Shown: piece by piece, positions 1 to 52,821 of the stretch
Layout: every line of letters starts with the position of its first letter
How positions within the stretch are numbered: the first letter of the stretch is position 1
Assembly (NCBI GenBank): GCA_003576795.1
Contig: QEVN01000001.1
Coordinates: forward strand, 1-52,821
DNA: 52,821 nucleotides
Source of the DNA: Burkholderiales bacterium
GTDB taxonomy: Bacteria > Pseudomonadota > Gammaproteobacteria > Burkholderiales > Burkholderiaceae_E
Direction: 5' to 3'
The notes under the pieces: model-generated
What the model was told of the DNA's origin: nothing
The model's database searches: none
The model's input: only the letters and a program-made list of their open reading frames with translations
Made by a program: the position numbers and the translations under genes

Positions 1-266
1 GACAGGCGGCGCGCGATCGTGCGCGCGGACAGCCCTTCGCGCGCGCTCGCGGCGATCCATCGACGAAGGTCGTGCTGGCCGAGCGCGTCCCAGCGGGGCT
101 CGGCGGCATCGTCGCCGCCGCCGGGGCGGCCCTCGCGGCCGGCGTCGACGCCGGCGAGCGACGCCAGCGCCGCCAGGTCGATCCCGTAGCTCGCGATCGT
201 GCGCGGCGAGTAGCCGCGCTCGCCGGCGAGCAGCGCGAGATACCGGCGGATCGCCGGCGTCGTCAC
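1..266 (-). CDS. xerC: Tyrosine recombinase XerC, 5' part (runs off the window start)
   Basis: Manual minus-strand translation from GTG at 266: MTTPAIRRYLALLAGERGYSPRTIASYGIDL...DLRRWIAASAREGLSARTIARRL, typical XerC N-terminal domain; conserved dapF-DUF484-xerC order. Not in the ORF track. Confidence 0.85.
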   Translation of the reverse strand, partial: MTTPAIRRYLALLAGERGYSPRTIASYGIDLAALASLAGVDAGREGRPGGGDDAAEPRWDALGQHDLRRWIAASAREGLSARTIARRL

Positions 267-273
267 GGCGAAG

Positions 274-948
274 CTATTCGGCCAGGCGCGACAACGCCGC
301 GCCGGCGGTTCCGGCGATCCGCTCGAGGAAGGCCGTGCCCATGCCGGAGCGGAAGCGCTCCGGATCGGAGGAGCCGAGCACGACCAGGCCGAAGGCCTTC
401 GGATCGACGCCCTTGCGCAGCGGCAGCAACGCGATCGAATGCGTGGACGCGCCGCCGTCGGGCAGCCAGGTGGCCGCGTGGAAATCGGAGTTCGGGCCGC
501 AGAACGGCTGCTTCATGCTGTTGGCCAGCGTGATCGCGTCCACCGCCACCGGCTGCGCCCATTCGAGCCCGACGTAGTCGTCGCGCAGCCCCCACAGCCG
601 CATCGCCACCTGCGGCACCGCGAAGATCGTGCGCAGCCCGTCGACGACGATCTCGGGCAGCCGCTGCGGCTCGGCGGCGAGCAGCAGCTGCCGCGTCCAG
701 CGATGCAGCTTCTCGGCGATCGCGTCGTTCTCCTGCCCGATGCGCACCAGCTCGGCGAGCTTCATCTCGTGCGCGCGCAGCTTCTCGCGCAGCACCTCGA
801 GCTGGCGCTCCTGCAGCGAGATCGCGCGCCCGCCGTGCGGATGCGGAACGGTGATCGACGCGAGCAGCTCGACGTGCGATTCGAAGAAATCGGGATGCTC
901 GTACAGATAGTGCGCGACGTCGTCGGCGTCGCAGGAGTTTCGCGTCAT
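274..948 (-). CDS. DUF484 (YigA-like) family protein
   Basis: VAHYLYEHPDFF, HPHGGRAISLQERQ, LGSSDPERF..GMGTAFL motifs; lies between dapF and xerC. Confidence 0.9.
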   Translation of the reverse strand: MTRNSCDADDVAHYLYEHPDFFESHVELLASITVPHPHGGRAISLQERQLEVLREKLRAHEMKLAELVRIGQENDAIAEKLHRWTRQLLLAAEPQRLPEIVVDGLRTIFAVPQVAMRLWGLRDDYVGLEWAQPVAVDAITLANSMKQPFCGPNSDFHAATWLPDGGASTHSIALLPLRKGVDPKAFGLVVLGSSDPERFRSGMGTAFLERIAGTAGAALSRLAE

Positions 949-958
949 TCGCAGTCCG

Positions 959-1840
959 TCATTCGCAATCCGTGTCGAACAGCGCCGCGCAGTCGATCTC
1001 GCCCTCGAAGACCGTTCGCGCGGGGCCCGTCAGCGTGAGTTTCGTTCCGTCCCAGTCGATGCGCAGCCGCCCGCCGCGCGTGTGCACGTCGACCGGCGAG
1101 CGCAGGCGTTGCTGCCGGATTCCGGCGAGCGCCGCCGCGCAGGCGCCGGTGCCGCAGGCGAGCGTCTCGCCGGCGCCGCGCTCCCAGACGCGCAGCCGCA
1201 GCTCGTGCTCGGCGACGACCTGCGCGAAGCCGGCATTGACGCCGTGCGCGAAGCGCGGCGACCGCTCGATGCGCGGGCCGTCTTCGCATACCGGCGCCTC
1301 GTCGACGTCGACGACGAACTGCACGGCGTGCGGGTTGCCGAGGGACACGAGCGACACCGCGCGCACGGCTTCGCCGACGTCGAGCCTCCAGACGGTGTCG
1401 TCGCCGATGCTGCGCGATTCGACGCCCGCGGCATCGAAGCCGACCGCCTGCGGACCGAAGGCCGGCGCGCCCATGTCGACGCGCACGCGGCCGTCGTCCT
1501 CGATCGCCGGCTCGATGATGCCGCCGAGCGTCTCGACGCGGATCGTGCGCCGGTCGGTGAGGCCGTGGTCGAGCACGAAACGCGCGAAGCAGCGAGCGCC
1601 GTTGCCGCACTGCTCGACCTCGGCGCCGTCGGCGTTGAAGATCCGGTAGCGGAAATCGACCCCTTCGCGCGTCGACGGCTCGACGAGCAGGATCTGGTCG
1701 GCGCCGACGCCGAGATGGCGATCGGCGATGCGCCGCCACTGCTCGCGCCCGAAGCGCACCGGCTGGCGAACGCCGTCGACGACGACGAAGTCGTTGCCCG
1801 CGCCGTGCATCTTGGTGAAGCGAAGCTTCGTCGGATCCAT
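959..1840 (-). CDS. dapF: Diaminopimelate epimerase
   Basis: [44 protein letters not shown] (both catalytic Cys). Confidence 0.97.
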
Positions 1841-1847
1841 CGGCCGA

Positions 1848-2741
1848 TTATCGCCGATCGTCGCCGCCGTACAGGCCGGGCTCGCCGGGCGGGCGCGTCT
1901 TGAAGCGGCGATGGCTCCACAGGTACTGCGCCGGCATCCCGAGCACGCAATGCTCGATGAACTCGTTCATCCGGCGCGTGGCCGCGTACAGGTCGTCGCC
2001 GGGGAACGACTCCCAGGCCGGATGAAGCTGCACGACGTAGCCTTCGTCGGTCATCCGCGTGACGCAGGGAACGACGACCGCGCCGGTCAAGCGCACGAGC
2101 CGCGCCACCGAGGTGACGGTGGCCGCCGGCACGCCGAAGAAGGGAACGAACAGCGCGTCGCGCGCGCCGAGATCCATGTCGGGCAGGAAATAGAAGGGAG
2201 TGCCGGCGCGCAGCGCGCGCACCGCAGCGCGCAGCCCGTCGGTGCGAAGCACCATCGACGCGCCGGGCAGGCGCGTGCGGCCGCGCCTCATCGCCGCATC
2301 GAACACGCGGTTCTTCTGCCGGGCGTACATCGAGACGATCGGCGTCTCGAAGAACATGCGCGCCCCGCCCGCGTCGCAGCCGACGAAATGCGGCGCGAGC
2401 AGGATCACCGGCCGGCCGCGGTGCTTCTCGTAGTGCTCGGCGCCTTCGAGGCGGCACAGCGCGCGCACGCGCGACACCGGGGCATACCAGAGAATGAAAC
2501 GATCGAGCAGGCTGCGCACGAAGTAGCGGAAATGCGCGCGCGCGACGGCTTCGCGCCGCGCCTGGCTCCATTGCGGAAAGCACAGCTCCAGGTTGCGCAG
2601 CGTGACGCGGCGCCGGTCGCGCGCGAAGCGCCAGGCGACGGCGCCGCCGGCCTGCCCGAGACGGCGCAGCACCGCATACGGCAGCTTCGAAACCGCGCGC
2701 AACAGCGCCAGCGCCAGGTGCGTGAGCGCGTCAACGAGCAC
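1848..2741 (-). CDS. Lipid A biosynthesis acyltransferase (LpxL/HtrB family)
   Basis: NLELCFP, PHFVGCD (HxxxxD), [25 protein letters not shown]. Confidence 0.92.
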
Positions 2742-3642
2742 CGCGGCTCCCGCTGCCGGACGCCCCGGCCTCCTCGCGCCGCGGCGCGCCCGGCGGCCGG
2801 CGGTAGCGGTTGTATCCCCACAGGTACTGCTCGGGGCTGCGCAGGATCGTCTGCTGCAGCCGTGCGTTCAACGTCTCGGCGCTCGGCGCCTCGCGCATCG
2901 GCTCGACGCGCAGGCGCCATCCGGGCGGGCGCGCGACGCGCTCGCAGACGGCGACGACCACGCTCGCGCCGGTCTGCTGCACCAGCCGCTCCGGCAACGT
3001 CATCGTGTAGGCGGGCTCGCCGAAGAACGGCGCCCAGCGTCCCTCGCCCTCGCTCGGCACCTGGTCGGGCAGCAGTCCGACCGCCTGGCGCGCGCGCAAC
3101 GCGCGCAGCAGCGTGCGCAGGCCGCCGAGCGTCGGCGGCACCGCCCGCATCGCCTCGCGGTCGCGCGCGAAGGCGACCAGCGGGCGCAACCACGGCTTGC
3201 GCGGCGGCTTGAACAGCACGGTGATCGGCGCACGCGTCGCGTACCAGCGCGCCGCGACGTCGAAGGCGCCCAGGTGCGGCGTGACGAACAGCACGCCGCG
3301 CCCGGCGCGTTCCGCGTCGTCCAGCACGGCGAGATCGGCGGCCGCGCACTCGACGCGCGCGGCGACCTGCGCCAGCGGACGCGTCCACACCCACGGCAGT
3401 TCGCCGATCGTTCGACCGGCCTCGCCGGCCGCGCGCCAGCGCAGGCGCGGCGCATCCAGGCCGGCACGGCGCAGGTTCGAACGGATCTTGCGCCGGTAGC
3501 CGGGCGACGCCGCGTACGCGATCCAGCCGAGCAGCGCGCCGAACGCACGCGATGCGCGAAGGGGCAATCGGCCGATGCCGCGCAGCGCGAGCAGCGCGAC
3601 GCCGCTGCGTTCGGCGCGGGAGGGCATCGGCAAGGTCGTCAT
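2731..3642 (-). CDS. Lipid A biosynthesis / lysophospholipid acyltransferase (LpxL family paralogue)
   Basis: TPHLGAFD, LLPDQVP, APFFG, PEQYLWGYNRY; exact start uncertain. Confidence 0.88.
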   Translation of the reverse strand: MTTLPMPSRAERSGVALLALRGIGRLPLRASRAFGALLGWIAYAASPGYRRKIRSNLRRAGLDAPRLRWRAAGEAGRTIGELPWVWTRPLAQVAARVECAAADLAVLDDAERAGRGVLFVTPHLGAFDVAARWYATRAPITVLFKPPRKPWLRPLVAFARDREAMRAVPPTLGGLRTLLRALRARQAVGLLPDQVPSEGEGRWAPFFGEPAYTMTLPERLVQQTGASVVVAVCERVARPPGWRLRVEPMREAPSAETLNARLQQTILRSPEQYLWGYNRYRRPPGAPRREEAGASGSGSRGAR

Positions 3643-3684
3643 CGAATCTGCGGGCGCGGCCGTCGGCGAGGCGCGAGCCTACCC

Positions 3685-3690
3685 TATAAT
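3685..3690 (+). promoter_or_regulatory. Putative sigma70 -10 element of the metK leader
   Basis: Perfect TATAAT a few nt before the riboswitch-like element, in very GC-rich DNA. Confidence 0.6.
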
Positions 3691-3695
3691 CGACA

Positions 3696-3771
3696 TGCCG
3701 CCGAGTTAACGACAACTTGCGGGGCGGCAGACGGCGCATCGGGCGCCGTGAGCAAATCCGCTAAAGCGTCG
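3696..3771 (+). ncRNA. SAM-II-like riboswitch upstream of metK
   Basis: P1 TGCCGCC/GGCGGCA encloses a loop GAGTTAACGACAACTTGCGG; 3' AAATCCGCTAAAGCGTC can pseudoknot (GCGG/CCGC). TTGC and AAAT..GCTAAA are SAM-II hallmarks; lies 5' of metK. Confidence 0.7.
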
Positions 3772-3815
3772 CTGCTTCTCGAAGGTCGGCAGCGCGCCCG
3801 ACCAGGAGAGAAGCC

Positions 3816-4982
3816 TTGACCAGCGAATATCTGTTCACCTCGGAATCGGTCTCCGAAGGCCACCCCGACAAGGTCGCCGACCAGATCTCGGATGCCGTCC
3901 TCGACGCCCTGCTCGAGCAGGACCGCCTCTCGCGCGTGGCCGCCGAAACGCTATGCACGACGGGCCTGGTCGTGCTCGCCGGCGAGATCACCTCGAAAGC
4001 CAACATCGACTACGTCCAGGTCGCGCGCGACACGCTGAAATCGATCGGCTACGACAACACCGAGTTCGGCATCGACTATCGCGGCTGCGGCGTGATGGTC
4101 GCCTACGACAAGCAGTCGCCCGACATCGCGCAGGGCGTCGACCGCGCCGGCGACGACAACCTCGACCAGGGCGCGGGCGACCAGGGGCTGATGTTCGGCT
4201 ACGCCTGCGACGAAACGCCCGAATACATGCCGGCGGCCATCTACTATGCGCATCGGCTCGTCGAGCGGCAGTCGCAGTTGCGCAAGAGCGGCAAGCTCGC
4301 GTGGCTGCGCCCGGACGCGAAATCGCAGGTCACGCTGCGCTACGCCGACGGACGTCCGCAGGCGGTCGACACCGTCGTCATCTCCACGCAGCACTCGCCC
4401 GACATCAGCCAGGCGCTGATCCGCGAGGCGGTGATCGAGGAACTGATCAAGCCGGTGATCCCGGAGTCGATGCGCCGCAACGAAGTGCGCTACCTGGTGA
4501 ATCCCACCGGGCGCTTCGTGGTGGGCGGGCCGCAGGGCGACTGCGGGCTCACCGGCCGCAAGATCATCGTCGACACCTACGGCGGCTCGGCGCCGCACGG
4601 CGGCGGCGCGTTCTCCGGGAAGGATCCGTCGAAGGTCGACCGCTCCGCCGCGTACGCGGCGCGCTACGTCGCGAAGAACGTCGTGGCCGCCGGCCTGGCG
4701 CGCCGCTGCCTGGTGCAGCTGTCGTATGCGATCGGCATCGCCCGGCCCACGTCGATCATGGTCACCACGCAGGGCACCGGCGCGGTGTCCGACGAGCGGC
4801 TGTCCGAACTCGTCGCCCGCCACTTCGACCTGCGCCCGCGCGGCATCGTCCAGATGCTCGACCTGCTGCGTCCGGTCTACCGGAAGACGGCCGCCTACGG
4901 CCACTTCGGCCGCGACGAGCCCGAGTTCTCCTGGGAGCGCACCGACAAGGCCGAGGCGCTGCGCGCCGAAGCGGGCGTCTGA
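3816..4982 (+). CDS. metK: S-adenosylmethionine synthetase
   Basis: [35 protein letters not shown]; TTG start after AGGAGA. Confidence 0.98.
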
Positions 4983-5128
4983 GGGCAGCGCGCCGCCGGC
5001 GCCGGCGCCGTACTACGGCCGGCGCACGGCGCCGGCGGCCGCAGCCGACGGGCGGCGGCCCGGGCGACATCGCCCCCATCGTGACGTCGATCAACCCTGC
5101 GGCTCGCCGGCTCTGCTCCAATGTGCCT

Positions 5129-5497
5129 ATGTCTGCCGCACTGCACGACGTCGCCCGCCTGATCGAGTGCCCGAGCGCCCGCCCGGGGCTTGCCGCGCGC
5201 CTGAGCGAAGCGCTCGCCGACGAAACCGAGCTGCCGATCGCCACCCGGCTGCGCCTGGTCGCGCTCGCCGCCCGGCTCGAAGCGGGCGATCGTTGCGAAT
5301 GCGGCCGGCCCGAGTCAGCGCCCGACAGCTGGGTGGACACGCTCGCGCAGGCCTTCCTGGACGACGAGTCGAGCGGACTCGAAGCGCTGATCGCGCACGC
5401 GCCGCGCCTGCGCGCGGTCGTCGCGCGCAACGGCAACCGCCCCTGCCGCCTGCCGGCGGCGGCGCTGCTGGAAGTGCTCGCGCGCAAGTTGCATTGA
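5129..5497 (+). CDS. Hypothetical protein (122 aa)
   Basis: ATG at 5129, host-like codon use, fills the metK-pdxH gap; no family recognised. Confidence 0.5.
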   Translation: MSAALHDVARLIECPSARPGLAARLSEALADETELPIATRLRLVALAARLEAGDRCECGRPESAPDSWVDTLAQAFLDDESSGLEALIAHAPRLRAVVARNGNRPCRLPAAALLEVLARKLH

Positions 5498-5507
5498 TCG
5501 CAGGCGG

Positions 5508-6149
5508 TCAGGGCGCCAGCCGCTGCAGCCGCCACCCCTCCTCGCCCGGCACGCGCCGGTACGTGAGCCGGTCGTGCAGGCGCGACGGCCTCCCCTGCCA
5601 GAACTCCCAGTAGTCGGGCGCCAGCCGGAAACCGCCCCAGTGCGGCGGCCTCGGCGGGTGCAGGCCGAATTTCAGTCCGAACTCGGCCGCGCGCGCGACC
5701 AGCGCGGCGCGTGAGGCCAGCGGCCGGCTCTGCTCCGACGCCCAGGCGCCGATGCGCGAGGCCAGCGGCCGCGACGCGTAATACGCGTCGGACTCGGCCG
5801 CGTCGACCCGCGACACGAGCCCCTCGATGCGCACGACCCGTTCCAGCTCCACCCAGTGGAACTGCAGCGCCGCATGCGGGTTGCCGGCCAGCTCGCGGCC
5901 CTTGCGGCTTTCGTAGTTCGTGTACCAGACGACGCCGCGCTCGTCGAAATCCTTGATCAGCACGACCCGCGTCGATGGCCGGCCGCCCTCGCCGACGGTG
6001 GCGACCGTCATCGCGTTCGGCTCGGGCACGTTCGCGCCCACCGCCTCGCCGAGCCACTTGCGGAACTGATCGAGGGGATCGCGGCAGGCGTGGTCCTCGT
6101 CCAGCTCGCCCCGCTCGTAGCTCTTGCGCAGATCGGACAGTCTCGTCAT
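5508..6149 (-). CDS. pdxH: Pyridoxamine 5'-phosphate oxidase
   Basis: [42 protein letters not shown]; start trimmed to ATG 6149. Confidence 0.97.
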
Positions 6150-6282
6150 CGCCGCGAGTGTAGCGCGGCCCCATCCATCGACCGATGCCCGCCGACCTTC
6201 CGTCGGTCGGCGGCGAAAAGCGCCGTTGCCGCGCCGCTCATCTCCTTGGTCGGCGCCGGATGCCGCCGCTATGCTCGGGGCG

Positions 6283-7950
6283 ATGTCCACCGGTTGCCCC
6301 GCGCCCATGACCACGACCTTCGTTGCGGATCTCGAGGAAATCGTCTACCCGGCGTCGTTCGACGTGCACGACGAGGCCGAGCTGCCGCGCATCGAGGCGC
6401 GCCGCGTGCTCGCCGGCATGTTCGTCGCCGAGCTGGATCGCCCGTGGAGCGATACGCCGCTGCCGCAAGGCGGACTGCTGGTGGCGGACGACGACGAACT
6501 CGCGGCGATTCGCGCGCATTGCCGCCAGGTGCGCGTCGACCCGGCGCGCTCCAGGCCGGAAATGCGCGACGCCATCCGGGCGGCCGCGGTTCTGTCCAGC
6601 GAGCAGGGGCTGGCGCTGGTCGAGCCCCTGGACGGGGGCGAACCGGCAGCGCCGGAGTCCGGCTCCGACGAGGACAAGGGCGAGTCGCCTGGCCGCGACG
6701 GTCGCCGCAACGCGACCCGCGATGCGGCACGCCTCGACAGGCCTGCCGAGCGGCGCGACGACGTGCATCCGAGCGAAGCCGCCCGCGTGCGGCTGCGCGC
6801 GCTGTTGCGCGCGAACGAAGGCCGCGAGGTGCGGGAACCGGGCGGAGCCATCGCCCGGCTGCGCAGCTGGTTCTTTGCCGAACCGGGGAGCGCGGGCCCG
6901 CGCGAGCGCCCCTGCACGCTCGAGGAGTTGCGCGCGCGCTACGGCGAGCGCATCGGCGCGGTCGAACCGGTCGAGTCGGCGCCGATCCGCGAGAACTTCG
7001 CGCAGGCGCGCATCGCGCACGCCCGCCTGGTCGGCGCGGCCGACGCGCTCGTCGCGCAGGTACGCCAGGGAGGCGCTCCGATCCTCGCGTCGCTCGAAAC
7101 GCCGATCGCGGGCTTCGTCGCCGTACTGCAGCAGGCGCCCGAGGCGATGCGCTGGGCCGAGGCGCTCTATGCGCAGAACGCTCCGCGGCCGAACGGAGCA
7201 ACGGCGGTCGCGCTGAATCTCGCCGGCTTCGGCCGTGCGCTCGGCATGTCGACGCAATCGCTGCGCGAGCTGGCGCTCGTCGGACTGCTGCTCGACCTGG
7301 GCAAGGCGCTGCTGCCGCGCGAACTGCTCGAGCATCCCGGCGTGCTCGCTCCGCACGACTATGCGCTGATGCAGCAGCACGTGGCGATCGGCCGCGACCT
7401 GCTCGAGCGCGCCACGGCGCTCGAGCCCGAAGTGCTGCGCGCGATCGCCGAACACCACGAGCGGCTCGACGGCTCCGGCTATCCGCGTCGCCTGCGCGGC
7501 AACGACATCGGACTGCTCGGACGGATGGCGGCGATCGTCGATACCTACAGCGGACTGACCGCGGTGCGCGCCTACGCGAACCCGTTGTCGGTCGAGGACG
7601 CGCTCGCGGCGCTCAACGAATGGGCGAAGTCGCTGTTCTGCCGCGACCTGGTCCAGCATTTCGTGCTGTCGATCGGCGTGTATCCGGTCGGCACGCTCGT
7701 CGAGCTGCGCGGCGGCGAGGTGGCGGCGGTGGTGGATCGTCCGCGAGGCGAGCGCGTGCTGCCCAAGCTGGTCGTCCTGACCGCCGCCGACAAGGGACCG
7801 TTGCGCGCCGTACGCGATCGAACCGGCCGCCAGGAGCCCGACGAGGTCTACAGCGGAGCCCAGGTGCGGATCGCGCGCGGCCTGCCCGCCGGAGCCTACG
7901 GGTTGCGCCTGCCCGACTACTACGGCCGGGCGCGCCCGGCGGACTTATAA
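6283..7950 (+). CDS. DUF3391 + HD-GYP domain protein (HD dyad degenerate)
   Basis: [15 protein letters not shown]-domain; [11 protein letters not shown]; LLLDLGK in place of HDxGK. Start 6283 chosen from the upstream TATGCT; 6271 and 6307 are possible. Confidence 0.85.
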
Positions 7951-7957
7951 TTCCGCG

Positions 7958-8030
7958 ATCCCGAGGAGCGCTGCAACGGCCCGTCCTCTTCGACGGCCGC
8001 CAGGCTCGGGAACCGATTCAACGGCGCTCG
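7958..8030 (+). ncRNA. SAH riboswitch
   Basis: CCGAGGAGCGCTGCAAC...CCAGGCTCGG...AACGGCGCTC consensus blocks directly upstream of ahcY; TATAAT at 7946-7951. Confidence 0.92.
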
Positions 8031-8137
8031 TCGAACCGTGATCCGTCACGGCAGACGGGCGCATTTCGATCGCGCTTCGCGCGATCCGTCTCCCGCCTCT
8101 GTCGCGTCGGCACCCTTTCGCATTTCGAGGAGTGACG

Positions 8138-9559
<1,422 letters not shown>

Positions 9560-9595
9560 CGCCCGCTCCGGTTCGCTTCGGGAGTCCCGACCGGC

Positions 9596-10351
9596 ATGAT
9601 CCGCGCCGACCAGCTTCTCGTGGCCCGCGGCCTCGCGCCCACGCGGTCCACCGCGCAGCGCCTGATCGACCGCGGCGCGGTGCGCTGGCGCGGCCCGGAC
9701 GGCTGGATCGCTCCGCGCAAGGCCGGTGAACGCGTTCCCGAGCGCTGCGAGATCGAGGTCCGCGACGACGCCGAGCTGCGCTACGTCTCGCGCGGCGGCC
9801 TGAAGCTCGAGGGCGCCCTCGCGCGCGGCGGGCTCGACGTGCGCGGCCTCGCCTGCCTCGATCTGGGGCAGAGCACGGGCGGCTTCACCGACTGCCTGCT
9901 GCGCGCGGGCGCCGCGCGCGTCGTCGGCGTAGACGTCGGCCATGGGCAGCTGCACGAATCGCTGCGCACCGACGCGCGCGTGCGCGCCTTCGAGGGGCTG
10001 AACGTGCGCACGCTCGACGCCGCCGCACTGGGCGACGCGTATCCGCCGGGCGGCTTCGAGCGGGTCGTCGTCGACCTGTCGTTCATCCCGCTCGCCCATG
10101 CGTTCGCGCCGGCGCATGCGCTCGCGCGATCCGGGGCGCGGCTGCTCGCGCTCGTCAAGCCGCAGTTCGAGCTCGGTCCGGGCGCGGTCGATCGGCGCGG
10201 CATCGTCCGCGGCGACGCGCTCCACGCGGGCCTGCGCGAACGGATCGAGCGGCAGGCGCGCGAGAGCGGATGGATCCCCGAGGACTGGTTCGACAGCCCG
10301 GTGACCGGCGGCGACGGCAACCGCGAGTTCTTTCTGATGGCACGCAGATGA
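9596..10351 (+). CDS. tlyA: TlyA family RNA methyltransferase
   Basis: S4-like N-terminus, YVSRGGLKL, LDLGQSTGGFTD, DVGHGQL, LVKPQFE, GGDGNREF. Confidence 0.93.
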   Translation: MIRADQLLVARGLAPTRSTAQRLIDRGAVRWRGPDGWIAPRKAGERVPERCEIEVRDDAELRYVSRGGLKLEGALARGGLDVRGLACLDLGQSTGGFTDCLLRAGAARVVGVDVGHGQLHESLRTDARVRAFEGLNVRTLDAAALGDAYPPGGFERVVVDLSFIPLAHAFAPAHALARSGARLLALVKPQFELGPGAVDRRGIVRGDALHAGLRERIERQARESGWIPEDWFDSPVTGGDGNREFFLMARR

Positions 10352-11187
10352 AGACGCCGGGAACGATCAGCTTCGAGTTCTTTCCGCCGAACACGCCGCC
10401 CGGCGTCGAGAAGCTGCGCGGCGTGCGCGAAGCGCTCGCGCGCTTCGATCCGGCGTTCTACAGCGTCACCTACGGCGCGGGCGGCGTCACGCGCGACAAG
10501 ACGCTGTCGACGGTGCTCGAGATCGTCGGCGAGCGCCGGCCGGTCGCGCCGCACCTGTCGTGCGTCGGCGCCTCGCGCGAGTCGGTGCGCGAGCTGCTCG
10601 CACTGTATCGCGCGCACGGCATCCGGCGTCTCGTCCTGCTGCGCGGAGACCTGCCGTCGGGCATGCGCGGCAGCGGCGACTTCCGCTACGCGAGCGACCT
10701 CGTCGCCTTCGTGCGGGCCGAAACCGGCGATTCCTTCCACCTCGAGGTCGCCGCGTATCCGGAGACGCATCCGCAGGCGCGCACCCCGCGCGACGACCTG
10801 CGGGCTTTCGCGGCCAAGATGCGCGCGGGCGCCGACTCGGCGATCACGCAGTATTTCTTCAATGCCGACGCGTATCTGCGCTTTCGCGACGCGGCGGCGC
10901 GCATCGGCGTCGACGCGCCGATCGTGCCGGGCATCATGCCGATCTCGAACTTCTCGCAGCTCGCGCGCTTCTCCGATTCCTGCGGCGCCGAGATCCCGCG
11001 CTGGATCCGGCTCGAGCTGGCGGCCTGCGGCGACGACATCGAGGCGATTCGCGCCTTCGGCGCCGAGGTCGTCGCCGCGATGTGCCGGCGACTGCTCGCC
11101 GAAGGCGCGCCGGGCCTGCATTTCTACACGCTGAACCAGGCCGGACCCACCTCCGCCATCCTCGACGCGCTCGTTGCGCCCCGTTGA
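10348..11187 (+). CDS. metF: 5,10-methylenetetrahydrofolate reductase
   Basis: SFEFFPP, SVTYGAGG, PHLSC, LRGD, AYPETHP, ITQYFF, HFYTLN; ATGA overlap with tlyA. Confidence 0.96.
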   Translation: MKTPGTISFEFFPPNTPPGVEKLRGVREALARFDPAFYSVTYGAGGVTRDKTLSTVLEIVGERRPVAPHLSCVGASRESVRELLALYRAHGIRRLVLLRGDLPSGMRGSGDFRYASDLVAFVRAETGDSFHLEVAAYPETHPQARTPRDDLRAFAAKMRAGADSAITQYFFNADAYLRFRDAAARIGVDAPIVPGIMPISNFSQLARFSDSCGAEIPRWIRLELAACGDDIEAIRAFGAEVVAAMCRRLLAEGAPGLHFYTLNQAGPTSAILDALVAPR

Positions 11188-11350
11188 CGCGGCGGGCGCT
11201 TCCCGTCCGCCCGCGACCGCAAGCTTGCCGTTCGTCGGCGCCGGGGTCGATGACCCGACCGGCGGCGGGGCGCGCGTCAACGTCGGGGGCAGCGCTCGTT
11301 ACCATCGGCTCACCACGATCAGAATCGAGCCGCGCGCCCGCTTCCGTCCG

Positions 11351-12940
11351 ATGTCGACCACGCTGTCCGAACCGGGGCTCGCCTCGGTCAAGCGCTATCA
11401 GATTCCGGTCGAGAGGCTGCGGGAGGGGATGTTCGTCGTCGAACTCGACCGCCCCTGGCTCGATACGCCGTTCCTGCTGCAGGGCTTCCTCATCGACAGC
11501 CGGATCGAGCTGGACACGCTGCGCCGCTATTGCCGCTACGTATACGTCGACCTCGATCTTTCGCACTCGGCGCTCGCCGACGCGATTCGCGACGCCGAGC
11601 TGCGCGACGAAGCGGCTGCACCGGCGGCGCCCCCGCCCGCGCCGCTGCATTTCGACACCGTGCTCGACGAGAAGCCCGCCGCGCGGCCGGCCGCGATGCG
11701 CCCGGTGCGCATTCGCGCCGACGTCAAGATCAGCCGCCAGACGCGCGAGCGCTTCCGCGACTTCATCCGCGCCACGGCGGTCGCGCCGGCCGAAGCGCCG
11801 AACCAGTCGGCGCTGCGCCGCGCGCTCGACTGGCTGCGCCCCGCCGGTCGCTCGCGCGCCGGGCCCCGCACGCGCCCGCTTTCGGCCGGCGGACACCCGG
11901 CGCTCGACATCCGGCTGCCCGACGGCATCGAGCTGCGCCGCTATGCCGATCGTGCGCCGATCGAAGCCGAGCTGCCGCGGGCGCGCGAAGTCTTCGGCAT
12001 CGGCTCGCTCGCGCTCGATGCATTGGTCGCCGACGTGCGCCAGGGCCGCGTGCCCGACGTGCAGCAGGTCAGCGGAGCGGTCGACCGGATCGTCGACAGC
12101 ATGGTCGAGAACCCCGACGCGCTGATGTGGGTCGCCCGCCTGCGCGAGGAAAGCGTGCAGACCTACCAGCACGGCGTGAAGGTCGCGCTGTACCTGGTCG
12201 CGCTCGGCCGGCACCTGGGCTTTCCGCGGGCCGAGCTGTCGAATCTCGGGATGATCGGCATGCTGGCCGACGTCGGCAAGACGCGGCTGCCGGCAGCGCT
12301 GCTCGAGAAGCCGGGCATGCTCGCGCCGGCCGAATACAACATCGTCAAGGAGCACGTGCGCCTCGGCCTCGACGCGCTGGCCTCGAGCGTGCGCCTCGCC
12401 CCGGCGATCGTCGAGGGCATCGCGCAGCATCACGAGCGGCTCGACGGTTCCGGCTATCCGAAGGGGCTGCGCGGCGACGAGATCGGCATCTACGGCCGCA
12501 TGTCGGCGATCGCCGACAGCTTCGCCGCGCTGATCACCGCGCGCGCCTACGCGAACGCCTGCGCGCCGCAGGATGCGCTGATGAACCTCTACGAATGGGC
12601 GGGCACCTCGTTCCACGAGCCGCTGGTCGAGCAGTTCGTGCAGGCGGTCGGCATCTTCCCGGTCGGCAGCTTCGTCGAGCTGTCCAGCGGTGAAGTCGCT
12701 GCCGTGCTCGCGCACAACCGCGTGCGACGGCTCGAGCCGCGCGTGCTCGTGCTCACCGCGCCCGACAAGACGCCGCTGTCCGAGCCTTTCGAACGCAACC
12801 TGCTGCAGCGCTCGAAGACGGCGGAGAACGCCCGCGTCCGCATCGTTCGCGGGCTGGCGGCCGGCGCCTACGGGCTGCGCCTGCGCGACTACTACGGGCA
12901 GCAGGAAGCGGCGCTGGCGTCCGAGCCGGCCGCCGGGTAG
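11351..12940 (+). CDS. DUF3391 + HD-GYP domain protein (HD dyad degenerate)
   Basis: GMFVVELDRPWLDTPFLLQGF; [13 protein letters not shown]; MLADVGK in place of HDxGK. Confidence 0.9.
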   Translation: MSTTLSEPGLASVKRYQIPVERLREGMFVVELDRPWLDTPFLLQGFLIDSRIELDTLRRYCRYVYVDLDLSHSALADAIRDAELRDEAAAPAAPPPAPLHFDTVLDEKPAARPAAMRPVRIRADVKISRQTRERFRDFIRATAVAPAEAPNQSALRRALDWLRPAGRSRAGPRTRPLSAGGHPALDIRLPDGIELRRYADRAPIEAELPRAREVFGIGSLALDALVADVRQGRVPDVQQVSGAVDRIVDSMVENPDALMWVARLREESVQTYQHGVKVALYLVALGRHLGFPRAELSNLGMIGMLADVGKTRLPAALLEKPGMLAPAEYNIVKEHVRLGLDALASSVRLAPAIVEGIAQHHERLDGSGYPKGLRGDEIGIYGRMSAIADSFAALITARAYANACAPQDALMNLYEWAGTSFHEPLVEQFVQAVGIFPVGSFVELSSGEVAAVLAHNRVRRLEPRVLVLTAPDKTPLSEPFERNLLQRSKTAENARVRIVRGLAAGAYGLRLRDYYGQQEAALASEPAAG

Positions 12941-12950
12941 AGGTCGCCGC

Positions 12951-14297
12951 GTGTCGAGCTTCTGCGAGGAGCCCGCGGTCGCCGCCCTCGCCACGCGCGA
13001 GCGCAGCGCCGCGCAACTGCTGCGCGAGGTCGACGCGGCCGCGCAGGGCGACGGGGCGCGAACCGTCGTGCTCGTCGTGGCGCTGAACCGCTCCGATCGC
13101 ATCGACGCGCTCGCGCGCTCGCCGGAAGACCGTCCGGTGCTCGACGAGATCGGGCGGCGGATGGACGCGGTCCTGCGCCCCGCCGACCGCTACGCCTTCG
13201 CGTCGCGGGAGGAAGCGTGGGTACTGCTGCCCGGGCTGGCGAGCGAGGCGCTCGCCGAGCTGGCCAGTCATTCGCTGATCCAGACGCTGTCGGCGCCGGT
13301 GAAGCTCGCGGCGCAGGCGCAGCCGATTCGCCTGCGCCCGTCGATCGGCGGCGCCTGGGCGCCGCCGGGGTCGAACCCGGGCGCCGGAAAGCTGTTCGCC
13401 GTTGCGTCGGAGGCGGCCGCGCAATCGCTCGGCCGCGAGGATCACGTCCGCATCCTGCGGGTGAACGACGACCACGGCTCCGGACTGCGCCGCCACGAGA
13501 TCGAGCGCGACCTGCACGAGGCGCTCGGACGCAACGAGCTGGAAGTGCATTTCCAGCCGCAGATCGACCTGCGCAGCGGCCGCTGCCGCTCGGCCGAAGC
13601 GCTGATCCGCTGGCGGCGCGCCGACGGACGCACGGTCGCGGCCGCGACGATCGCCTCGATCGCCGAGGAACGCGGACTGATCGCCGAGCTGACGCGCTTC
13701 ACGATGAACACCGCGCTGCGCCACATGGCGCAGTGGAAAGCCGGCGGGCTCGACCTGTCGATCGCCATCAACCTGTCGGCGATCACCTTCGGCGACGCGA
13801 CGCTGCCCGAGCTGGTCGCGCAGTCGCTGCAGATCTGGGGGGTGGACGCGCGCCGGCTGACGCTCGAGCTGACCGAGAGCACGCTGATCCGCAACGAGCG
13901 CTCGGCGATCGAGCTGGCCGGCGAGCTGCGCGAGCTCGGCTGCCGGCTGTCGATCGACGATTTCGGCACCGGCTACTCGTCGCTCAGCTACCTGCCGCGC
14001 TTCCCGCTCGACGAACTGAAGATCGACCGCAGCTTCGTGCAGACCATCGCCGCGGGGCGCAACGATCACCGCATCGTTCGCGCGCTCGTCGAGCTGGCGC
14101 ATGCCTTCGACCTGGACACGGTCGCCGAGGGCGTCGAGAACGCCTTCGTCGAGACGCGGCTGCGCGAGCTGGGTTGCGATTTCGCGCAGGGATTCCATCT
14201 GTCGCCCGCGCTGCCGCCGGACGATTTCGTCGAATGGTGCACGAACCGCAATGCCGCGCCTCGCTTCACCGAGTCCGGATCACGCGCGATTCCGTGA
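12951..14297 (+). CDS. EAL-domain c-di-GMP phosphodiesterase with degenerate GGDEF-like N-domain
   Basis: FQPQ, EALIRW, INLS, ELTES, IDDFGTGYSSLSYL, LKIDRSFV, AEGVE, AQGF; GGDEF position reads ASREEA; GTG start inferred. Confidence 0.88.
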   Translation: MSSFCEEPAVAALATRERSAAQLLREVDAAAQGDGARTVVLVVALNRSDRIDALARSPEDRPVLDEIGRRMDAVLRPADRYAFASREEAWVLLPGLASEALAELASHSLIQTLSAPVKLAAQAQPIRLRPSIGGAWAPPGSNPGAGKLFAVASEAAAQSLGREDHVRILRVNDDHGSGLRRHEIERDLHEALGRNELEVHFQPQIDLRSGRCRSAEALIRWRRADGRTVAAATIASIAEERGLIAELTRFTMNTALRHMAQWKAGGLDLSIAINLSAITFGDATLPELVAQSLQIWGVDARRLTLELTESTLIRNERSAIELAGELRELGCRLSIDDFGTGYSSLSYLPRFPLDELKIDRSFVQTIAAGRNDHRIVRALVELAHAFDLDTVAEGVENAFVETRLRELGCDFAQGFHLSPALPPDDFVEWCTNRNAAPRFTESGSRAIP

Positions 14298-14838
14298 CGA
14301 TCGCCGGCAGCGGGCGATCGTGCGCCTCGGCGTCGAAGCGTTCCAGCTCGCACGCGTTGTAGCCCACGCCGATCGCGGCTATCGGCCGTTGCGCGAGCGT
14401 GCGGTCGTAGTGCCCGCCGCCGTAGCCGAGCCGAAAGCCGCGCGCATCGAAGCCGACGCAGGGCACGATCAGCAGATCGGGTTCGACCCCCTCGAACGGG
14501 TGCGGCACGGGAATCGCGAAGCGGTCCGCGCGCACGTCGCCGTCGCGCCGCCATCGTCCGAACTCGAGAGCGCCGTCCTCGCCGATGCGCGGCAGCGCGA
14601 GCGTTCGACCCTCGGATTCCCACCGCTCGTAGCACGGAGCGAGCTGCGGTTCGCCGCGGATCGCCCAGTACACGCCCAGCACCCGGGCGCGCGCGAAAGG
14701 CTCCTCGCGCAGCAGCGCCGCGAGCCGCTCGCGCAGCGCTTCGTCGGCCTGTACGCTCGACGCGACGCTGCGCTCGCAACGCCAGCGAATCAAGGCGTTG
14801 CGCGCACGAGTTCGAGTGATTTCGTCGACGACGCGCAT
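14266..14838 (-). CDS. 5-formyltetrahydrofolate cyclo-ligase
   Basis: [35 protein letters not shown]; start uncertain. Confidence 0.9.
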
Positions 14839-14897
14839 GATATGCTCGGGCCCGGTGCCAGCGGGCACCAAGCGGCGTTTCAGCAGGCAGGGCGAAG

Positions 14898-16871
14898 ATG
14901 ACGTACCGGATCGCGATCGCGGCGATTGTAGGGCTGATCGGTCTTTCGGTTCTTTCGCCCGCCGAAGCGTCGAAGCGCCGCCCCGAAGCGCCGAAGGCCG
15001 CGGCAGTCGCACCGCTCGGCGTCGACGACGCCTTCCTCGCCGCACACCAGGCGTTCACGAAGAGCGATCCGGCGCGCTTCGAAGCGATGGCCGCGCAGGC
15101 GCAGGGCCATCCGCTCGCCGTCTACCTCGATTACTGGCGACTTCGCCTGTGCCTGCAACGCCCCGCGAGCGAAACGCCGCCCGGCGCCGCCGACGCCGAC
15201 GTGCAGCGCTTCCTCGCGCGGCACGAGGGCACGCTCGTCGCCGACCTGCTCGCCCGCGACTGGATGCTCGACCTCGGGCGGCGGCGCGAATGGACGGCCT
15301 TCGACGCCGTCTACGCGCGCTGGATCCTGCGCGACGACGACGAAGTGCACTGCTACGCGTCGCTCGGCGACATCGAACGCGCGCGGCCCGCGCCGCGTGC
15401 GCGCGCGGCGATCTTCTCGGTGCGCAATTTCGTCCCGGGCTGCGCGGCACTGCTCGATGCGCAACTGCGCACGGGCATGCTCAACCGCGACGACCTGCAC
15501 GCCCGGCTGCTGGTCGCGCTCGAGACGAACACGGCCGACGCGGTGCGCCTGCTCGGCGAGCGCCTCGCGCTCGATTCGAAAGCGGTCGATCTCGCGCTGT
15601 CGAATCCGTCGAAGGCGCTGGCCGGAAAGCGCACGCGCGAGACGCTGCTGATCGCGCTGTCGCGGCTCGCGCGCAAGGATCCGGCGGAAGCGAACGAGCG
15701 CCTGGAGGAGATCGCGCCGGCGCTGCGCCAGGCGGACGTCGCCTTCGCGCGCTCGCAGATCGCCGCTGCCGCGATGCGCAAGCTCGATTCGCGCGCGCTC
15801 GAATGGGCGCGCGCCTCGCTCGACGCGCCCGCCACCGACGAGACCTGGAACTGGCTCGCGCGCGCGGCGCTGCGCGAGCAGGACTGGCCGACGCTGCGCA
15901 AGGTCGTGGCGCGGATGAGCGAAGCCGGGCGCAACGAGCCGGCGTGGGTCTACTGGAGCGCGCGCGCCGAACGCGAAGCCGGCGATACGGCGAAAGCCGA
16001 CGAGATGCTGCGTCCGATCGCCGGCCAGTTCACCTTCTACGGCCGGCTGGCCGCCGAGGAGCTGGGCTCGCTCACCTCGCCGCCGCCCGCCGCGCTCGCC
16101 ACCACCGAGGAGGAGCTGGCGCAGGCGGCGCGCAACGCCGGCTTCGACCGCGCATTGCGCTTCTACGCGCTCGGCCTGCGCTTCGAGGGCAATCGCGAGT
16201 GGAACTTCCAGCTGCGCGGCATGAGCGACCGGCAACTGCTCGCCGCCGCGCGCTGGGCCTGCGCCGAGCAGGTGCTCGACCGCTGCGTGAACACCGCCGA
16301 CCGCACGCGCGAGGAACACGATTTCGCGCTGCGCTTCGTCTCGCCCTTCCTCGATCGGATGAAGCCGGTGGCCGCCGGCGCCGACCTCGATCCGGCCTGG
16401 GTCTACGGCCTGATCCGGCAGGAGTCGCGCTTCGTGCGCGACGCGCGTTCGTGGGCGGGGGCGCAGGGCCTGATGCAGATCATGCCGGCCACCGCGCGCT
16501 GGATCGCGAAGAAGCTCGGCGAGCGCGACTTCCGCGTCGAGCAGCTGCACGACCTCGACACGAACCTGCGCTTCGGCACCTTCTACCTGCGCAGCGTGCT
16601 CGACGATCTCGAAGGCTCGCCGCTGCTCGCCTCGGCCGCCTACAACGCGGGGCCGGGACGCCCGCGCAGCTGGCGCTCGACGCTGTCGGCGCCGGTCGAG
16701 GGCGCGATCTTCGCCGAGATCATCCCGTTCAACGAAACGCGCGACTACGTCAAGAAGGTGCTCACCAACGCCGTCTACTACGCGGCGCTGTTCACCGGCC
16801 AGCCGCAGTCGCTGAAGGCGCGCCTGGGCAGGGTCGCGCCGGCGTTGTCGATGCCCACCGACATCCCGTAG
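14898..16871 (+). CDS. slt: Soluble lytic murein transglycosylase (Slt70-like)
   Basis: Signal peptide; [41 protein letters not shown]. Confidence 0.93.
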
Positions 16872-16880
16872 GAACCCGTC

Positions 16881-17846
16881 ATGGCAGGCCGACCCGTTCT
16901 CCTGCTCGGCGGCAGCGGATTCATCGGCCGCCACGTGGCGGCGCGGCTGGTCGCGCAGGCGCGGCACGTGATCGTCCCCACGCGCAATCGCGAGCGCGCC
17001 CGCGCGCTGCTCACGCTGCCCACCGTCCAGGTCTTCGAGGCCGACGTGCACGACGACGCGCAGCTCGCCTCGCTCGTGCGCAGCACCGACGCCGTGATCA
17101 ACCTGGTCGGCGTGCTCGACGGCGGACGCGGCTCTCCGTGGGGGCCGGGCTTCGAGCGCGCGCACGTGAAGCTCGTCTCGCGCATCGTCGAGGCCGCGCG
17201 CGCCGCCGGCGTGCGGCGCCTCCTGCACGTCTCGGCGCTGGGCGTGCGCGAAGGCGGCGAGCAGACGCTGCCGTCGATGTACCTGCGTTCGAAGGCGGCG
17301 GGCGAGCGCATCGTGCGCGAGGCCGCCGACCTGCAGTGGACGGTGTTCCGCCCGTCGGTCGTCTTCGGTCTCGGCGACTCGCTGATCGAGCGCTTCATGG
17401 CGCTGCAGCGATGGCTGCCGGTGATTCCGCTCGGTCGCGCCGACGCGCGCTTTCAGCCGGTGTGGGTCGGCGACGTGGCACGCGCGATCGCCGACTCGCT
17501 CGATGCGCAGATCACCGTGCACCGCTGCTACGAGCTGGCCGGCCCCGAGGTCTGGTCGCTGCGCGAGCTGATCCGCTTCGCCGGCGAGCTGTCCGGATTC
17601 CGCCGCCGCGTGGTCGGCCTGCCCGACTCCCTCGGCCGGCTGCAGGCGATGCTGCTCGAGTTCGCGCCGGCCGCGCTGCGCATGTCGCGCGACAACTTCG
17701 CGACGCTGTCGATCGACAACGTCGCCGAGGGCGCGATCGCCCCGGAGCTGCGCATCGAGCCGACGCCGCTCGCCGCCGTCGCGCCATCGTATCTGGACGA
17801 GCACGAGCTGCGGCTGGCCGAGGAGCGACGCCGGGCCGGGCACTGA
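16881..17846 (+). CDS. NAD(P)-dependent epimerase / complex I NDUFA9-like SDR
   Basis: [41 protein letters not shown]. Confidence 0.9.
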
Positions 17847-17860
17847 GCCGCGAGCCTGCG

Positions 17861-19084
17861 ATGAAGATCTACCGGGTCGGCGGTTCGGTGCGCGACGAGC
17901 TGCTCGGCGTGCCGGTCAAGGATCGCGACTGGGTCGTCGTCGGCGCCACGCCCGAAGAGCTGGTCGCGCGCGGCTTCCGGCCGGTGGGCCGCGACTTCCC
18001 GGTGTTCCTGCATCCCGAGACGCACGAGGAATACGCGCTCGCGCGCACCGAGCGCAAGACCGCGCCCGGCTATCGCGGCTTCGTCGTGCAGGCCGATCCG
18101 GGCGTGACGCTCGAGGACGACCTGCAGCGCCGCGACCTGACGATCAACGCCATGGCGATCGCCGAGGACGGCACGCTGGTCGATCCCTACGGCGGGCTGG
18201 CCGATCTTCGCGCGGGCGTGCTGCGCCACGTGGGCAGCGCTTTCGCCGAGGACCCGGTGCGCATCCTGCGCGTCGCCCGCTTCGCCGCGCGCTTCGACGA
18301 CTTCACGGTCGCCGACGAAACCATGGAACTGATGCGCGAGATGGTGCGCGCGGGCGAAGCCGATGCGCTCGTCGCCGAGCGCGTCTGGCAGGAGCTGTCG
18401 CGCGGCCTGATGGAGCGGCGCCCGTCGCGGATGTTCGAGGTGCTGCGCGCCTGCGGCGCGCTCGCCCGCGTGATCCCCGAGCTGGACCGGCTGTGGGGCG
18501 TGCCGCAGCCGCCGGCCTACCATCCGGAGGGGGATACCGGCGTGCACGTGATGATGGTCGTCGACCACGCGGCCGCTGCCGGCGCGCCGCTGCCCGTGCG
18601 CTTCGCGGCGCTGGTGCACGACCTGGGCAAGGGAACGACGCCGCCCGAGCAGTGGCCGCGCCACATCGCGCACGAGCAGCGCTCGCTGCGCCTGGTCGAC
18701 GAGCTGTGCGAGCGGCTGCGCGTGCCCACCGAATGCCGCGACCTCGCGCGCATCGTCGCCCGCGAGCACGGCATCGTGCATCGCGCGCTCGAGCTGCGTC
18801 CGGAAACGATCACGAAGCTGCTCGAACGCATCGACGTCGCCCGCCGGCCGCAGCGGCTCGAGTCGGTGCTTGCGGCCTGCGAAGCCGATTATCTCGGGCG
18901 CCTCGGGCTGGAATCGCGCCCCTATCCGCAGGCGCAGCGCCTGCGCGAGGCCGCGCGCGCCTTCGCGTCGGTGGACACCGCGGCGATCGCGCGCGCGCAC
19001 GCCGACGCGCCGCAGAAGATCCGCGAGGCGCTGCACGCGGCGCGCACGCGCGCGGTGGCCGAAGCGCTCGGCCCGGGCCGATGA
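17861..19084 (+). CDS. cca: Multifunctional CCA-adding enzyme (with HD domain)
   Basis: [53 protein letters not shown]. Confidence 0.97.
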
Positions 19085-19097
19085 CGACGCGCTGAAT

Positions 19098-19292
19098 TCA
19101 CAGCAGGCGCGAGAGCAGCGCGGCCAGCAGCGAGAGCAGCACGGTCGACGTGATCGGAATCGACCAGTCGCGACCGAAGGCGCGGAACTCGAAGTCGCCG
19201 GGCAGCCGCCCGATGCCGAAGCGGCGCAGCAGCGGCATCAGGCCCGAGAACAGCACGAGCGCGACGATGACGACGAGCAGCCACTTGATCAT
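19098..19292 (-). CDS. DUF2905 small membrane protein
   Basis: GIGRLPGDF...SIPITSTVLLSLL, 64 aa, two hydrophobic segments. Confidence 0.88.
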   Translation of the reverse strand: MIKWLLVVIVALVLFSGLMPLLRRFGIGRLPGDFEFRAFGRDWSIPITSTVLLSLLAALLSRLL

Positions 19293-20158
19293 CGCGCCGG
19301 CCGCCTCGCGTGCTCCTGCAGGAAGCCGACGATTTCGGGCACCGAGAGCTGCGGCTCGCGCGGGTCCGCACCGCCCTGCACGCGGTTCATCCAGTCGAGG
19401 TTCTCGCGCATGCGGGCGACCACCTTCGGCCATTCCTCGGGCGTGTGCTGCGACGGATCGGGCAGCGCGTGGCACTGGCTGCAGGCTTCGGCGAACATGC
19501 GCCCCGCCCCGCTGCCGAGCGCCTGCGCCAGCGCGGGATCGGCCTTCGGATCGAGGCTGCGCTGCGCGTATCGCTGCAGGTACGCGACGATCTCGCGCTC
19601 CTCGTCGGCGCTGGGCGCGGACATCGCGCGCTCGCCGGCGCCGGGCGCCCGCATCAGGTCGGCCATCAGCGGCCCGAGATTTCCGCGGCCCTGCATGCGC
19701 GGCACCATGCGTCGCACCACTTCGGGCCAGCGGTTCGCATCGTGCATCGCGGGATCGGGCAGGTTGTGGCACTGCACGCAATACAGGGCGACCAGCCGCG
19801 CGCCGCGCGAATCGGCCCGCGGCAACTGCGACGGCCGCAGGCGATCGGGGAGGATGCGCAGCAGCATCGCGCCGTGGCTGCTTCGCTCCCATCGCTCGCG
19901 CGACGCCCGCGCCAGGTCCTCGAGCTGCTCCGCCGACAACGAGCGTTCGTCGACGCGACCCGCTTCGGAAAGCGGGCGCGCCGGCGGACGCTGCTCGATC
20001 GAGCGGGTGACGACCTCGGACGACGCCGCCGGCGTTGCAGGCGCCGTACCGGGCGTTGCGCCCAGCGGCGACGCGAGAAGCACCGCCGCGACGAGGGCCG
20101 GCTTGCCGCGGACGCTCGCCGCGATCCGGCGCAGCGGCGAAATCGACCGCCCGGCCAT
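19289..20158 (-). CDS. Periplasmic diheme c-type cytochrome (two repeated domains)
   Basis: N-terminal export-like segment; CVQCH and CSQCH, each followed by LPDP..H...WP.VV.RM. Confidence 0.8.
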   Translation of the reverse strand: MAGRSISPLRRIAASVRGKPALVAAVLLASPLGATPGTAPATPAASSEVVTRSIEQRPPARPLSEAGRVDERSLSAEQLEDLARASRERWERSSHGAMLLRILPDRLRPSQLPRADSRGARLVALYCVQCHNLPDPAMHDANRWPEVVRRMVPRMQGRGNLGPLMADLMRAPGAGERAMSAPSADEEREIVAYLQRYAQRSLDPKADPALAQALGSGAGRMFAEACSQCHALPDPSQHTPEEWPKVVARMRENLDWMNRVQGGADPREPQLSVPEIVGFLQEHARRPAR

Positions 20159-20169
20159 CGCGCCGCCGC

Positions 20170-21366
20170 CTACAGCGACGCCCGCCGGTCGCGCGTGCGG
20201 AAGCCGATCGCGTCGTCGGACACGCCGCGCCCGAGCGCGATCGCCTTGAACAGCTCGCCCATTTCCGCCTCCGAAAGCAGCCGCTGCACCGCCTGCGTCT
20301 CCAGCGTCCACGCGCGCAGATCGTCGCGCGGAATCGCGGCGCAGGCGTCGAGCAGGCCGCAGTCGAGCAGGAATCGGGCCTGGGACGCGAAGCCCAGCAC
20401 GTCGAGCCCGGCGTCCGCCCCGGCCTGCGCGATGCCGGTGAAATCGACGTGCGCGGTGATGTCCTGCAGCCCCGGCCAGAGGAACGGGTCGTCGTGCGCC
20501 CGGTGGCGGAAATGGCAGCGCAGCGTGCCGAGATCGCGCTGCGGGTGGTAGAACTCGCGGCGCGGAAAACCGTAGTCGACGAGCAGCATCGCGCCGCGCA
20601 CCAGCCGCGAGCCGACGGTGGCGACCCACGCTTCGGCCTGCTCGCCGAGTTCCGAAACGTAGTTCTCCGGCACGGCGCCCGCCTCGTCGGAAGGCAGGCC
20701 GGCGCATTCGTCCCCTGCTTCGCGCAGCCGGTCGAGGACCTTCGAAGCGAGACGCTCGTCGGCTGCGCGCTCGGCCCAGCCGAGCGCGTCGTCCCCCAGG
20801 CGCGTCACGCCACGCTCGAAGACCTTGTCGCCGGCCCGGCGGAAGACGCGCACCGGCATCGCATCGAGCACCTCGTTGGCGAGCACCACGCCCTCGATCC
20901 GCTCGGGCAGCTCGTCGACCCAGCGCACGCGCGCGAGCAGTTCCCCGCCGGCGGCTGCGATCGTTCCGCGCTGGCGCTCGCGCAGCGTCGCCGACAACTC
21001 GACGATCGCGTAGCTTCGCGGCAGCGTGCCTGCGTCGCGCAGCGCCGACAGGACCTGCGCGGCCAGCGCGCCCGAGCCGGCGCCGAATTCGACGATCTCG
21101 TCGTCTTCGCCCAGCCACTGCGCGCACTGCGCGGCGATGCAGCGACCGAACAGCGACGACATCTCGGGCGCCGTGACGAAATCGCCTTCGGCGCCGAACA
21201 CGCGGTTCGGGCCCGTGTAGTAGCCGATGCCGGGCTCGTAGAGCGCGCGCTGCATGTAGCGATCGAAGCCGATCCAGCCGCCGGCCGCGTCGATCTCCGC
21301 CCCGATGCGACGCACCAGCTCGCGCGAATCGGCGAGCGCCGGGCCGGAGGGCGCAGCGAGGCTCAC
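20170..21366 (-). CDS. SAM-dependent methyltransferase, MidA/NDUFAF7 (DUF185) family
   Basis: ALYEPGIGYY, GDFVTAPEMS, EFGAGSG, NEVLDAMP, DYGF, QDITAHVDF, EMGELFK. Confidence 0.93.
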   Translation of the reverse strand: MSLAAPSGPALADSRELVRRIGAEIDAAGGWIGFDRYMQRALYEPGIGYYTGPNRVFGAEGDFVTAPEMSSLFGRCIAAQCAQWLGEDDEIVEFGAGSGALAAQVLSALRDAGTLPRSYAIVELSATLRERQRGTIAAAGGELLARVRWVDELPERIEGVVLANEVLDAMPVRVFRRAGDKVFERGVTRLGDDALGWAERAADERLASKVLDRLREAGDECAGLPSDEAGAVPENYVSELGEQAEAWVATVGSRLVRGAMLLVDYGFPRREFYHPQRDLGTLRCHFRHRAHDDPFLWPGLQDITAHVDFTGIAQAGADAGLDVLGFASQARFLLDCGLLDACAAIPRDDLRAWTLETQAVQRLLSEAEMGELFKAIALGRGVSDDAIGFRTRDRRASL

Positions 21367-22295
21367 GCGACGACCGCTTCGCGCTGCGGCGCCTGCAGCA
21401 GCGCGTCGATCTGACGGTCCTTCTCCTGCCAGATCTCGTGCAGCCAGGCCTGCACGCGCTTGCGCGCGCGCGAATCGGCCATCGCGTCGGCGTGGAAGAA
21501 CTCGACCGGAATCGGCCGTCGCGTCACGCGAACGACGATGCGTTCGACGTCGCCGCGCAGGAACTGCCAGAAAGTGGGCACCCCGCCCGGGTAGACGATC
21601 GTCACGTCGATCAGCGACTCGAAGCGCTCGCCCAGCGCATTAAGCGTGAGCGCGAGCGCCCCCGATTTCGGCTTGAGCAGATGCCGATACGGCGAACGCT
21701 GCGCGTCGTGCTTCTCGCGCGTGAAGCGCGTTCCCTCGACGAAGTTCATCACGCTGGTCGGCAGCCGCGCGAACTTCTCGCAGGCGCGCCGCGTGGTTTC
21801 GAGATCCTCGAGACGCTTCTCCGGATGCTTGCGCAGGTATCGATCCGAGTGCCGGCGCATGAACGGGAAGTCGAGCGCCCACCAGGCCAGGCCCATGACC
21901 GGCACGTAGATCAGCTCGTACTTCAGGAAGAACTTCATCAGCGGAATGCGCCGGTTCAGCAGGCGCTGCAGCACGAAGATGTCGACCCACGACTGGTGAT
22001 TGCAGCTCACCAGGTACCAGCCGCGCGGATCGATTCCCTCGAGGCCTTCGACGTCCCAGGCGGTGGGTTGCGTCAGCCGCATCCACGCGTTGTTGCCGGC
22101 GATCCAGCGGGTGGCGATCGAGTTGAGCAGCGGATCGATCGCGGCGCGCACGCGCTCGAAAGGCAGCGCCAGCTTCACCAGCGCGAACAGAAACAGCAGC
22201 AGGCACCAGAACAGCGTGTTGACGGCGAGCAGCGACACGGCGACCGCTGCGCGAACGACCGGTGGCAGGAAGGCGAGCATGAAGGCAGGCGGCAT
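21363..22295 (-). CDS. Acyltransferase, YihG/PlsC family
   Basis: [39 protein letters not shown]; start may be 22280. Confidence 0.9.
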
Positions 22296-22354
22296 GCAGC
22301 GGAAGCGTCGATCGTACCAGCCGCCCCGGGCGGATGCCGTACACTCGACGCTCC

Positions 22355-23098
22355 ATGCACCCGAATCGCGTCGTCCTGGTCACCGGCGCGGCGCGCCGCG
22401 TCGGCGCGCGGATCGCAACGCACCTGCACGCGCGCGGCGCCGACGTCGCGATCCATTGCCGGCATTCGGTCGAGCAGGCCGAGGCGCTCGTCGCCCGGCT
22501 GAACGCCGTGCGCGCCGATTCGGCGTGCGCCTTCGAAGCCGACCTCTCGCAGGCGAGCGCCGGCGAGCGCCTCGTCCAGTCGGCCGGCGCCTGGCACGGG
22601 CGCATCGACGCGCTGGTGAACAACGCATCGACCTTCCTGCGCACGCCCCTCGGCTCGGTCGACGAATCGCTGTGGGCGTCGATCGTCGACGGCAACCTGA
22701 AGGCGGCGTTCTTCACCAGCCAGGCGGCGGCGCCGTGGCTGCGCGCCGCCCGCGGCGCGATCGTCAACGTCACCGACGCGCGCGCCGAACGCCCGCTCGC
22801 CGGCTTCTCGGCCTACGCCGCGGCGAAGGCGGGCCTGGTCGCGCTCACCCGCGCGCTCGCGCTCGAACTGGCCCCCGAGGTGCGCGTGAACGCCGTCGCG
22901 CCCGGCTCGCTCGACTGGCCCGAGCACGACGTGTTCACCGAAGCCGAGCAGCACGCGATCGAAGCGGCGATTCCGCTGCAACGCATCGGCACCGGCGAGG
23001 ACGTCGCGCGCGCGGTCGCCTTCCTGCTCGACGACGCCGACTACGTGACCGGCCATGTCCTGCACGTCGACGGCGGCGCCTCGCTCGTCTCGCGCTGA
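22355..23098 (+). CDS. Pteridine reductase (FolM-like SDR)
   Basis: [26 protein letters not shown]; adjacent to folB. Confidence 0.88.
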
Positions 23099-23110
23099 AC
23101 ACGAAACACG

Positions 23111-23497
23111 ATGACCACCGACACCACTGCCTTTCCCGACTGCTATCGCGTCCTCGTGCAGGACATCGAGATCGACTGCTTTCTCGGCGTCTACGAACGC
23201 GAGCAGGCCAGGCGCCGCCCGATCGTCGTCGACGTCGAGCTCTACGTGCCCGACGTCACGCGCCAGCGGCGGCGCGACCTGCTCTCGGAGACGGTCAACT
23301 ACGAACGCGTGGTCGAGGCGGTCGAGCGGCTGGTGGGCGGAGACCGGCGCTTCCGGCTGGTCGAGACGATCTGCGGCGAGCTGGCCGACGAGCTGGCGCA
23401 GCTGCCCGGGCTGCGCGCGCTGAAGGTATCGGTGACCAAGCCGCAGCCGCTGCCGCGCGCGCGCTCGGTGCGCGTCGAAGTGTGGAGGCACGCGTGA
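23111..23497 (+). CDS. folB: Dihydroneopterin aldolase
   Basis: [22 protein letters not shown]. Confidence 0.85.
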
Positions 23498-24372
23498 GCG
23501 GAAGCGGCGCGCAGGTGCGCAAGCTCGACTACGAACGGAACAAGCTGCACAAGCGCCTGCTGCGCCTGGCGGGCGAGGCGATCGTCGACTTCGGCATGAT
23601 CGAGGCGGGCGACCGCGTCATGGTCTGCCTGTCGGGCGGCAAGGACAGCTACGCGCTGCTCGACCTGCTGCGCACGCTGCGCTCGCGTGCGCCGATCGAC
23701 TTCGAGCTGGTCGCCGTGAACCTCGACCAGAAGCAGCCCGGCTTCCCCGGGCACGTGCTGCCCGAGTACCTGCGATCGCTCGACGTTCCCTTTCACATCG
23801 AGACGCAGGACACCTACTCGATCGTCACCCGCGTGATCCCGCAGGGACGCACGATGTGCTCGCTGTGCTCGCGGCTGCGCCGCGGCATCCTCTACCGCGT
23901 CGCCGACGAGCTCGGCGCGACGAAGATCGCGCTCGGCCACCACCGCGACGACATCCTGGAGACCTTCTTCCTGAACCTGTTCTTCGGCGGCAGGCTCAAG
24001 TCGATGCCGCCGAAGCTCGTCTCCGACGACGGACGGCACATGGTGATCCGCCCGCTCGCCTACGTGAAGGAAGAAGATCTCGCCGCCTACGCCGAGTGGC
24101 GCGCGTTCCCGATCATCCCGTGCAACCTGTGCGGCTCGCAGGAGAACCTGAAGCGGCGCGAGATCAAGCAGATGCTGCGCGAATGGGAGCGACGCCACCC
24201 GGGGCGCGTCGAGAACGTCTTCGCGTCGCTCGGGCGCGTCGTTCCGTCGCACCTGCTCGATCGCTCCGCCTGGGACTTCGCCGCGCTGCGCATCACCGGC
24301 GAGCCCTTCGCCGACGGCGATCGCGCGTTCGACCCCGACCCCGAGTTCGAGCGGCCGTCGGGTACAGGGTAA
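23494..24372 (+). CDS. ttcA: tRNA 2-thiocytidine(32) synthetase
   Basis: SGGKDS PP-loop, [33 protein letters not shown]; GTGA overlap with folB. Confidence 0.96.
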
Positions 24373-24661
24373 ACGGCTGGTACACCTTTCGGCCGGCGCC
24401 GTCGTCGGCGCCCCCGGAAATGCGCGGAACTCGCGCTTTCCTGCCGAGGCAACCGGCATCACTACGCGAAACGCGCGAGAAACGAACGACGTCGTCCGCA
24501 CCGATCGGCGGACCGCGTAGAACGCGCGGAAAGCGCGCATTCTCCCCGGCGTCGGTGCCGGCTGTCGCCGCGTCGGCGCCGACCCGTGGAGCCGTTGCGC
24601 CCAAGTCGACGCCGGCTGCCCTGCGTCCACGCCAGCCGCCCCGTTCTGCGCCTGGCTGCGA

Positions 24662-24713
24662 TATGCGGCGTTTCCTCTCGCGTAATCGATTACGTGACGA
24701 GAAACGCTGCATA
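24662..24713. repeat. 52-nt imperfect inverted repeat in the ttcA/phaG intergenic gap
   Basis: TATGCGGCGTTTC-CTC-TCGCGTAAT-CG-ATTACGTGA-CGA-GAAACGCTGCATA. Confidence 0.7.
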
Positions 24714-24808
24714 ACGCAGCGCCTCAGCACGGCGGCGGTGCAGAGGCGGCCGAGGACGGGCGCCGACGCGGTGGACAACTCGCGGCGCCACATCCGAGCC
24801 AAGCCCCC

Positions 24809-25219
24809 TCACCGCCCCCCATCCCCGCTCGCCGAACCTTCCGTCCGCACCGGCGCGCTGTCCCCCGCGGCCACCGCGCCCTCGTGCCCGGCCCGCCGCA
24901 GCCGGAACAGCGCCGCGCGCGCGAGGAACACGACCGCCACCGGCGCGCCGATCGGCAGCAGCACGACCACGGTCCACGGCTGGATCGACAGCACGCCCTG
25001 CGTCGCGCTGAACCAGACGACCGAGGCCGCCGCGATCGACCACGTCCCCATCGTGTACGGCAGCGCCGCCGGATGCGCGCGCAGGAAGAAATGCGGAAAG
25101 CGCAGCAGGCCGGTCGCGCCGATCACGCAGAACACGGCGCCGTTGAGCAGCAGCAGCGAGACGAGCGCGTCGACCCACAGCGGCACGAGCGCATGCGGAA
25201 CAAGCGCTTCGGCGCTCAT
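24809..25219 (-). CDS. phaG: Mrp/Pha cation/H+ antiporter subunit G
   Basis: GATGLLRFPHFFLRAH; last gene of the operon. Confidence 0.88.
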   Translation of the reverse strand: MSAEALVPHALVPLWVDALVSLLLLNGAVFCVIGATGLLRFPHFFLRAHPAALPYTMGTWSIAAASVVWFSATQGVLSIQPWTVVVLLPIGAPVAVVFLARAALFRLRRAGHEGAVAAGDSAPVRTEGSASGDGGR

Positions 25220-25494
25220 TCGATGATCTCCCCGCGCAGCAGGAACTTGCCGAGCACGGCGGTGCTCACGTAGCCGAACAGCGCGATGATCAGCGCCGCC
25301 TCGAAATACATCGTCCCGCCCGAGCGCAGGCCGAGCACCAGCATCACGAGCATCGCGACGACGTACAGATAGTCGAGCGCGAGGATGCGGTCCTGCGCGC
25401 TCGGGCCGCGCAGCACGCGCGCGAGGGCCAGCGCCATCGCGACCACGAGCAGGATGAGCGTGGCGAGCGAAGCCAGGTGCAGCAGCGGGCTCAT
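25216..25494 (-). CDS. phaF: Mrp/Pha antiporter subunit F
   Basis: RVLRGPSAQDRILALD, KFLLRGEIIE. Confidence 0.92.
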   Translation of the reverse strand: MSPLLHLASLATLILLVVAMALALARVLRGPSAQDRILALDYLYVVAMLVMLVLGLRSGGTMYFEAALIIALFGYVSTAVLGKFLLRGEIIE

Positions 25495-25985
25495 TCGAAG
25501 ATCTCCTTCAGCGGGTGCTCGTAGCGCGCCTTGTAGCGCGCGACGAAGGCATCGACCTCGTCCTCGTGCAGGTCGAACACGTGCAGCACGTACCAGCTGC
25601 GGTCGCCGGCCAGCTCGCTCCAGACGGTACCCGGGATCACCGTGGTGATCGTCGCCAGCGCGGCGATGGCGTGCGGCTCGCGCAGCTCGAGCGGCATGCG
25701 CACGAAGCGCCCTCCGGGCAGCCGGTCGCCGCGGCGCAGCGCGCCGCGCGCGACGATGAAGCTGGAGACGACGACGTCGCCGCCCACGCGCAGGATCAGC
25801 CGCGCCAGCGTTCCCGGGCGCCGGATGCGGGGGCGCAGCGGCAGCAGCGGCGCGGCCAGCAGCGGCATCGCCACTGCGACGATCGTCGCGATGATCAGCT
25901 GCCCGACGCTCGCCGAGCGCGCGAGCACGAGCCACAGCACGAACAGCGAGAGGCTGAGCAGCGGCGCGGGAAGAACGCGTCTCAT
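25491..25985 (-). CDS. phaE: Mrp/Pha antiporter subunit E
   Basis: ITTVIPGTVW, LHVFDL, KARYEHPLKEIFE. Confidence 0.92.
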   Translation of the reverse strand: MRRVLPAPLLSLSLFVLWLVLARSASVGQLIIATIVAVAMPLLAAPLLPLRPRIRRPGTLARLILRVGGDVVVSSFIVARGALRRGDRLPGGRFVRMPLELREPHAIAALATITTVIPGTVWSELAGDRSWYVLHVFDLHEDEVDAFVARYKARYEHPLKEIFE

Positions 25986-25992
25986 GGCCGCC

Positions 25993-27657
25993 TCATTGCC
26001 GCTCCACCGGCCGCGCGGTGAGCACGGCATCGACGTACGCCGCCGGCTGGTGCAGCGCCTGCGCCGTGCTCGCGGCATAGCGCATCACCGGCTCCGCGCG
26101 GATCGTCAGCAGCGCGCACAGCGCGAGCAGCACGGCGATCGGCACGGTCTCGATCACGCGCAGGCGCGGGGCCGCGCGCTCCTGCGGCGCCCAGAAGTAG
26201 CGGATACCCGCCCGCGACAGCCCGACCAGCGACAGGAACCCGGACCCGATCAGCACGACGACCATCGCCAGCGCCGCGATGCCGGGCGCCGACAACGGAT
26301 CGGAGGCCAGCTCGGGCTCCGGAGCGAGCGCCGACGAGAGCATCGCGAACTTGCCCAGGAAGCCCGACAGCGGCGGCATCCCGGCGATCATCAGCGCGCA
26401 CACGATGAACGCCAGGCCGAGGAAGGCGAGCGCGCCGGGGATCGTGCGGCCGATCAGCACCGACTCGTCCTCGTCGAGGTTCGAGTCGGGCCGCTCGATG
26501 TACTCGACCGAGAACGGCAACGGGTCGACGTCGTCGAGCGGCACCTTCGGCTCGACCTCGCGCGCGCGGTCGATCAGCTCGACGAGCAGGAACAGCGCGG
26601 CGAGCGCGAAGGTCGATCCGATCAGGTAGAAGAGCGCGCCGGCGGTGAGCGACGGTCGCGCGAAGCCGATCGCGGCGACGAGCGTCGCCGAGGAGATCAC
26701 GACGCCCCACGCGGCGAGTCGCCCCGGATGATGCGAGGCGAGCATGCCGATCGAGGCCACCGCCAGGGTCGTCATGCCGATCCAGGTGAGCGCCGCCCCG
26801 CCGAAGTGCGCCGACTCGCCGGCGTCGATGCCGAAGAACAGCGTCCAGATGCGCAGGATCGCGTAGACGCCGACCTTGGTCAGGATCGCGAACAGCGCGG
26901 CCACCGGAGCGCCGGCGGCCGAATAGGCCGGAACCAGCCAGAAGTTCAGCGGCCACATCGCCGCCTTGGCCAGGAACGCGACGGCGAGGATGGCGGCGCC
27001 GGCGTGCAGCAGCGGGCGGTCGGCCGCCGCCACCTGCGGGATGCGCGCGGCGAAGTCGGCCAGGTTCAGCGTTCCGGCGGCGCCGTAGAGCACGGCCACG
27101 CCGACCAGGAACAGCGACGACGCGAACAGGTTCACCGCGATGTAGTGCAGCCCGGCGCGCACGCGCACGGCGCCCGAACCGTGCAGCAGCAACCCGTACG
27201 ACGCCGCGAGCAGGATCTCGAAGAAGACGAACAGGTTGAAGACGTCGACGGTGAGGAAGGCGCCGTTCACGCCCATCAGCTGGAGCTGGAACAGCGGATG
27301 GAAGTTCACGCCGGCGCGGTCCCAGCGCGCCACCGAGTAGACCACCGCCGCGAACGCGATGACGCCGGTGACGACGAGCATCATCGCCGAGAGCCGGTCC
27401 AGGGCGAGCACGATGCCGAAGGGCGCCGGCCAGTTCGCCGGCAGGTAGACGCCGACGGCGGCCGCGCCGCGCTCGTCGACGACGAGGAGCAGTGCGACCG
27501 CGACGGCGAGCGCCGCCCCGCACGAGAGCACGTTCAGCGACGCGCGCAGGCGGCGTCGCCGCTCGGAGGCGAACAGCATCAGCGCGGCGGCGGCCAGCGG
27601 CAGCACGATCGGCGCGACGATCAGGTGCGGCATCGCCGCCTTCGCCCAGCCGATCAT
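25993..27657 (-). CDS. phaD: Mrp/Pha antiporter subunit D
   Basis: NWPAPFGIVLALDRLS, FNLFVFFEILL, LTKVGVY, GMPPLSGFLGK. Confidence 0.94.
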   Translation of the reverse strand: MIGWAKAAMPHLIVAPIVLPLAAAALMLFASERRRRLRASLNVLSCGAALAVAVALLLVVDERGAAAVGVYLPANWPAPFGIVLALDRLSAMMLVVTGVIAFAAVVYSVARWDRAGVNFHPLFQLQLMGVNGAFLTVDVFNLFVFFEILLAASYGLLLHGSGAVRVRAGLHYIAVNLFASSLFLVGVAVLYGAAGTLNLADFAARIPQVAAADRPLLHAGAAILAVAFLAKAAMWPLNFWLVPAYSAAGAPVAALFAILTKVGVYAILRIWTLFFGIDAGESAHFGGAALTWIGMTTLAVASIGMLASHHPGRLAAWGVVISSATLVAAIGFARPSLTAGALFYLIGSTFALAALFLLVELIDRAREVEPKVPLDDVDPLPFSVEYIERPDSNLDEDESVLIGRTIPGALAFLGLAFIVCALMIAGMPPLSGFLGKFAMLSSALAPEPELASDPLSAPGIAALAMVVVLIGSGFLSLVGLSRAGIRYFWAPQERAAPRLRVIETVPIAVLLALCALLTIRAEPVMRYAASTAQALHQPAAYVDAVLTARPVERQ

Positions 27658-27998
27658 TCCTCCTCCTCCTGCCCGTCGACGTGGTCGGTGCCGGACAGCC
27701 CGCGCAGCGCGAGCAGCACGACGAGGAACAGCGCCGTCATCGCGAAGTTGATGACGATGGCGGTCAGCACGAGCGCCTGCGGCAGCGGGTCGGTGTAGTG
27801 CTGCAGATCGTGCGGCACGTCGGGAACGACGATCGGCGGCTGGTCGATCGACAGGCTGCCCATGCTGAAGATGAACAGGTTCACCGCGTACGAGAGCAGC
27901 GACAGCCCCATCAGCACCTGGAAGGTGCGCGGACGCAGCAGCAGCCACACGCCCGAGGCGGTGAGCACGCCGATCGCGGTGGCGAGGACGACTTCCAT
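27654..27998 (-). CDS. phaC: Mrp/Pha antiporter subunit C
   Basis: LSYAVNLFIF, DPLPQALVLTAIVI. Confidence 0.94.
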   Translation of the reverse strand: MEVVLATAIGVLTASGVWLLLRPRTFQVLMGLSLLSYAVNLFIFSMGSLSIDQPPIVVPDVPHDLQHYTDPLPQALVLTAIVINFAMTALFLVVLLALRGLSGTDHVDGQEEEE

Positions 27999-30874
27999 CA
28001 GCCGGGCCTGCGGCGCGCGCGCAGCGACTGGTGCGCCAGCGCGATCAGCATCAGCAGCGTCGCGCCCACGACGACGGCGAACACGCCGGCGTCGAACAGC
28101 AGCGCGCTGGGCAGGTGCGCCTCGCCGCCCCACGGCAGGGCGAGGTGCGCGGTGTGCGTCGTCAGGAACGGGTGCCCGAAGACGATCGCGCCCGCGCCGG
28201 TGGCGACGACGAGCAGCAGGCCGGTGGCGATCCACCAGGGCGTGCGCAGATGCACGCGCGACTCGACCCAGACGGTGCCCAGCACCAGGTACTGCGTGAG
28301 GAACGCGATCGCGACGACGAGCCCGGCGACGAAGCCGCCGCCGGGCGCATCGTGCCCGCGCAGGAACAGGTGCAGCGCGACGACGAAGGCGACCGGCAGC
28401 AGCAGCCGCACGAGCGCCGCCGGCACCGTCCGATAGCCGATCCCCGGGTCGCCGCCGGGCTCGGGCTCGAGCACGTCGTCGAGCGGATCGCCGTCGATGC
28501 CCGGCTGCTGCTGGTCGGGCACGATGCTCTCGCGCGGCGGCCGGAAGCGGCGCAACAGCGCGTAGACGACGAGCGCGACGATGCCGAGCACCGAGATCTC
28601 GCCCATCGTGTCGAAGCTGCGGAAGTCGACCAGCGTGACGTTGACGACGTTGCTCCCTCCTCCATCCGGCAGCGCGCGCGCGAGCAGGAAGGGCGAGATG
28701 CTCTGCGGCGCCTCGCGCGTGAGCATCGCGTAGGAAAGGGCGGCCGTACCGGCGCCGACGACGATCGCCAGCACCAGATCACGGGCGCGGCGGGTGCGCG
28801 CGCGCAGCGCGACGCGGCCGTCCTCCTCGAGGATCCGCTTCGGCAGCCAGCGCAGTCCGAGCAGGAACAGCACCGTCGTCACGACCTCGACCGCCAGCTG
28901 CGTGAGCGCGAGATCGGGCGCCGAGAACCACAGGAAGGTGATGCAGGTGACGACGCCCGCGATCGCGAGCATCGTCACCGCGGCGAGGCGATGGAACTTC
29001 GCCTGGGCGGCGGCCGCGACCGCGGCGACGATGCCGATGGCCCACAGGCCGACGAACACCGGCGAGGGCGCCACGCGCGGGCGATGGCCCCAGCTGACGC
29101 CGTCGAGGCCGAGCGCGGCCCCCGCGGCGAGCACCGTGGCCACGACCATCCAGAACAGCTGCGGCTGCAGGCGCCGGGAGCCGAGCACGCGCATCAGGTG
29201 CCGGGCGCCGACGCTGGCGACGATCGTCGCGCGCTCGAACGCGCGCTTGCCGTCGAAGGACTCGACGAGCGGCGTGCCGCGCAGCCCGCGGGCGATCGCG
29301 CGGCGCAGCCACAGGTAGCCGAGCACGCCGCCGGCCAGCGCGACGAAGCTCATCATCAGCGGCGCGCTGAAGCCGTGCCAGACCGCCAGCGTGTACGGCG
29401 GCAGCGTGCCGCCGACCACCGGAAGCGCCGCAGCGGCCAGCACCGGGCCCACCGACCAGCCGGGCGCGATGCCGACGACGAGGCAGGCGAGGACGAGCAG
29501 GTCGACCGGGACGCGCATCCAGCGCGGCGGCTCGTGCGGCACGCGCGGAAGATCGGTGGACAGCGGCCCGAAGGAGATGCCCCAGCCGAAGCGCAGCGAA
29601 TAGACCACCGCGAAGACGCCGGCCAGCGTGGCCACCGCCGGCAGGACGATCTCGACCCACGGCGCCGACTGCACGAACACCGTCTCCGCGAAGAACATCT
29701 CCTTCGACAGGAAGCCGTTGAGCAGCGGCACGCCCGCCATCGCGGCGCTGGCCACCAGCGCGAGCGTGGCCGTGATCGGCATCGCGTGCACGAGGCCGCG
29801 CAGCCGGCGCAGGTCGCGCGTGCCGGTCTCGTGATCGGCGATGCCGGCGGCCATGAACAGCGACGCCTTGAAGGTCGCGTGGTTCAGCATGTGGAAAACG
29901 GCGGCCACCGTCGCCGTCGAGCTGTTCAGCCCGAGCAGCAGCGTGATCAGCCCGAGGTGGCTCACCGTAGAGTAGGCGAGCAGCCCCTTCAGGTCGTTCT
30001 GGAACATCGCGATGTAGGCGCCGAGCACCAGCGTGGCGAGCCCCGCGCCGCCGATGATCCAGAACCAGGGATCGGTGCCCGCCAGCACCGGCCACAGCCG
30101 CGCGAGCAGGAAGACGCCCGCCTTGACCATGGTCGCCGAGTGCAGGTAGGCCGACACCGGCGTGGGCGCGGCCATCGCGTGCGGAAGCCAGAACTGGAAC
30201 GGGAACTGCGCGCTCTTGGTCAGCGCGCCCAGCAGCACCAGCACGAGCATCGGCGCGTACAGCGGATGCTCGACGATCGCCGTGCGCGCGGCGAGCACCG
30301 CGTCGAGGTCGAAGGAACCGACGATGCGCCCGAGCAGCAGCACGCCGGCGAGCAGCGACAGCCCGCCGCCGCCGGTGACGACCAGCGCCATGCGCGCGCC
30401 GCGGCGCGCGTCGGGCCGGTGGTGCCAGTAGCCGATCAGCAGGAACGAGAAGAGGCTGGTCAGCTCCCAGAAGAACACGAGCTGGATCAGGTTGCCCGAG
30501 GTGACGACGCCGAGCATCGAGCCCTGGAACGCGAGCAGGAACGAGAAGAAGCGCGGCACCGGGTCCGACGGCGACATGTAGTAGCGCGCGTACAGCACGA
30601 CCAGCGCGCCGATGCCGGTGATCATCATCGCGAACATCCACGCGAAGCCGTCGATGCGCACGACGAGGTCGAGCCCGAAGGACGGCAGCCAGGAGATCTG
30701 CTCGCGCACGACGCCGCCGTCGCGCACCTGCGGGAACAGCGACGCCGTCCAGGCGGCGGCGGCGACCGACAGCGTTCCGGCGAGCGTGGACTCCGCGTTG
30801 CGGGCGTTCGAAGGCATCAGCGCCGCGAGGACGCTGCCGAGGAACGGAAGGGCGATCAGGAAAGCGAGCGTCAT
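27998..30874 (-). CDS. phaA: Mrp/Pha antiporter fused subunit A/B (group 2 Mrp)
   Basis: FWELTS, TKSAQFPF.FWLP.AMAAPTPVSAYLHSATMVKAG, APDLALTQ, DFRSFDTMGE, GHDAPGGGF. Confidence 0.96.
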   Translation of the reverse strand: MTLAFLIALPFLGSVLAALMPSNARNAESTLAGTLSVAAAAWTASLFPQVRDGGVVREQISWLPSFGLDLVVRIDGFAWMFAMMITGIGALVVLYARYYMSPSDPVPRFFSFLLAFQGSMLGVVTSGNLIQLVFFWELTSLFSFLLIGYWHHRPDARRGARMALVVTGGGGLSLLAGVLLLGRIVGSFDLDAVLAARTAIVEHPLYAPMLVLVLLGALTKSAQFPFQFWLPHAMAAPTPVSAYLHSATMVKAGVFLLARLWPVLAGTDPWFWIIGGAGLATLVLGAYIAMFQNDLKGLLAYSTVSHLGLITLLLGLNSSTATVAAVFHMLNHATFKASLFMAAGIADHETGTRDLRRLRGLVHAMPITATLALVASAAMAGVPLLNGFLSKEMFFAETVFVQSAPWVEIVLPAVATLAGVFAVVYSLRFGWGISFGPLSTDLPRVPHEPPRWMRVPVDLLVLACLVVGIAPGWSVGPVLAAAALPVVGGTLPPYTLAVWHGFSAPLMMSFVALAGGVLGYLWLRRAIARGLRGTPLVESFDGKRAFERATIVASVGARHLMRVLGSRRLQPQLFWMVVATVLAAGAALGLDGVSWGHRPRVAPSPVFVGLWAIGIVAAVAAAAQAKFHRLAAVTMLAIAGVVTCITFLWFSAPDLALTQLAVEVVTTVLFLLGLRWLPKRILEEDGRVALRARTRRARDLVLAIVVGAGTAALSYAMLTREAPQSISPFLLARALPDGGGSNVVNVTLVDFRSFDTMGEISVLGIVALVVYALLRRFRPPRESIVPDQQQPGIDGDPLDDVLEPEPGGDPGIGYRTVPAALVRLLLPVAFVVALHLFLRGHDAPGGGFVAGLVVAIAFLTQYLVLGTVWVESRVHLRTPWWIATGLLLVVATGAGAIVFGHPFLTTHTAHLALPWGGEAHLPSALLFDAGVFAVVVGATLLMLIALAHQSLRARRRPG

Positions 30875-30923
30875 CCGCGACGGGGCCCGGTGCCCGTCGA
30901 GCGTATCAGATCGGACGGCGATT

Positions 30924-31916
30924 TCAGCAGGCGGCCCGGTGCAGCGTTTCCGAAGGCAGCTCGCCGAACATGCGGCGGTAGTCGCAGGCGAAGTGGCTCA
31001 GGTGCCAGAACCCCCAGCGGGCGGCGACGTCCTGCACGGTGGTGCCCGCCACCGGCGCGCGAAGGGCGCGGCGGGCACCGTTGAGCCGCAGCGCCCGCAG
31101 GTAGGCCACCGGGTTCAGGCGCAGCACCTCGCGAAAGCCGTATTGCAGCGTGCGCCGGCTCACCCGCAGTTCGCGGCACAGGTCTTCGACGCTCAGCGGC
31201 TCGTCGACGTGCTCGCGCATGTATTCCTGCGCGCGGCTGACCAGCGCGTGGCTGCGCGTCGGCCCGGGAGCGGCCACGCTCTCGTCCGCGGCGACCGCGA
31301 AAGTGTCGACGAGGCTGCGGTAGACCGCCTGCTCGAGCGCGCGCCGGGTGACCGGGTGCTGCAGCTTCTGCGGATGCCCGCAGATCGATTCGAGCGCCAG
31401 CAGCAGGAACGCGCGCAGCCGCCGCACGCGCTCGGGAGCCGGCGAAGCCACCGATACGCCGCGCAGGTCGTCGTCGACGTCGCGCTGGTCGATCTCCAGC
31501 GCGTAGCCGCGCAGCGCGTCGATCGGGATCGACAGGCCGACCAGGTCCAGCGGCGCCGGCGCGCGGAAGTCGAGATGGCGCCGATCGCGCAGCACCAGCA
31601 CGGAGTCGAGACCGACCGGGCGACCGTCGAAGTAGCCCTCGCCCTGCAGCCCGATCGGCACGCCGAACATGTAGGCGCCGGGACGCCCGGAGCCGAGCTC
31701 GTGCACCGACTGGTTCGTCGTCTCGCGAAACAGCTGGATCCCGGCGAACAGCGCCTCGCACAGGAAGCCCTCGAAGGGGCCCGGGGTGAGCTGCTCGTAG
31801 GTCTGGTCCCAGCCGCTCAGGTGGGCGGCGTGCTCGTCCGCATCGTGCGAGCGCATCCGCGCGAACGAATAATCGTCGCGCCGGGATTGCGTCGGAAGCC
31901 GGTCGCCGATGCACAT
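30924..31916 (-). CDS. AraC-family transcriptional regulator (EutR-like)
   Basis: HDADEHA..LSGWDQTYEQLTPG.F.G N-domain; VSRRTLQYGF...RLN..R...WGFWHLSHFA.DY..MFGELPSETL; divergent from the amine dehydrogenase cluster. Confidence 0.9.
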   Translation of the reverse strand: MCIGDRLPTQSRRDDYSFARMRSHDADEHAAHLSGWDQTYEQLTPGPFEGFLCEALFAGIQLFRETTNQSVHELGSGRPGAYMFGVPIGLQGEGYFDGRPVGLDSVLVLRDRRHLDFRAPAPLDLVGLSIPIDALRGYALEIDQRDVDDDLRGVSVASPAPERVRRLRAFLLLALESICGHPQKLQHPVTRRALEQAVYRSLVDTFAVAADESVAAPGPTRSHALVSRAQEYMREHVDEPLSVEDLCRELRVSRRTLQYGFREVLRLNPVAYLRALRLNGARRALRAPVAGTTVQDVAARWGFWHLSHFACDYRRMFGELPSETLHRAAC

Positions 31917-32109
31917 CGTCGTCGCTCTCCGCGGTTGCCGGCCGCCGGGGCACCCGACGGCGACAACTGTCCGGAACGGGGTCGGGAAACGACCACGGGG
32001 AGCAGATTGGATCCCGTTTCGGCGCGCTTGGCAAGGGCGAAAACGCCAACTCGTTGCATCTGCAACCGATTTTCGACGCCCGAAGAAAGGTTGGATCCGC
32101 GACCCCCGA

Positions 32110-32153
32110 TTGCCGATTTCGGCTAACGCACCGGCGAAGCCGTCTCCTAGAAT
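32110..32153 (+). promoter_or_regulatory. Putative activator site and -10 element of the aau operon
   Basis: TTGCCGATTTCGGCTAA (GCCGA-TT-TCGGC palindrome) at 32110-32126; TAGAAT at 32148-32153; related CCGATTTTCG at ~32066; GAGGAG RBS before ATG 32200. Confidence 0.45.
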
Positions 32154-32199
32154 CGCTGCGAGTCGACGAAGAATCGACCGAACGAGGAGTCTTCCCGTG

Positions 32200-33348
32200 A
32201 TGAATCGATTCGCCGCACGCGTGCTCCAGGCGTCGCTGCTGGCCCTTGGGATCACCGGCGCATCGGCGCAATCGTTGCCGGAGAAACAAACGGTGGTCAC
32301 CCCGCCGCCGGCCGGTCCGACGCGTGCGTACGTGTCCGATATCGCGATCCAGCACATCGTCGACGGGCGCCTGCACGTCATCGACGTCGATGCCGCCCGC
32401 TACGTCGGCCAGATCCCGCTCGCCTACGCCGGGCAGGCGGTGCTGTCGCCCGACCGCAAGCGCATCTACGTCTCCACCACCTATTACCCGCGGCTGTGGC
32501 GGGGCACGCGCGCCGACGTCATCGACATCTGGGACGCGGAAACGCTGTCGTTCACCGGCGAGATCCCGATCCCCGAGCGGCGCGCGCAGGCGCTGAACTA
32601 CAAGGGGCTGATCAGCGTCTCGCCGGATTCGCACTGGCTGTACGTGCAGAACGCCACGCCGGCGAGCTCGATCAGCATCGTCGACCTGCGCGAGCGCAGG
32701 CTGGCGAGCGAGGTGGCCAATTCCGGCTGCTGGCTCGCGCTGCCGGTGCCGAGCGCGCCGAACCGCTTCGCCACGCTGTGCGGCGACGGCACGATGGAAA
32801 CGATCACGCTCGACGAGCGCGGCGCGCTCGCCTCGCGCACGCGCAGCGAGCGCTTCTTCGACGCCGACGTCGACCCGATCTTCGTGCACGCCGAGACGAT
32901 CGGCGACCGCTTCTTCTTCGTCTCGTACCTGGGCAAGGTGCACGAAGTCGACCTCTCCGCCGAGAAGCCGCGCGCGGTCGGCAGCTGGTCGATGATCGGC
33001 GCCGCCGACGCGAAGAAGAACTGGCGCCCCGGCGGCTACCAGCTGTTCGCCATTCACGCGAAGAGCGGCCGGATGTACGTGCTGATGCACCCCGACGGCC
33101 AGGAAGGCTCGCACAAGAACCCTGCCGCCGAGATCTGGGCCTTCGACCTCGCCACGAAGAAGCGCATCGCGCGCATTCCCGGCAACAACGCGATGTCGGT
33201 CACGGCGATCCAGGGCGGGGCTCCGCGCCTGGTGGCGCTGGACGCGATGACGATGGGGCTCGTGCTGATCGACGCCGGCGACAAGCCGCGCGTCGTGCAG
33301 CGGATGGACGGCGTCGCCGAGGCGGGCACGCTGATCGAGATGCAGTGA
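32200..33348 (+). CDS. aauB: TTQ (aromatic) amine dehydrogenase large subunit (AauB/MauB family)
   Basis: Signal peptide, beta-propeller-type sequence; VQNATPASSI, CGDG, WRPGGYQL, HPDGQEGSHKNPAAEIW resemble AADH as recalled. Confidence 0.9.
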   Translation: MNRFAARVLQASLLALGITGASAQSLPEKQTVVTPPPAGPTRAYVSDIAIQHIVDGRLHVIDVDAARYVGQIPLAYAGQAVLSPDRKRIYVSTTYYPRLWRGTRADVIDIWDAETLSFTGEIPIPERRAQALNYKGLISVSPDSHWLYVQNATPASSISIVDLRERRLASEVANSGCWLALPVPSAPNRFATLCGDGTMETITLDERGALASRTRSERFFDADVDPIFVHAETIGDRFFFVSYLGKVHEVDLSAEKPRAVGSWSMIGAADAKKNWRPGGYQLFAIHAKSGRMYVLMHPDGQEGSHKNPAAEIWAFDLATKKRIARIPGNNAMSVTAIQGGAPRLVALDAMTMGLVLIDAGDKPRVVQRMDGVAEAGTLIEMQ

Positions 33349-33920
33349 TGGCGCTGCCCGCGCTCGATCCCGTGCTCGGCCACGCCGTCGCCGGCGCGCT
33401 GGCGCTGGTGCTCGCCGTCGGCGCGTGGTCCAAGTTCGCCGACCTCGAGGCCTTCGCCTTCGCCGTCGAGCGCTACCGGCTGCTTCCGCCGCCTGCCGCG
33501 CGCGCCGTCGGCTTCGTGCTGCCCTTCGCCGAGGCTGCCGCGGCGGCGCTGCTCGTCGTGCCGGCCACCCGCCCGTCCGGGGCGCTGCTCGCCGCCGCGC
33601 TGGTCGCGCTCGTCACCGGCGCCGTCGTCGCCAACCTGCTGCGCGGCCGCACCGACATCGACTGCGGCTGCGGCGGTCCCGGACAACGACAGACGCTGTC
33701 CTGGCGCCTGCCCGCGCGCAACGCCGTGCTCCTTGCCGGATGCGCGCTCGCCGCGGCGCCGGCCGCATCGCGCCCGCTCGTCTGGCTCGACGCCTTCACC
33801 GCCACTTTCGCCGCGGCGGCGCTGTGGTTCGTCTACGCCGCCGCCGACGAGCTGCTGTCCGATCCGCATCGCCTGACGCAGCACGCCAACCGACTGCCCT
33901 CGCCGGGGACCCGCCGATGA
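33348..33920 (+). CDS. mauE: Amine dehydrogenase maturation membrane protein (MauE/AauE)
   Basis: YRLLP, NLLRGRTDIDCGCGG, RNAVLL; TGATG overlap with aauB. Confidence 0.92.
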   Translation: MALPALDPVLGHAVAGALALVLAVGAWSKFADLEAFAFAVERYRLLPPPAARAVGFVLPFAEAAAAALLVVPATRPSGALLAAALVALVTGAVVANLLRGRTDIDCGCGGPGQRQTLSWRLPARNAVLLAGCALAAAPAASRPLVWLDAFTATFAAAALWFVYAAADELLSDPHRLTQHANRLPSPGTRR

Positions 33921-34540
33921 CCGAAGCCCTGATCGTCTCGAACCTCGTCCTGTGGGTCGCCGTGCTGGCGCTGCTCGCCACCGTGTACGCGCTGGCGCGC
34001 CAGATCGGCGTGCTCTACGAGCGCATCGCGCCGATGGGCGCGCTGATGCTCGACGCCGGCCCGAAGGTCGGCGACGCGGCGCCGGCGCTCGAGCTGCAGA
34101 CGCTCGACGGACGAAGCTTCGCCACCGGCGGCGCGCGCGAGAAGAGCCTGCTGCTCTTCTTCCTGTCGCCCACCTGCCCGGTATGCAAGAAGCTGCTGCC
34201 GATCCTGCAGCGCGTCGCCGCCGACGAGCACGGCTGGCTCGAGCTGGCCTTCGCCAGCGACGGCGAACGCGACGAGCACGAGGCGTTCCGCGCGCGCGCC
34301 GGCATCGGCGCCTTCCCGTACGTGCTGTCCACCGAGCTGGGCATGTCCTACCGGATCGGCAAGCTGCCCTACGCGGTGCTGGTCGACGAGACCGGACGCG
34401 TGCGCGCCAAGGGGCTCGTCAATTCGCGCGAACAGCTCGAGAGCCTGTTCACGGCGCGAGAGCTGGGCGTCGCCTCGGTGCAGGAGTTCCTCGGCGACCG
34501 CGGCGAAACGATGCAGACGATGGAGGCGAGCAGGACATGA
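33917..34540 (+). CDS. mauD: Thioredoxin-like maturation protein (MauD/AauD)
   Basis: LARQIGVLYERIAPMGAL, SPTCPVCKKLLP, KGLVNSREQLESL. Confidence 0.95.
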   Translation: MTEALIVSNLVLWVAVLALLATVYALARQIGVLYERIAPMGALMLDAGPKVGDAAPALELQTLDGRSFATGGAREKSLLLFFLSPTCPVCKKLLPILQRVAADEHGWLELAFASDGERDEHEAFRARAGIGAFPYVLSTELGMSYRIGKLPYAVLVDETGRVRAKGLVNSREQLESLFTARELGVASVQEFLGDRGETMQTMEASRT

Positions 34541-35079
34541 ACTGGTTGGATGCGGCATTCGAGCGATCGACCCGCGCCGCCGCGCAGCGCACGTCGCGCC
34601 GCTCCGCGATCGCGCGCCTGGGACGATTGCTGCTCGGCGCGTCGGTCGCGCTGCCCGTGCTGCCCTTCGATCGCAGCGCGCACGCCGCCAAGGGGCACGG
34701 CGGCGGCGGCGCGAAGGGCGGCAAGGCGTTCCAGACCGACGACAAGCAGTGCGACTACTGGAAATATTGCGGCGTCGACGGCTTCCTCTGCTCGTGCTGC
34801 GGCGGCACCGTGAACTCGTGCCCGCCCGGCACCGAGCCGTCGAAGGTGTCGTGGGTCGGCACCTGCCGCAATCCGGCCGACGGCAAGGACTACCTCGTCA
34901 GCTACTTCGACTGCTGCGGCAAGAGCGCCTGCGGACGCTGCCTGTGCAACACGAACATCGGCGAGCGTCCGGCCTACCGCATCACGCTGCACAACGACAT
35001 CAACTGGTGCATGGGCAGCACCAGCACGATGTTCCATTGCACCACGTCGCTGATCGTCGGCGTGGCGGAAAAATCCTGA
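34537..35079 (+). CDS. aauA: TTQ amine dehydrogenase small (catalytic) subunit, AADH-like
   Basis: Tat-like SRRSAI leader; 14 Cys; TTQ Trp pair in VSWVGTC and DINWC; catalytic Asp in YFDCC; DGFLCSCCGG pattern is AADH-like. Confidence 0.93.
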   Translation: MNWLDAAFERSTRAAAQRTSRRSAIARLGRLLLGASVALPVLPFDRSAHAAKGHGGGGAKGGKAFQTDDKQCDYWKYCGVDGFLCSCCGGTVNSCPPGTEPSKVSWVGTCRNPADGKDYLVSYFDCCGKSACGRCLCNTNIGERPAYRITLHNDINWCMGSTSTMFHCTTSLIVGVAEKS

Positions 35080-35093
35080 GACAGGGAGGAGAG

Positions 35094-36458
35094 ATGAAGG
35101 CCAAGACCAAGCTTTGCGCGGCGCTCGCGCTCGCGTTCGCCTGCGGCGCCGCCGCGGCGGCCGTTCCGGAGGCCGAGGCCGCGCGCCTGGGCAAGGACCT
35201 CACGCCGATGGGCGCCGAGAAGGCCGGCAACAAGGACGGCACGATTCCCGCGTGGACCGGCGGCATCACGAAGGCGCCCGCCGGCTGGAAGCTGTCCGAC
35301 CCGCGCGTCGATCCGTACAAGGACGACAAGGTTCTCTTCTCGATCGACGCGTCGAACGTCGACAAGTACAAGGACAAGCTCTCCGAGGGCCAGCAGACGC
35401 TGATCCGCACGCTGCCCGGCTACCGGATGGACGTCTATCCCACGCACCGCTCCTGCGGCTACTCCGACAGCGTCTACCAGCGCAGCGCGGAGAACGCGCG
35501 CGTGGCGAAGCTGGTCGACGGCGGCTGGCAGCTCGAGAACGCGGTCGGCGGCGGCGTGCTGTTCCCGATTCCGAAGAACGGCGCCGAGGCGGTGTGGAAC
35601 CACAAGCTGCGCATCCAGAGCGAGGGGCGCATCGAGCACTACTCGACGCTGTTCTCGTCCAAGAGCGGCGACTTCTCCCAGCTCGCGCAGAACCAGTGGG
35701 TCGTCTATCCGCTGCACGAGCAGTCGACGAAGAGCTTCGACGACGTGAAGAAGTCGGAGGCGAAGATCCTCAACGAGGTGGTCAGCCCGGCGGCGCGCGC
35801 CGGCGAGATGATCCTCGTGCACTGGTTCATGGATCGCGGCTCGGACGCCTGGCTGTATTTCCCCGGCCAGCGCCGCGTGCGCCGCGCGCCGTCCTTCGCC
35901 TACGACAACCCGGTGCCCGGCTACGAGAACCTCGAGACGGTCGACCAGTACCCGATGTACGCCGGCGCGATGGACCGCTACGACTGGAAGCTCGTCGGCA
36001 AGAAGGAGATCTACGTTCCGTACAACAGCTGGAAGCTGATCGACAAGAGCCGCAAGTACAAGGACATCTACCTGCCCGACTACGTCAACCGCGACCTGAT
36101 GCGCTACGAGCTGCATCGCGTCTGGGTGGTGGAGGCGACGCTGAAGGAAGGCATGCGCCACATCTTCCCGCGCCGCGTGATGTTCATCGACGAGGACAGC
36201 TGGACGCTGCTGCTCACCGACCTGTACGACGCGCAGGGCAAGGTCTGGCGCGTGCAGGAAGCCAGCCTCTGGGTCGCGCCCGAGATTCCCGCCTGCGTGA
36301 GCCAGGAGTTCGTCGGCTACGACCTGAACGTCGGCCGCTACATCGCCGAGACCGCGACGCAGGAGCACCCGCCCACCGACTGGCTCGCCGGTCGCGAAGG
36401 CCGCATCAACCCGAACATGTTCAGTCCGGACGAACTGCGCCGCCGCGGCGAGCGTTGA
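35094..36458 (+). CDS. DUF1329 periplasmic protein
   Basis: LGKDLTPMGAEKAGNKDGTIPAWTGG, YFPGQRRVRRAP, RYELHRVWVVEATLK, DEDSW. Confidence 0.92.
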   Translation: MKAKTKLCAALALAFACGAAAAAVPEAEAARLGKDLTPMGAEKAGNKDGTIPAWTGGITKAPAGWKLSDPRVDPYKDDKVLFSIDASNVDKYKDKLSEGQQTLIRTLPGYRMDVYPTHRSCGYSDSVYQRSAENARVAKLVDGGWQLENAVGGGVLFPIPKNGAEAVWNHKLRIQSEGRIEHYSTLFSSKSGDFSQLAQNQWVVYPLHEQSTKSFDDVKKSEAKILNEVVSPAARAGEMILVHWFMDRGSDAWLYFPGQRRVRRAPSFAYDNPVPGYENLETVDQYPMYAGAMDRYDWKLVGKKEIYVPYNSWKLIDKSRKYKDIYLPDYVNRDLMRYELHRVWVVEATLKEGMRHIFPRRVMFIDEDSWTLLLTDLYDAQGKVWRVQEASLWVAPEIPACVSQEFVGYDLNVGRYIAETATQEHPPTDWLAGREGRINPNMFSPDELRRRGER

Positions 36459-36545
36459 GCGCGAGCGACCGGACGGAACCTTCACGCGGATGACATCAAC
36501 GCCGGCAGCGCCGGCAGCAGAACGAAGAACGGGGAGAACGCTGCG

Positions 36546-38429
36546 ATGACGAAGAAGAACGCAGGAGCCGCGACGGCGCGGCCCGCAACCCCGAAGCGCG
36601 CCGCGCTTCGGCCGACGGCCTCCGCGCAGGCCGTGGCGGTCGCGCTCGCGGCGCTGGCCGCCGGCCTGGCCGGCACGCCGGCGCACGCCTTCAAGTTCCA
36701 GACCGACTCGGTGCAGGGCAGCTTCGACTCCACCGTCTCGTTCGGCTTCATCAAGCGGATGCAGAAGACCGACCGCAGCATCATCAGCAACGACAACGGC
36801 GGCGACGTCCCGACCACGAGCCAGCTCGAGAGCCGGATGCAGTCGTACTACGGCCCCGGCAGCGCGGTGGCCAATCCCGACTTCAATTACCTGCAGGCCG
36901 ACGACGGCAACCTGAATTACAAGAAGGGCGACATCGTCTCGGCGGCGCTCAAGGGCACGCACGAGCTCGTGCTGCACGGCCCGAACCACTGGAGCGGGAT
37001 GCTGCGCGCCACCTGGTTCAAGGACTGGCAGGTCGACGACACGGCCCGCATGCCGCTGGACCCGGCCGCGCGCTCGGCCGCGGTCGACAAGTTCACCTGG
37101 CTCGACGCGTGGGTGGCCAAGGAGTTCGAGATCGCCGGCCGGCCCGCCAAGGTGAAGTTCGGCAACCAGGTGATCAGCTGGGGCGAGGACATCTTCATCT
37201 ACGGCGGCGTCAACGTCACCAACGCGATCAACCTGCAGACCGCGCACACGCCCGGCATGCAGCTGAAGGAGATCTTCCGGCCGGCGCCGATGGTCTCGCT
37301 GAACGCGAACATCGCCGAAGGGCTGAGCGTCGAGGGCTACTACCAGTTCCGCTGGAACGCGTTCAAGTTCGATCCGGTCGGCACCTTCTTCTCGGTCACC
37401 GACGTCATCGGCAAGGGCGCGCGCAACGCGTTCATCAACTCGACCTCGCTGGGGCTGCCGCCGGGGACGGTCGGCGACATCGGGACGATCAATCCGCTCA
37501 CGGGCCAGCGCTTCACGCTGGACGAGCTGTCGGCCGGCACGGCCACGATTCCGCTCGCGGGCACCCCGCTGCCGTCGCTCGTCTACCCGATGGAGACGAA
37601 CGAGCCGAAGAACTCCGGCCAGTTCGGCCTGGCCACGCGCTGGCTGCCCGAGGGATCCGAGACAGAGTACGGGCTGTACTGGATCCGCTACCACGACAAG
37701 CTGCCCTTCGTCGGCTTCAACTTCGATCCCGCGGTGCACACGACGAACGTCGCCGCTCTCGGCTACTTCGTCGACTACGGCGAGAGCCGCAACGTGTTCG
37801 GCATCTCGGCGAACACGCGCCTGGGCGACTGGGCGGTCGGCATGGAGCTGTCGTACCGGCCGAAGGACAGCGTCGGCATCGACGCGACGGTGCCCGCCGT
37901 CGGCAAGTACTCGGTCTTCGAGTTCCCGGGCAAGACGGTGCGCGGCTTCGTCACCGAGAAGAAATGGCAGGCGCACCTCACCGGCTTCAAGCTGCTGTCT
38001 CCCGGCGACATGGGCGGCGTGATCGGCGGGATCGGCGCCGAGGAAGGCTATTTCCTCGGCGAGGTCGCGGTGGCGCACTACCCGAGCCTGGATCTCTCGG
38101 GCCGCATCCCCTACCTGCTCACCGACTACTCGCTGCCCGACAAGACGTCGGCGGGCCTGGTCTTCTCCACCGGCCTGACCTATGCCAACGTCGGCGACAG
38201 CGGCTGGAACGTGCTGCCGCAGCTCGACGTCGCCTGGGACTTCCACGGCACCTCGCCGAACGCGGTGCCGTTCATCGACGGTCGCAAGGCCGCGACGATC
38301 TCGCTGAACTTCAACCGCTCCGACAAGTGGAAGGCCGGCATCGGCTACACGCGCTATTGGGGCGGCGGCGGCAACAACCTGATGAAGGACCGCGACTTCC
38401 TGTCGCTGGTCACCTCGGTGTCGTTCTGA
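36546..38429 (+). CDS. DUF1302 outer-membrane beta-barrel protein
   Basis: Signal peptide; FDSTVSFG, DDGNLNY, GNQVISWGE, GQFG, DRDFLSLVTSVSF (C-terminal Phe). Confidence 0.9.
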   Translation: MTKKNAGAATARPATPKRAALRPTASAQAVAVALAALAAGLAGTPAHAFKFQTDSVQGSFDSTVSFGFIKRMQKTDRSIISNDNGGDVPTTSQLESRMQSYYGPGSAVANPDFNYLQADDGNLNYKKGDIVSAALKGTHELVLHGPNHWSGMLRATWFKDWQVDDTARMPLDPAARSAAVDKFTWLDAWVAKEFEIAGRPAKVKFGNQVISWGEDIFIYGGVNVTNAINLQTAHTPGMQLKEIFRPAPMVSLNANIAEGLSVEGYYQFRWNAFKFDPVGTFFSVTDVIGKGARNAFINSTSLGLPPGTVGDIGTINPLTGQRFTLDELSAGTATIPLAGTPLPSLVYPMETNEPKNSGQFGLATRWLPEGSETEYGLYWIRYHDKLPFVGFNFDPAVHTTNVAALGYFVDYGESRNVFGISANTRLGDWAVGMELSYRPKDSVGIDATVPAVGKYSVFEFPGKTVRGFVTEKKWQAHLTGFKLLSPGDMGGVIGGIGAEEGYFLGEVAVAHYPSLDLSGRIPYLLTDYSLPDKTSAGLVFSTGLTYANVGDSGWNVLPQLDVAWDFHGTSPNAVPFIDGRKAATISLNFNRSDKWKAGIGYTRYWGGGGNNLMKDRDFLSLVTSVSF

Positions 38430-38472
38430 TTCCCCCTGCCCGACCACAACTCCCGTCTCACGGTGGCACCCG

Positions 38473-40833
38473 ATGATCGCCCGCAGCGTAGAACGTCTCC
38501 AGCGCCTGCTGTTCGGTCATCGGGCGCTGGTGCTCGCGCTGCTGGCGGTCTTCACCGCCGTGATGGGCGTGTTCGCGAGCCGGCTGCACATGGACGCCGG
38601 CTTCGACAAGCAGCTGCCGCAGCACCACGAGTACATCCGCACCTTCTTCGAGTTCCGTGACGAGGTCTTCGGCGCGAACCGGATCATCGTCGTCGTGCGC
38701 GCGCGCGACGGCGAGATCTGGACGGCGCCCGGCCTGCGCAAGCTCTACGACGTCACGCAGTCGGTGATGTTCCTGCCGGGCATCGACCGGCGCACCGTCA
38801 CCTCGCTGTGGACGCCGAATACGCGCGTGCTCGGCGTCACCGAGGAAGGCTTCAAGGCCGAGGACGTCATCGGCGGCGACATCACGCCCGACCGCCTCGA
38901 CGACGGGCGCATCGAGCGCATCCGGCACAACGCGCTGGTCGGCGGCTACATCGGCACGCTGGTGTCCACCGACAACGCCGGCGCGATGGTCGTCGCCGAC
39001 CTGCTCGAGACCGACCGCGCCACCGGGAAGAAGCTCGACTACCTCGATTTCGCCTCGCGCATCGAGCAGGAAGTGCGCGGCCGGCACGAGGACGCCGGCT
39101 ACGAGATCCAGATCATCGGCTTCGCCAAGCAGGTCGGCGACATCGCCGACGGCGCGACCAGCGTCGTCCACTTCTTCGCGCTCGCCTTCGTGCTCACGGC
39201 GCTCTCGGTGTGGCTGTACTGCCGCTCGTGGCGCCTCACGCTGCTCACGCTCGGCTGCTCGCTCGTCTCGGTGGTCTGGCAGTTCGGCACGCTGCGTCTG
39301 CTCGGCTACGGACTCGACCCGCTCGCCGTGCTCGTGCCTTTCCTCGTGTTCGCGATCGGCGTCTCGCACGGCGTGCAGCAGATCAACTACATCGTCAAGG
39401 AAACCTGCGCCGGTGCCGACAGCGGCACCGCGGCGCGGCGCGCCTTCACCGGGCTGCTGATTCCCGGATCGATGGCGCTGGTCACCGCCTTCGTCGGCTT
39501 CGCCACGCTCACGCTGATCCCGATCCCGATGATCCGCGAGCTGGGCATCACGGCATCGATCGGCGTGGCCTACAAGATCGTCACCAACCTCGTGATGCTG
39601 CCGGTCTCCGCCTCGTACCTCGGCTTCGACGACGCGTACGTGACGCGGATGAAGCGGCTGCGCGCGCGCCGCGAGCAGGTCATGGCCTGGCTCGGCGGAA
39701 TCGCAAGCACGCGCAACGCCGTCATCGGCACGCTGGCCGGCGCGCTGCTGTTCGCCGTCGCCTTCCAGCAGAGCCAGCACCGGCACGTCGGCCACCTCGC
39801 CTCGGGCGCGCCCGAGCTGCGCGCCGACTCGCGCTTCAACCGCGACGCGGCGTCGATCGTCGCCAGCTTCGACCTGGGCCTGGACGTGCTCACCGTGGTC
39901 TTCGAGGCGCCGAAGGACGGCTGCTACCGGCAGCCGGTGATGGCCTACATCGACCAGTTCGCCTGGCAGATGCAGAACGCGCCGGGCGTCATCTCGGTGG
40001 CTTCGGTCGCCCAGCTCGCCAAGCAGGCCTACGCCGGCACGAACGAAGGCCACCCGAAGTGGACCGCGCTCGCCGCCGACGAGCGCTCGCTCGCCAATTC
40101 GGTGGGCCTCATCCCCGAAGGCACCGGGCTCTTCAACCCGGGCTGCACCGTGCTGCCGGTGAACGTCTTCCTCACCGACCACAAGGCCACCACCGTCAAG
40201 GACGTGATCGCCGAGGTGCGCGCATTCCGCGACGCCGAGCGGATGAGCGACGTGAAGCTGCGGCTGGCGAGCGGCAACGTCGGCGTGCAGGCGGCGACCA
40301 ACGAGGTGCTCGAGACCACCGAGCTGCCGATGATGCTGTACGTCTACCTGACGATCGTCGCGCTCGTGTTCTTCACCTACCGCGACTGGCGCGCGATGCT
40401 CGCCTGCTGCGTGCCGCTCACGCTCGCCACCTTCCTCGGCTACTGGTTCATGAAGGAACTCGACATCGGTCTCACGGTGGCCACGCTGCCGGTGATGGTG
40501 CTGGCGGTGGGCATCGGCGTCGACTACGCGTTCTACATCTACAACCGCCTGCAGCTGCACCTGGCGCAGGGCGCGAACATCGCGGTCGCGTTCCGCCAGG
40601 CGCTGATGGAAACCGGCAACGCGACGGTCTTCACCGCGATCACGCTGTCGGTGGGCGTTGCCACCTGGTCGTTCTCGGAGCTGAAGTTCCAGGCCGACAT
40701 GGGCATGCTGCTCACGTTCATGTTCATGGTGAACATGCTGATGGCGATCACGCTGCTGCCGGCGATCGCCGTCACGCTCGACGTGCTGATTCCGCGCCGC
40801 CGGCCGGTGCGCGCGCCCTTCCTCGTCCACTGA
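38473..40833 (+). CDS. RND/MMPL-family inner-membrane transporter
   Basis: DAGFDKQLP, FAIGVSHGVQ, LPVMVLAVGIGVDY, LKFQADMG; two-repeat architecture. Confidence 0.92.
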   Translation: MIARSVERLQRLLFGHRALVLALLAVFTAVMGVFASRLHMDAGFDKQLPQHHEYIRTFFEFRDEVFGANRIIVVVRARDGEIWTAPGLRKLYDVTQSVMFLPGIDRRTVTSLWTPNTRVLGVTEEGFKAEDVIGGDITPDRLDDGRIERIRHNALVGGYIGTLVSTDNAGAMVVADLLETDRATGKKLDYLDFASRIEQEVRGRHEDAGYEIQIIGFAKQVGDIADGATSVVHFFALAFVLTALSVWLYCRSWRLTLLTLGCSLVSVVWQFGTLRLLGYGLDPLAVLVPFLVFAIGVSHGVQQINYIVKETCAGADSGTAARRAFTGLLIPGSMALVTAFVGFATLTLIPIPMIRELGITASIGVAYKIVTNLVMLPVSASYLGFDDAYVTRMKRLRARREQVMAWLGGIASTRNAVIGTLAGALLFAVAFQQSQHRHVGHLASGAPELRADSRFNRDAASIVASFDLGLDVLTVVFEAPKDGCYRQPVMAYIDQFAWQMQNAPGVISVASVAQLAKQAYAGTNEGHPKWTALAADERSLANSVGLIPEGTGLFNPGCTVLPVNVFLTDHKATTVKDVIAEVRAFRDAERMSDVKLRLASGNVGVQAATNEVLETTELPMMLYVYLTIVALVFFTYRDWRAMLACCVPLTLATFLGYWFMKELDIGLTVATLPVMVLAVGIGVDYAFYIYNRLQLHLAQGANIAVAFRQALMETGNATVFTAITLSVGVATWSFSELKFQADMGMLLTFMFMVNMLMAITLLPAIAVTLDVLIPRRRPVRAPFLVH

Positions 40834-40846
40834 AGCGCGAGTCATC

Positions 40847-41332
40847 GTGTTCGATAGCCTGATCCGCCGACTGTCGCTCGAGCCCGCCGCGCCGCCCGTC
40901 GCGCAGGCGGCGTTCGAGCGCCGCCAGCTCGCCGTCGCGGCGCTCCTCGTCGAGGCCGCGCACATCGACCGCCACGCCGGGCCCGACGAGCGCGGCGCGG
41001 TCGCGCGGCTGCTGCGCGGGCACTTCGGCCTGTCCGAACGCGACGCGCAAAGGCTCGTCGAAGAGGCCGAAGAGCGCTACGCGACGAGCCTCGACGACTG
41101 GATCTTCGCGCGCGCGGTGCGCGACGGCTTCGATCCCGCCGAACGCGTCGAGGTGCTGCGCATGCTGTGGGAGGTCGTCTACAGCGACGGCCGGCTCGCC
41201 GCCTTCGAGCTGGATCTGCTGCAGCGTCTCTGCGCCGCGCTGGGCATCGACGACGAAGCCGCCGAGGGTGCCCGCGTCCTCGCCTTCGCCAGCGCGAATC
41301 CGCACGATCCCGAGCAGGCGGGCGAGACATGA
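40847..41332 (+). CDS. TerB-family protein
   Basis: AALLVEAAHID....DER, LWEVVYSDG....E; GTG start. Confidence 0.82.
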   Translation: MFDSLIRRLSLEPAAPPVAQAAFERRQLAVAALLVEAAHIDRHAGPDERGAVARLLRGHFGLSERDAQRLVEEAEERYATSLDDWIFARAVRDGFDPAERVEVLRMLWEVVYSDGRLAAFELDLLQRLCAALGIDDEAAEGARVLAFASANPHDPEQAGET

Positions 41333-41388
41333 AGCGGCGCCTCCTTCGGATCGCCGCGATGAAGCGACCCCTCCTTCGCATCGCCGCG
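41329..41388 (+). repeat. 30-bp tandem duplication of the first 10 codons
   Basis: ATGAAGCGGCGCCTCCTTCGGATCGCCGCG / ATGAAGCGACCCCTCCTTCGCATCGCCGCG (3 mismatches). Confidence 0.85.
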
Positions 41389-42390
41389 GCGCTGTGCGCG
41401 GCGCAGCTTCTCGCCGCCTCGGGTATCGCCGGCGACGATCCTGCCGACGGCGCGGCCCGGGCGGCCACCGCCGCGGATACGGCCGCAGGTACGGCCGCGA
41501 AAGCCGAATCGGCGAGCGCGGGCCAGCCGACCGCCGTGCAGGCGCAGAAGGTGCGGCATCCCGAACACGCGCCGCTGCTCGCCGCGGCGCGCGCCGGCGG
41601 GCGACTCGTCGTCGTCGGCGACTTCGGAACGATCCTGCTGTCCGACGACGACGGGAAAGGCTGGCGCCAGGCGCAATCGGTGCCCACGCGCGCGACGCTC
41701 ACCGCGGTCGAGTTCGTCGACGAACGGCACGGCTGGGCCGTCGGCCACGGGGGCGTCATCCTCTCCACCGACGACGGCGGCGAGCACTGGAGCCTGCGCC
41801 ACGAGGCCGGCAGCGACGTCGCATTGTTCTCGGTGCACTTCGGCGACCTGCGGCGCGGCCTCGTCGTCGGCTCCTTCGGCTTCGCCTCGCGCACCGACGA
41901 CGGCGGCGCCACCTGGCACCGCGTGCAGCTCGGCGACCAGGACGTGCACCTGTACCAGATCTTCTCCGATTCGCGCGGCGCCACCTGGATCGCCGCCGAG
42001 ATGGGCACCGTGTACCGCTCGGACGACGGCGAACGCTTCGAGCGCGTCGAGGTGCCGTACAGCGGCTCGCTGTGGGGCGGCATGGCGACGCCGGACGGAT
42101 CGATCCTGCTGTGGGGCATGGGCGGCACGCTGCTGCGCAGCCCCGACGGCGGACGCTCGTGGCGCCCGACGTCCACCGACACGCAGAATCCGATCACCGC
42201 CGGCTGCCGCCTGCCCGACGGCCGGCTCGTCTTCGTCGGGCTCGGCGGCACCGTGCTGGCGAGCAGCGACGGCGGCGCCACCGTGAGCACCGAGATCCGT
42301 CCCACCCGGCACGCCTACACCGCGGCGATCCTCGCGCGCGGCAAGCCGTTGCTGTTCAGCCTGGCCGGCGTCGAACCACCGCAGCCCTGA
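41329..42390 (+). CDS. YCF48/BNR-repeat beta-propeller protein
   Basis: Repeated S/T-DDGG..W Asp-boxes, GWAVGHGG.IL; start 41329 or 41359. Confidence 0.9.
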   Translation: MKRRLLRIAAMKRPLLRIAAALCAAQLLAASGIAGDDPADGAARAATAADTAAGTAAKAESASAGQPTAVQAQKVRHPEHAPLLAAARAGGRLVVVGDFGTILLSDDDGKGWRQAQSVPTRATLTAVEFVDERHGWAVGHGGVILSTDDGGEHWSLRHEAGSDVALFSVHFGDLRRGLVVGSFGFASRTDDGGATWHRVQLGDQDVHLYQIFSDSRGATWIAAEMGTVYRSDDGERFERVEVPYSGSLWGGMATPDGSILLWGMGGTLLRSPDGGRSWRPTSTDTQNPITAGCRLPDGRLVFVGLGGTVLASSDGGATVSTEIRPTRHAYTAAILARGKPLLFSLAGVEPPQP

Positions 42391-42452
42391 GAAGCCGGGT
42401 GGGCAGGCGCCCTTTCCCTTCCTCTCGCACGAACGCACAACCGGAGACAAGC

Positions 42453-43940
42453 ATGAACATGAACACCGCCCGCCCCGAACTCGCCGCGATCCGCCGCAAG
42501 ATGTTCGTCGGCGGCCAATGGGTCGAAGCCCGCTCGGGCAAGACGCTGCCCGTCTACGATCCGGCCACGGGCGAGGAGATCGCCCGCGTGCCCGATGCGC
42601 AGGCCGAGGACGTCGACGCCGCCGTGCGCTCGGCGCGCGCGACCTTCGAGTCTTCCGCCTGGCAGGACATGCTGCCGGCGCAGCGCGAGCTGCTGATGCT
42701 GCGGCTGGCCGACCTGGTCGAGAAACACGGCGAGGAGCTGGCGCGCCTCGAGACGCTGAACAACGGCAAGCTGCTGATGTTCTCGCGCATGCTCGAGGTC
42801 GGCGCGAACGCGCAGTGGATCCGCTACATGGCCGGCTGGGCCACGAAGATCGAAGGCTCGACGCTCGACGTCTCGATTCCGTTCCCGCCCGGAGTGAAGT
42901 ACACGGCGATGACGCGCCGCGAGGCGGTCGGCGTGGTCGGCGCGATCGTGCCGTGGAACTTCCCGCTGCTGATGGCCATGTGGAAGATCGCGCCGGCGCT
43001 CGCCTGCGGCTGCACGGTGGTGCTCAAGCCGGCGGAGGAGACGCCGCTCACCGCGCTGCGGCTGGCCGAGCTCGTGATGGAAGCGGGCTTCCCCGCCGGC
43101 ACGGTGAACGTCGTCACCGGCTACGGCGAAAGCGCGGGCGCCGCGCTGGTGAAGCATCCCGGCATCGACAAGATCACGTTCACCGGTTCCACCGAGGTCG
43201 GCAAGACGATCGGCCGCAACTGCATGGACGAGATGAAGCGGGTCACGCTCGAGCTGGGCGGCAAGAGCCCGGTGATCGTGCTCGAAGACTGCGATCCCAA
43301 CACCGCGATCGCCGGCGCGGCGGGCGCGATCTTCTTCAACCACGGGCAGGTGTGCACGGCCGGCTCGCGGCTCTTCGTGCACAAGAGCCGCTACGACGAA
43401 GTGGTCGGGGGCCTCGCCGCCGCGGCGAACGCGACGAAGCTCGGCGGCGGCTTCGACGAAACCGCGCAGATGGGGCCGATGGTCTCGGCGCATCACCGCG
43501 ACCGCGTAGTCCGCTACATCGAGAGCGGCAAGAGCGAGGGAGCCGAGTGCCTGGCCGGCGGAGGCGCCGCGCCGGGCGCGGGCTACTTCGTCAAGCCCAC
43601 GGTGTTCTCCAACCCCAGCGGCAAGGAGCTGACGATCTCGCGCGAGGAGATCTTCGGGCCGGTCGTGGTCGCCTCGCCCTACAGCGACCTCGACGAGGTC
43701 GCGCGCCAGGCGAACGACTCGCGCTACGGGCTCGGGGCGAGCATCTGGACGAACGACCTCACGAAGGCGTACCGGCTGATCCCGAAGATCAAGGCGGGCA
43801 CCGTCTGGCTCAATTGCCACAACATGGTCGACCCGAACCTGCCTTTCGGCGGCTACAAGGAGTCGGGCACCGGACGCGAGCACGGCCGCGCGATGATCGA
43901 CGCGTACACCGAGACGAAGTCGGTGTGCGTGGCGTACTGA
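42453..43940 (+). CDS. NAD-dependent aldehyde dehydrogenase, phenylacetaldehyde dehydrogenase (FeaB)-like
   Basis: PWNFPL, FTGSTEVG, LELGGKSP, GQVCTAGSR, EEIFGPV; TKIEGSTLDVSIPFPPG segment resembles FeaB. Confidence 0.88.
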   Translation: MNMNTARPELAAIRRKMFVGGQWVEARSGKTLPVYDPATGEEIARVPDAQAEDVDAAVRSARATFESSAWQDMLPAQRELLMLRLADLVEKHGEELARLETLNNGKLLMFSRMLEVGANAQWIRYMAGWATKIEGSTLDVSIPFPPGVKYTAMTRREAVGVVGAIVPWNFPLLMAMWKIAPALACGCTVVLKPAEETPLTALRLAELVMEAGFPAGTVNVVTGYGESAGAALVKHPGIDKITFTGSTEVGKTIGRNCMDEMKRVTLELGGKSPVIVLEDCDPNTAIAGAAGAIFFNHGQVCTAGSRLFVHKSRYDEVVGGLAAAANATKLGGGFDETAQMGPMVSAHHRDRVVRYIESGKSEGAECLAGGGAAPGAGYFVKPTVFSNPSGKELTISREEIFGPVVVASPYSDLDEVARQANDSRYGLGASIWTNDLTKAYRLIPKIKAGTVWLNCHNMVDPNLPFGGYKESGTGREHGRAMIDAYTETKSVCVAY

Positions 43941-43965
43941 CGGCATTCACCGGAGGAGACCGGAA

Positions 43966-46089
43966 ATGACCCCTGCCCTGTTCGCGATCGGCATCGCCTT
44001 CGCAGGCGCGTACGGATCGGCCCTGGCCGCACCGAAGGCGCCGGCCGACGTCGACGGCGCGCGCATCGTCGCCGCCGATCGCGAACCGGGCAACTGGATG
44101 AGTCATGGCCGTACCTACGACGAGCAGCGCTTTTCGCCGCTCGCGCGCATCCACGACGGCAACGTCGGCAAGCTCGGCCTCGCCTGGACGCACAAGCTCG
44201 ACGTCGACCGCGGCGTCGAGTCGACGGCGATCGTCGTCGACGGGGTGATGTACACCACCGGCGCGCACAGCATCGTCTACGCGCTCGATGCGCGCAACGG
44301 AAAGCTGCTGTGGCGCTACGACCCGCAGGTGCCGGGCGAGAACCTGGGCCAGGGCTGCTGCGACGCGGTGAATCGCGGCGTCGCCGTCTGGAAAGGCAAG
44401 GTCTACGTCGGCACCTTCGACGGGCGCCTGGTGGCGCTCGATGCGCGCGACGGCAAGCCGGTATGGACCGTCGACACCGTCGTCGACCGCGCGAAGAGCT
44501 ACACGATCACCGGCGCGCCGCGCATCGTCAAGGGCAAGGTGCTGATCGGAAACGGCGGCGCCGAGTTCGGCGTGCGCGGCTACGTCACCGCGTACGACGC
44601 CGAGACCGGCAGGCAGGCCTGGCGCTTCTACACCGTGCCCGGCGACCCGAAGCTGCCGCCCGAAGACAAGGCGATGGAGATGGCGCTGAAGACCTGGCAC
44701 GGTCGCGGCTGGCTCGACTGGGGCGGCGGCGGCACCGTCTGGGACTCCATGGCCTACGACCCCGAGCTGAACCTGCTGTACATCGGCACCGGCAACGGCT
44801 CGCCGTGGAACCACAAGTTCCGCAGCGACGGCAAGGGCGACAACCTGTTCCTGTCGTCGATCGTCGCGCTGAATGCCGACACCGGCGAGTACGTGTGGCA
44901 CTACCAGACCACGCCGGCCGACCAGTGGGACTACACCGCCACGCAGCACATCGTGCTGGCCGACATCCGCATCGACGGCCAGGTGCGCAAGGTGCTGATG
45001 CAGGCGCCGAAGAACGGCTTCTTCTACGTGCTCGACCGCACCGACGGCAAGCTGCTGTCGGCGAAGAACTTCGTGCCGATCAACTGGGCGACGCACGTCG
45101 ACCCCGCCACCGGCCGTCCGGTCGTCACCCCCGACAGCGACTATCTCGCCGGGCCGAAGGTCATCGTCCCCAGCTTTCTCGGCGCGCACAACTGGCAGCC
45201 GATGTCGTTCAACCCGAAGACCGGCTACGTCTACCTGCCGGCGCAGGAGAGCGTCGCCGGACTGCAGGCGCAGGAAAAGCCGCTGTTCATTCCGCACAAG
45301 GCCGTGGTGAACCTCGGCGTCGAGGTGCCCGACCTGCCCGAGGATCCGAAGGTCGAAGCGCAGATCCGCAGCGCCTGGAAGGGCCGCCTCATCGCGTGGG
45401 ATCCGGTCCGGCAGCAGGCGGCGTGGACGCAGGAATACGTCGCGCCGTGGAACGGCGGCACGCTGAGCACCGCCGGCAACCTCGTGTTCCAGGGAACCGC
45501 CGACGGCCGCGCCGTGGCCTATGCGGCCGACAGCGGGAAGAAGCTGTGGGAAGCGCGCGTGAACTCCGGCTCGATGGCCGGGCCGGTCACCTACGAGGTC
45601 GACGGCGAGCAGTACGTCACGTTCATGGCCGGCTGGGGCGGCGCGTTCCCGCTCGTCACCGGGCCGCTGTCGCTGTCGGCGCGCGTGCAGCCGGAGGCGC
45701 GCGTGGTCACGTTCAAGCTCGGCGCCAGGGGCAAGCTGCCGCCGGCGAAGAAGGCCGTCGTTGCGCTGCCGCCGCTGCAGAAGGTGACGGCGAGCGCCGC
45801 CGACCTCGCCACCGCGCGCACGATGTTCAACGGCTTCTGCGGGTCGTGCCACGGCCTGAACGCCGTGAGCGGCGGCGTGCTGCCCGATCTGCGCTACCTG
45901 ACTCCGGCGAAGCACGAGCAGTACGTTGCCGTGTTGAGCGGCGCGAAGCTGAACCGCGGCATGCCGAGCTTCGCATCGGTGCTCGCGCCGAAGGACATGG
46001 AGCTGATCCGCCAGTACATCGTCAAGCGCGCGCACGACCTGAAGACGCAACTGGAGCTGATTCCGGTCGGAACGGCGCCGGCTCGATGA
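43966..46089 (+). CDS. Quinohemoprotein (PQQ/heme c) alcohol dehydrogenase, type II, probably Ca2+-dependent
   Basis: Signal peptide; GCCDAVNRG vicinal Cys, GNGGAEFGVRG, WDYTA, APKNGFFYVLDR; C-terminal CGSCH. Confidence 0.94.
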   Translation: MTPALFAIGIAFAGAYGSALAAPKAPADVDGARIVAADREPGNWMSHGRTYDEQRFSPLARIHDGNVGKLGLAWTHKLDVDRGVESTAIVVDGVMYTTGAHSIVYALDARNGKLLWRYDPQVPGENLGQGCCDAVNRGVAVWKGKVYVGTFDGRLVALDARDGKPVWTVDTVVDRAKSYTITGAPRIVKGKVLIGNGGAEFGVRGYVTAYDAETGRQAWRFYTVPGDPKLPPEDKAMEMALKTWHGRGWLDWGGGGTVWDSMAYDPELNLLYIGTGNGSPWNHKFRSDGKGDNLFLSSIVALNADTGEYVWHYQTTPADQWDYTATQHIVLADIRIDGQVRKVLMQAPKNGFFYVLDRTDGKLLSAKNFVPINWATHVDPATGRPVVTPDSDYLAGPKVIVPSFLGAHNWQPMSFNPKTGYVYLPAQESVAGLQAQEKPLFIPHKAVVNLGVEVPDLPEDPKVEAQIRSAWKGRLIAWDPVRQQAAWTQEYVAPWNGGTLSTAGNLVFQGTADGRAVAYAADSGKKLWEARVNSGSMAGPVTYEVDGEQYVTFMAGWGGAFPLVTGPLSLSARVQPEARVVTFKLGARGKLPPAKKAVVALPPLQKVTASAADLATARTMFNGFCGSCHGLNAVSGGVLPDLRYLTPAKHEQYVAVLSGAKLNRGMPSFASVLAPKDMELIRQYIVKRAHDLKTQLELIPVGTAPAR

Positions 46090-46481
46090 GGCCACGCGTG
46101 ATGCGCGGTGCGGCGCTCGGCAGGGCGATCGCCGCCGCGTGCGCCGCGGCGCTCGGCGTCGCCGGCGCGGTCGCGGGCCCGTCCACTGCGCAGCCGCGCA
46201 CGACGGGATCGTCCGCGGCGACGCTGTACGCGCTGAACTGCATGGGGTGCCATCCGTCGCCGAAGACGAGCGAGCACGACGCGGGTCCGCTGCGCGGCGA
46301 GTTCTTCCACAACGACAAGGGCCGCAACTTCTTCATCCGGATGCCGGACGGGAGCAGGCGCCTGTCGGCGTCGGAGGAAGCGCGGCTGCTCGAGGAAGTG
46401 CTCACGTGGAAGCGCGCCTGCGCGGCGATCCGGCAGGATGCGCCGATGGTCGACTACCGCGGCGAACACTTCGTTCGCTGA
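46086..46481 (+). CDS. Small monoheme c-type cytochrome
   Basis: Signal peptide, LYALNCMGCH; ATGA overlap with the ADH gene. Confidence 0.78.
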   Translation: MRPRVMRGAALGRAIAAACAAALGVAGAVAGPSTAQPRTTGSSAATLYALNCMGCHPSPKTSEHDAGPLRGEFFHNDKGRNFFIRMPDGSRRLSASEEARLLEEVLTWKRACAAIRQDAPMVDYRGEHFVR

Positions 46482-46484
46482 GCC

Positions 46485-47609
46485 GTGCCGGAACCGAAGC
46501 CCGTCGCGCGAGGGGGTCGCAGGAAGCTGCGCGCGAGCGTTGGAGCGGCGCTCCTCGCCGCGCTGTGCGCGAGCGGCGCGGCGACCTCGGCGTCGTCGCC
46601 CGCACCGTCCCCGGCGGCTTCCCCCGCCCCGCGGGTCGCGGAACGCATCGCGCTCGGTCGCGAGCTGTTCTTCGAATCGCGCCTCTCGGGCGACGGCAGC
46701 CGCAGCTGCGCGAGCTGTCACGCGCCGGACAAGGGCTACGCCGACGGCGAGGCGCTCTCGCGCGGCTACAACCATGCCGGGCACTTCCGCAACACGCCTT
46801 CGCTGATCGCGCTGGCCGCGAAGCCACGCCTGATGTGGGACGGCCGCTATCCGGCGGAGCGGCTGGCCGACGTCGTCGTCGACATGATCCGGTCGCCGGT
46901 GACGATGAACGGCGATCTGCAGATCGTCGTCGAGCGCGTGCGGCAGCTCCCGTCGCTGCTGCAGGCGTGGCAACGCGCATACGGAGCGCGCGAAGCGCCG
47001 AGCATCGACGGGCTGGTGGACGCGCTCGCCGCGTACGCGAGCTCGCGCGGCAACGCGCAGACGCCGGTCGATCGCGCGCTGCATGGCGACGAACAGGCGC
47101 TGTCGGCAGCGGCGCTCGAAGGCATGCGCCTGTTCCAGGGCAAGGCGGGCTGCGCGCGCTGCCATTCGGGTGCCGCGTTCACCGACGGCGGCCTGCATCG
47201 CCTGGGCGTGCCCGAGAACCCCGAGATCCTGCGCGACCCGGAGCGAACGATCAGCCTGCTGCGCCATTACGCGGTGCACGGCGCGCGCGACCCGATGTCC
47301 GAACGCGCCGACACGGGCGCTGCGGCGTGGACGCAGCGCGCCGCGGACCGCGGCCGCTTCGCCACGCCCTCGCTGCGCGGCGTGGCGCTCACCGCGCCCT
47401 ACATGCACAACGGCGTCTTCGCGACGCTCGCGCAGGTCGTCGAGTTCTACGACCGCGGCGGCGGACGCGCGAGCGAACTGCAGCCGCTCGGGCTGGACGC
47501 GCGCGAGCGCGCGGCGCTCGTCGCCTTCCTCGAGGCGCTGTCGCCGCCGCTGCCGCCGGAGAGCGCTCCGCCGACGGACAACTACGCGACCACCGGAGCG
47601 GGCCGATGA
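46485..47609 (+). CDS. Diheme cytochrome c peroxidase/MauG-superfamily protein, paralogue 1
   Basis: LGRELFFESRLSGDG, CASCH, RNTPSL, MWDGR, CARCH, TPSLR..ALTAPYMHNG. Confidence 0.9.
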   Translation: MPEPKPVARGGRRKLRASVGAALLAALCASGAATSASSPAPSPAASPAPRVAERIALGRELFFESRLSGDGSRSCASCHAPDKGYADGEALSRGYNHAGHFRNTPSLIALAAKPRLMWDGRYPAERLADVVVDMIRSPVTMNGDLQIVVERVRQLPSLLQAWQRAYGAREAPSIDGLVDALAAYASSRGNAQTPVDRALHGDEQALSAAALEGMRLFQGKAGCARCHSGAAFTDGGLHRLGVPENPEILRDPERTISLLRHYAVHGARDPMSERADTGAAAWTQRAADRGRFATPSLRGVALTAPYMHNGVFATLAQVVEFYDRGGGRASELQPLGLDARERAALVAFLEALSPPLPPESAPPTDNYATTGAGR

Positions 47610-48946
47610 AGCGTCGCCGCTTCGCCGCGGCCGGCGCCGCGCTCGTCGTCGGCGCCGCGTCCGCGATCATCGGCGCGCTGGCGATCTCGGCCGTACTCGC
47701 ATCGGCGTTCCCCGGCGCGGCGGCTACCGGCGCAGCGGCTACCGACCCGGCCCCACCCAGCCGCGATCTTCCCCCTTCCCCCTCCCCCCTTCTCCCTTCT
47801 CTTCCCGCAAACCTGCCACCCCTCGCCCCGCTCCCCCCGGTGCCGATTCCCGCCGACAACCCGATGTCGGCGCAGAAGATCGAACTGGGCAAGCTGCTGT
47901 TCTTCGACGCGCGGCTGTCGGGCGACGCGTCGACCTCGTGCGCGTCCTGCCACGTCGCACAGCACGGCTGGGCGCACCACGAGCCGCTCGCGCCGGGCTA
48001 TCCGGGCCACCGGCTGTGGCGCAACAACCCGACCGTGCTCAACGCCGCGCACTTCCGGCGACTGATGTGGGACGGCACGATCGACCGCCTCGAAGTGCAG
48101 GCTCGCTCGGCGATGCAGGCGCCGGTCGAAGGCAACGGAAAAGCCGAGCTGGTCGAGATGCGGCTGCGGCTCGTGCCCGAATACGTCGATCGCTTCCGCG
48201 AGGTGTTCGGCACCGACTGGCCGCAGCTCGACGACGCCTGGCGCGCGATCGCGGCCTTCGAGCGAACGATCGTCTCCGACCCGCGTCGCGTGCCCTTCGA
48301 TCGCTTCGCCGCCGGCGACGCGAGCGCGATGACGCCGGCCGCGCAGCGCGGCCATGCGCTCTTCACCGGCAAGGCGCGCTGCATCGCCTGCCACAACGGG
48401 CCGCTGGCCAGCGACCAGCAGTACCACGCGCTCGGCGTTCCGCGCCAGACGCTGTTCGACTCGAGCCCGCTCGTGCAGGTCGCCGTGCGCTGGCAGAACG
48501 CGCAGCGCGACGCGCCGCGCGCGCTGTACCGCGACGCCGAGGAAGACCTCGGCCGCTGGTACCGCACGCGCGACCCCGCCGACATCGGGCGCTTTCGCAC
48601 GCCGTCGCTGCGCGAACTGCGCTACACGGCGCCCTACATGCACAACGGCGTCTTCGCGACGCTCGCCGAGGTGGTCGACTTCTTCGATCGCGGCGGCGGC
48701 GACGCGCCGAACAGGTCGCCGCTGCTGCAGCCGCTGGGCCTGAGCGCCGCGGAGAAGAGCGACCTCGTCGCCTTCCTCGAGGCGCTGAGCATGGAGGAGC
48801 CGCTCGTCGTCGCGACGCCGGCGCTGCCGCCGATGATGCCGCTGGTCGACACGGCGCAGGCGGCCTGCACGATCGAAGCGAGCCTGGCGAGCGAAGCGGG
48901 CGCGGCGAACCGAACGGGCGCGACGGGCGCAACGCGCGGGAGATGA
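47606..48946 (+). CDS. Diheme cytochrome c peroxidase/MauG-superfamily protein, paralogue 2
   Basis: PADNPM..K.ELGKLLFFDARLSGD, CASCH, RNNPT, MWDG, CIACH, FRTPSLREL.YTAPYMHNG. Confidence 0.9.
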   Translation: MKRRRFAAAGAALVVGAASAIIGALAISAVLASAFPGAAATGAAATDPAPPSRDLPPSPSPLLPSLPANLPPLAPLPPVPIPADNPMSAQKIELGKLLFFDARLSGDASTSCASCHVAQHGWAHHEPLAPGYPGHRLWRNNPTVLNAAHFRRLMWDGTIDRLEVQARSAMQAPVEGNGKAELVEMRLRLVPEYVDRFREVFGTDWPQLDDAWRAIAAFERTIVSDPRRVPFDRFAAGDASAMTPAAQRGHALFTGKARCIACHNGPLASDQQYHALGVPRQTLFDSSPLVQVAVRWQNAQRDAPRALYRDAEEDLGRWYRTRDPADIGRFRTPSLRELRYTAPYMHNGVFATLAEVVDFFDRGGGDAPNRSPLLQPLGLSAAEKSDLVAFLEALSMEEPLVVATPALPPMMPLVDTAQAACTIEASLASEAGAANRTGATGATRGR

Positions 48947-51276
48947 GCATGGGTCGCCTGTGGAACCGCTACGTGATGCACCGGCGACGCTGGTGGATCC
49001 CGCTCGCGGCGGTGCTCGCCATCGGCGTGCTGAGCATGCTGTACATGGGTGCGCGCACCTACGCCGACGCGCCGCCCGTGCCCGACTTCGTCGACGAGCG
49101 GGGAACGACGCAGGTGGCCGCCGACGCGATCCGGCGCGGACAGGCCGTGTTCCTGAAATACGGGCTGATGAACTACGGCAGCTTCTTCGGCGACGGCGCC
49201 GGCCGCGGCCCCGATTTCACCGCCGACGCGCTGCATCGCGTGGCGATCGCGATGCGCGACTGGCATGCATCGCGCGACGGCGTCGACGACGACTCGGCGC
49301 TCGCCGCCGCGCAGCGGGCGATCCGCCGCAACCGCTACGACGAATCGACGAACCTCGTGCGCATCGGCGAAGCGCAGGCCTATGCCGCGCGCGACCTCGA
49401 GCGGCAGGTCGCCGCGCGCTTTCGCGGCGAAGGCAACGAGCCCTTCCATCCGGCCGGCTGGATCTCCGACGAGGCCGAGTTGCGCGACCTCGCCGCGTTC
49501 TTCTTCTGGGGCGCGTGGGTATGCGGCGCCGAGCGCCCGGGCGAGCGCTACTCGTACACGCACAACTGGCCCTACGACGAGCTGGCGGGCAACCGTCCGA
49601 GCGCGCAGGTCGTGCTGTGGAGCGCCGTCGCCGTGCTCGCGCTCGTTGCCGCGCTGGGCGCGGTCCTGTTCGCGTACGGGCGCTATTCGAGGATCGCCGG
49701 CTGGCGCTCGTCGGAGCGGCAAGCGCAACCGGCGCAGGCGCAGCGACGGCGACGCATCGAATTCCCCGGCGAAGCGAGCGTGCACTCGCCGCTCGAAGCC
49801 GCGCCGTCGGCGCTGCAGCGCGCGACCTGGAAGTTCTTCGTCGTCGCCGCGGTGCTCTTCGTGCTGCAGATCGTCGCCGGCATCCTCACCGTGCACGACT
49901 TCCTCGGCGTCACGCGCGTGTTCGGCATCGATCTCGCCCAGACGCTGCCGATCCCGATCGTGCGCGGCTGGCACCTGCAACTCGCGCTGCTGTGGATCAC
50001 CGCGTGCTGGATCGGCTCGTCGATCTTCGTCATCTCCACCGCCAGCCCGCAGGCGATCGCCGGGCAGCGGCGCCTCGTCGATGCGATGTTCGTGCTGCTC
50101 GTCGTCACCGCGGCCGGCGGCCTGGCCGGCGTGGCCCTCGGCCCGCACGGCGTCCTCGGCGAGCACTGGCATTGGCTGGGCAGCCAGGGCTGGGAGTTCG
50201 TCGAGCAGGGGCGCCTGTGGCAGGCGATGCTCTTCGTCGTGATCGCGCTGTGGGCGGTCGTGCTCGCGCGCGCGGTCGTCCCGACCTGGCGCACGGGCGA
50301 TGCCTGGACGCTGCCCAAATGGCTCGTCTGGTGCGTCGCCTGCGTGCTGCTGCTGTTCCTTTCGGGCTTCGTCTCCGGGCCCGAGACGAACTTCGTCGTC
50401 GCCGACTTCTGGCGCTGGGCGGTGATCCACATGTGGGTCGAGGCCTTCTTCGAGGTGTTCGCCACCGCGCTGCTGGCCTACTGCATGGTGCTGATGCGGC
50501 TCGTGAGCCACGCGGCGGCCTCGCGCATCGTCTATCTGGCGACGCTGCTCTTCCTCGGCTCGGGGCTGCTCGGCATCTCGCACAACTTCTACTGGAACGC
50601 CAAGCCGGTGGTCACGCTGGCGATCGGCAGCGTCTTCTCGACGCTGCAGGTGGTGCCGCTGATCCTGCTCACGCTCGAGGCCTGGCAGTTCCGCAACGCG
50701 CCGCAGCGCGCCGGCGCCGCCTTCGCGCACGGCGAGGCCTTCGTCTTCCTGCTCGGCGTGAACTTCTGGAACTTCCTCGGCGCCGGAATGTTCGGCTTTC
50801 TCGTCAACCTGCCGATCGTCAACTACTACGAGCACGGCACCTATCTCACCGTGAACCACGGGCACGCCGCGCTGATGGGCGTCTACGGCAACCTCGCGAT
50901 CGCGATGATCGTGTTCTGCGCGCGCAGCCTCGTCGAGCCGGCGCACTGGAATGCGCGGCTGCTGCGCTGCGTCTTCTGGTCGATCAACGTCGGGCTGATG
51001 GGGATGGTCGTGCTCGACCTCTTCCCGGTGGGCGTCGCGCAGCTGATGGACGTGCTCGAGAATGGCCTGTGGCACGCGCGCTCGCAGGTCTTCGTGCAGG
51101 GAACGCTCTTCCAGGCGCTGACCTGGGCGCGCATCGTCGGCGGCGCGATCTTCGTGCTCGGCGGCGTGTTGCCGCTCGCGTGGTTCGTGCTGACGCGCTC
51201 GGCGTCGCTGAAAGCGGCGCAGCCCGAGCCTTCGCTGCCGCCGGCTACGCGATCAGTGCCCGAGCCTTCGCTTTGA
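48943..51276 (+). CDS. qNor-family heme-copper-oxidase-superfamily protein with NO dismutase (Nod)-like substitutions
   Basis: YGSFFGDGAGRGPDFTADALH, YTHNWPYD, RGWHLQ, HMWVEAFFEVF, GISHNFYW (HN in place of HH), STLQVVP (Q in place of E), NHGHAA; ATGA overlap with the upstream gene. Confidence 0.88.
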   Translation: MSMGRLWNRYVMHRRRWWIPLAAVLAIGVLSMLYMGARTYADAPPVPDFVDERGTTQVAADAIRRGQAVFLKYGLMNYGSFFGDGAGRGPDFTADALHRVAIAMRDWHASRDGVDDDSALAAAQRAIRRNRYDESTNLVRIGEAQAYAARDLERQVAARFRGEGNEPFHPAGWISDEAELRDLAAFFFWGAWVCGAERPGERYSYTHNWPYDELAGNRPSAQVVLWSAVAVLALVAALGAVLFAYGRYSRIAGWRSSERQAQPAQAQRRRRIEFPGEASVHSPLEAAPSALQRATWKFFVVAAVLFVLQIVAGILTVHDFLGVTRVFGIDLAQTLPIPIVRGWHLQLALLWITACWIGSSIFVISTASPQAIAGQRRLVDAMFVLLVVTAAGGLAGVALGPHGVLGEHWHWLGSQGWEFVEQGRLWQAMLFVVIALWAVVLARAVVPTWRTGDAWTLPKWLVWCVACVLLLFLSGFVSGPETNFVVADFWRWAVIHMWVEAFFEVFATALLAYCMVLMRLVSHAAASRIVYLATLLFLGSGLLGISHNFYWNAKPVVTLAIGSVFSTLQVVPLILLTLEAWQFRNAPQRAGAAFAHGEAFVFLLGVNFWNFLGAGMFGFLVNLPIVNYYEHGTYLTVNHGHAALMGVYGNLAIAMIVFCARSLVEPAHWNARLLRCVFWSINVGLMGMVVLDLFPVGVAQLMDVLENGLWHARSQVFVQGTLFQALTWARIVGGAIFVLGGVLPLAWFVLTRSASLKAAQPEPSLPPATRSVPEPSL

Positions 51277-51583
51277 CCTCGGCAAGTTCCGCGGGCGCCG
51301 CCTTCGTTCGATATCGGGCCTTGCGCGCGATCCAGTCGACGCTTCTCACCTGGTCCGCGAGCACGACGCTGCGCGGCTCGCCGGCGAGCTCGACCTCGAA
51401 CGGATAACCCTTGATGCGGGTCGTGACGGGACAGCACAGCATGAGACCGCTGCGAGCGTTGTAGGTCGACGCGCTCAGTACCAGTGCAGGCCGGCGTCCG
51501 GCCTGTTCATGTCCTGCCTGCGGATCGAATTGCAGCCAGACGACGTCCCCCGATTCCGGAACATAGCGCCTGTTGCCGATCAC
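51245..51583 (-). CDS. mazF: MazF/PemK endoribonuclease toxin
   Basis: GDVVWLQFDPQAGHEQAGRRPALVLS, CCPVTTRIKGYPFEV, DQVRSVDW. Confidence 0.95.
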   Translation of the reverse strand: MIGNRRYVPESGDVVWLQFDPQAGHEQAGRRPALVLSASTYNARSGLMLCCPVTTRIKGYPFEVELAGEPRSVVLADQVRSVDWIARKARYRTKAAPAELAEVKAKARALIA

Positions 51584-51822
51584 GGGGCTTCACGCCCCAC
51601 GGGCCGCCCGAGATCGAATTCCGAATGCCGGTTCTCCGGCGTGATGCCGGCAACCAGTTCGTCGAGGTCGTACTCGGGGCGCTCGAGCGGCTCGATGACG
51701 ATCCTGCCGTCCTCCTCGCGAATATCGACGGCGTCGTCCACCTCGAGCTTCACGGCCTGCAGGATCGCCGACGGGATACGCACCGACGCGCTGTTTCCCC
51801 ATTTCCTGACGGTCGTGCGCAT
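51580..51822 (-). CDS. mazE: MazE/AbrB-type antitoxin
   Basis: VRKWGNSASVRIP, YDLDELVAGITPENRH.E; GTGA overlap with mazF. Confidence 0.95.
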   Translation of the reverse strand: MRTTVRKWGNSASVRIPSAILQAVKLEVDDAVDIREEDGRIVIEPLERPEYDLDELVAGITPENRHSEFDLGRPVGREAP

Positions 51823-51885
51823 GTGCGGCGTAATCCTCGGTTCGCGCCTCGGTTCGCCTCGGCTCGCCTGCTCGCACCGGCTTCT

Positions 51886-52603
51886 TCAGCGCCCGCCCGC
51901 TTCCGGTGCCTGCGGCTCGACCCCGAGAAGGCTGCGCACCGCCGCGAAACAGGCGTCGGCGGCCGCGACGTCACTGGTCGTCGACGAACAATACGCGCTC
52001 GGCGCTGGTGTCGAGTTCCTCCAGCGCCAGGCGGTAGGCGCGCGGATCGGGCTTCAGGATTCCGGTGTGCGTGGCGTCGACGAGCACGTCCACGTCGCGC
52101 AGGATCTCGAGCCGATCCATGAAGGGGCGACCCCAGAACAGCTCCAGCTCGTTCGACAGGATGCCCACGCGCAGGCCTGCCGCCCGCGCCGCGCGCACCG
52201 TCCGATGCGCGGACTCGCGCACCGAGCGGTTCGGATCCTCGCCGCGGATCGCCTGGAAGAAATCGAGCGGCGTCCACGCCGGCCGCCCGAGCATCGAGCC
52301 GACCTCGCCGGCCCGCCGCGCCCAGTAGTCGCGTTCGCTGATCTCGCCGCGCTCCATGCTGCGCCACAACGGGTCGGTGGCCGGGTCGACCGGCCCCAGC
52401 CAGCCCAGCGTTCCCTGCGCCAGGCCGAGCAGGCGCTCGGATTCGCGGTGCCGCTCGAAGGCGGTGTAGGTGACGACGCTGCCGAAATCGAGCAGCAACG
52501 CATCGAATCGGCGCGTGCCCGGAGCGCGCGCATGCGCGCGGGATGCCGATACGCTCGCCGGTTTCGTTCCGGCCGCCTCTGCCACGCCTTCGCTCTCGCT
52601 CAT
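51886..52603 (-). pseudogene. HAD-family hydrolase, interrupted after motif IV
   Basis: LLLDFGSVV, ILSNE, KPDPRAY, LFVDDQ then TGA at 51971-51973; a plausible C-terminal tail (DVAAADACFAAVRSLLG...) continues in another frame to a stop at 51886. Confidence 0.7.
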
Positions 52604-52610
52604 GCGCCCG

Positions 52611-52640
52611 AGTGTGCCGCACCCCAGGATTGGTTGTCAA
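52611..52640 (-). promoter_or_regulatory. sigma70-type promoter of the HAD gene (probably leaderless)
   Basis: TTGACA (52640-52635), 18 nt, CACACT (52616-52611), 7 nt, ATG. Confidence 0.55.
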
Positions 52641-52821
52641 CGAAACGAATCGGAGAGGGAGCCCGGCGATCGGCCGGCACGGAACGGCGCTCGCTCCTTC
52701 GCGCAGCCCCCGCAAGGGACCTTCCGCACGGCCGCGAAATTGGTTGCGATGACAACGATCCGGTGGTAGAACGGCGTCGAAGCGCTCGACCGAAGACGCC
52801 TCGCCGCACAGGAGACCCGAT

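Follow-up and report, generated by a model that had tools for sequence, protein, structure and literature searches.

The 52,821-nt window (the whole stretch of DNA that was analysed) carries an operon for a predicted periplasmic TTQ amine dehydrogenase, and the operon ends in a gene for a Nod-type enzyme. We tentatively propose, giving the idea somewhat less than an even chance, that this tail serves cofactor synthesis, with Nod turning NO into small amounts of oxidant so that TTQ can mature under anoxic conditions. An earlier note on this DNA had linked the tail to the TTQ enzyme and had offered both an oxidant supply and an electron sink as its role; that link is retained here, and the oxidant supply is our preferred reading too. 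Its MauG-like label for the di-haem pair, taken as membership, and its argument from PQQ biosynthesis are not retained.

The operon and its amine dehydrogenase

The operon comprises 15 genes, all on the + strand, between 32200 and 51276, and a regulator gene diverges from it:

30924..31940, - strand, EutR-like AraC regulator, divergent from the operon (PF12833; NF007522 193 bits, below cut-off)
32200..33348, + strand, aauB, TTQ amine dehydrogenase large subunit (PF06433)
33345..33920, + strand, aauE, MauE family (PF07291)
33917..34540, + strand, aauD, MauD (TIGR02661, over cut-off)
34537..35079, + strand, aauA, TTQ-bearing small subunit with both cofactor Trp (PF02975; aromatic amine dehydrogenase, AADH, is the best PDB match)
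35094..36458, + strand, DUF1329 periplasmic protein, likely uptake module (PF07044)
36546..38429, + strand, DUF1302 outer-membrane protein, likely uptake module (PF06980)
38473..40833, + strand, RND/MMPL-family transporter (PF03176)
40847..41332, + strand, TerB-family protein (PF05099)
41329..42390, + strand, YCF48/BNR beta-propeller (PF14870)
42453..43940, + strand, phenylacetaldehyde dehydrogenase, StyD type (NF045735 885 bits, cut-off 850)
43966..46089, + strand, quinohaemoprotein (PQQ + haem c) alcohol dehydrogenase, ADH (TIGR03075, over cut-off)
46086..46481, + strand, small mono-haem cytochrome c, c552 fold, 'T' subtype (sequence comparison)
46485..47609, + strand, CCP1, IdrP-type di-haem protein (PF03150; 45% to the IR-12 idr protein)
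47606..48946, + strand, CCP2, IdrP-type di-haem protein (PF03150; 55% to the IR-12 idr protein)
48943..51276, + strand, Nod-type member of the qNor family (PF00115 + PF22085; aligned to 3AYF)

Overlaps of 4 nt join aauB to aauE, aauE to aauD, aauD to aauA, the TerB to the YCF48 gene, the ADH gene to the small cytochrome c gene, CCP1 to CCP2 and CCP2 to nod; 3 nt separate the small cytochrome c gene from CCP1, and the widest intergenic gap (87 nt) lies between the DUF1329 and DUF1302 genes. The coordinates bear out the compact, co-directional layout that had been described. The inclusion of the Nod-like gene in the operon also stands, given its overlap with CCP2 and a gene order that was seen again in 13 GTDB loci. 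This recurrence, together with the fact that 13 of the 36 host-genus genomes have aauA and nod on the same contig at a distance of 10-14 kb, indicates that the order is not due to chance. The EutR-like regulator upstream of aauB is conserved in relatives, and the StyD-type gene is absent or swapped in some of them. A promoter/terminator scan returned nothing beyond chance, and no FNR box was found in the window. Contigs from two RNA-labelled runs (X2 and X3) span several junctions, CCP2-nod among them, but a control stretch of the window was covered at equal depth; these contigs therefore look like DNA, are uninformative on transcription and were set aside as evidence of co-transcription.

AauA matches aromatic amine dehydrogenase in the PDB with an E value of 4e-55, and Paracoccus MADH with 1e-36. 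The two cofactor tryptophans, the Cys-rich fold and the adjacent aauB, aauE and aauD genes place the enzyme among the TTQ aromatic amine dehydrogenases. The StyD-type aldehyde dehydrogenase is only suggestive of phenylethylamine, tyramine or tryptamine as the substrate, and the accompanying genes would likely provide amine uptake and aldehyde oxidation. The gene for the small cytochrome c belongs to the core aau set, though in a divergent form. Its 'T' subtype has an extra invariant Cys and occurs only in clusters with a di-haem pair; its predicted structure (pLDDT 58) was left out of the evidence. Among the other Burkholderiales TTQ loci fetched, 37 of 39 have the small cytochrome c only, with no di-haem gene nearby, and no MauG-like match at 1e-20 was found in three near-complete genomes, so that an AADH of this type can mature without the pair.

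None of the relatives examined has the PQQ-dependent ADH at this place in the operon; the gene is private to the window genome, and pqqB, pqqC and pqqE were not found in the host genome (83% complete; the pqqC family search had no positive control). A PQQ link to the tail, for which the earlier note had argued, was rejected on these grounds. The host genome encodes narG, nirS-like, nirK-like and nosZ genes and a separate NOR-like oxidase. Its benzoyl-CoA-reductase-like genes score below the cut-offs, and an anaerobic aromatic pathway was dropped as support for that reason.

The di-haem pair

Tree position indicates that CCP1 and CCP2 descend from IdrP proteins, the tandem pair encoded in iodate-reductase islands, and not from MauG. 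The tandem pair nests in the IdrP1 and IdrP2 trees, and the amine-linked CCP2 clade falls inside IdrP with a support of 0.995 (FastTree; sample of the 80 best matches only). The two are the sole CCP_MauG genes in the host genome at its 83% completeness. Their earlier description as MauG-like does not extend to membership: they score 187 and 212 bits against TIGR03791 (cut-off 443.85), CCP2 has Phe360 at the position of MauG Tyr294, a haem-2 ligand, and CCP1 has neither Gln103 nor Glu113. The profile test is one-sided, since TIGR03791 also misses the Paracoccus-type MauG (92 bits).

The distal haem-1 site of CCP2 retains Gln103 and Glu113, with Ala in place of Pro107, whereas that of CCP1 has Val, Met and Thr for Gln103, Pro107 and Glu113; Met is conserved at two distal positions of CCP1. 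At the Tyr294 position, Phe is found in 14/14 Nod-linked CCP2 proteins; CCP1 has Tyr322 there, and 8 of its 14 Nod-linked orthologues have His. The Met/His electron-transfer haem of canonical bacterial cytochrome c peroxidases is absent, with Phe or Tyr at that place in CCP1 and CCP2. Glu113 is present in all 14 Nod-linked CCP2 proteins and in 4/4 with an empty slot behind the pair, and in none of the 63 linked to idrBA, a distribution that may reflect one event on the tree. According to PMC6405878, the distal Glu is required for peroxide activation, and loss of the Tyr abolishes bis-Fe(IV) in both BthA and MauG while BthA stays peroxidase-active. Given this precedent, the loss of Tyr294 in CCP2 fits a plain peroxidase better.

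The Nod-type gene and its neighbours across genomes

When aligned to 3AYF, the Nod-type protein has N548 at His560 and Q569 at Glu581, and both replacements are found in 120/120 homologues. Its motif is H547-N548, Q569 and G734, with the quinol-site His318 kept; Asp746 of the quinol site is Gly in 119/120 homologues, and the cytochrome c domain (PF22085) is haem-less. The protein thus departs from the canonical qNor set of three FeB His, Glu581 and the His328/Asp746 quinol pair. Quinol-site His328 is retained in 107/120 homologues, the window protein included, and was counted against an oxidant-supplying role. We know of no Nod for which conversion of NO to N2 + O2 has published biochemical proof, and the activity is regarded as putative. 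Supplementary Table 1 of PMC11549561 lists ten Zeimonas, two Sulfuritalea and one Polaromonas as NOD-positive species, which bears on the present sequences at genus level. Foraminiferal Nod-like genes are associated with N2O production, as cited in PMC6636425, and this too was counted against that role.

In the host genus, the window's Nod lineage occurs in 22 of 24 aauA-positive genomes and in none of the 12 aauA-negative ones, these genomes being kin and not independent. This Nod was found in 0/21 genomes of the genus of G659. Where the 500 bp ahead of a metagenomic nod could be inspected, a di-haem gene precedes 14 of the 17 with at least 65% identity and eutR precedes 2, whereas none of the 46 below 65% has a di-haem gene upstream; Nod in general therefore does not require this partner. 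Many of the distant Nods stand beside an Rrf2 regulator (named from sequence and bioRxiv 2023.11.21.568154), one such neighbour cluster being common to 25/80 loci. Three cases (G002, L155 and L156) have a solitary nod with eutR ahead of it and directly divergent.

The slot behind the pair has more than one occupant. The best 80 CCP2 loci comprise 13 with cytc-P1-P2-nod, 8 with cytc-P1-P2-idrBA (amine genes visible in 6), 4 with amine-cluster genes and neither enzyme, and 55 plain idr loci. A ninth relative (G174) also has idrBA in the Nod slot, and window-lineage Nod was found in 0/9 of these genomes. One slot is thus taken by two unrelated enzymes, each proposed to release O2 or H2O2. The trees suggest that an aau cluster acquired an idrP-P-B-A island and that one branch retained idrBA; the other would have lost idrBA, its CCP2 having the peroxide-activating Glu, and Nod would have entered the empty slot and later have been transferred to Hyphomicrobium, behind a Paracoccus-type MauG.

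Nods labelled Hyphomicrobium sp. nest within the host-genus clade (SH-aLRT 99 within 100). In 3/3 such genomes nod and a preceding Paracoccus-type mauG overlap at the mauG stop (its product matches 3L4M with E 3e-139 and keeps Trp199 and Tyr294), and mauA is present in all three. In one (G1075) mauG-nod lies between mauMN and mauFBEDA, directly ahead of the latter; in the other two it is distant from mauA. The search of neighbourhoods that had been suggested earlier therefore found the tail with aau genes elsewhere and, in addition, this mauG-nod pair. We regard it as an independent case, in which Nod appears to have been recruited a second time beside a TTQ system, in unrelated methylamine users. 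The same Nod lineage behind a MauG-type enzyme in such organisms points to a possible oxidant supplier for a quinone cofactor without air.

The arrangement is found in 3 of 301 genomes of Hyphomicrobium's family. All three also hold a TIGR03791-type mauG (two over the cut-off, one at 442 against 444), at the standard spot after mauA in two of them, which refuted the idea that the Nod-coupled MauG is their sole MauG. Counted against the oxidant role were these standard mauG genes, the rarity of mauG-nod, the 37/39 TTQ loci lacking the pair and the Phe at Tyr294 in CCP2. Titles and abstracts in the literature, with most subscription papers outside the coverage, held no description of a Nod with a cytochrome c peroxidase or an amine dehydrogenase; within the same limits, searches on AADH with MauG, the AADH gene cluster and MauG-NO-dismutase-MADH found no description of the pairing.

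Function of the tail and comparison with known systems

From gene order, conservation, residues and tree positions we infer a possible route. Nod would convert NO from denitrification to O2 or a peroxide-level oxidant at low flux; CCP2, which bears Gln and Glu, would activate this oxidant with the help of CCP1 and the small cytochrome c, and in this way oxidise the two AauA tryptophans to TTQ without air. A bolder version, which we consider doubtful, makes Nod a biosynthetic enzyme that passes a trickle of O2 or peroxide to a di-haem maturase, gives the IdrBA-like enzyme the same job in the sister clusters, and sees in the IdrP-derived pair and the Met-less cytochrome c an unrecognised split replacement for MauG.

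The tail might instead be a dedicated electron sink, in which the small cytochrome c and the di-haem pair relay electrons of the amine dehydrogenase to IdrBA, as the terminal enzyme of some lineages, or to the Nod-like protein acting as a cytochrome-fed NO reductase. Plain IdrP without Glu113 (0/55), the two distal Met of CCP1, as expected of electron carriers, the lost Asp746 and haem-less domain of the Nod-like protein, and an operon without the amicyanin/azurin or Met-bearing cytochrome c of some aau clusters would all suit such a sink. We nevertheless find it unlikely: the Nod partner in Hyphomicrobium is a MauG orthologue in organisms whose mau clusters already have amicyanin-like genes, and MauG does not carry electrons for MADH; Glu581 is invariably Gln; four clusters have the pair with no terminal enzyme; and other oxidases that reduce NO and O2 are available to the host.

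Equally improbable, in our judgement, is that CCP2 is an ordinary peroxidase that is fed by the dehydrogenase and clears H2O2, and that Nod shares the amine-responsive regulator or serves another O2-dependent aromatic step, with no role in TTQ synthesis. It would leave unexplained why methylamine users have Nod placed a second time, behind a MauG with Tyr and Trp intact, and why 0/46 distant Nods have a peroxidase neighbour; the operon, moreover, contains no oxygenase. Yet a kept Glu with a lost Tyr is the profile of BthA Y463H, a peroxidase without bis-Fe(IV) according to PMC6405878, IdrP1/P2 have been proposed as H2O2 scavengers (bioRxiv 2020.12.28.424624), and nod can stand alone behind eutR. 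The Nod-like protein might also act locally to remove NO, so that, whatever its product, the maturation enzyme's five-coordinate haem stays NO-free during denitrification. This role would fit both pairings with such di-haem enzymes, the NO adducts that MauG forms and the Rrf2 neighbours of distant Nods, but is quite improbable, as an ordinary qNor would do and yet the Asn/Gln form was recruited, idrBA in the same slot is left without a role, and anoxia still demands an oxidant.

Nod is a proposed source of 'dark oxygen' with putative activity, and its genes had until now no consistent neighbours; here one lineage is linked in two separate cases to TTQ amine dehydrogenases, each time by way of a di-haem protein. 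The locus offers a sensitive read-out of Nod, namely TTQ formation in anoxia with and without nod and its rescue by trace O2, and bears on how AADH forms TTQ without mauG and on the function of IdrP1/P2. In freshwater Sulfuritalea-like genomes, idrABP1P2 lying within an amine cluster may not be a sign of iodate respiration.

The operon has the B-E-D-A order of Alcaligenes faecalis aauBEDA, and AADH is the nearest PDB entry to its AauA; both clusters also encode a small mono-haem cytochrome c, the product of orf-2 in A. faecalis. It differs in its extra DUF1329/DUF1302/RND/YCF48 module, IdrP-type pair and Nod, and in a cytochrome c that is divergent and has moved away from aauA. The pair resembles MauG in family, two CXXCH motifs, Trp93 and being encoded with a TTQ enzyme, and CCP2 also in Gln103 and Glu113. 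However, identity is ~30-35%, the profile scores are below the cut-off, Pro107 is absent, there are two paralogues and not one, CCP1 lacks the peroxide pocket and CCP2 has Phe for Tyr294. Trp199 is also absent from the pair, and was dropped as a disqualifier because TIGR03791-type MauGs lack it as well.

Compared by published features (PMC3413370, PMC11549561), Nod of Ca. Methylomirabilis oxyfera and strain HdN1 has the same His-to-Asn and Glu-to-Gln changes at the non-haem metal site, the other haem ligands kept and Asp746 lost; the window Nod differs in keeping His328, and its operon has no methane or alkane monooxygenase. Its lineage has a fixed neighbourhood, whereas Elbon et al. found no consistent one for marine nod genes. 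The closest likeness of the pair is to the idrABP1P2 island of Denitromonas iodatirespirans IR-12 and Pseudomonas SCT (CCP1 45% and CCP2 55% to the IR-12 pair), and in nine relatives of the operon idrBA immediately follows the pair. The window operon has no idrA or idrB, which are also not among the five molybdoenzyme matches of the host genome, and Nod follows CCP2, in which Glu113 is present and Tyr294 missing, the opposite of plain IdrP.

Composition and surroundings of the operon

As the earlier note had described, the 15 genes are all co-directional; they begin with aauB (at 32200) and end with the Nor-family gene (at 51276), with seven 4-nt overlaps and a maximum gap of 87 nt. Every part of the operon comes from a known family.

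Genes of the operon (32200..51276, + strand) and its regulator, from family matches
aauB, aauE, aauD, aauA: aromatic amine dehydrogenase genes, operon start
DUF1329, DUF1302, RND, TerB and YCF48 genes: within the operon
Aldehyde dehydrogenase, StyD-type: within the operon
Quinohaemoprotein alcohol dehydrogenase: within the operon
Small cytochrome c: within the operon
CCP1 and CCP2: two CCP_MauG proteins, within the operon
Nod: qNor-family protein, operon end
EutR-like regulator: divergent from the operon

The nearest relative of AauA is aromatic amine dehydrogenase (AADH), and both TTQ tryptophans are retained. Among the matches listed, the nearest named loci are Burkholderiaceae MAGs, one labeled Zeimonas. 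The earlier argument from the PQQ cofactor had to be abandoned, as the quinohaemoprotein (PQQ) dehydrogenase is missing in all relatives examined and pqqB, pqqC and pqqE queries from another genome found no match in the host genome.

A MazF-like toxin gene (51245-51877, minus strand; NF007386 above cut-off) overlaps the 3' end of nod, and the small ORF upstream of it is probably the antitoxin. Beyond it lies a HAD-family hydrolase (51971-52603, minus strand), 58% like one within a G002-type amine cluster (with neither nod nor idrBA behind CCP2). In relatives, such a hydrolase and a class III aminotransferase adjoin the operon, so the system may reach past nod. Positions 1-30874 hold housekeeping genes (dapF, lipid A acyltransferases, ahcY, metF, HD and EAL proteins, a transglycosylase and a Mrp/Pha antiporter), with no mobile-element signs seen there; operon GC equals that of the flanks.

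The terminal gene and the di-haem pair

Judged by its residues, the last gene is Nod-type. Compared with Geobacillus qNor (3AYF), it carries His560Asn, Glu581Gln and, at the quinol site, Asp746Gly, but retains His328, leaving the quinol-site change of a Nod only half complete; these changes are features stated for Nod in excerpts of PMC3413370 and PMC11549561, which agrees with the NO-dismutase-like assignment proposed earlier. Of the best 120 homologues, every one shows the Asn560 and Gln581 changes, 119 have Gly746 and 107 have His328. Frameshifts split nod in two other assemblies (G032:C14 and L022), through assembly error or decay. The host genome has a second non-canonical haem-copper oxidase gene (G000:C133:539-2014; GH-VFINATIY motif), presumably sNOR-like.

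Residues of the pair were mapped via a Paracoccus-type MauG. CCP2 keeps Trp93, Gln103 and Glu113, with Pro107Ala and Tyr294Phe; this profile predicts peroxide activation, but not a MauG-type state by CCP2 alone. In CCP1, Trp93 is kept, Gln and Glu are both missing, positions 107 and 114 carry Met, and position 294 carries Tyr (replaced by His in 8/14 Nod-linked orthologues). As a statement of MauG membership, the former label of "MauG-like pair" is not supported. Glu113 was found in 18/18 P2 proteins (CCP2 type) without idrBA versus 0/63 with idrBA. At plain idr loci (L047 and 54 others) it occurs in 0/55 P2 and 0/51 P1.

Neighborhoods of the best 80 of 536 confirmed GTDB CCP2 loci, Denitromonas iodatirespirans IR-12 included, were plain P-P-idrB-idrA (55), cytc-P-P-nod (13), cytc-P-P-idrBA (8, of which six show genes of an amine cluster within the visible stretch) and amine-cluster genes without either terminal gene (4). 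In a FastTree of both paralogues, from which four amine-linked CCP1 missed in extraction were left out, amine-linked CCP2 form a single clade (0.995) within IdrP, within which the Nod-linked CCP2, together with one from an empty-slot cluster, group as a subclade (1.0). By these neighborhoods and this tree, the pair originates from the iodate-reductase island. This Nod is present in 0/9 idrBA-type genomes and 1/4 empty-slot genomes (G002, elsewhere in the genome, directly behind a eutR copy).

Amine dehydrogenase clusters containing idrBA were seen at L030, L035, L037, L040, L043-L045, L052 and L127. The six amine-linked IdrA sampled in the tree group apart from the rest (clade support 1.0) and differ at 14 positions that are invariant in other IdrA; amine-cluster IdrBA may act on a substrate other than iodate. 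At a Rhodocyclaceae locus (L024:1921-3666), a 582-residue gene sits between CCP1 and CCP2.

Association of Nod with TTQ genes

The neighborhood search proposed in the earlier note confirmed that nod and aau genes recur together. In the host genus, aauA is found in 24/36 genomes and a Nod orthologue (at least 74%) in 22/36, all 22 falling within the aauA-positive set; the two remaining aauA-positive genomes are ~70% complete. A metagenome scan with the Nod alignment (best 80 of 334; 500 bp upstream required, 17 loci with short flanks dropped) placed a di-haem gene ahead of 14/17 Nods of at least 65% identity, eutR ahead of 2/17 and neither ahead of 1/17, versus a di-haem gene ahead of 0/46 below 65%.

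Ahead of two metagenome Nods at 72% lies a different di-haem gene, a Paracoccus-type MauG (E 3e-139 to 3L4M). These clusters are labeled Hyphomicrobium sp.; in one (L178), mauG-nod runs on into mauF-B-E-D, with mauB above the methylamine dehydrogenase (MADH) cut-off. This Nod occurs in 3/301 Hyphomicrobium-family genomes, of which L170 and L178 represent two rather than extra cases. In 3/3, the nod start overlaps the mauG stop and mauA is present; mauG-nod lies between mauMN and mauFBEDA in G1075 and away from mauA in 2/3. A TIGR03791-type mauG also occurs in 3/3, so the Nod-coupled mauG is a second copy; the Paracoccus type scores only ~90 bits against TIGR03791, and its homologues occur in 32/401 genomes of the order. 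In a quick IQ-TREE (34/120 rows, SH-aLRT only), the Hyphomicrobium Nods nest within the host-genus clade.

Both MauG kinds are seen in genomes of this family (L245, L259, L260 and L263), the TIGR03791 type following mauA-amicyanin-mauJ-like genes and the Paracoccus type elsewhere. A 330-residue protein (L245:10102-11091), without match in Pfam or NCBIfam, accompanies mau clusters; in two genomes it lies just ahead of mauG-nod.

TTQ small subunits (43 genes) are encoded by 35 of 400 Burkholderiales genomes; this Nod is in 0/35 and the pair in 1/35, a scarcity that counts against generality of the link. Of 39 TTQ loci there (L109-L148), one has mauG, one the pair plus idrBA, and 37 only a small cytochrome c directly behind aauA, in the place of mauG in mau clusters. 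This cytochrome matches the Thermus c552 fold without the distal-Met segment, taking the Met position in that fold as we assume it. It is proposed as a candidate for the AADH maturation factor so far missing. A second paralogue retaining the Met is optional at these loci. The window's cytochrome belongs to a divergent subtype that carries one additional invariant Cys and was seen only alongside the pair (25 cases).

Possible role and comparison with known systems

MauG uses 3 H2O2 per TTQ cofactor made, according to a passage in PMC11951088, and the oxidant need of a denitrifier for TTQ synthesis is small yet strict. In aau and mau contexts alike, a TTQ dehydrogenase occurs with a di-haem enzyme whose Gln/Glu pocket is intact and with a Nod coupled to that enzyme. 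The simplest shared purpose would be that Nod feeds oxidant to di-haem-assisted TTQ maturation under anoxia, a reading that we advance tentatively, at somewhat less than even confidence. In sister clusters, the older oxidant feed could be IdrBA, for which release of HIO and H2O2 has been proposed, and empty-slot clusters might use ambient oxygen.

Peroxide scavenging, with Nod as co-regulated passenger, would fit the H2O2 removal proposed for IdrP1/P2 in part of bioRxiv 2020.12.28.424624; their role is called unclear in a section of PMC11445184, and the lack of Glu113 in nearly all plain IdrP paralogues questions the usual H2O2-peroxidase description. We consider this scavenger reading unlikely. 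The host genome (83% complete) carries three haem-copper oxidases besides Nod, together with narG, nirS-like, nirK-like and nosZ genes; an electron sink seems similarly improbable, and a shield against NO is quite doubtful.

The locus makes the proposed activity of Nod open to genetic experiment. A title/abstract-level literature search found no publication on the aau/di-haem/Nod combination, in keeping with the first impression that no such mau/aau cluster had been described, and the portion of Elbon et al. consulted reports nod genes without consistent neighborhood. Relative to MauG, CCP2 is predicted to act alike in some respects, yet it is no MauG member.

What the first reader, a model, noticed from the sequence alone, without database searches (positions are those of the whole stretch)
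48943..51276. qNor homologue with Nod-type active-site substitutions in a betaproteobacterium
Seen: the FeB ligand pair HH is HN (CAC AAC, 50581-50586); the conserved Glu of 'SALEVVP' is Gln (STLQVVP, 50647-50649); the quinol-site Asp of 'WLRxPGD' is Gly (WARIVGG, 51142-51144). The quinol-site His (TVHDF, 49894), heme ligands (WHLQ, HGH) and HMWVEAFFE are retained. Known (recalled Geobacillus qNor numbering): H560N and E581Q plus altered H328/D746 characterise putative NO dismutases of Methylomirabilis and strain HdN1 and a related 'unknown Nor' clade. Inference: not a canonical NO reductase. The EAFFE/NAKP variant looks more like the uncharacterised Nod-related clade, and this operon context is a rare functional clue for it.
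Basis: partly seen in the sequence, partly recalled or inferred. Interest (0 to 1): 0.85.

Follow-up and report, generated by a model that had tools for sequence, protein, structure and literature searches.

The report
Nod-like enzyme swaps with iodate reductase
This gene encodes a relative of bacterial nitric-oxide reductase with the active-site changes of the proposed oxygen-making "NO dismutases"; it ends an amine-dehydrogenase operon at a position that another bacterium fills with iodate-reductase-like genes, so it likely supplies the oxidant for building that enzyme's cofactor when air is absent.

Summary
The residue calls are correct and are not errors. H560N and E581Q occur in 120 of 120 top homologues and D746G in 119; His328 is kept. 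The protein lies outside canonical qNor (29-40% identity), in the HNFYWNAKP group beside the VTFE-type Nod clade (39-47%). This most likely corresponds to the published 'unknown Nor-related' or Planctomycetia-type Nod. It ends a TTQ aromatic-amine-dehydrogenase operon, coupled to two IdrP-type dihaem peroxidases. Three natural rearrangements point to function. Genome G629 has idrBA-like genes in the same slot. Hyphomicrobium carries a transferred copy behind a true MauG. G002 keeps only regulator, mauB promoter and this gene. Best reading (0.40, inferred): an anoxic oxidant source (O2 from NO) for TTQ maturation. Rivals are a cytochrome-fed NO reductase (0.25) and NO detoxification (0.2). No chemistry was tested. 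The scan found this operon before on other DNA (e1-2496820, e1-5263228, e1-5263225, e1-5263227); the IdrAB swap and the promoter retention are not in the lines I saw of those notes.

The parts
48943..51276 (+). Nod-like qNor homologue, 777 aa (NorB cyt-c-like domain + COX1 domain); start could be ATG 48943 or 48949
   Evidence: AlphaFold model pTM 0.86 matches qNor 3AYF, TM 0.86
50581..50586 (+). FeB ligand pair His-Asn (H559 kept, H560N)
50647..50649 (+). E581Q
51142..51144 (+). D746G, quinol site
49894..49896 (+). H328 kept, quinol site (E332 is Gly four codons on)
47606..48946 (+). Dihaem peroxidase P2, IdrP-type (56% to Azonexus Idr peroxidase 2); Phe at the MauG Tyr294 position; stop overlaps the nor start
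46485..47609 (+). Dihaem peroxidase P1, IdrP-type (42% to Azonexus Idr peroxidase 1); Tyr kept
46086..46481 (+). Small mono-haem cytochrome c (one CxxCH)
   Evidence: conserved in the operon
43966..46089 (+). Quinohaemoprotein (PQQ + cyt c) alcohol dehydrogenase; absent from this slot in the relatives read
42453..43940 (+). Phenylacetaldehyde dehydrogenase (StyD model, 885 bits, cut-off 850)
35094..42390 (+). DUF1329, DUF1302, MMPL/RND, TerB, YCF48-like envelope module
32200..35079 (+). TTQ amine dehydrogenase genes mauB, mauE, mauD, mauA (both subunits below the MADH cut-offs, so likely the aromatic-amine type)
32110..32153 (+). Conserved promoter-like motif TTGCCRAT..GGCTAAC-N20-CTAGAAT; one hit in the whole own genome
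30924..31856 (-). Divergent AraC-family regulator (best model EutR, below cut-off)

Best explanation
The gene encodes a member of the Nod-related branch of quinol NO reductases and is the last gene of an amine-dehydrogenase operon, where it likely turns NO into O2 (or peroxide) so that the neighbouring dihaem enzymes can build the TTQ cofactor during denitrifying growth. Shown: the substitutions, the clade, the operon and its rearrangements. From the literature: TTQ maturation is a six-electron oxidation by a MauG-family dihaem using H2O2. Inferred: that P1/P2 are the maturase; that the enzyme makes O2 or H2O2 from NO; that the product reaches the dihaems by diffusion. The job would be low-flux and biosynthetic, beside an ordinary NirS/NOR/NosZ chain.
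For: (1) Slot swap. G629 (98% complete) has the same operon from araC-mauBEDA to cytc-P1-P2, ending in idrB-idrA-like genes, and has no copy of this nor. Its P1 and P2 are each sister to the main nor-linked group, which includes the window's (FastTree 1.0). Its IdrA nests among betaproteobacterial IdrA (100/100). Idr is proposed to yield H2O2 (PMC8692401, passages). (2) Three Hyphomicrobium genomes carry a copy nested in a betaproteobacterial clade (100/100; AU p=0.0003 against excluding them). It is coupled to a different dihaem, a Paracoccus-type MauG (466 bits to 3L4M; 31-33% to P1/P2). In L063 mauF-like, mauB, E, D and A follow. Two of the three also show a Methylobacterium-type mauG in the mau operon. 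(3) In G002 the regulator and mauB-type promoter stand directly before nor alone, while its amine dehydrogenase and P1-P2 lie in another cluster. (4) In the genus, 21 of 35 genomes have the gene and all 21 have mauA; the 12 without mauA lack it. In its tree subclade 15 of 22 further genomes have mauA, against 13 of 399 class-wide. (5) 22 of 26 subclade genomes have nirS or nirK. Four close relatives have nirS and nosZ, two of them a cNor. (6) MauG chemistry: PMC11951088, passages.
Against: No Nod-family protein has been shown to dismutate NO in the papers read (PMC3413370 calls it speculation). None of the 13 class-wide mauA genomes has this clade, nor does G055, which has mauA and nirS. G002 and G028 keep mau with P1-P2 and no terminal partner. 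G460 keeps cytc-P1-P2-nor with no mauA found. 7 of 22 subclade genomes, 4 of 6 marine gammaproteobacterial and 20 of 20 other hosts had no mauA, so this cannot be the role of the whole clade. P1/P2 are not MauG orthologues (70 bits). P2 has Phe where MauG needs Tyr (PMC6405878). The IdrAB swap rests on one complete operon plus one truncated one, and it also fits an electron-sink role. Hosts have nosZ and the quinol His is kept. There is no exact FNR-like box in the window. Kin are not independent.
Confidence: 0.4

Rival explanations
1. A cytochrome-fed NO reductase: electrons from amine oxidation pass through the small cytochrome c and P1/P2 to this enzyme, which makes N2O; IdrAB plays the same terminal-acceptor part with iodate.
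For: The slot swap with a reductase. Degraded quinol site, D746G and E332G. The cytc-P1-P2-nor tail is the most fixed part of the operon and persists in G460 without mauA. nosZ is present.
Against: In Hyphomicrobium the partner is a true MauG, a maturase and not a respiratory carrier. The quinol-site changes are shared by the whole clade whatever its neighbours. Relatives already have other NO reductases. G002 keeps nor apart from P1-P2.
Confidence: 0.25
2. NO detoxification: the enzyme removes periplasmic NO to protect the haems of the dihaem maturase and the TTQ enzyme during denitrification.
For: Bacteroidota members sit by Rrf2 regulators and RIC/hemerythrin-type genes. Elbon et al. suggest nitrosative-stress roles. 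Fuchsman et al. favour NO reduction. Exact FNR/NnrR-like boxes lie before nor in 4 of 72 loci against 0.08 expected. That MauG haem binds NO is recalled.
Against: It does not explain why an iodate reductase fills the same slot, nor why a canonical qNor was never seen in this slot in the loci read. G006 and G027 carry a canonical qNor separately.
Confidence: 0.2
3. A microaerobic oxidase that reduces O2 only to H2O2 and so feeds the dihaems; NO is not the physiological substrate.
For: The FeB site is altered and the quinol His kept. It would supply the oxidant MauG is known to use and matches the proposed H2O2 by-product of Idr.
Against: Strong co-occurrence with NO-forming nitrite reductases and NO-stress neighbours elsewhere in the clade. 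No direct evidence.
Confidence: 0.08
4. Hitch-hiking: the gene entered the operon once and was inherited with it, with no functional tie to amine oxidation.
For: Most linked copies form one clade. Many members have unrelated neighbours.
Against: Re-association with a non-orthologous MauG after transfer. Retention under the mauB-type promoter in G002. Divergent pairing with mauBEDA in L089. The dehydrogenase genes of the operon come and go while nor stays.
Confidence: 0.07

Closest known systems
'Unknown Nor-related' / Planctomycetia-type Nod (Elbon et al., bioRxiv 10.1101/2023.11.21.568154; 'qNor-related' cluster in PMC10286720)
   Same: Hosts in Bacteroidota, Planctomycetota and Proteobacteria. 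About 40-47% identity to the other Nod clade, as reported for Planctomycetia-type against Alpha-type Nod.
   Different: Elbon reports no related neighbours for the Planctomycetia type. Here a subclade is tied to TTQ amine dehydrogenase genes and dihaem peroxidases. Their reference alignment was not seen.
Putative NO dismutase (Nod) of Ca. Methylomirabilis oxyfera and strain HdN1 (PMC3413370)
   Same: His-to-Asn at FeB, Glu-to-Gln, damaged quinol site, other histidines kept.
   Different: His328 kept. EAFFE/NAKP motifs instead of VTFE/IxKP. Only 39-47% identity to the VTFE clade. Hosts have nosZ. That the VTFE motif marks the Methylomirabilis type is recalled; two members carry the JGI name 'nitric oxide dismutase'.
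Canonical qNor (Geobacillus 3AYF; Cupriavidus necator pHG1 NorB)
   Same: Fold (TM 0.86), haem ligands, H508, E512, H559, E429.
   Different: H560, E581, D746, E332 and Y93 are changed; 29-40% identity; separate branch.
Iodate reductase cluster idrABP1P2 (PMC8692401, PMC11445184)
   Same: P1 and P2 fall inside the IdrP clades; in G629 idrBA-like genes still follow them.
   Different: In the window the Nod-like gene stands where idrBA would be, inside an amine dehydrogenase operon.
mau cluster with MauG (Paracoccus denitrificans)
   Same: mauB, E, D, A plus CCP_MauG-family dihaems.
   Different: Twin IdrP-type dihaems instead of MauG, no amicyanin gene seen, and an added haem-copper-family enzyme.

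Membership tests
canonical qNor | His sextet with three FeB histidines | tested here: not met
   H560 is Asn
canonical qNor | Quinol site H328/E332/D746 | tested here: not met
   H kept; E332 and D746 are Gly
canonical qNor | qNor fold with haem-less cyt-c-like domain | tested here: met
canonical qNor | NO to N2O with quinol | not testable with these tools
   needs an assay
Nod (putative NO dismutase, broad sense of PMC3413370) | FeB His to Asn and catalytic Glu to Gln | tested here: met
Nod (putative NO dismutase, broad sense of PMC3413370) | Quinol-binding residues lost | tested here: inconclusive
   D746 and E332 lost, H328 kept in 64 of 79 clade rows
Nod (putative NO dismutase, broad sense of PMC3413370) | One cluster apart from qNor | tested here: met
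   joint branch with the VTFE clade: FastTree 0.995, SH-aLRT 99 (with a long-branch warning)
Nod, narrow sense (VTFE-type clade) | Branches inside that clade; His328 replaced | tested here: not met
   outside the 19-row VTFE clade (support 1.0); His kept; no named Methylomirabilis or HdN1 row was available
Nod (either sense) | N2 + O2 from NO | not testable with these tools
   not shown for any purified member in the papers read
unknown Nor-related / Planctomycetia-type Nod | Groups with Bacteroidota and Planctomycetota sequences between Nod and qNor | tested here: inconclusive
   one clade in FastTree (0.974) but the Bacteroidota rows are unresolved in IQ-TREE; published reference sequences not available
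MauG (for P1/P2) | Orthology to Paracoccus or Methylobacterium MauG and Tyr ligand | tested here: not met
   TIGR03791 187 and 212 bits against cut-off 444; P2 has Phe
IdrP1/IdrP2 (for P1/P2) | Tandem dihaem pair inside the IdrP clades | tested here: met
IdrP1/IdrP2 (for P1/P2) | Adjacent idrAB | tested here: not met
   nor follows P2 in the window; met in G629

The most novel reading that the evidence does not exclude
Denitrifying proteobacteria use a Nod-family enzyme as a private oxygen or peroxide generator to finish an oxygen-containing protein cofactor (TTQ) in anoxia. The operon slot for this oxidant source was first held by an iodate reductase cassette, was then taken over by the Nod-like enzyme, and was rebuilt in Hyphomicrobium around a true MauG and a U32-like hydroxylase candidate. 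This would be a biosynthetic, non-respiratory use of NO dismutation.
Probability: 0.3. Interest if true: 0.9.

Novelty: new variant of a known kind. Interest (0 to 1): 0.62.

Why it matters
Whether Nod-type proteins make O2 from NO has been open since 2010-2012, and nod is used as a marker for oxygenic denitrification. A Nod-related gene with a defined regulator, inducible operon and a measurable product (TTQ, amine dehydrogenase activity) gives a genetic read-out that needs no methanotroph enrichment. The swap with IdrAB also bears on what IdrP1/P2 do, which PMC11445184 calls unclear. If the enzyme makes N2O instead, nod-like marker counts overstate oxygenic denitrification.

Tried and rejected
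Sequencing error: rejected. NCBIfam has no model for the protein. P1/P2 as true MauG: rejected. An idea that Phe in P2 marks nor-linked clusters: rejected, since G629 has Phe with idrBA. FNR or sigma-54 control of the window operon: no box found. Expression: contigs of four RNA-labelled runs cover parts of the operon and of nor, but no silent stretch was laid and contigs cannot show level, so this is not counted. Complex prediction of P1, P2 and the nor periplasmic domain was not available, so binding is untested. The first AU test was confounded by row L066 and was repeated without it. My first D746 column was one residue off; one search corrects it. Zhu 2017 (PMC5288823) and PMC2565495 are not held. 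Named Methylomirabilis Nod was not among the listed members of ten clusters. A U32-like gene was not found in the own genome.
Full report
Observation. Alignment with Geobacillus qNor 3AYF fixes the numbering: H560N, E581Q, D746G, H328 kept, and also E332G, Y93G and Q545A. N and Q are in 120 of 120 listed homologues (1281 passed the threshold, 120 were listed) and G734 in 119 of 120. In the tree set, N and Q are in 79 of 79 clade rows and 19 of 19 VTFE rows, while 17 of 17 qNor rows keep H, E and D. Position 734 is G in 69, A in 9 and a gap in 1 of the 79. Four DNA/WGS runs show no change at these codons. The model has the qNor fold.

Family. The tree had 115 rows: the window, 78 of the 80 loci (L077 and L108 dropped as short), 19 of the 120 VTFE-type proteins, and 17 qNor-type rows. 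The window's group and the VTFE clade share a branch apart from qNor (0.995; SH-aLRT 99, a quick tree with a long-branch warning). Identity is 39-47% to the VTFE clade and 29-40% to qNor. This matches the description of 'unknown Nor-related' and Planctomycetia-type Nod in Elbon et al., but I had no named reference row, and its monophyly with the Bacteroidota rows is unresolved in IQ-TREE.

Operon. The gene ends a same-strand run: mauB, mauE, mauD, mauA, DUF1329, DUF1302, MMPL, TerB, YCF48-like, phenylacetaldehyde dehydrogenase, quinohaemoprotein ADH, a small cytochrome c and two dihaems, with a divergent AraC regulator. The aldehyde dehydrogenase points to an aromatic amine substrate (inferred). 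Of 16 same-genus nor regions read, 14 have P1-P2-nor, one starts at a contig end and one is G002. In 12 the stretch reaches mauBEDA; 8 of these keep the aldehyde dehydrogenase and 0 the ADH. A dihaem stands directly before nor in 30 of 80 GTDB loci, including Rhodocyclaceae, Sulfuritalea, Polaromonas and Hyphomicrobium; about half of these 30 are close kin of the window.

Co-occurrence. In the genus, 21 of 35 genomes have the gene at 70% identity or more and all have mauA; 2 more have mauA only (70-71% complete); 12 have neither. mauA was found in 15 of 22 further genomes of the tree subclade, 2 of 6 marine gammaproteobacterial hosts and 0 of 20 others. Class-wide it was in 13 of 399, and none of 400 class genomes had this clade (at most two candidates scored per genome). 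Full-length nirS is in 20 of 26 subclade genomes (one with internal stops) and nirK in 2 more. The own genome (83% complete) has nosZ, cbb3 oxidase and a below-cut-off nirK-like gene; nirS and cNor were not found. Kin are not independent, so these are descriptions and not tests.

The dihaems. They are distant from Paracoccus MauG and closest to the peroxidase pair of the Azonexus hydrophilus NCP973 cluster, which precedes arsenite-oxidase-like genes. The search listing of PMC13455634 names that strain as an iodate reducer. P1 and P2 of amine dehydrogenase operons nest inside the IdrP clades. They are fused in G002 and L079 and are the only PF03150 hits in the own genome; G020 has one more Tyr-type dihaem elsewhere.

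Three rearrangements. (a) Of 400 order-level genomes, 4 had a close P2 match. G629 has the full operon ending in idrB-idrA-like genes (52% and 58% to Azonexus) and no copy of this nor. G677 has YCF48-cytc-P1-P2-idrB-idrA at a contig end, plus a second idr cluster, and no mauA was found. Their IdrA form a clade inside betaproteobacterial IdrA, G629 on a long branch. The simplest order, inferred, is that the operon took up an idr cassette and nor later replaced idrBA. (b) Hyphomicrobium copies (L059, L061, L063) sit inside a betaproteobacterial clade (groups were named after earlier trees were seen) and follow a Paracoccus-type MauG. In L063 the order is U32-like gene, mauG, nor, mauF-like, mauBEDA, with an exact FNR-like box upstream. 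(c) A motif noticed in five upstream regions occurs once in the own genome, before mauB in 15 other genomes, and before nor alone in G002. It was not found in G629. L089 has nor divergent from mauBEDA.

Mechanism. TTQ needs a six-electron oxidation by a dihaem with H2O2 as oxidant (PMC11951088). A denitrifier oxidising amines in anoxia lacks it. Both occupants of the slot are enzymes proposed to release reactive oxygen from an anoxic acceptor: IdrAB (H2O2) and Nod (O2). The link survived a change of dihaem partner, which favours a diffusible product over a fixed interface. I therefore put 0.40 on oxidant supply, 0.25 on a cytochrome-fed NO reductase, 0.20 on NO detoxification, 0.08 on an O2-to-H2O2 oxidase and 0.07 on hitch-hiking. 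Against it: most TTQ clusters lack the gene; G002 and G028 keep P1-P2 without a partner; G460 keeps the tail without mauA; P2 lacks the Tyr that MauG needs; and dismutation itself is unproven.

Literature seen. PMC3413370 (parts 2-3 of 5), PMC7338807 (part 1 of 2), bioRxiv 2023.11.21.568154 (passages, section 5). Passages only: PMC10286720, PMC6250046, PMC5723336, PMC8153729, PMC11951088, PMC8692401, PMC11445184, PMC6405878 and bioRxiv 2021.10.15.464467. Figures with the alignments and all supplements were not seen; Elbon's Nod alignment bears on the clade label. No held paper has both 'nitric oxide dismutase' and 'amine dehydrogenase'. The one listed paper with 'IdrA' and 'amine dehydrogenase' looks unrelated by its title. 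Searches listed nothing on this link. Most subscription journals are not searched.

Verdict. A real, correctly read member of a known but uncharacterised branch, in a context that makes its chemistry testable: new variant of a known kind, interest 0.62.

Noticed in passing
L063:7595-8587, L061:7703-8692, L181:1085-2068: A 330-aa protein resembling U32 peptidases by Atlas features and structure (no Pfam hit) stands next to mauG or the mau operon in three Hyphomicrobium genomes. U32 proteins include O2-independent hydroxylases (recalled), so it is a candidate for the first Trp hydroxylation of TTQ.
   Followed up: partly
G629:C34:170000-189200 (L290, L287): Amine dehydrogenase operon ending in an idrP1P2BA-like cassette with a fast-evolving IdrA; its substrate may not be iodate.
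   Followed up: partly
L099, L105, L108, L114: Clade members in Bacteroidota and Obscuribacterales lie next to tryptophanase or tyrosine phenol-lyase genes.
   Followed up: no
L087, L100, L103, L104, L111, L118: Planctomycetota-type members lie beside DUF1800 and DUF1501 genes.
   Followed up: no
L080:6264-9524: boxC and boxB (benzoyl-CoA epoxidase; O2-dependent, recalled) stand directly before a clade member.
   Followed up: no
L102, L119, L068, L071: Exact FNR/NnrR-like boxes within 350 nt before nor; in L119 the region is shared with divergent ubiU.
   Followed up: partly
window 49192-49206: D84 and R88 are present in all ungapped rows of both Nod-type clades where qNor has H/N and a hydrophobic residue around Tyr93; the haem-propionate Ca2+ site may be rebuilt.
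   Followed up: no
window 51245-51822 (-): mazEF-type toxin-antitoxin pair overlapping the nor stop; present in only some relatives.
   Followed up: no
window 43966-46089: The quinohaemoprotein ADH looks like a recent insertion: absent from this slot in 12 of 12 relatives read.
   Followed up: partly
G000:C133:638-1969 and G000:C179:4713-5951: Two unclassified haem-copper oxidase homologues in the own genome, one CcoN-like below cut-off.
   Followed up: partly
window 24809-30874 (-): Mrp/Pha Na+/H+ antiporter operon upstream of the regulator; ordinary.
   Followed up: no
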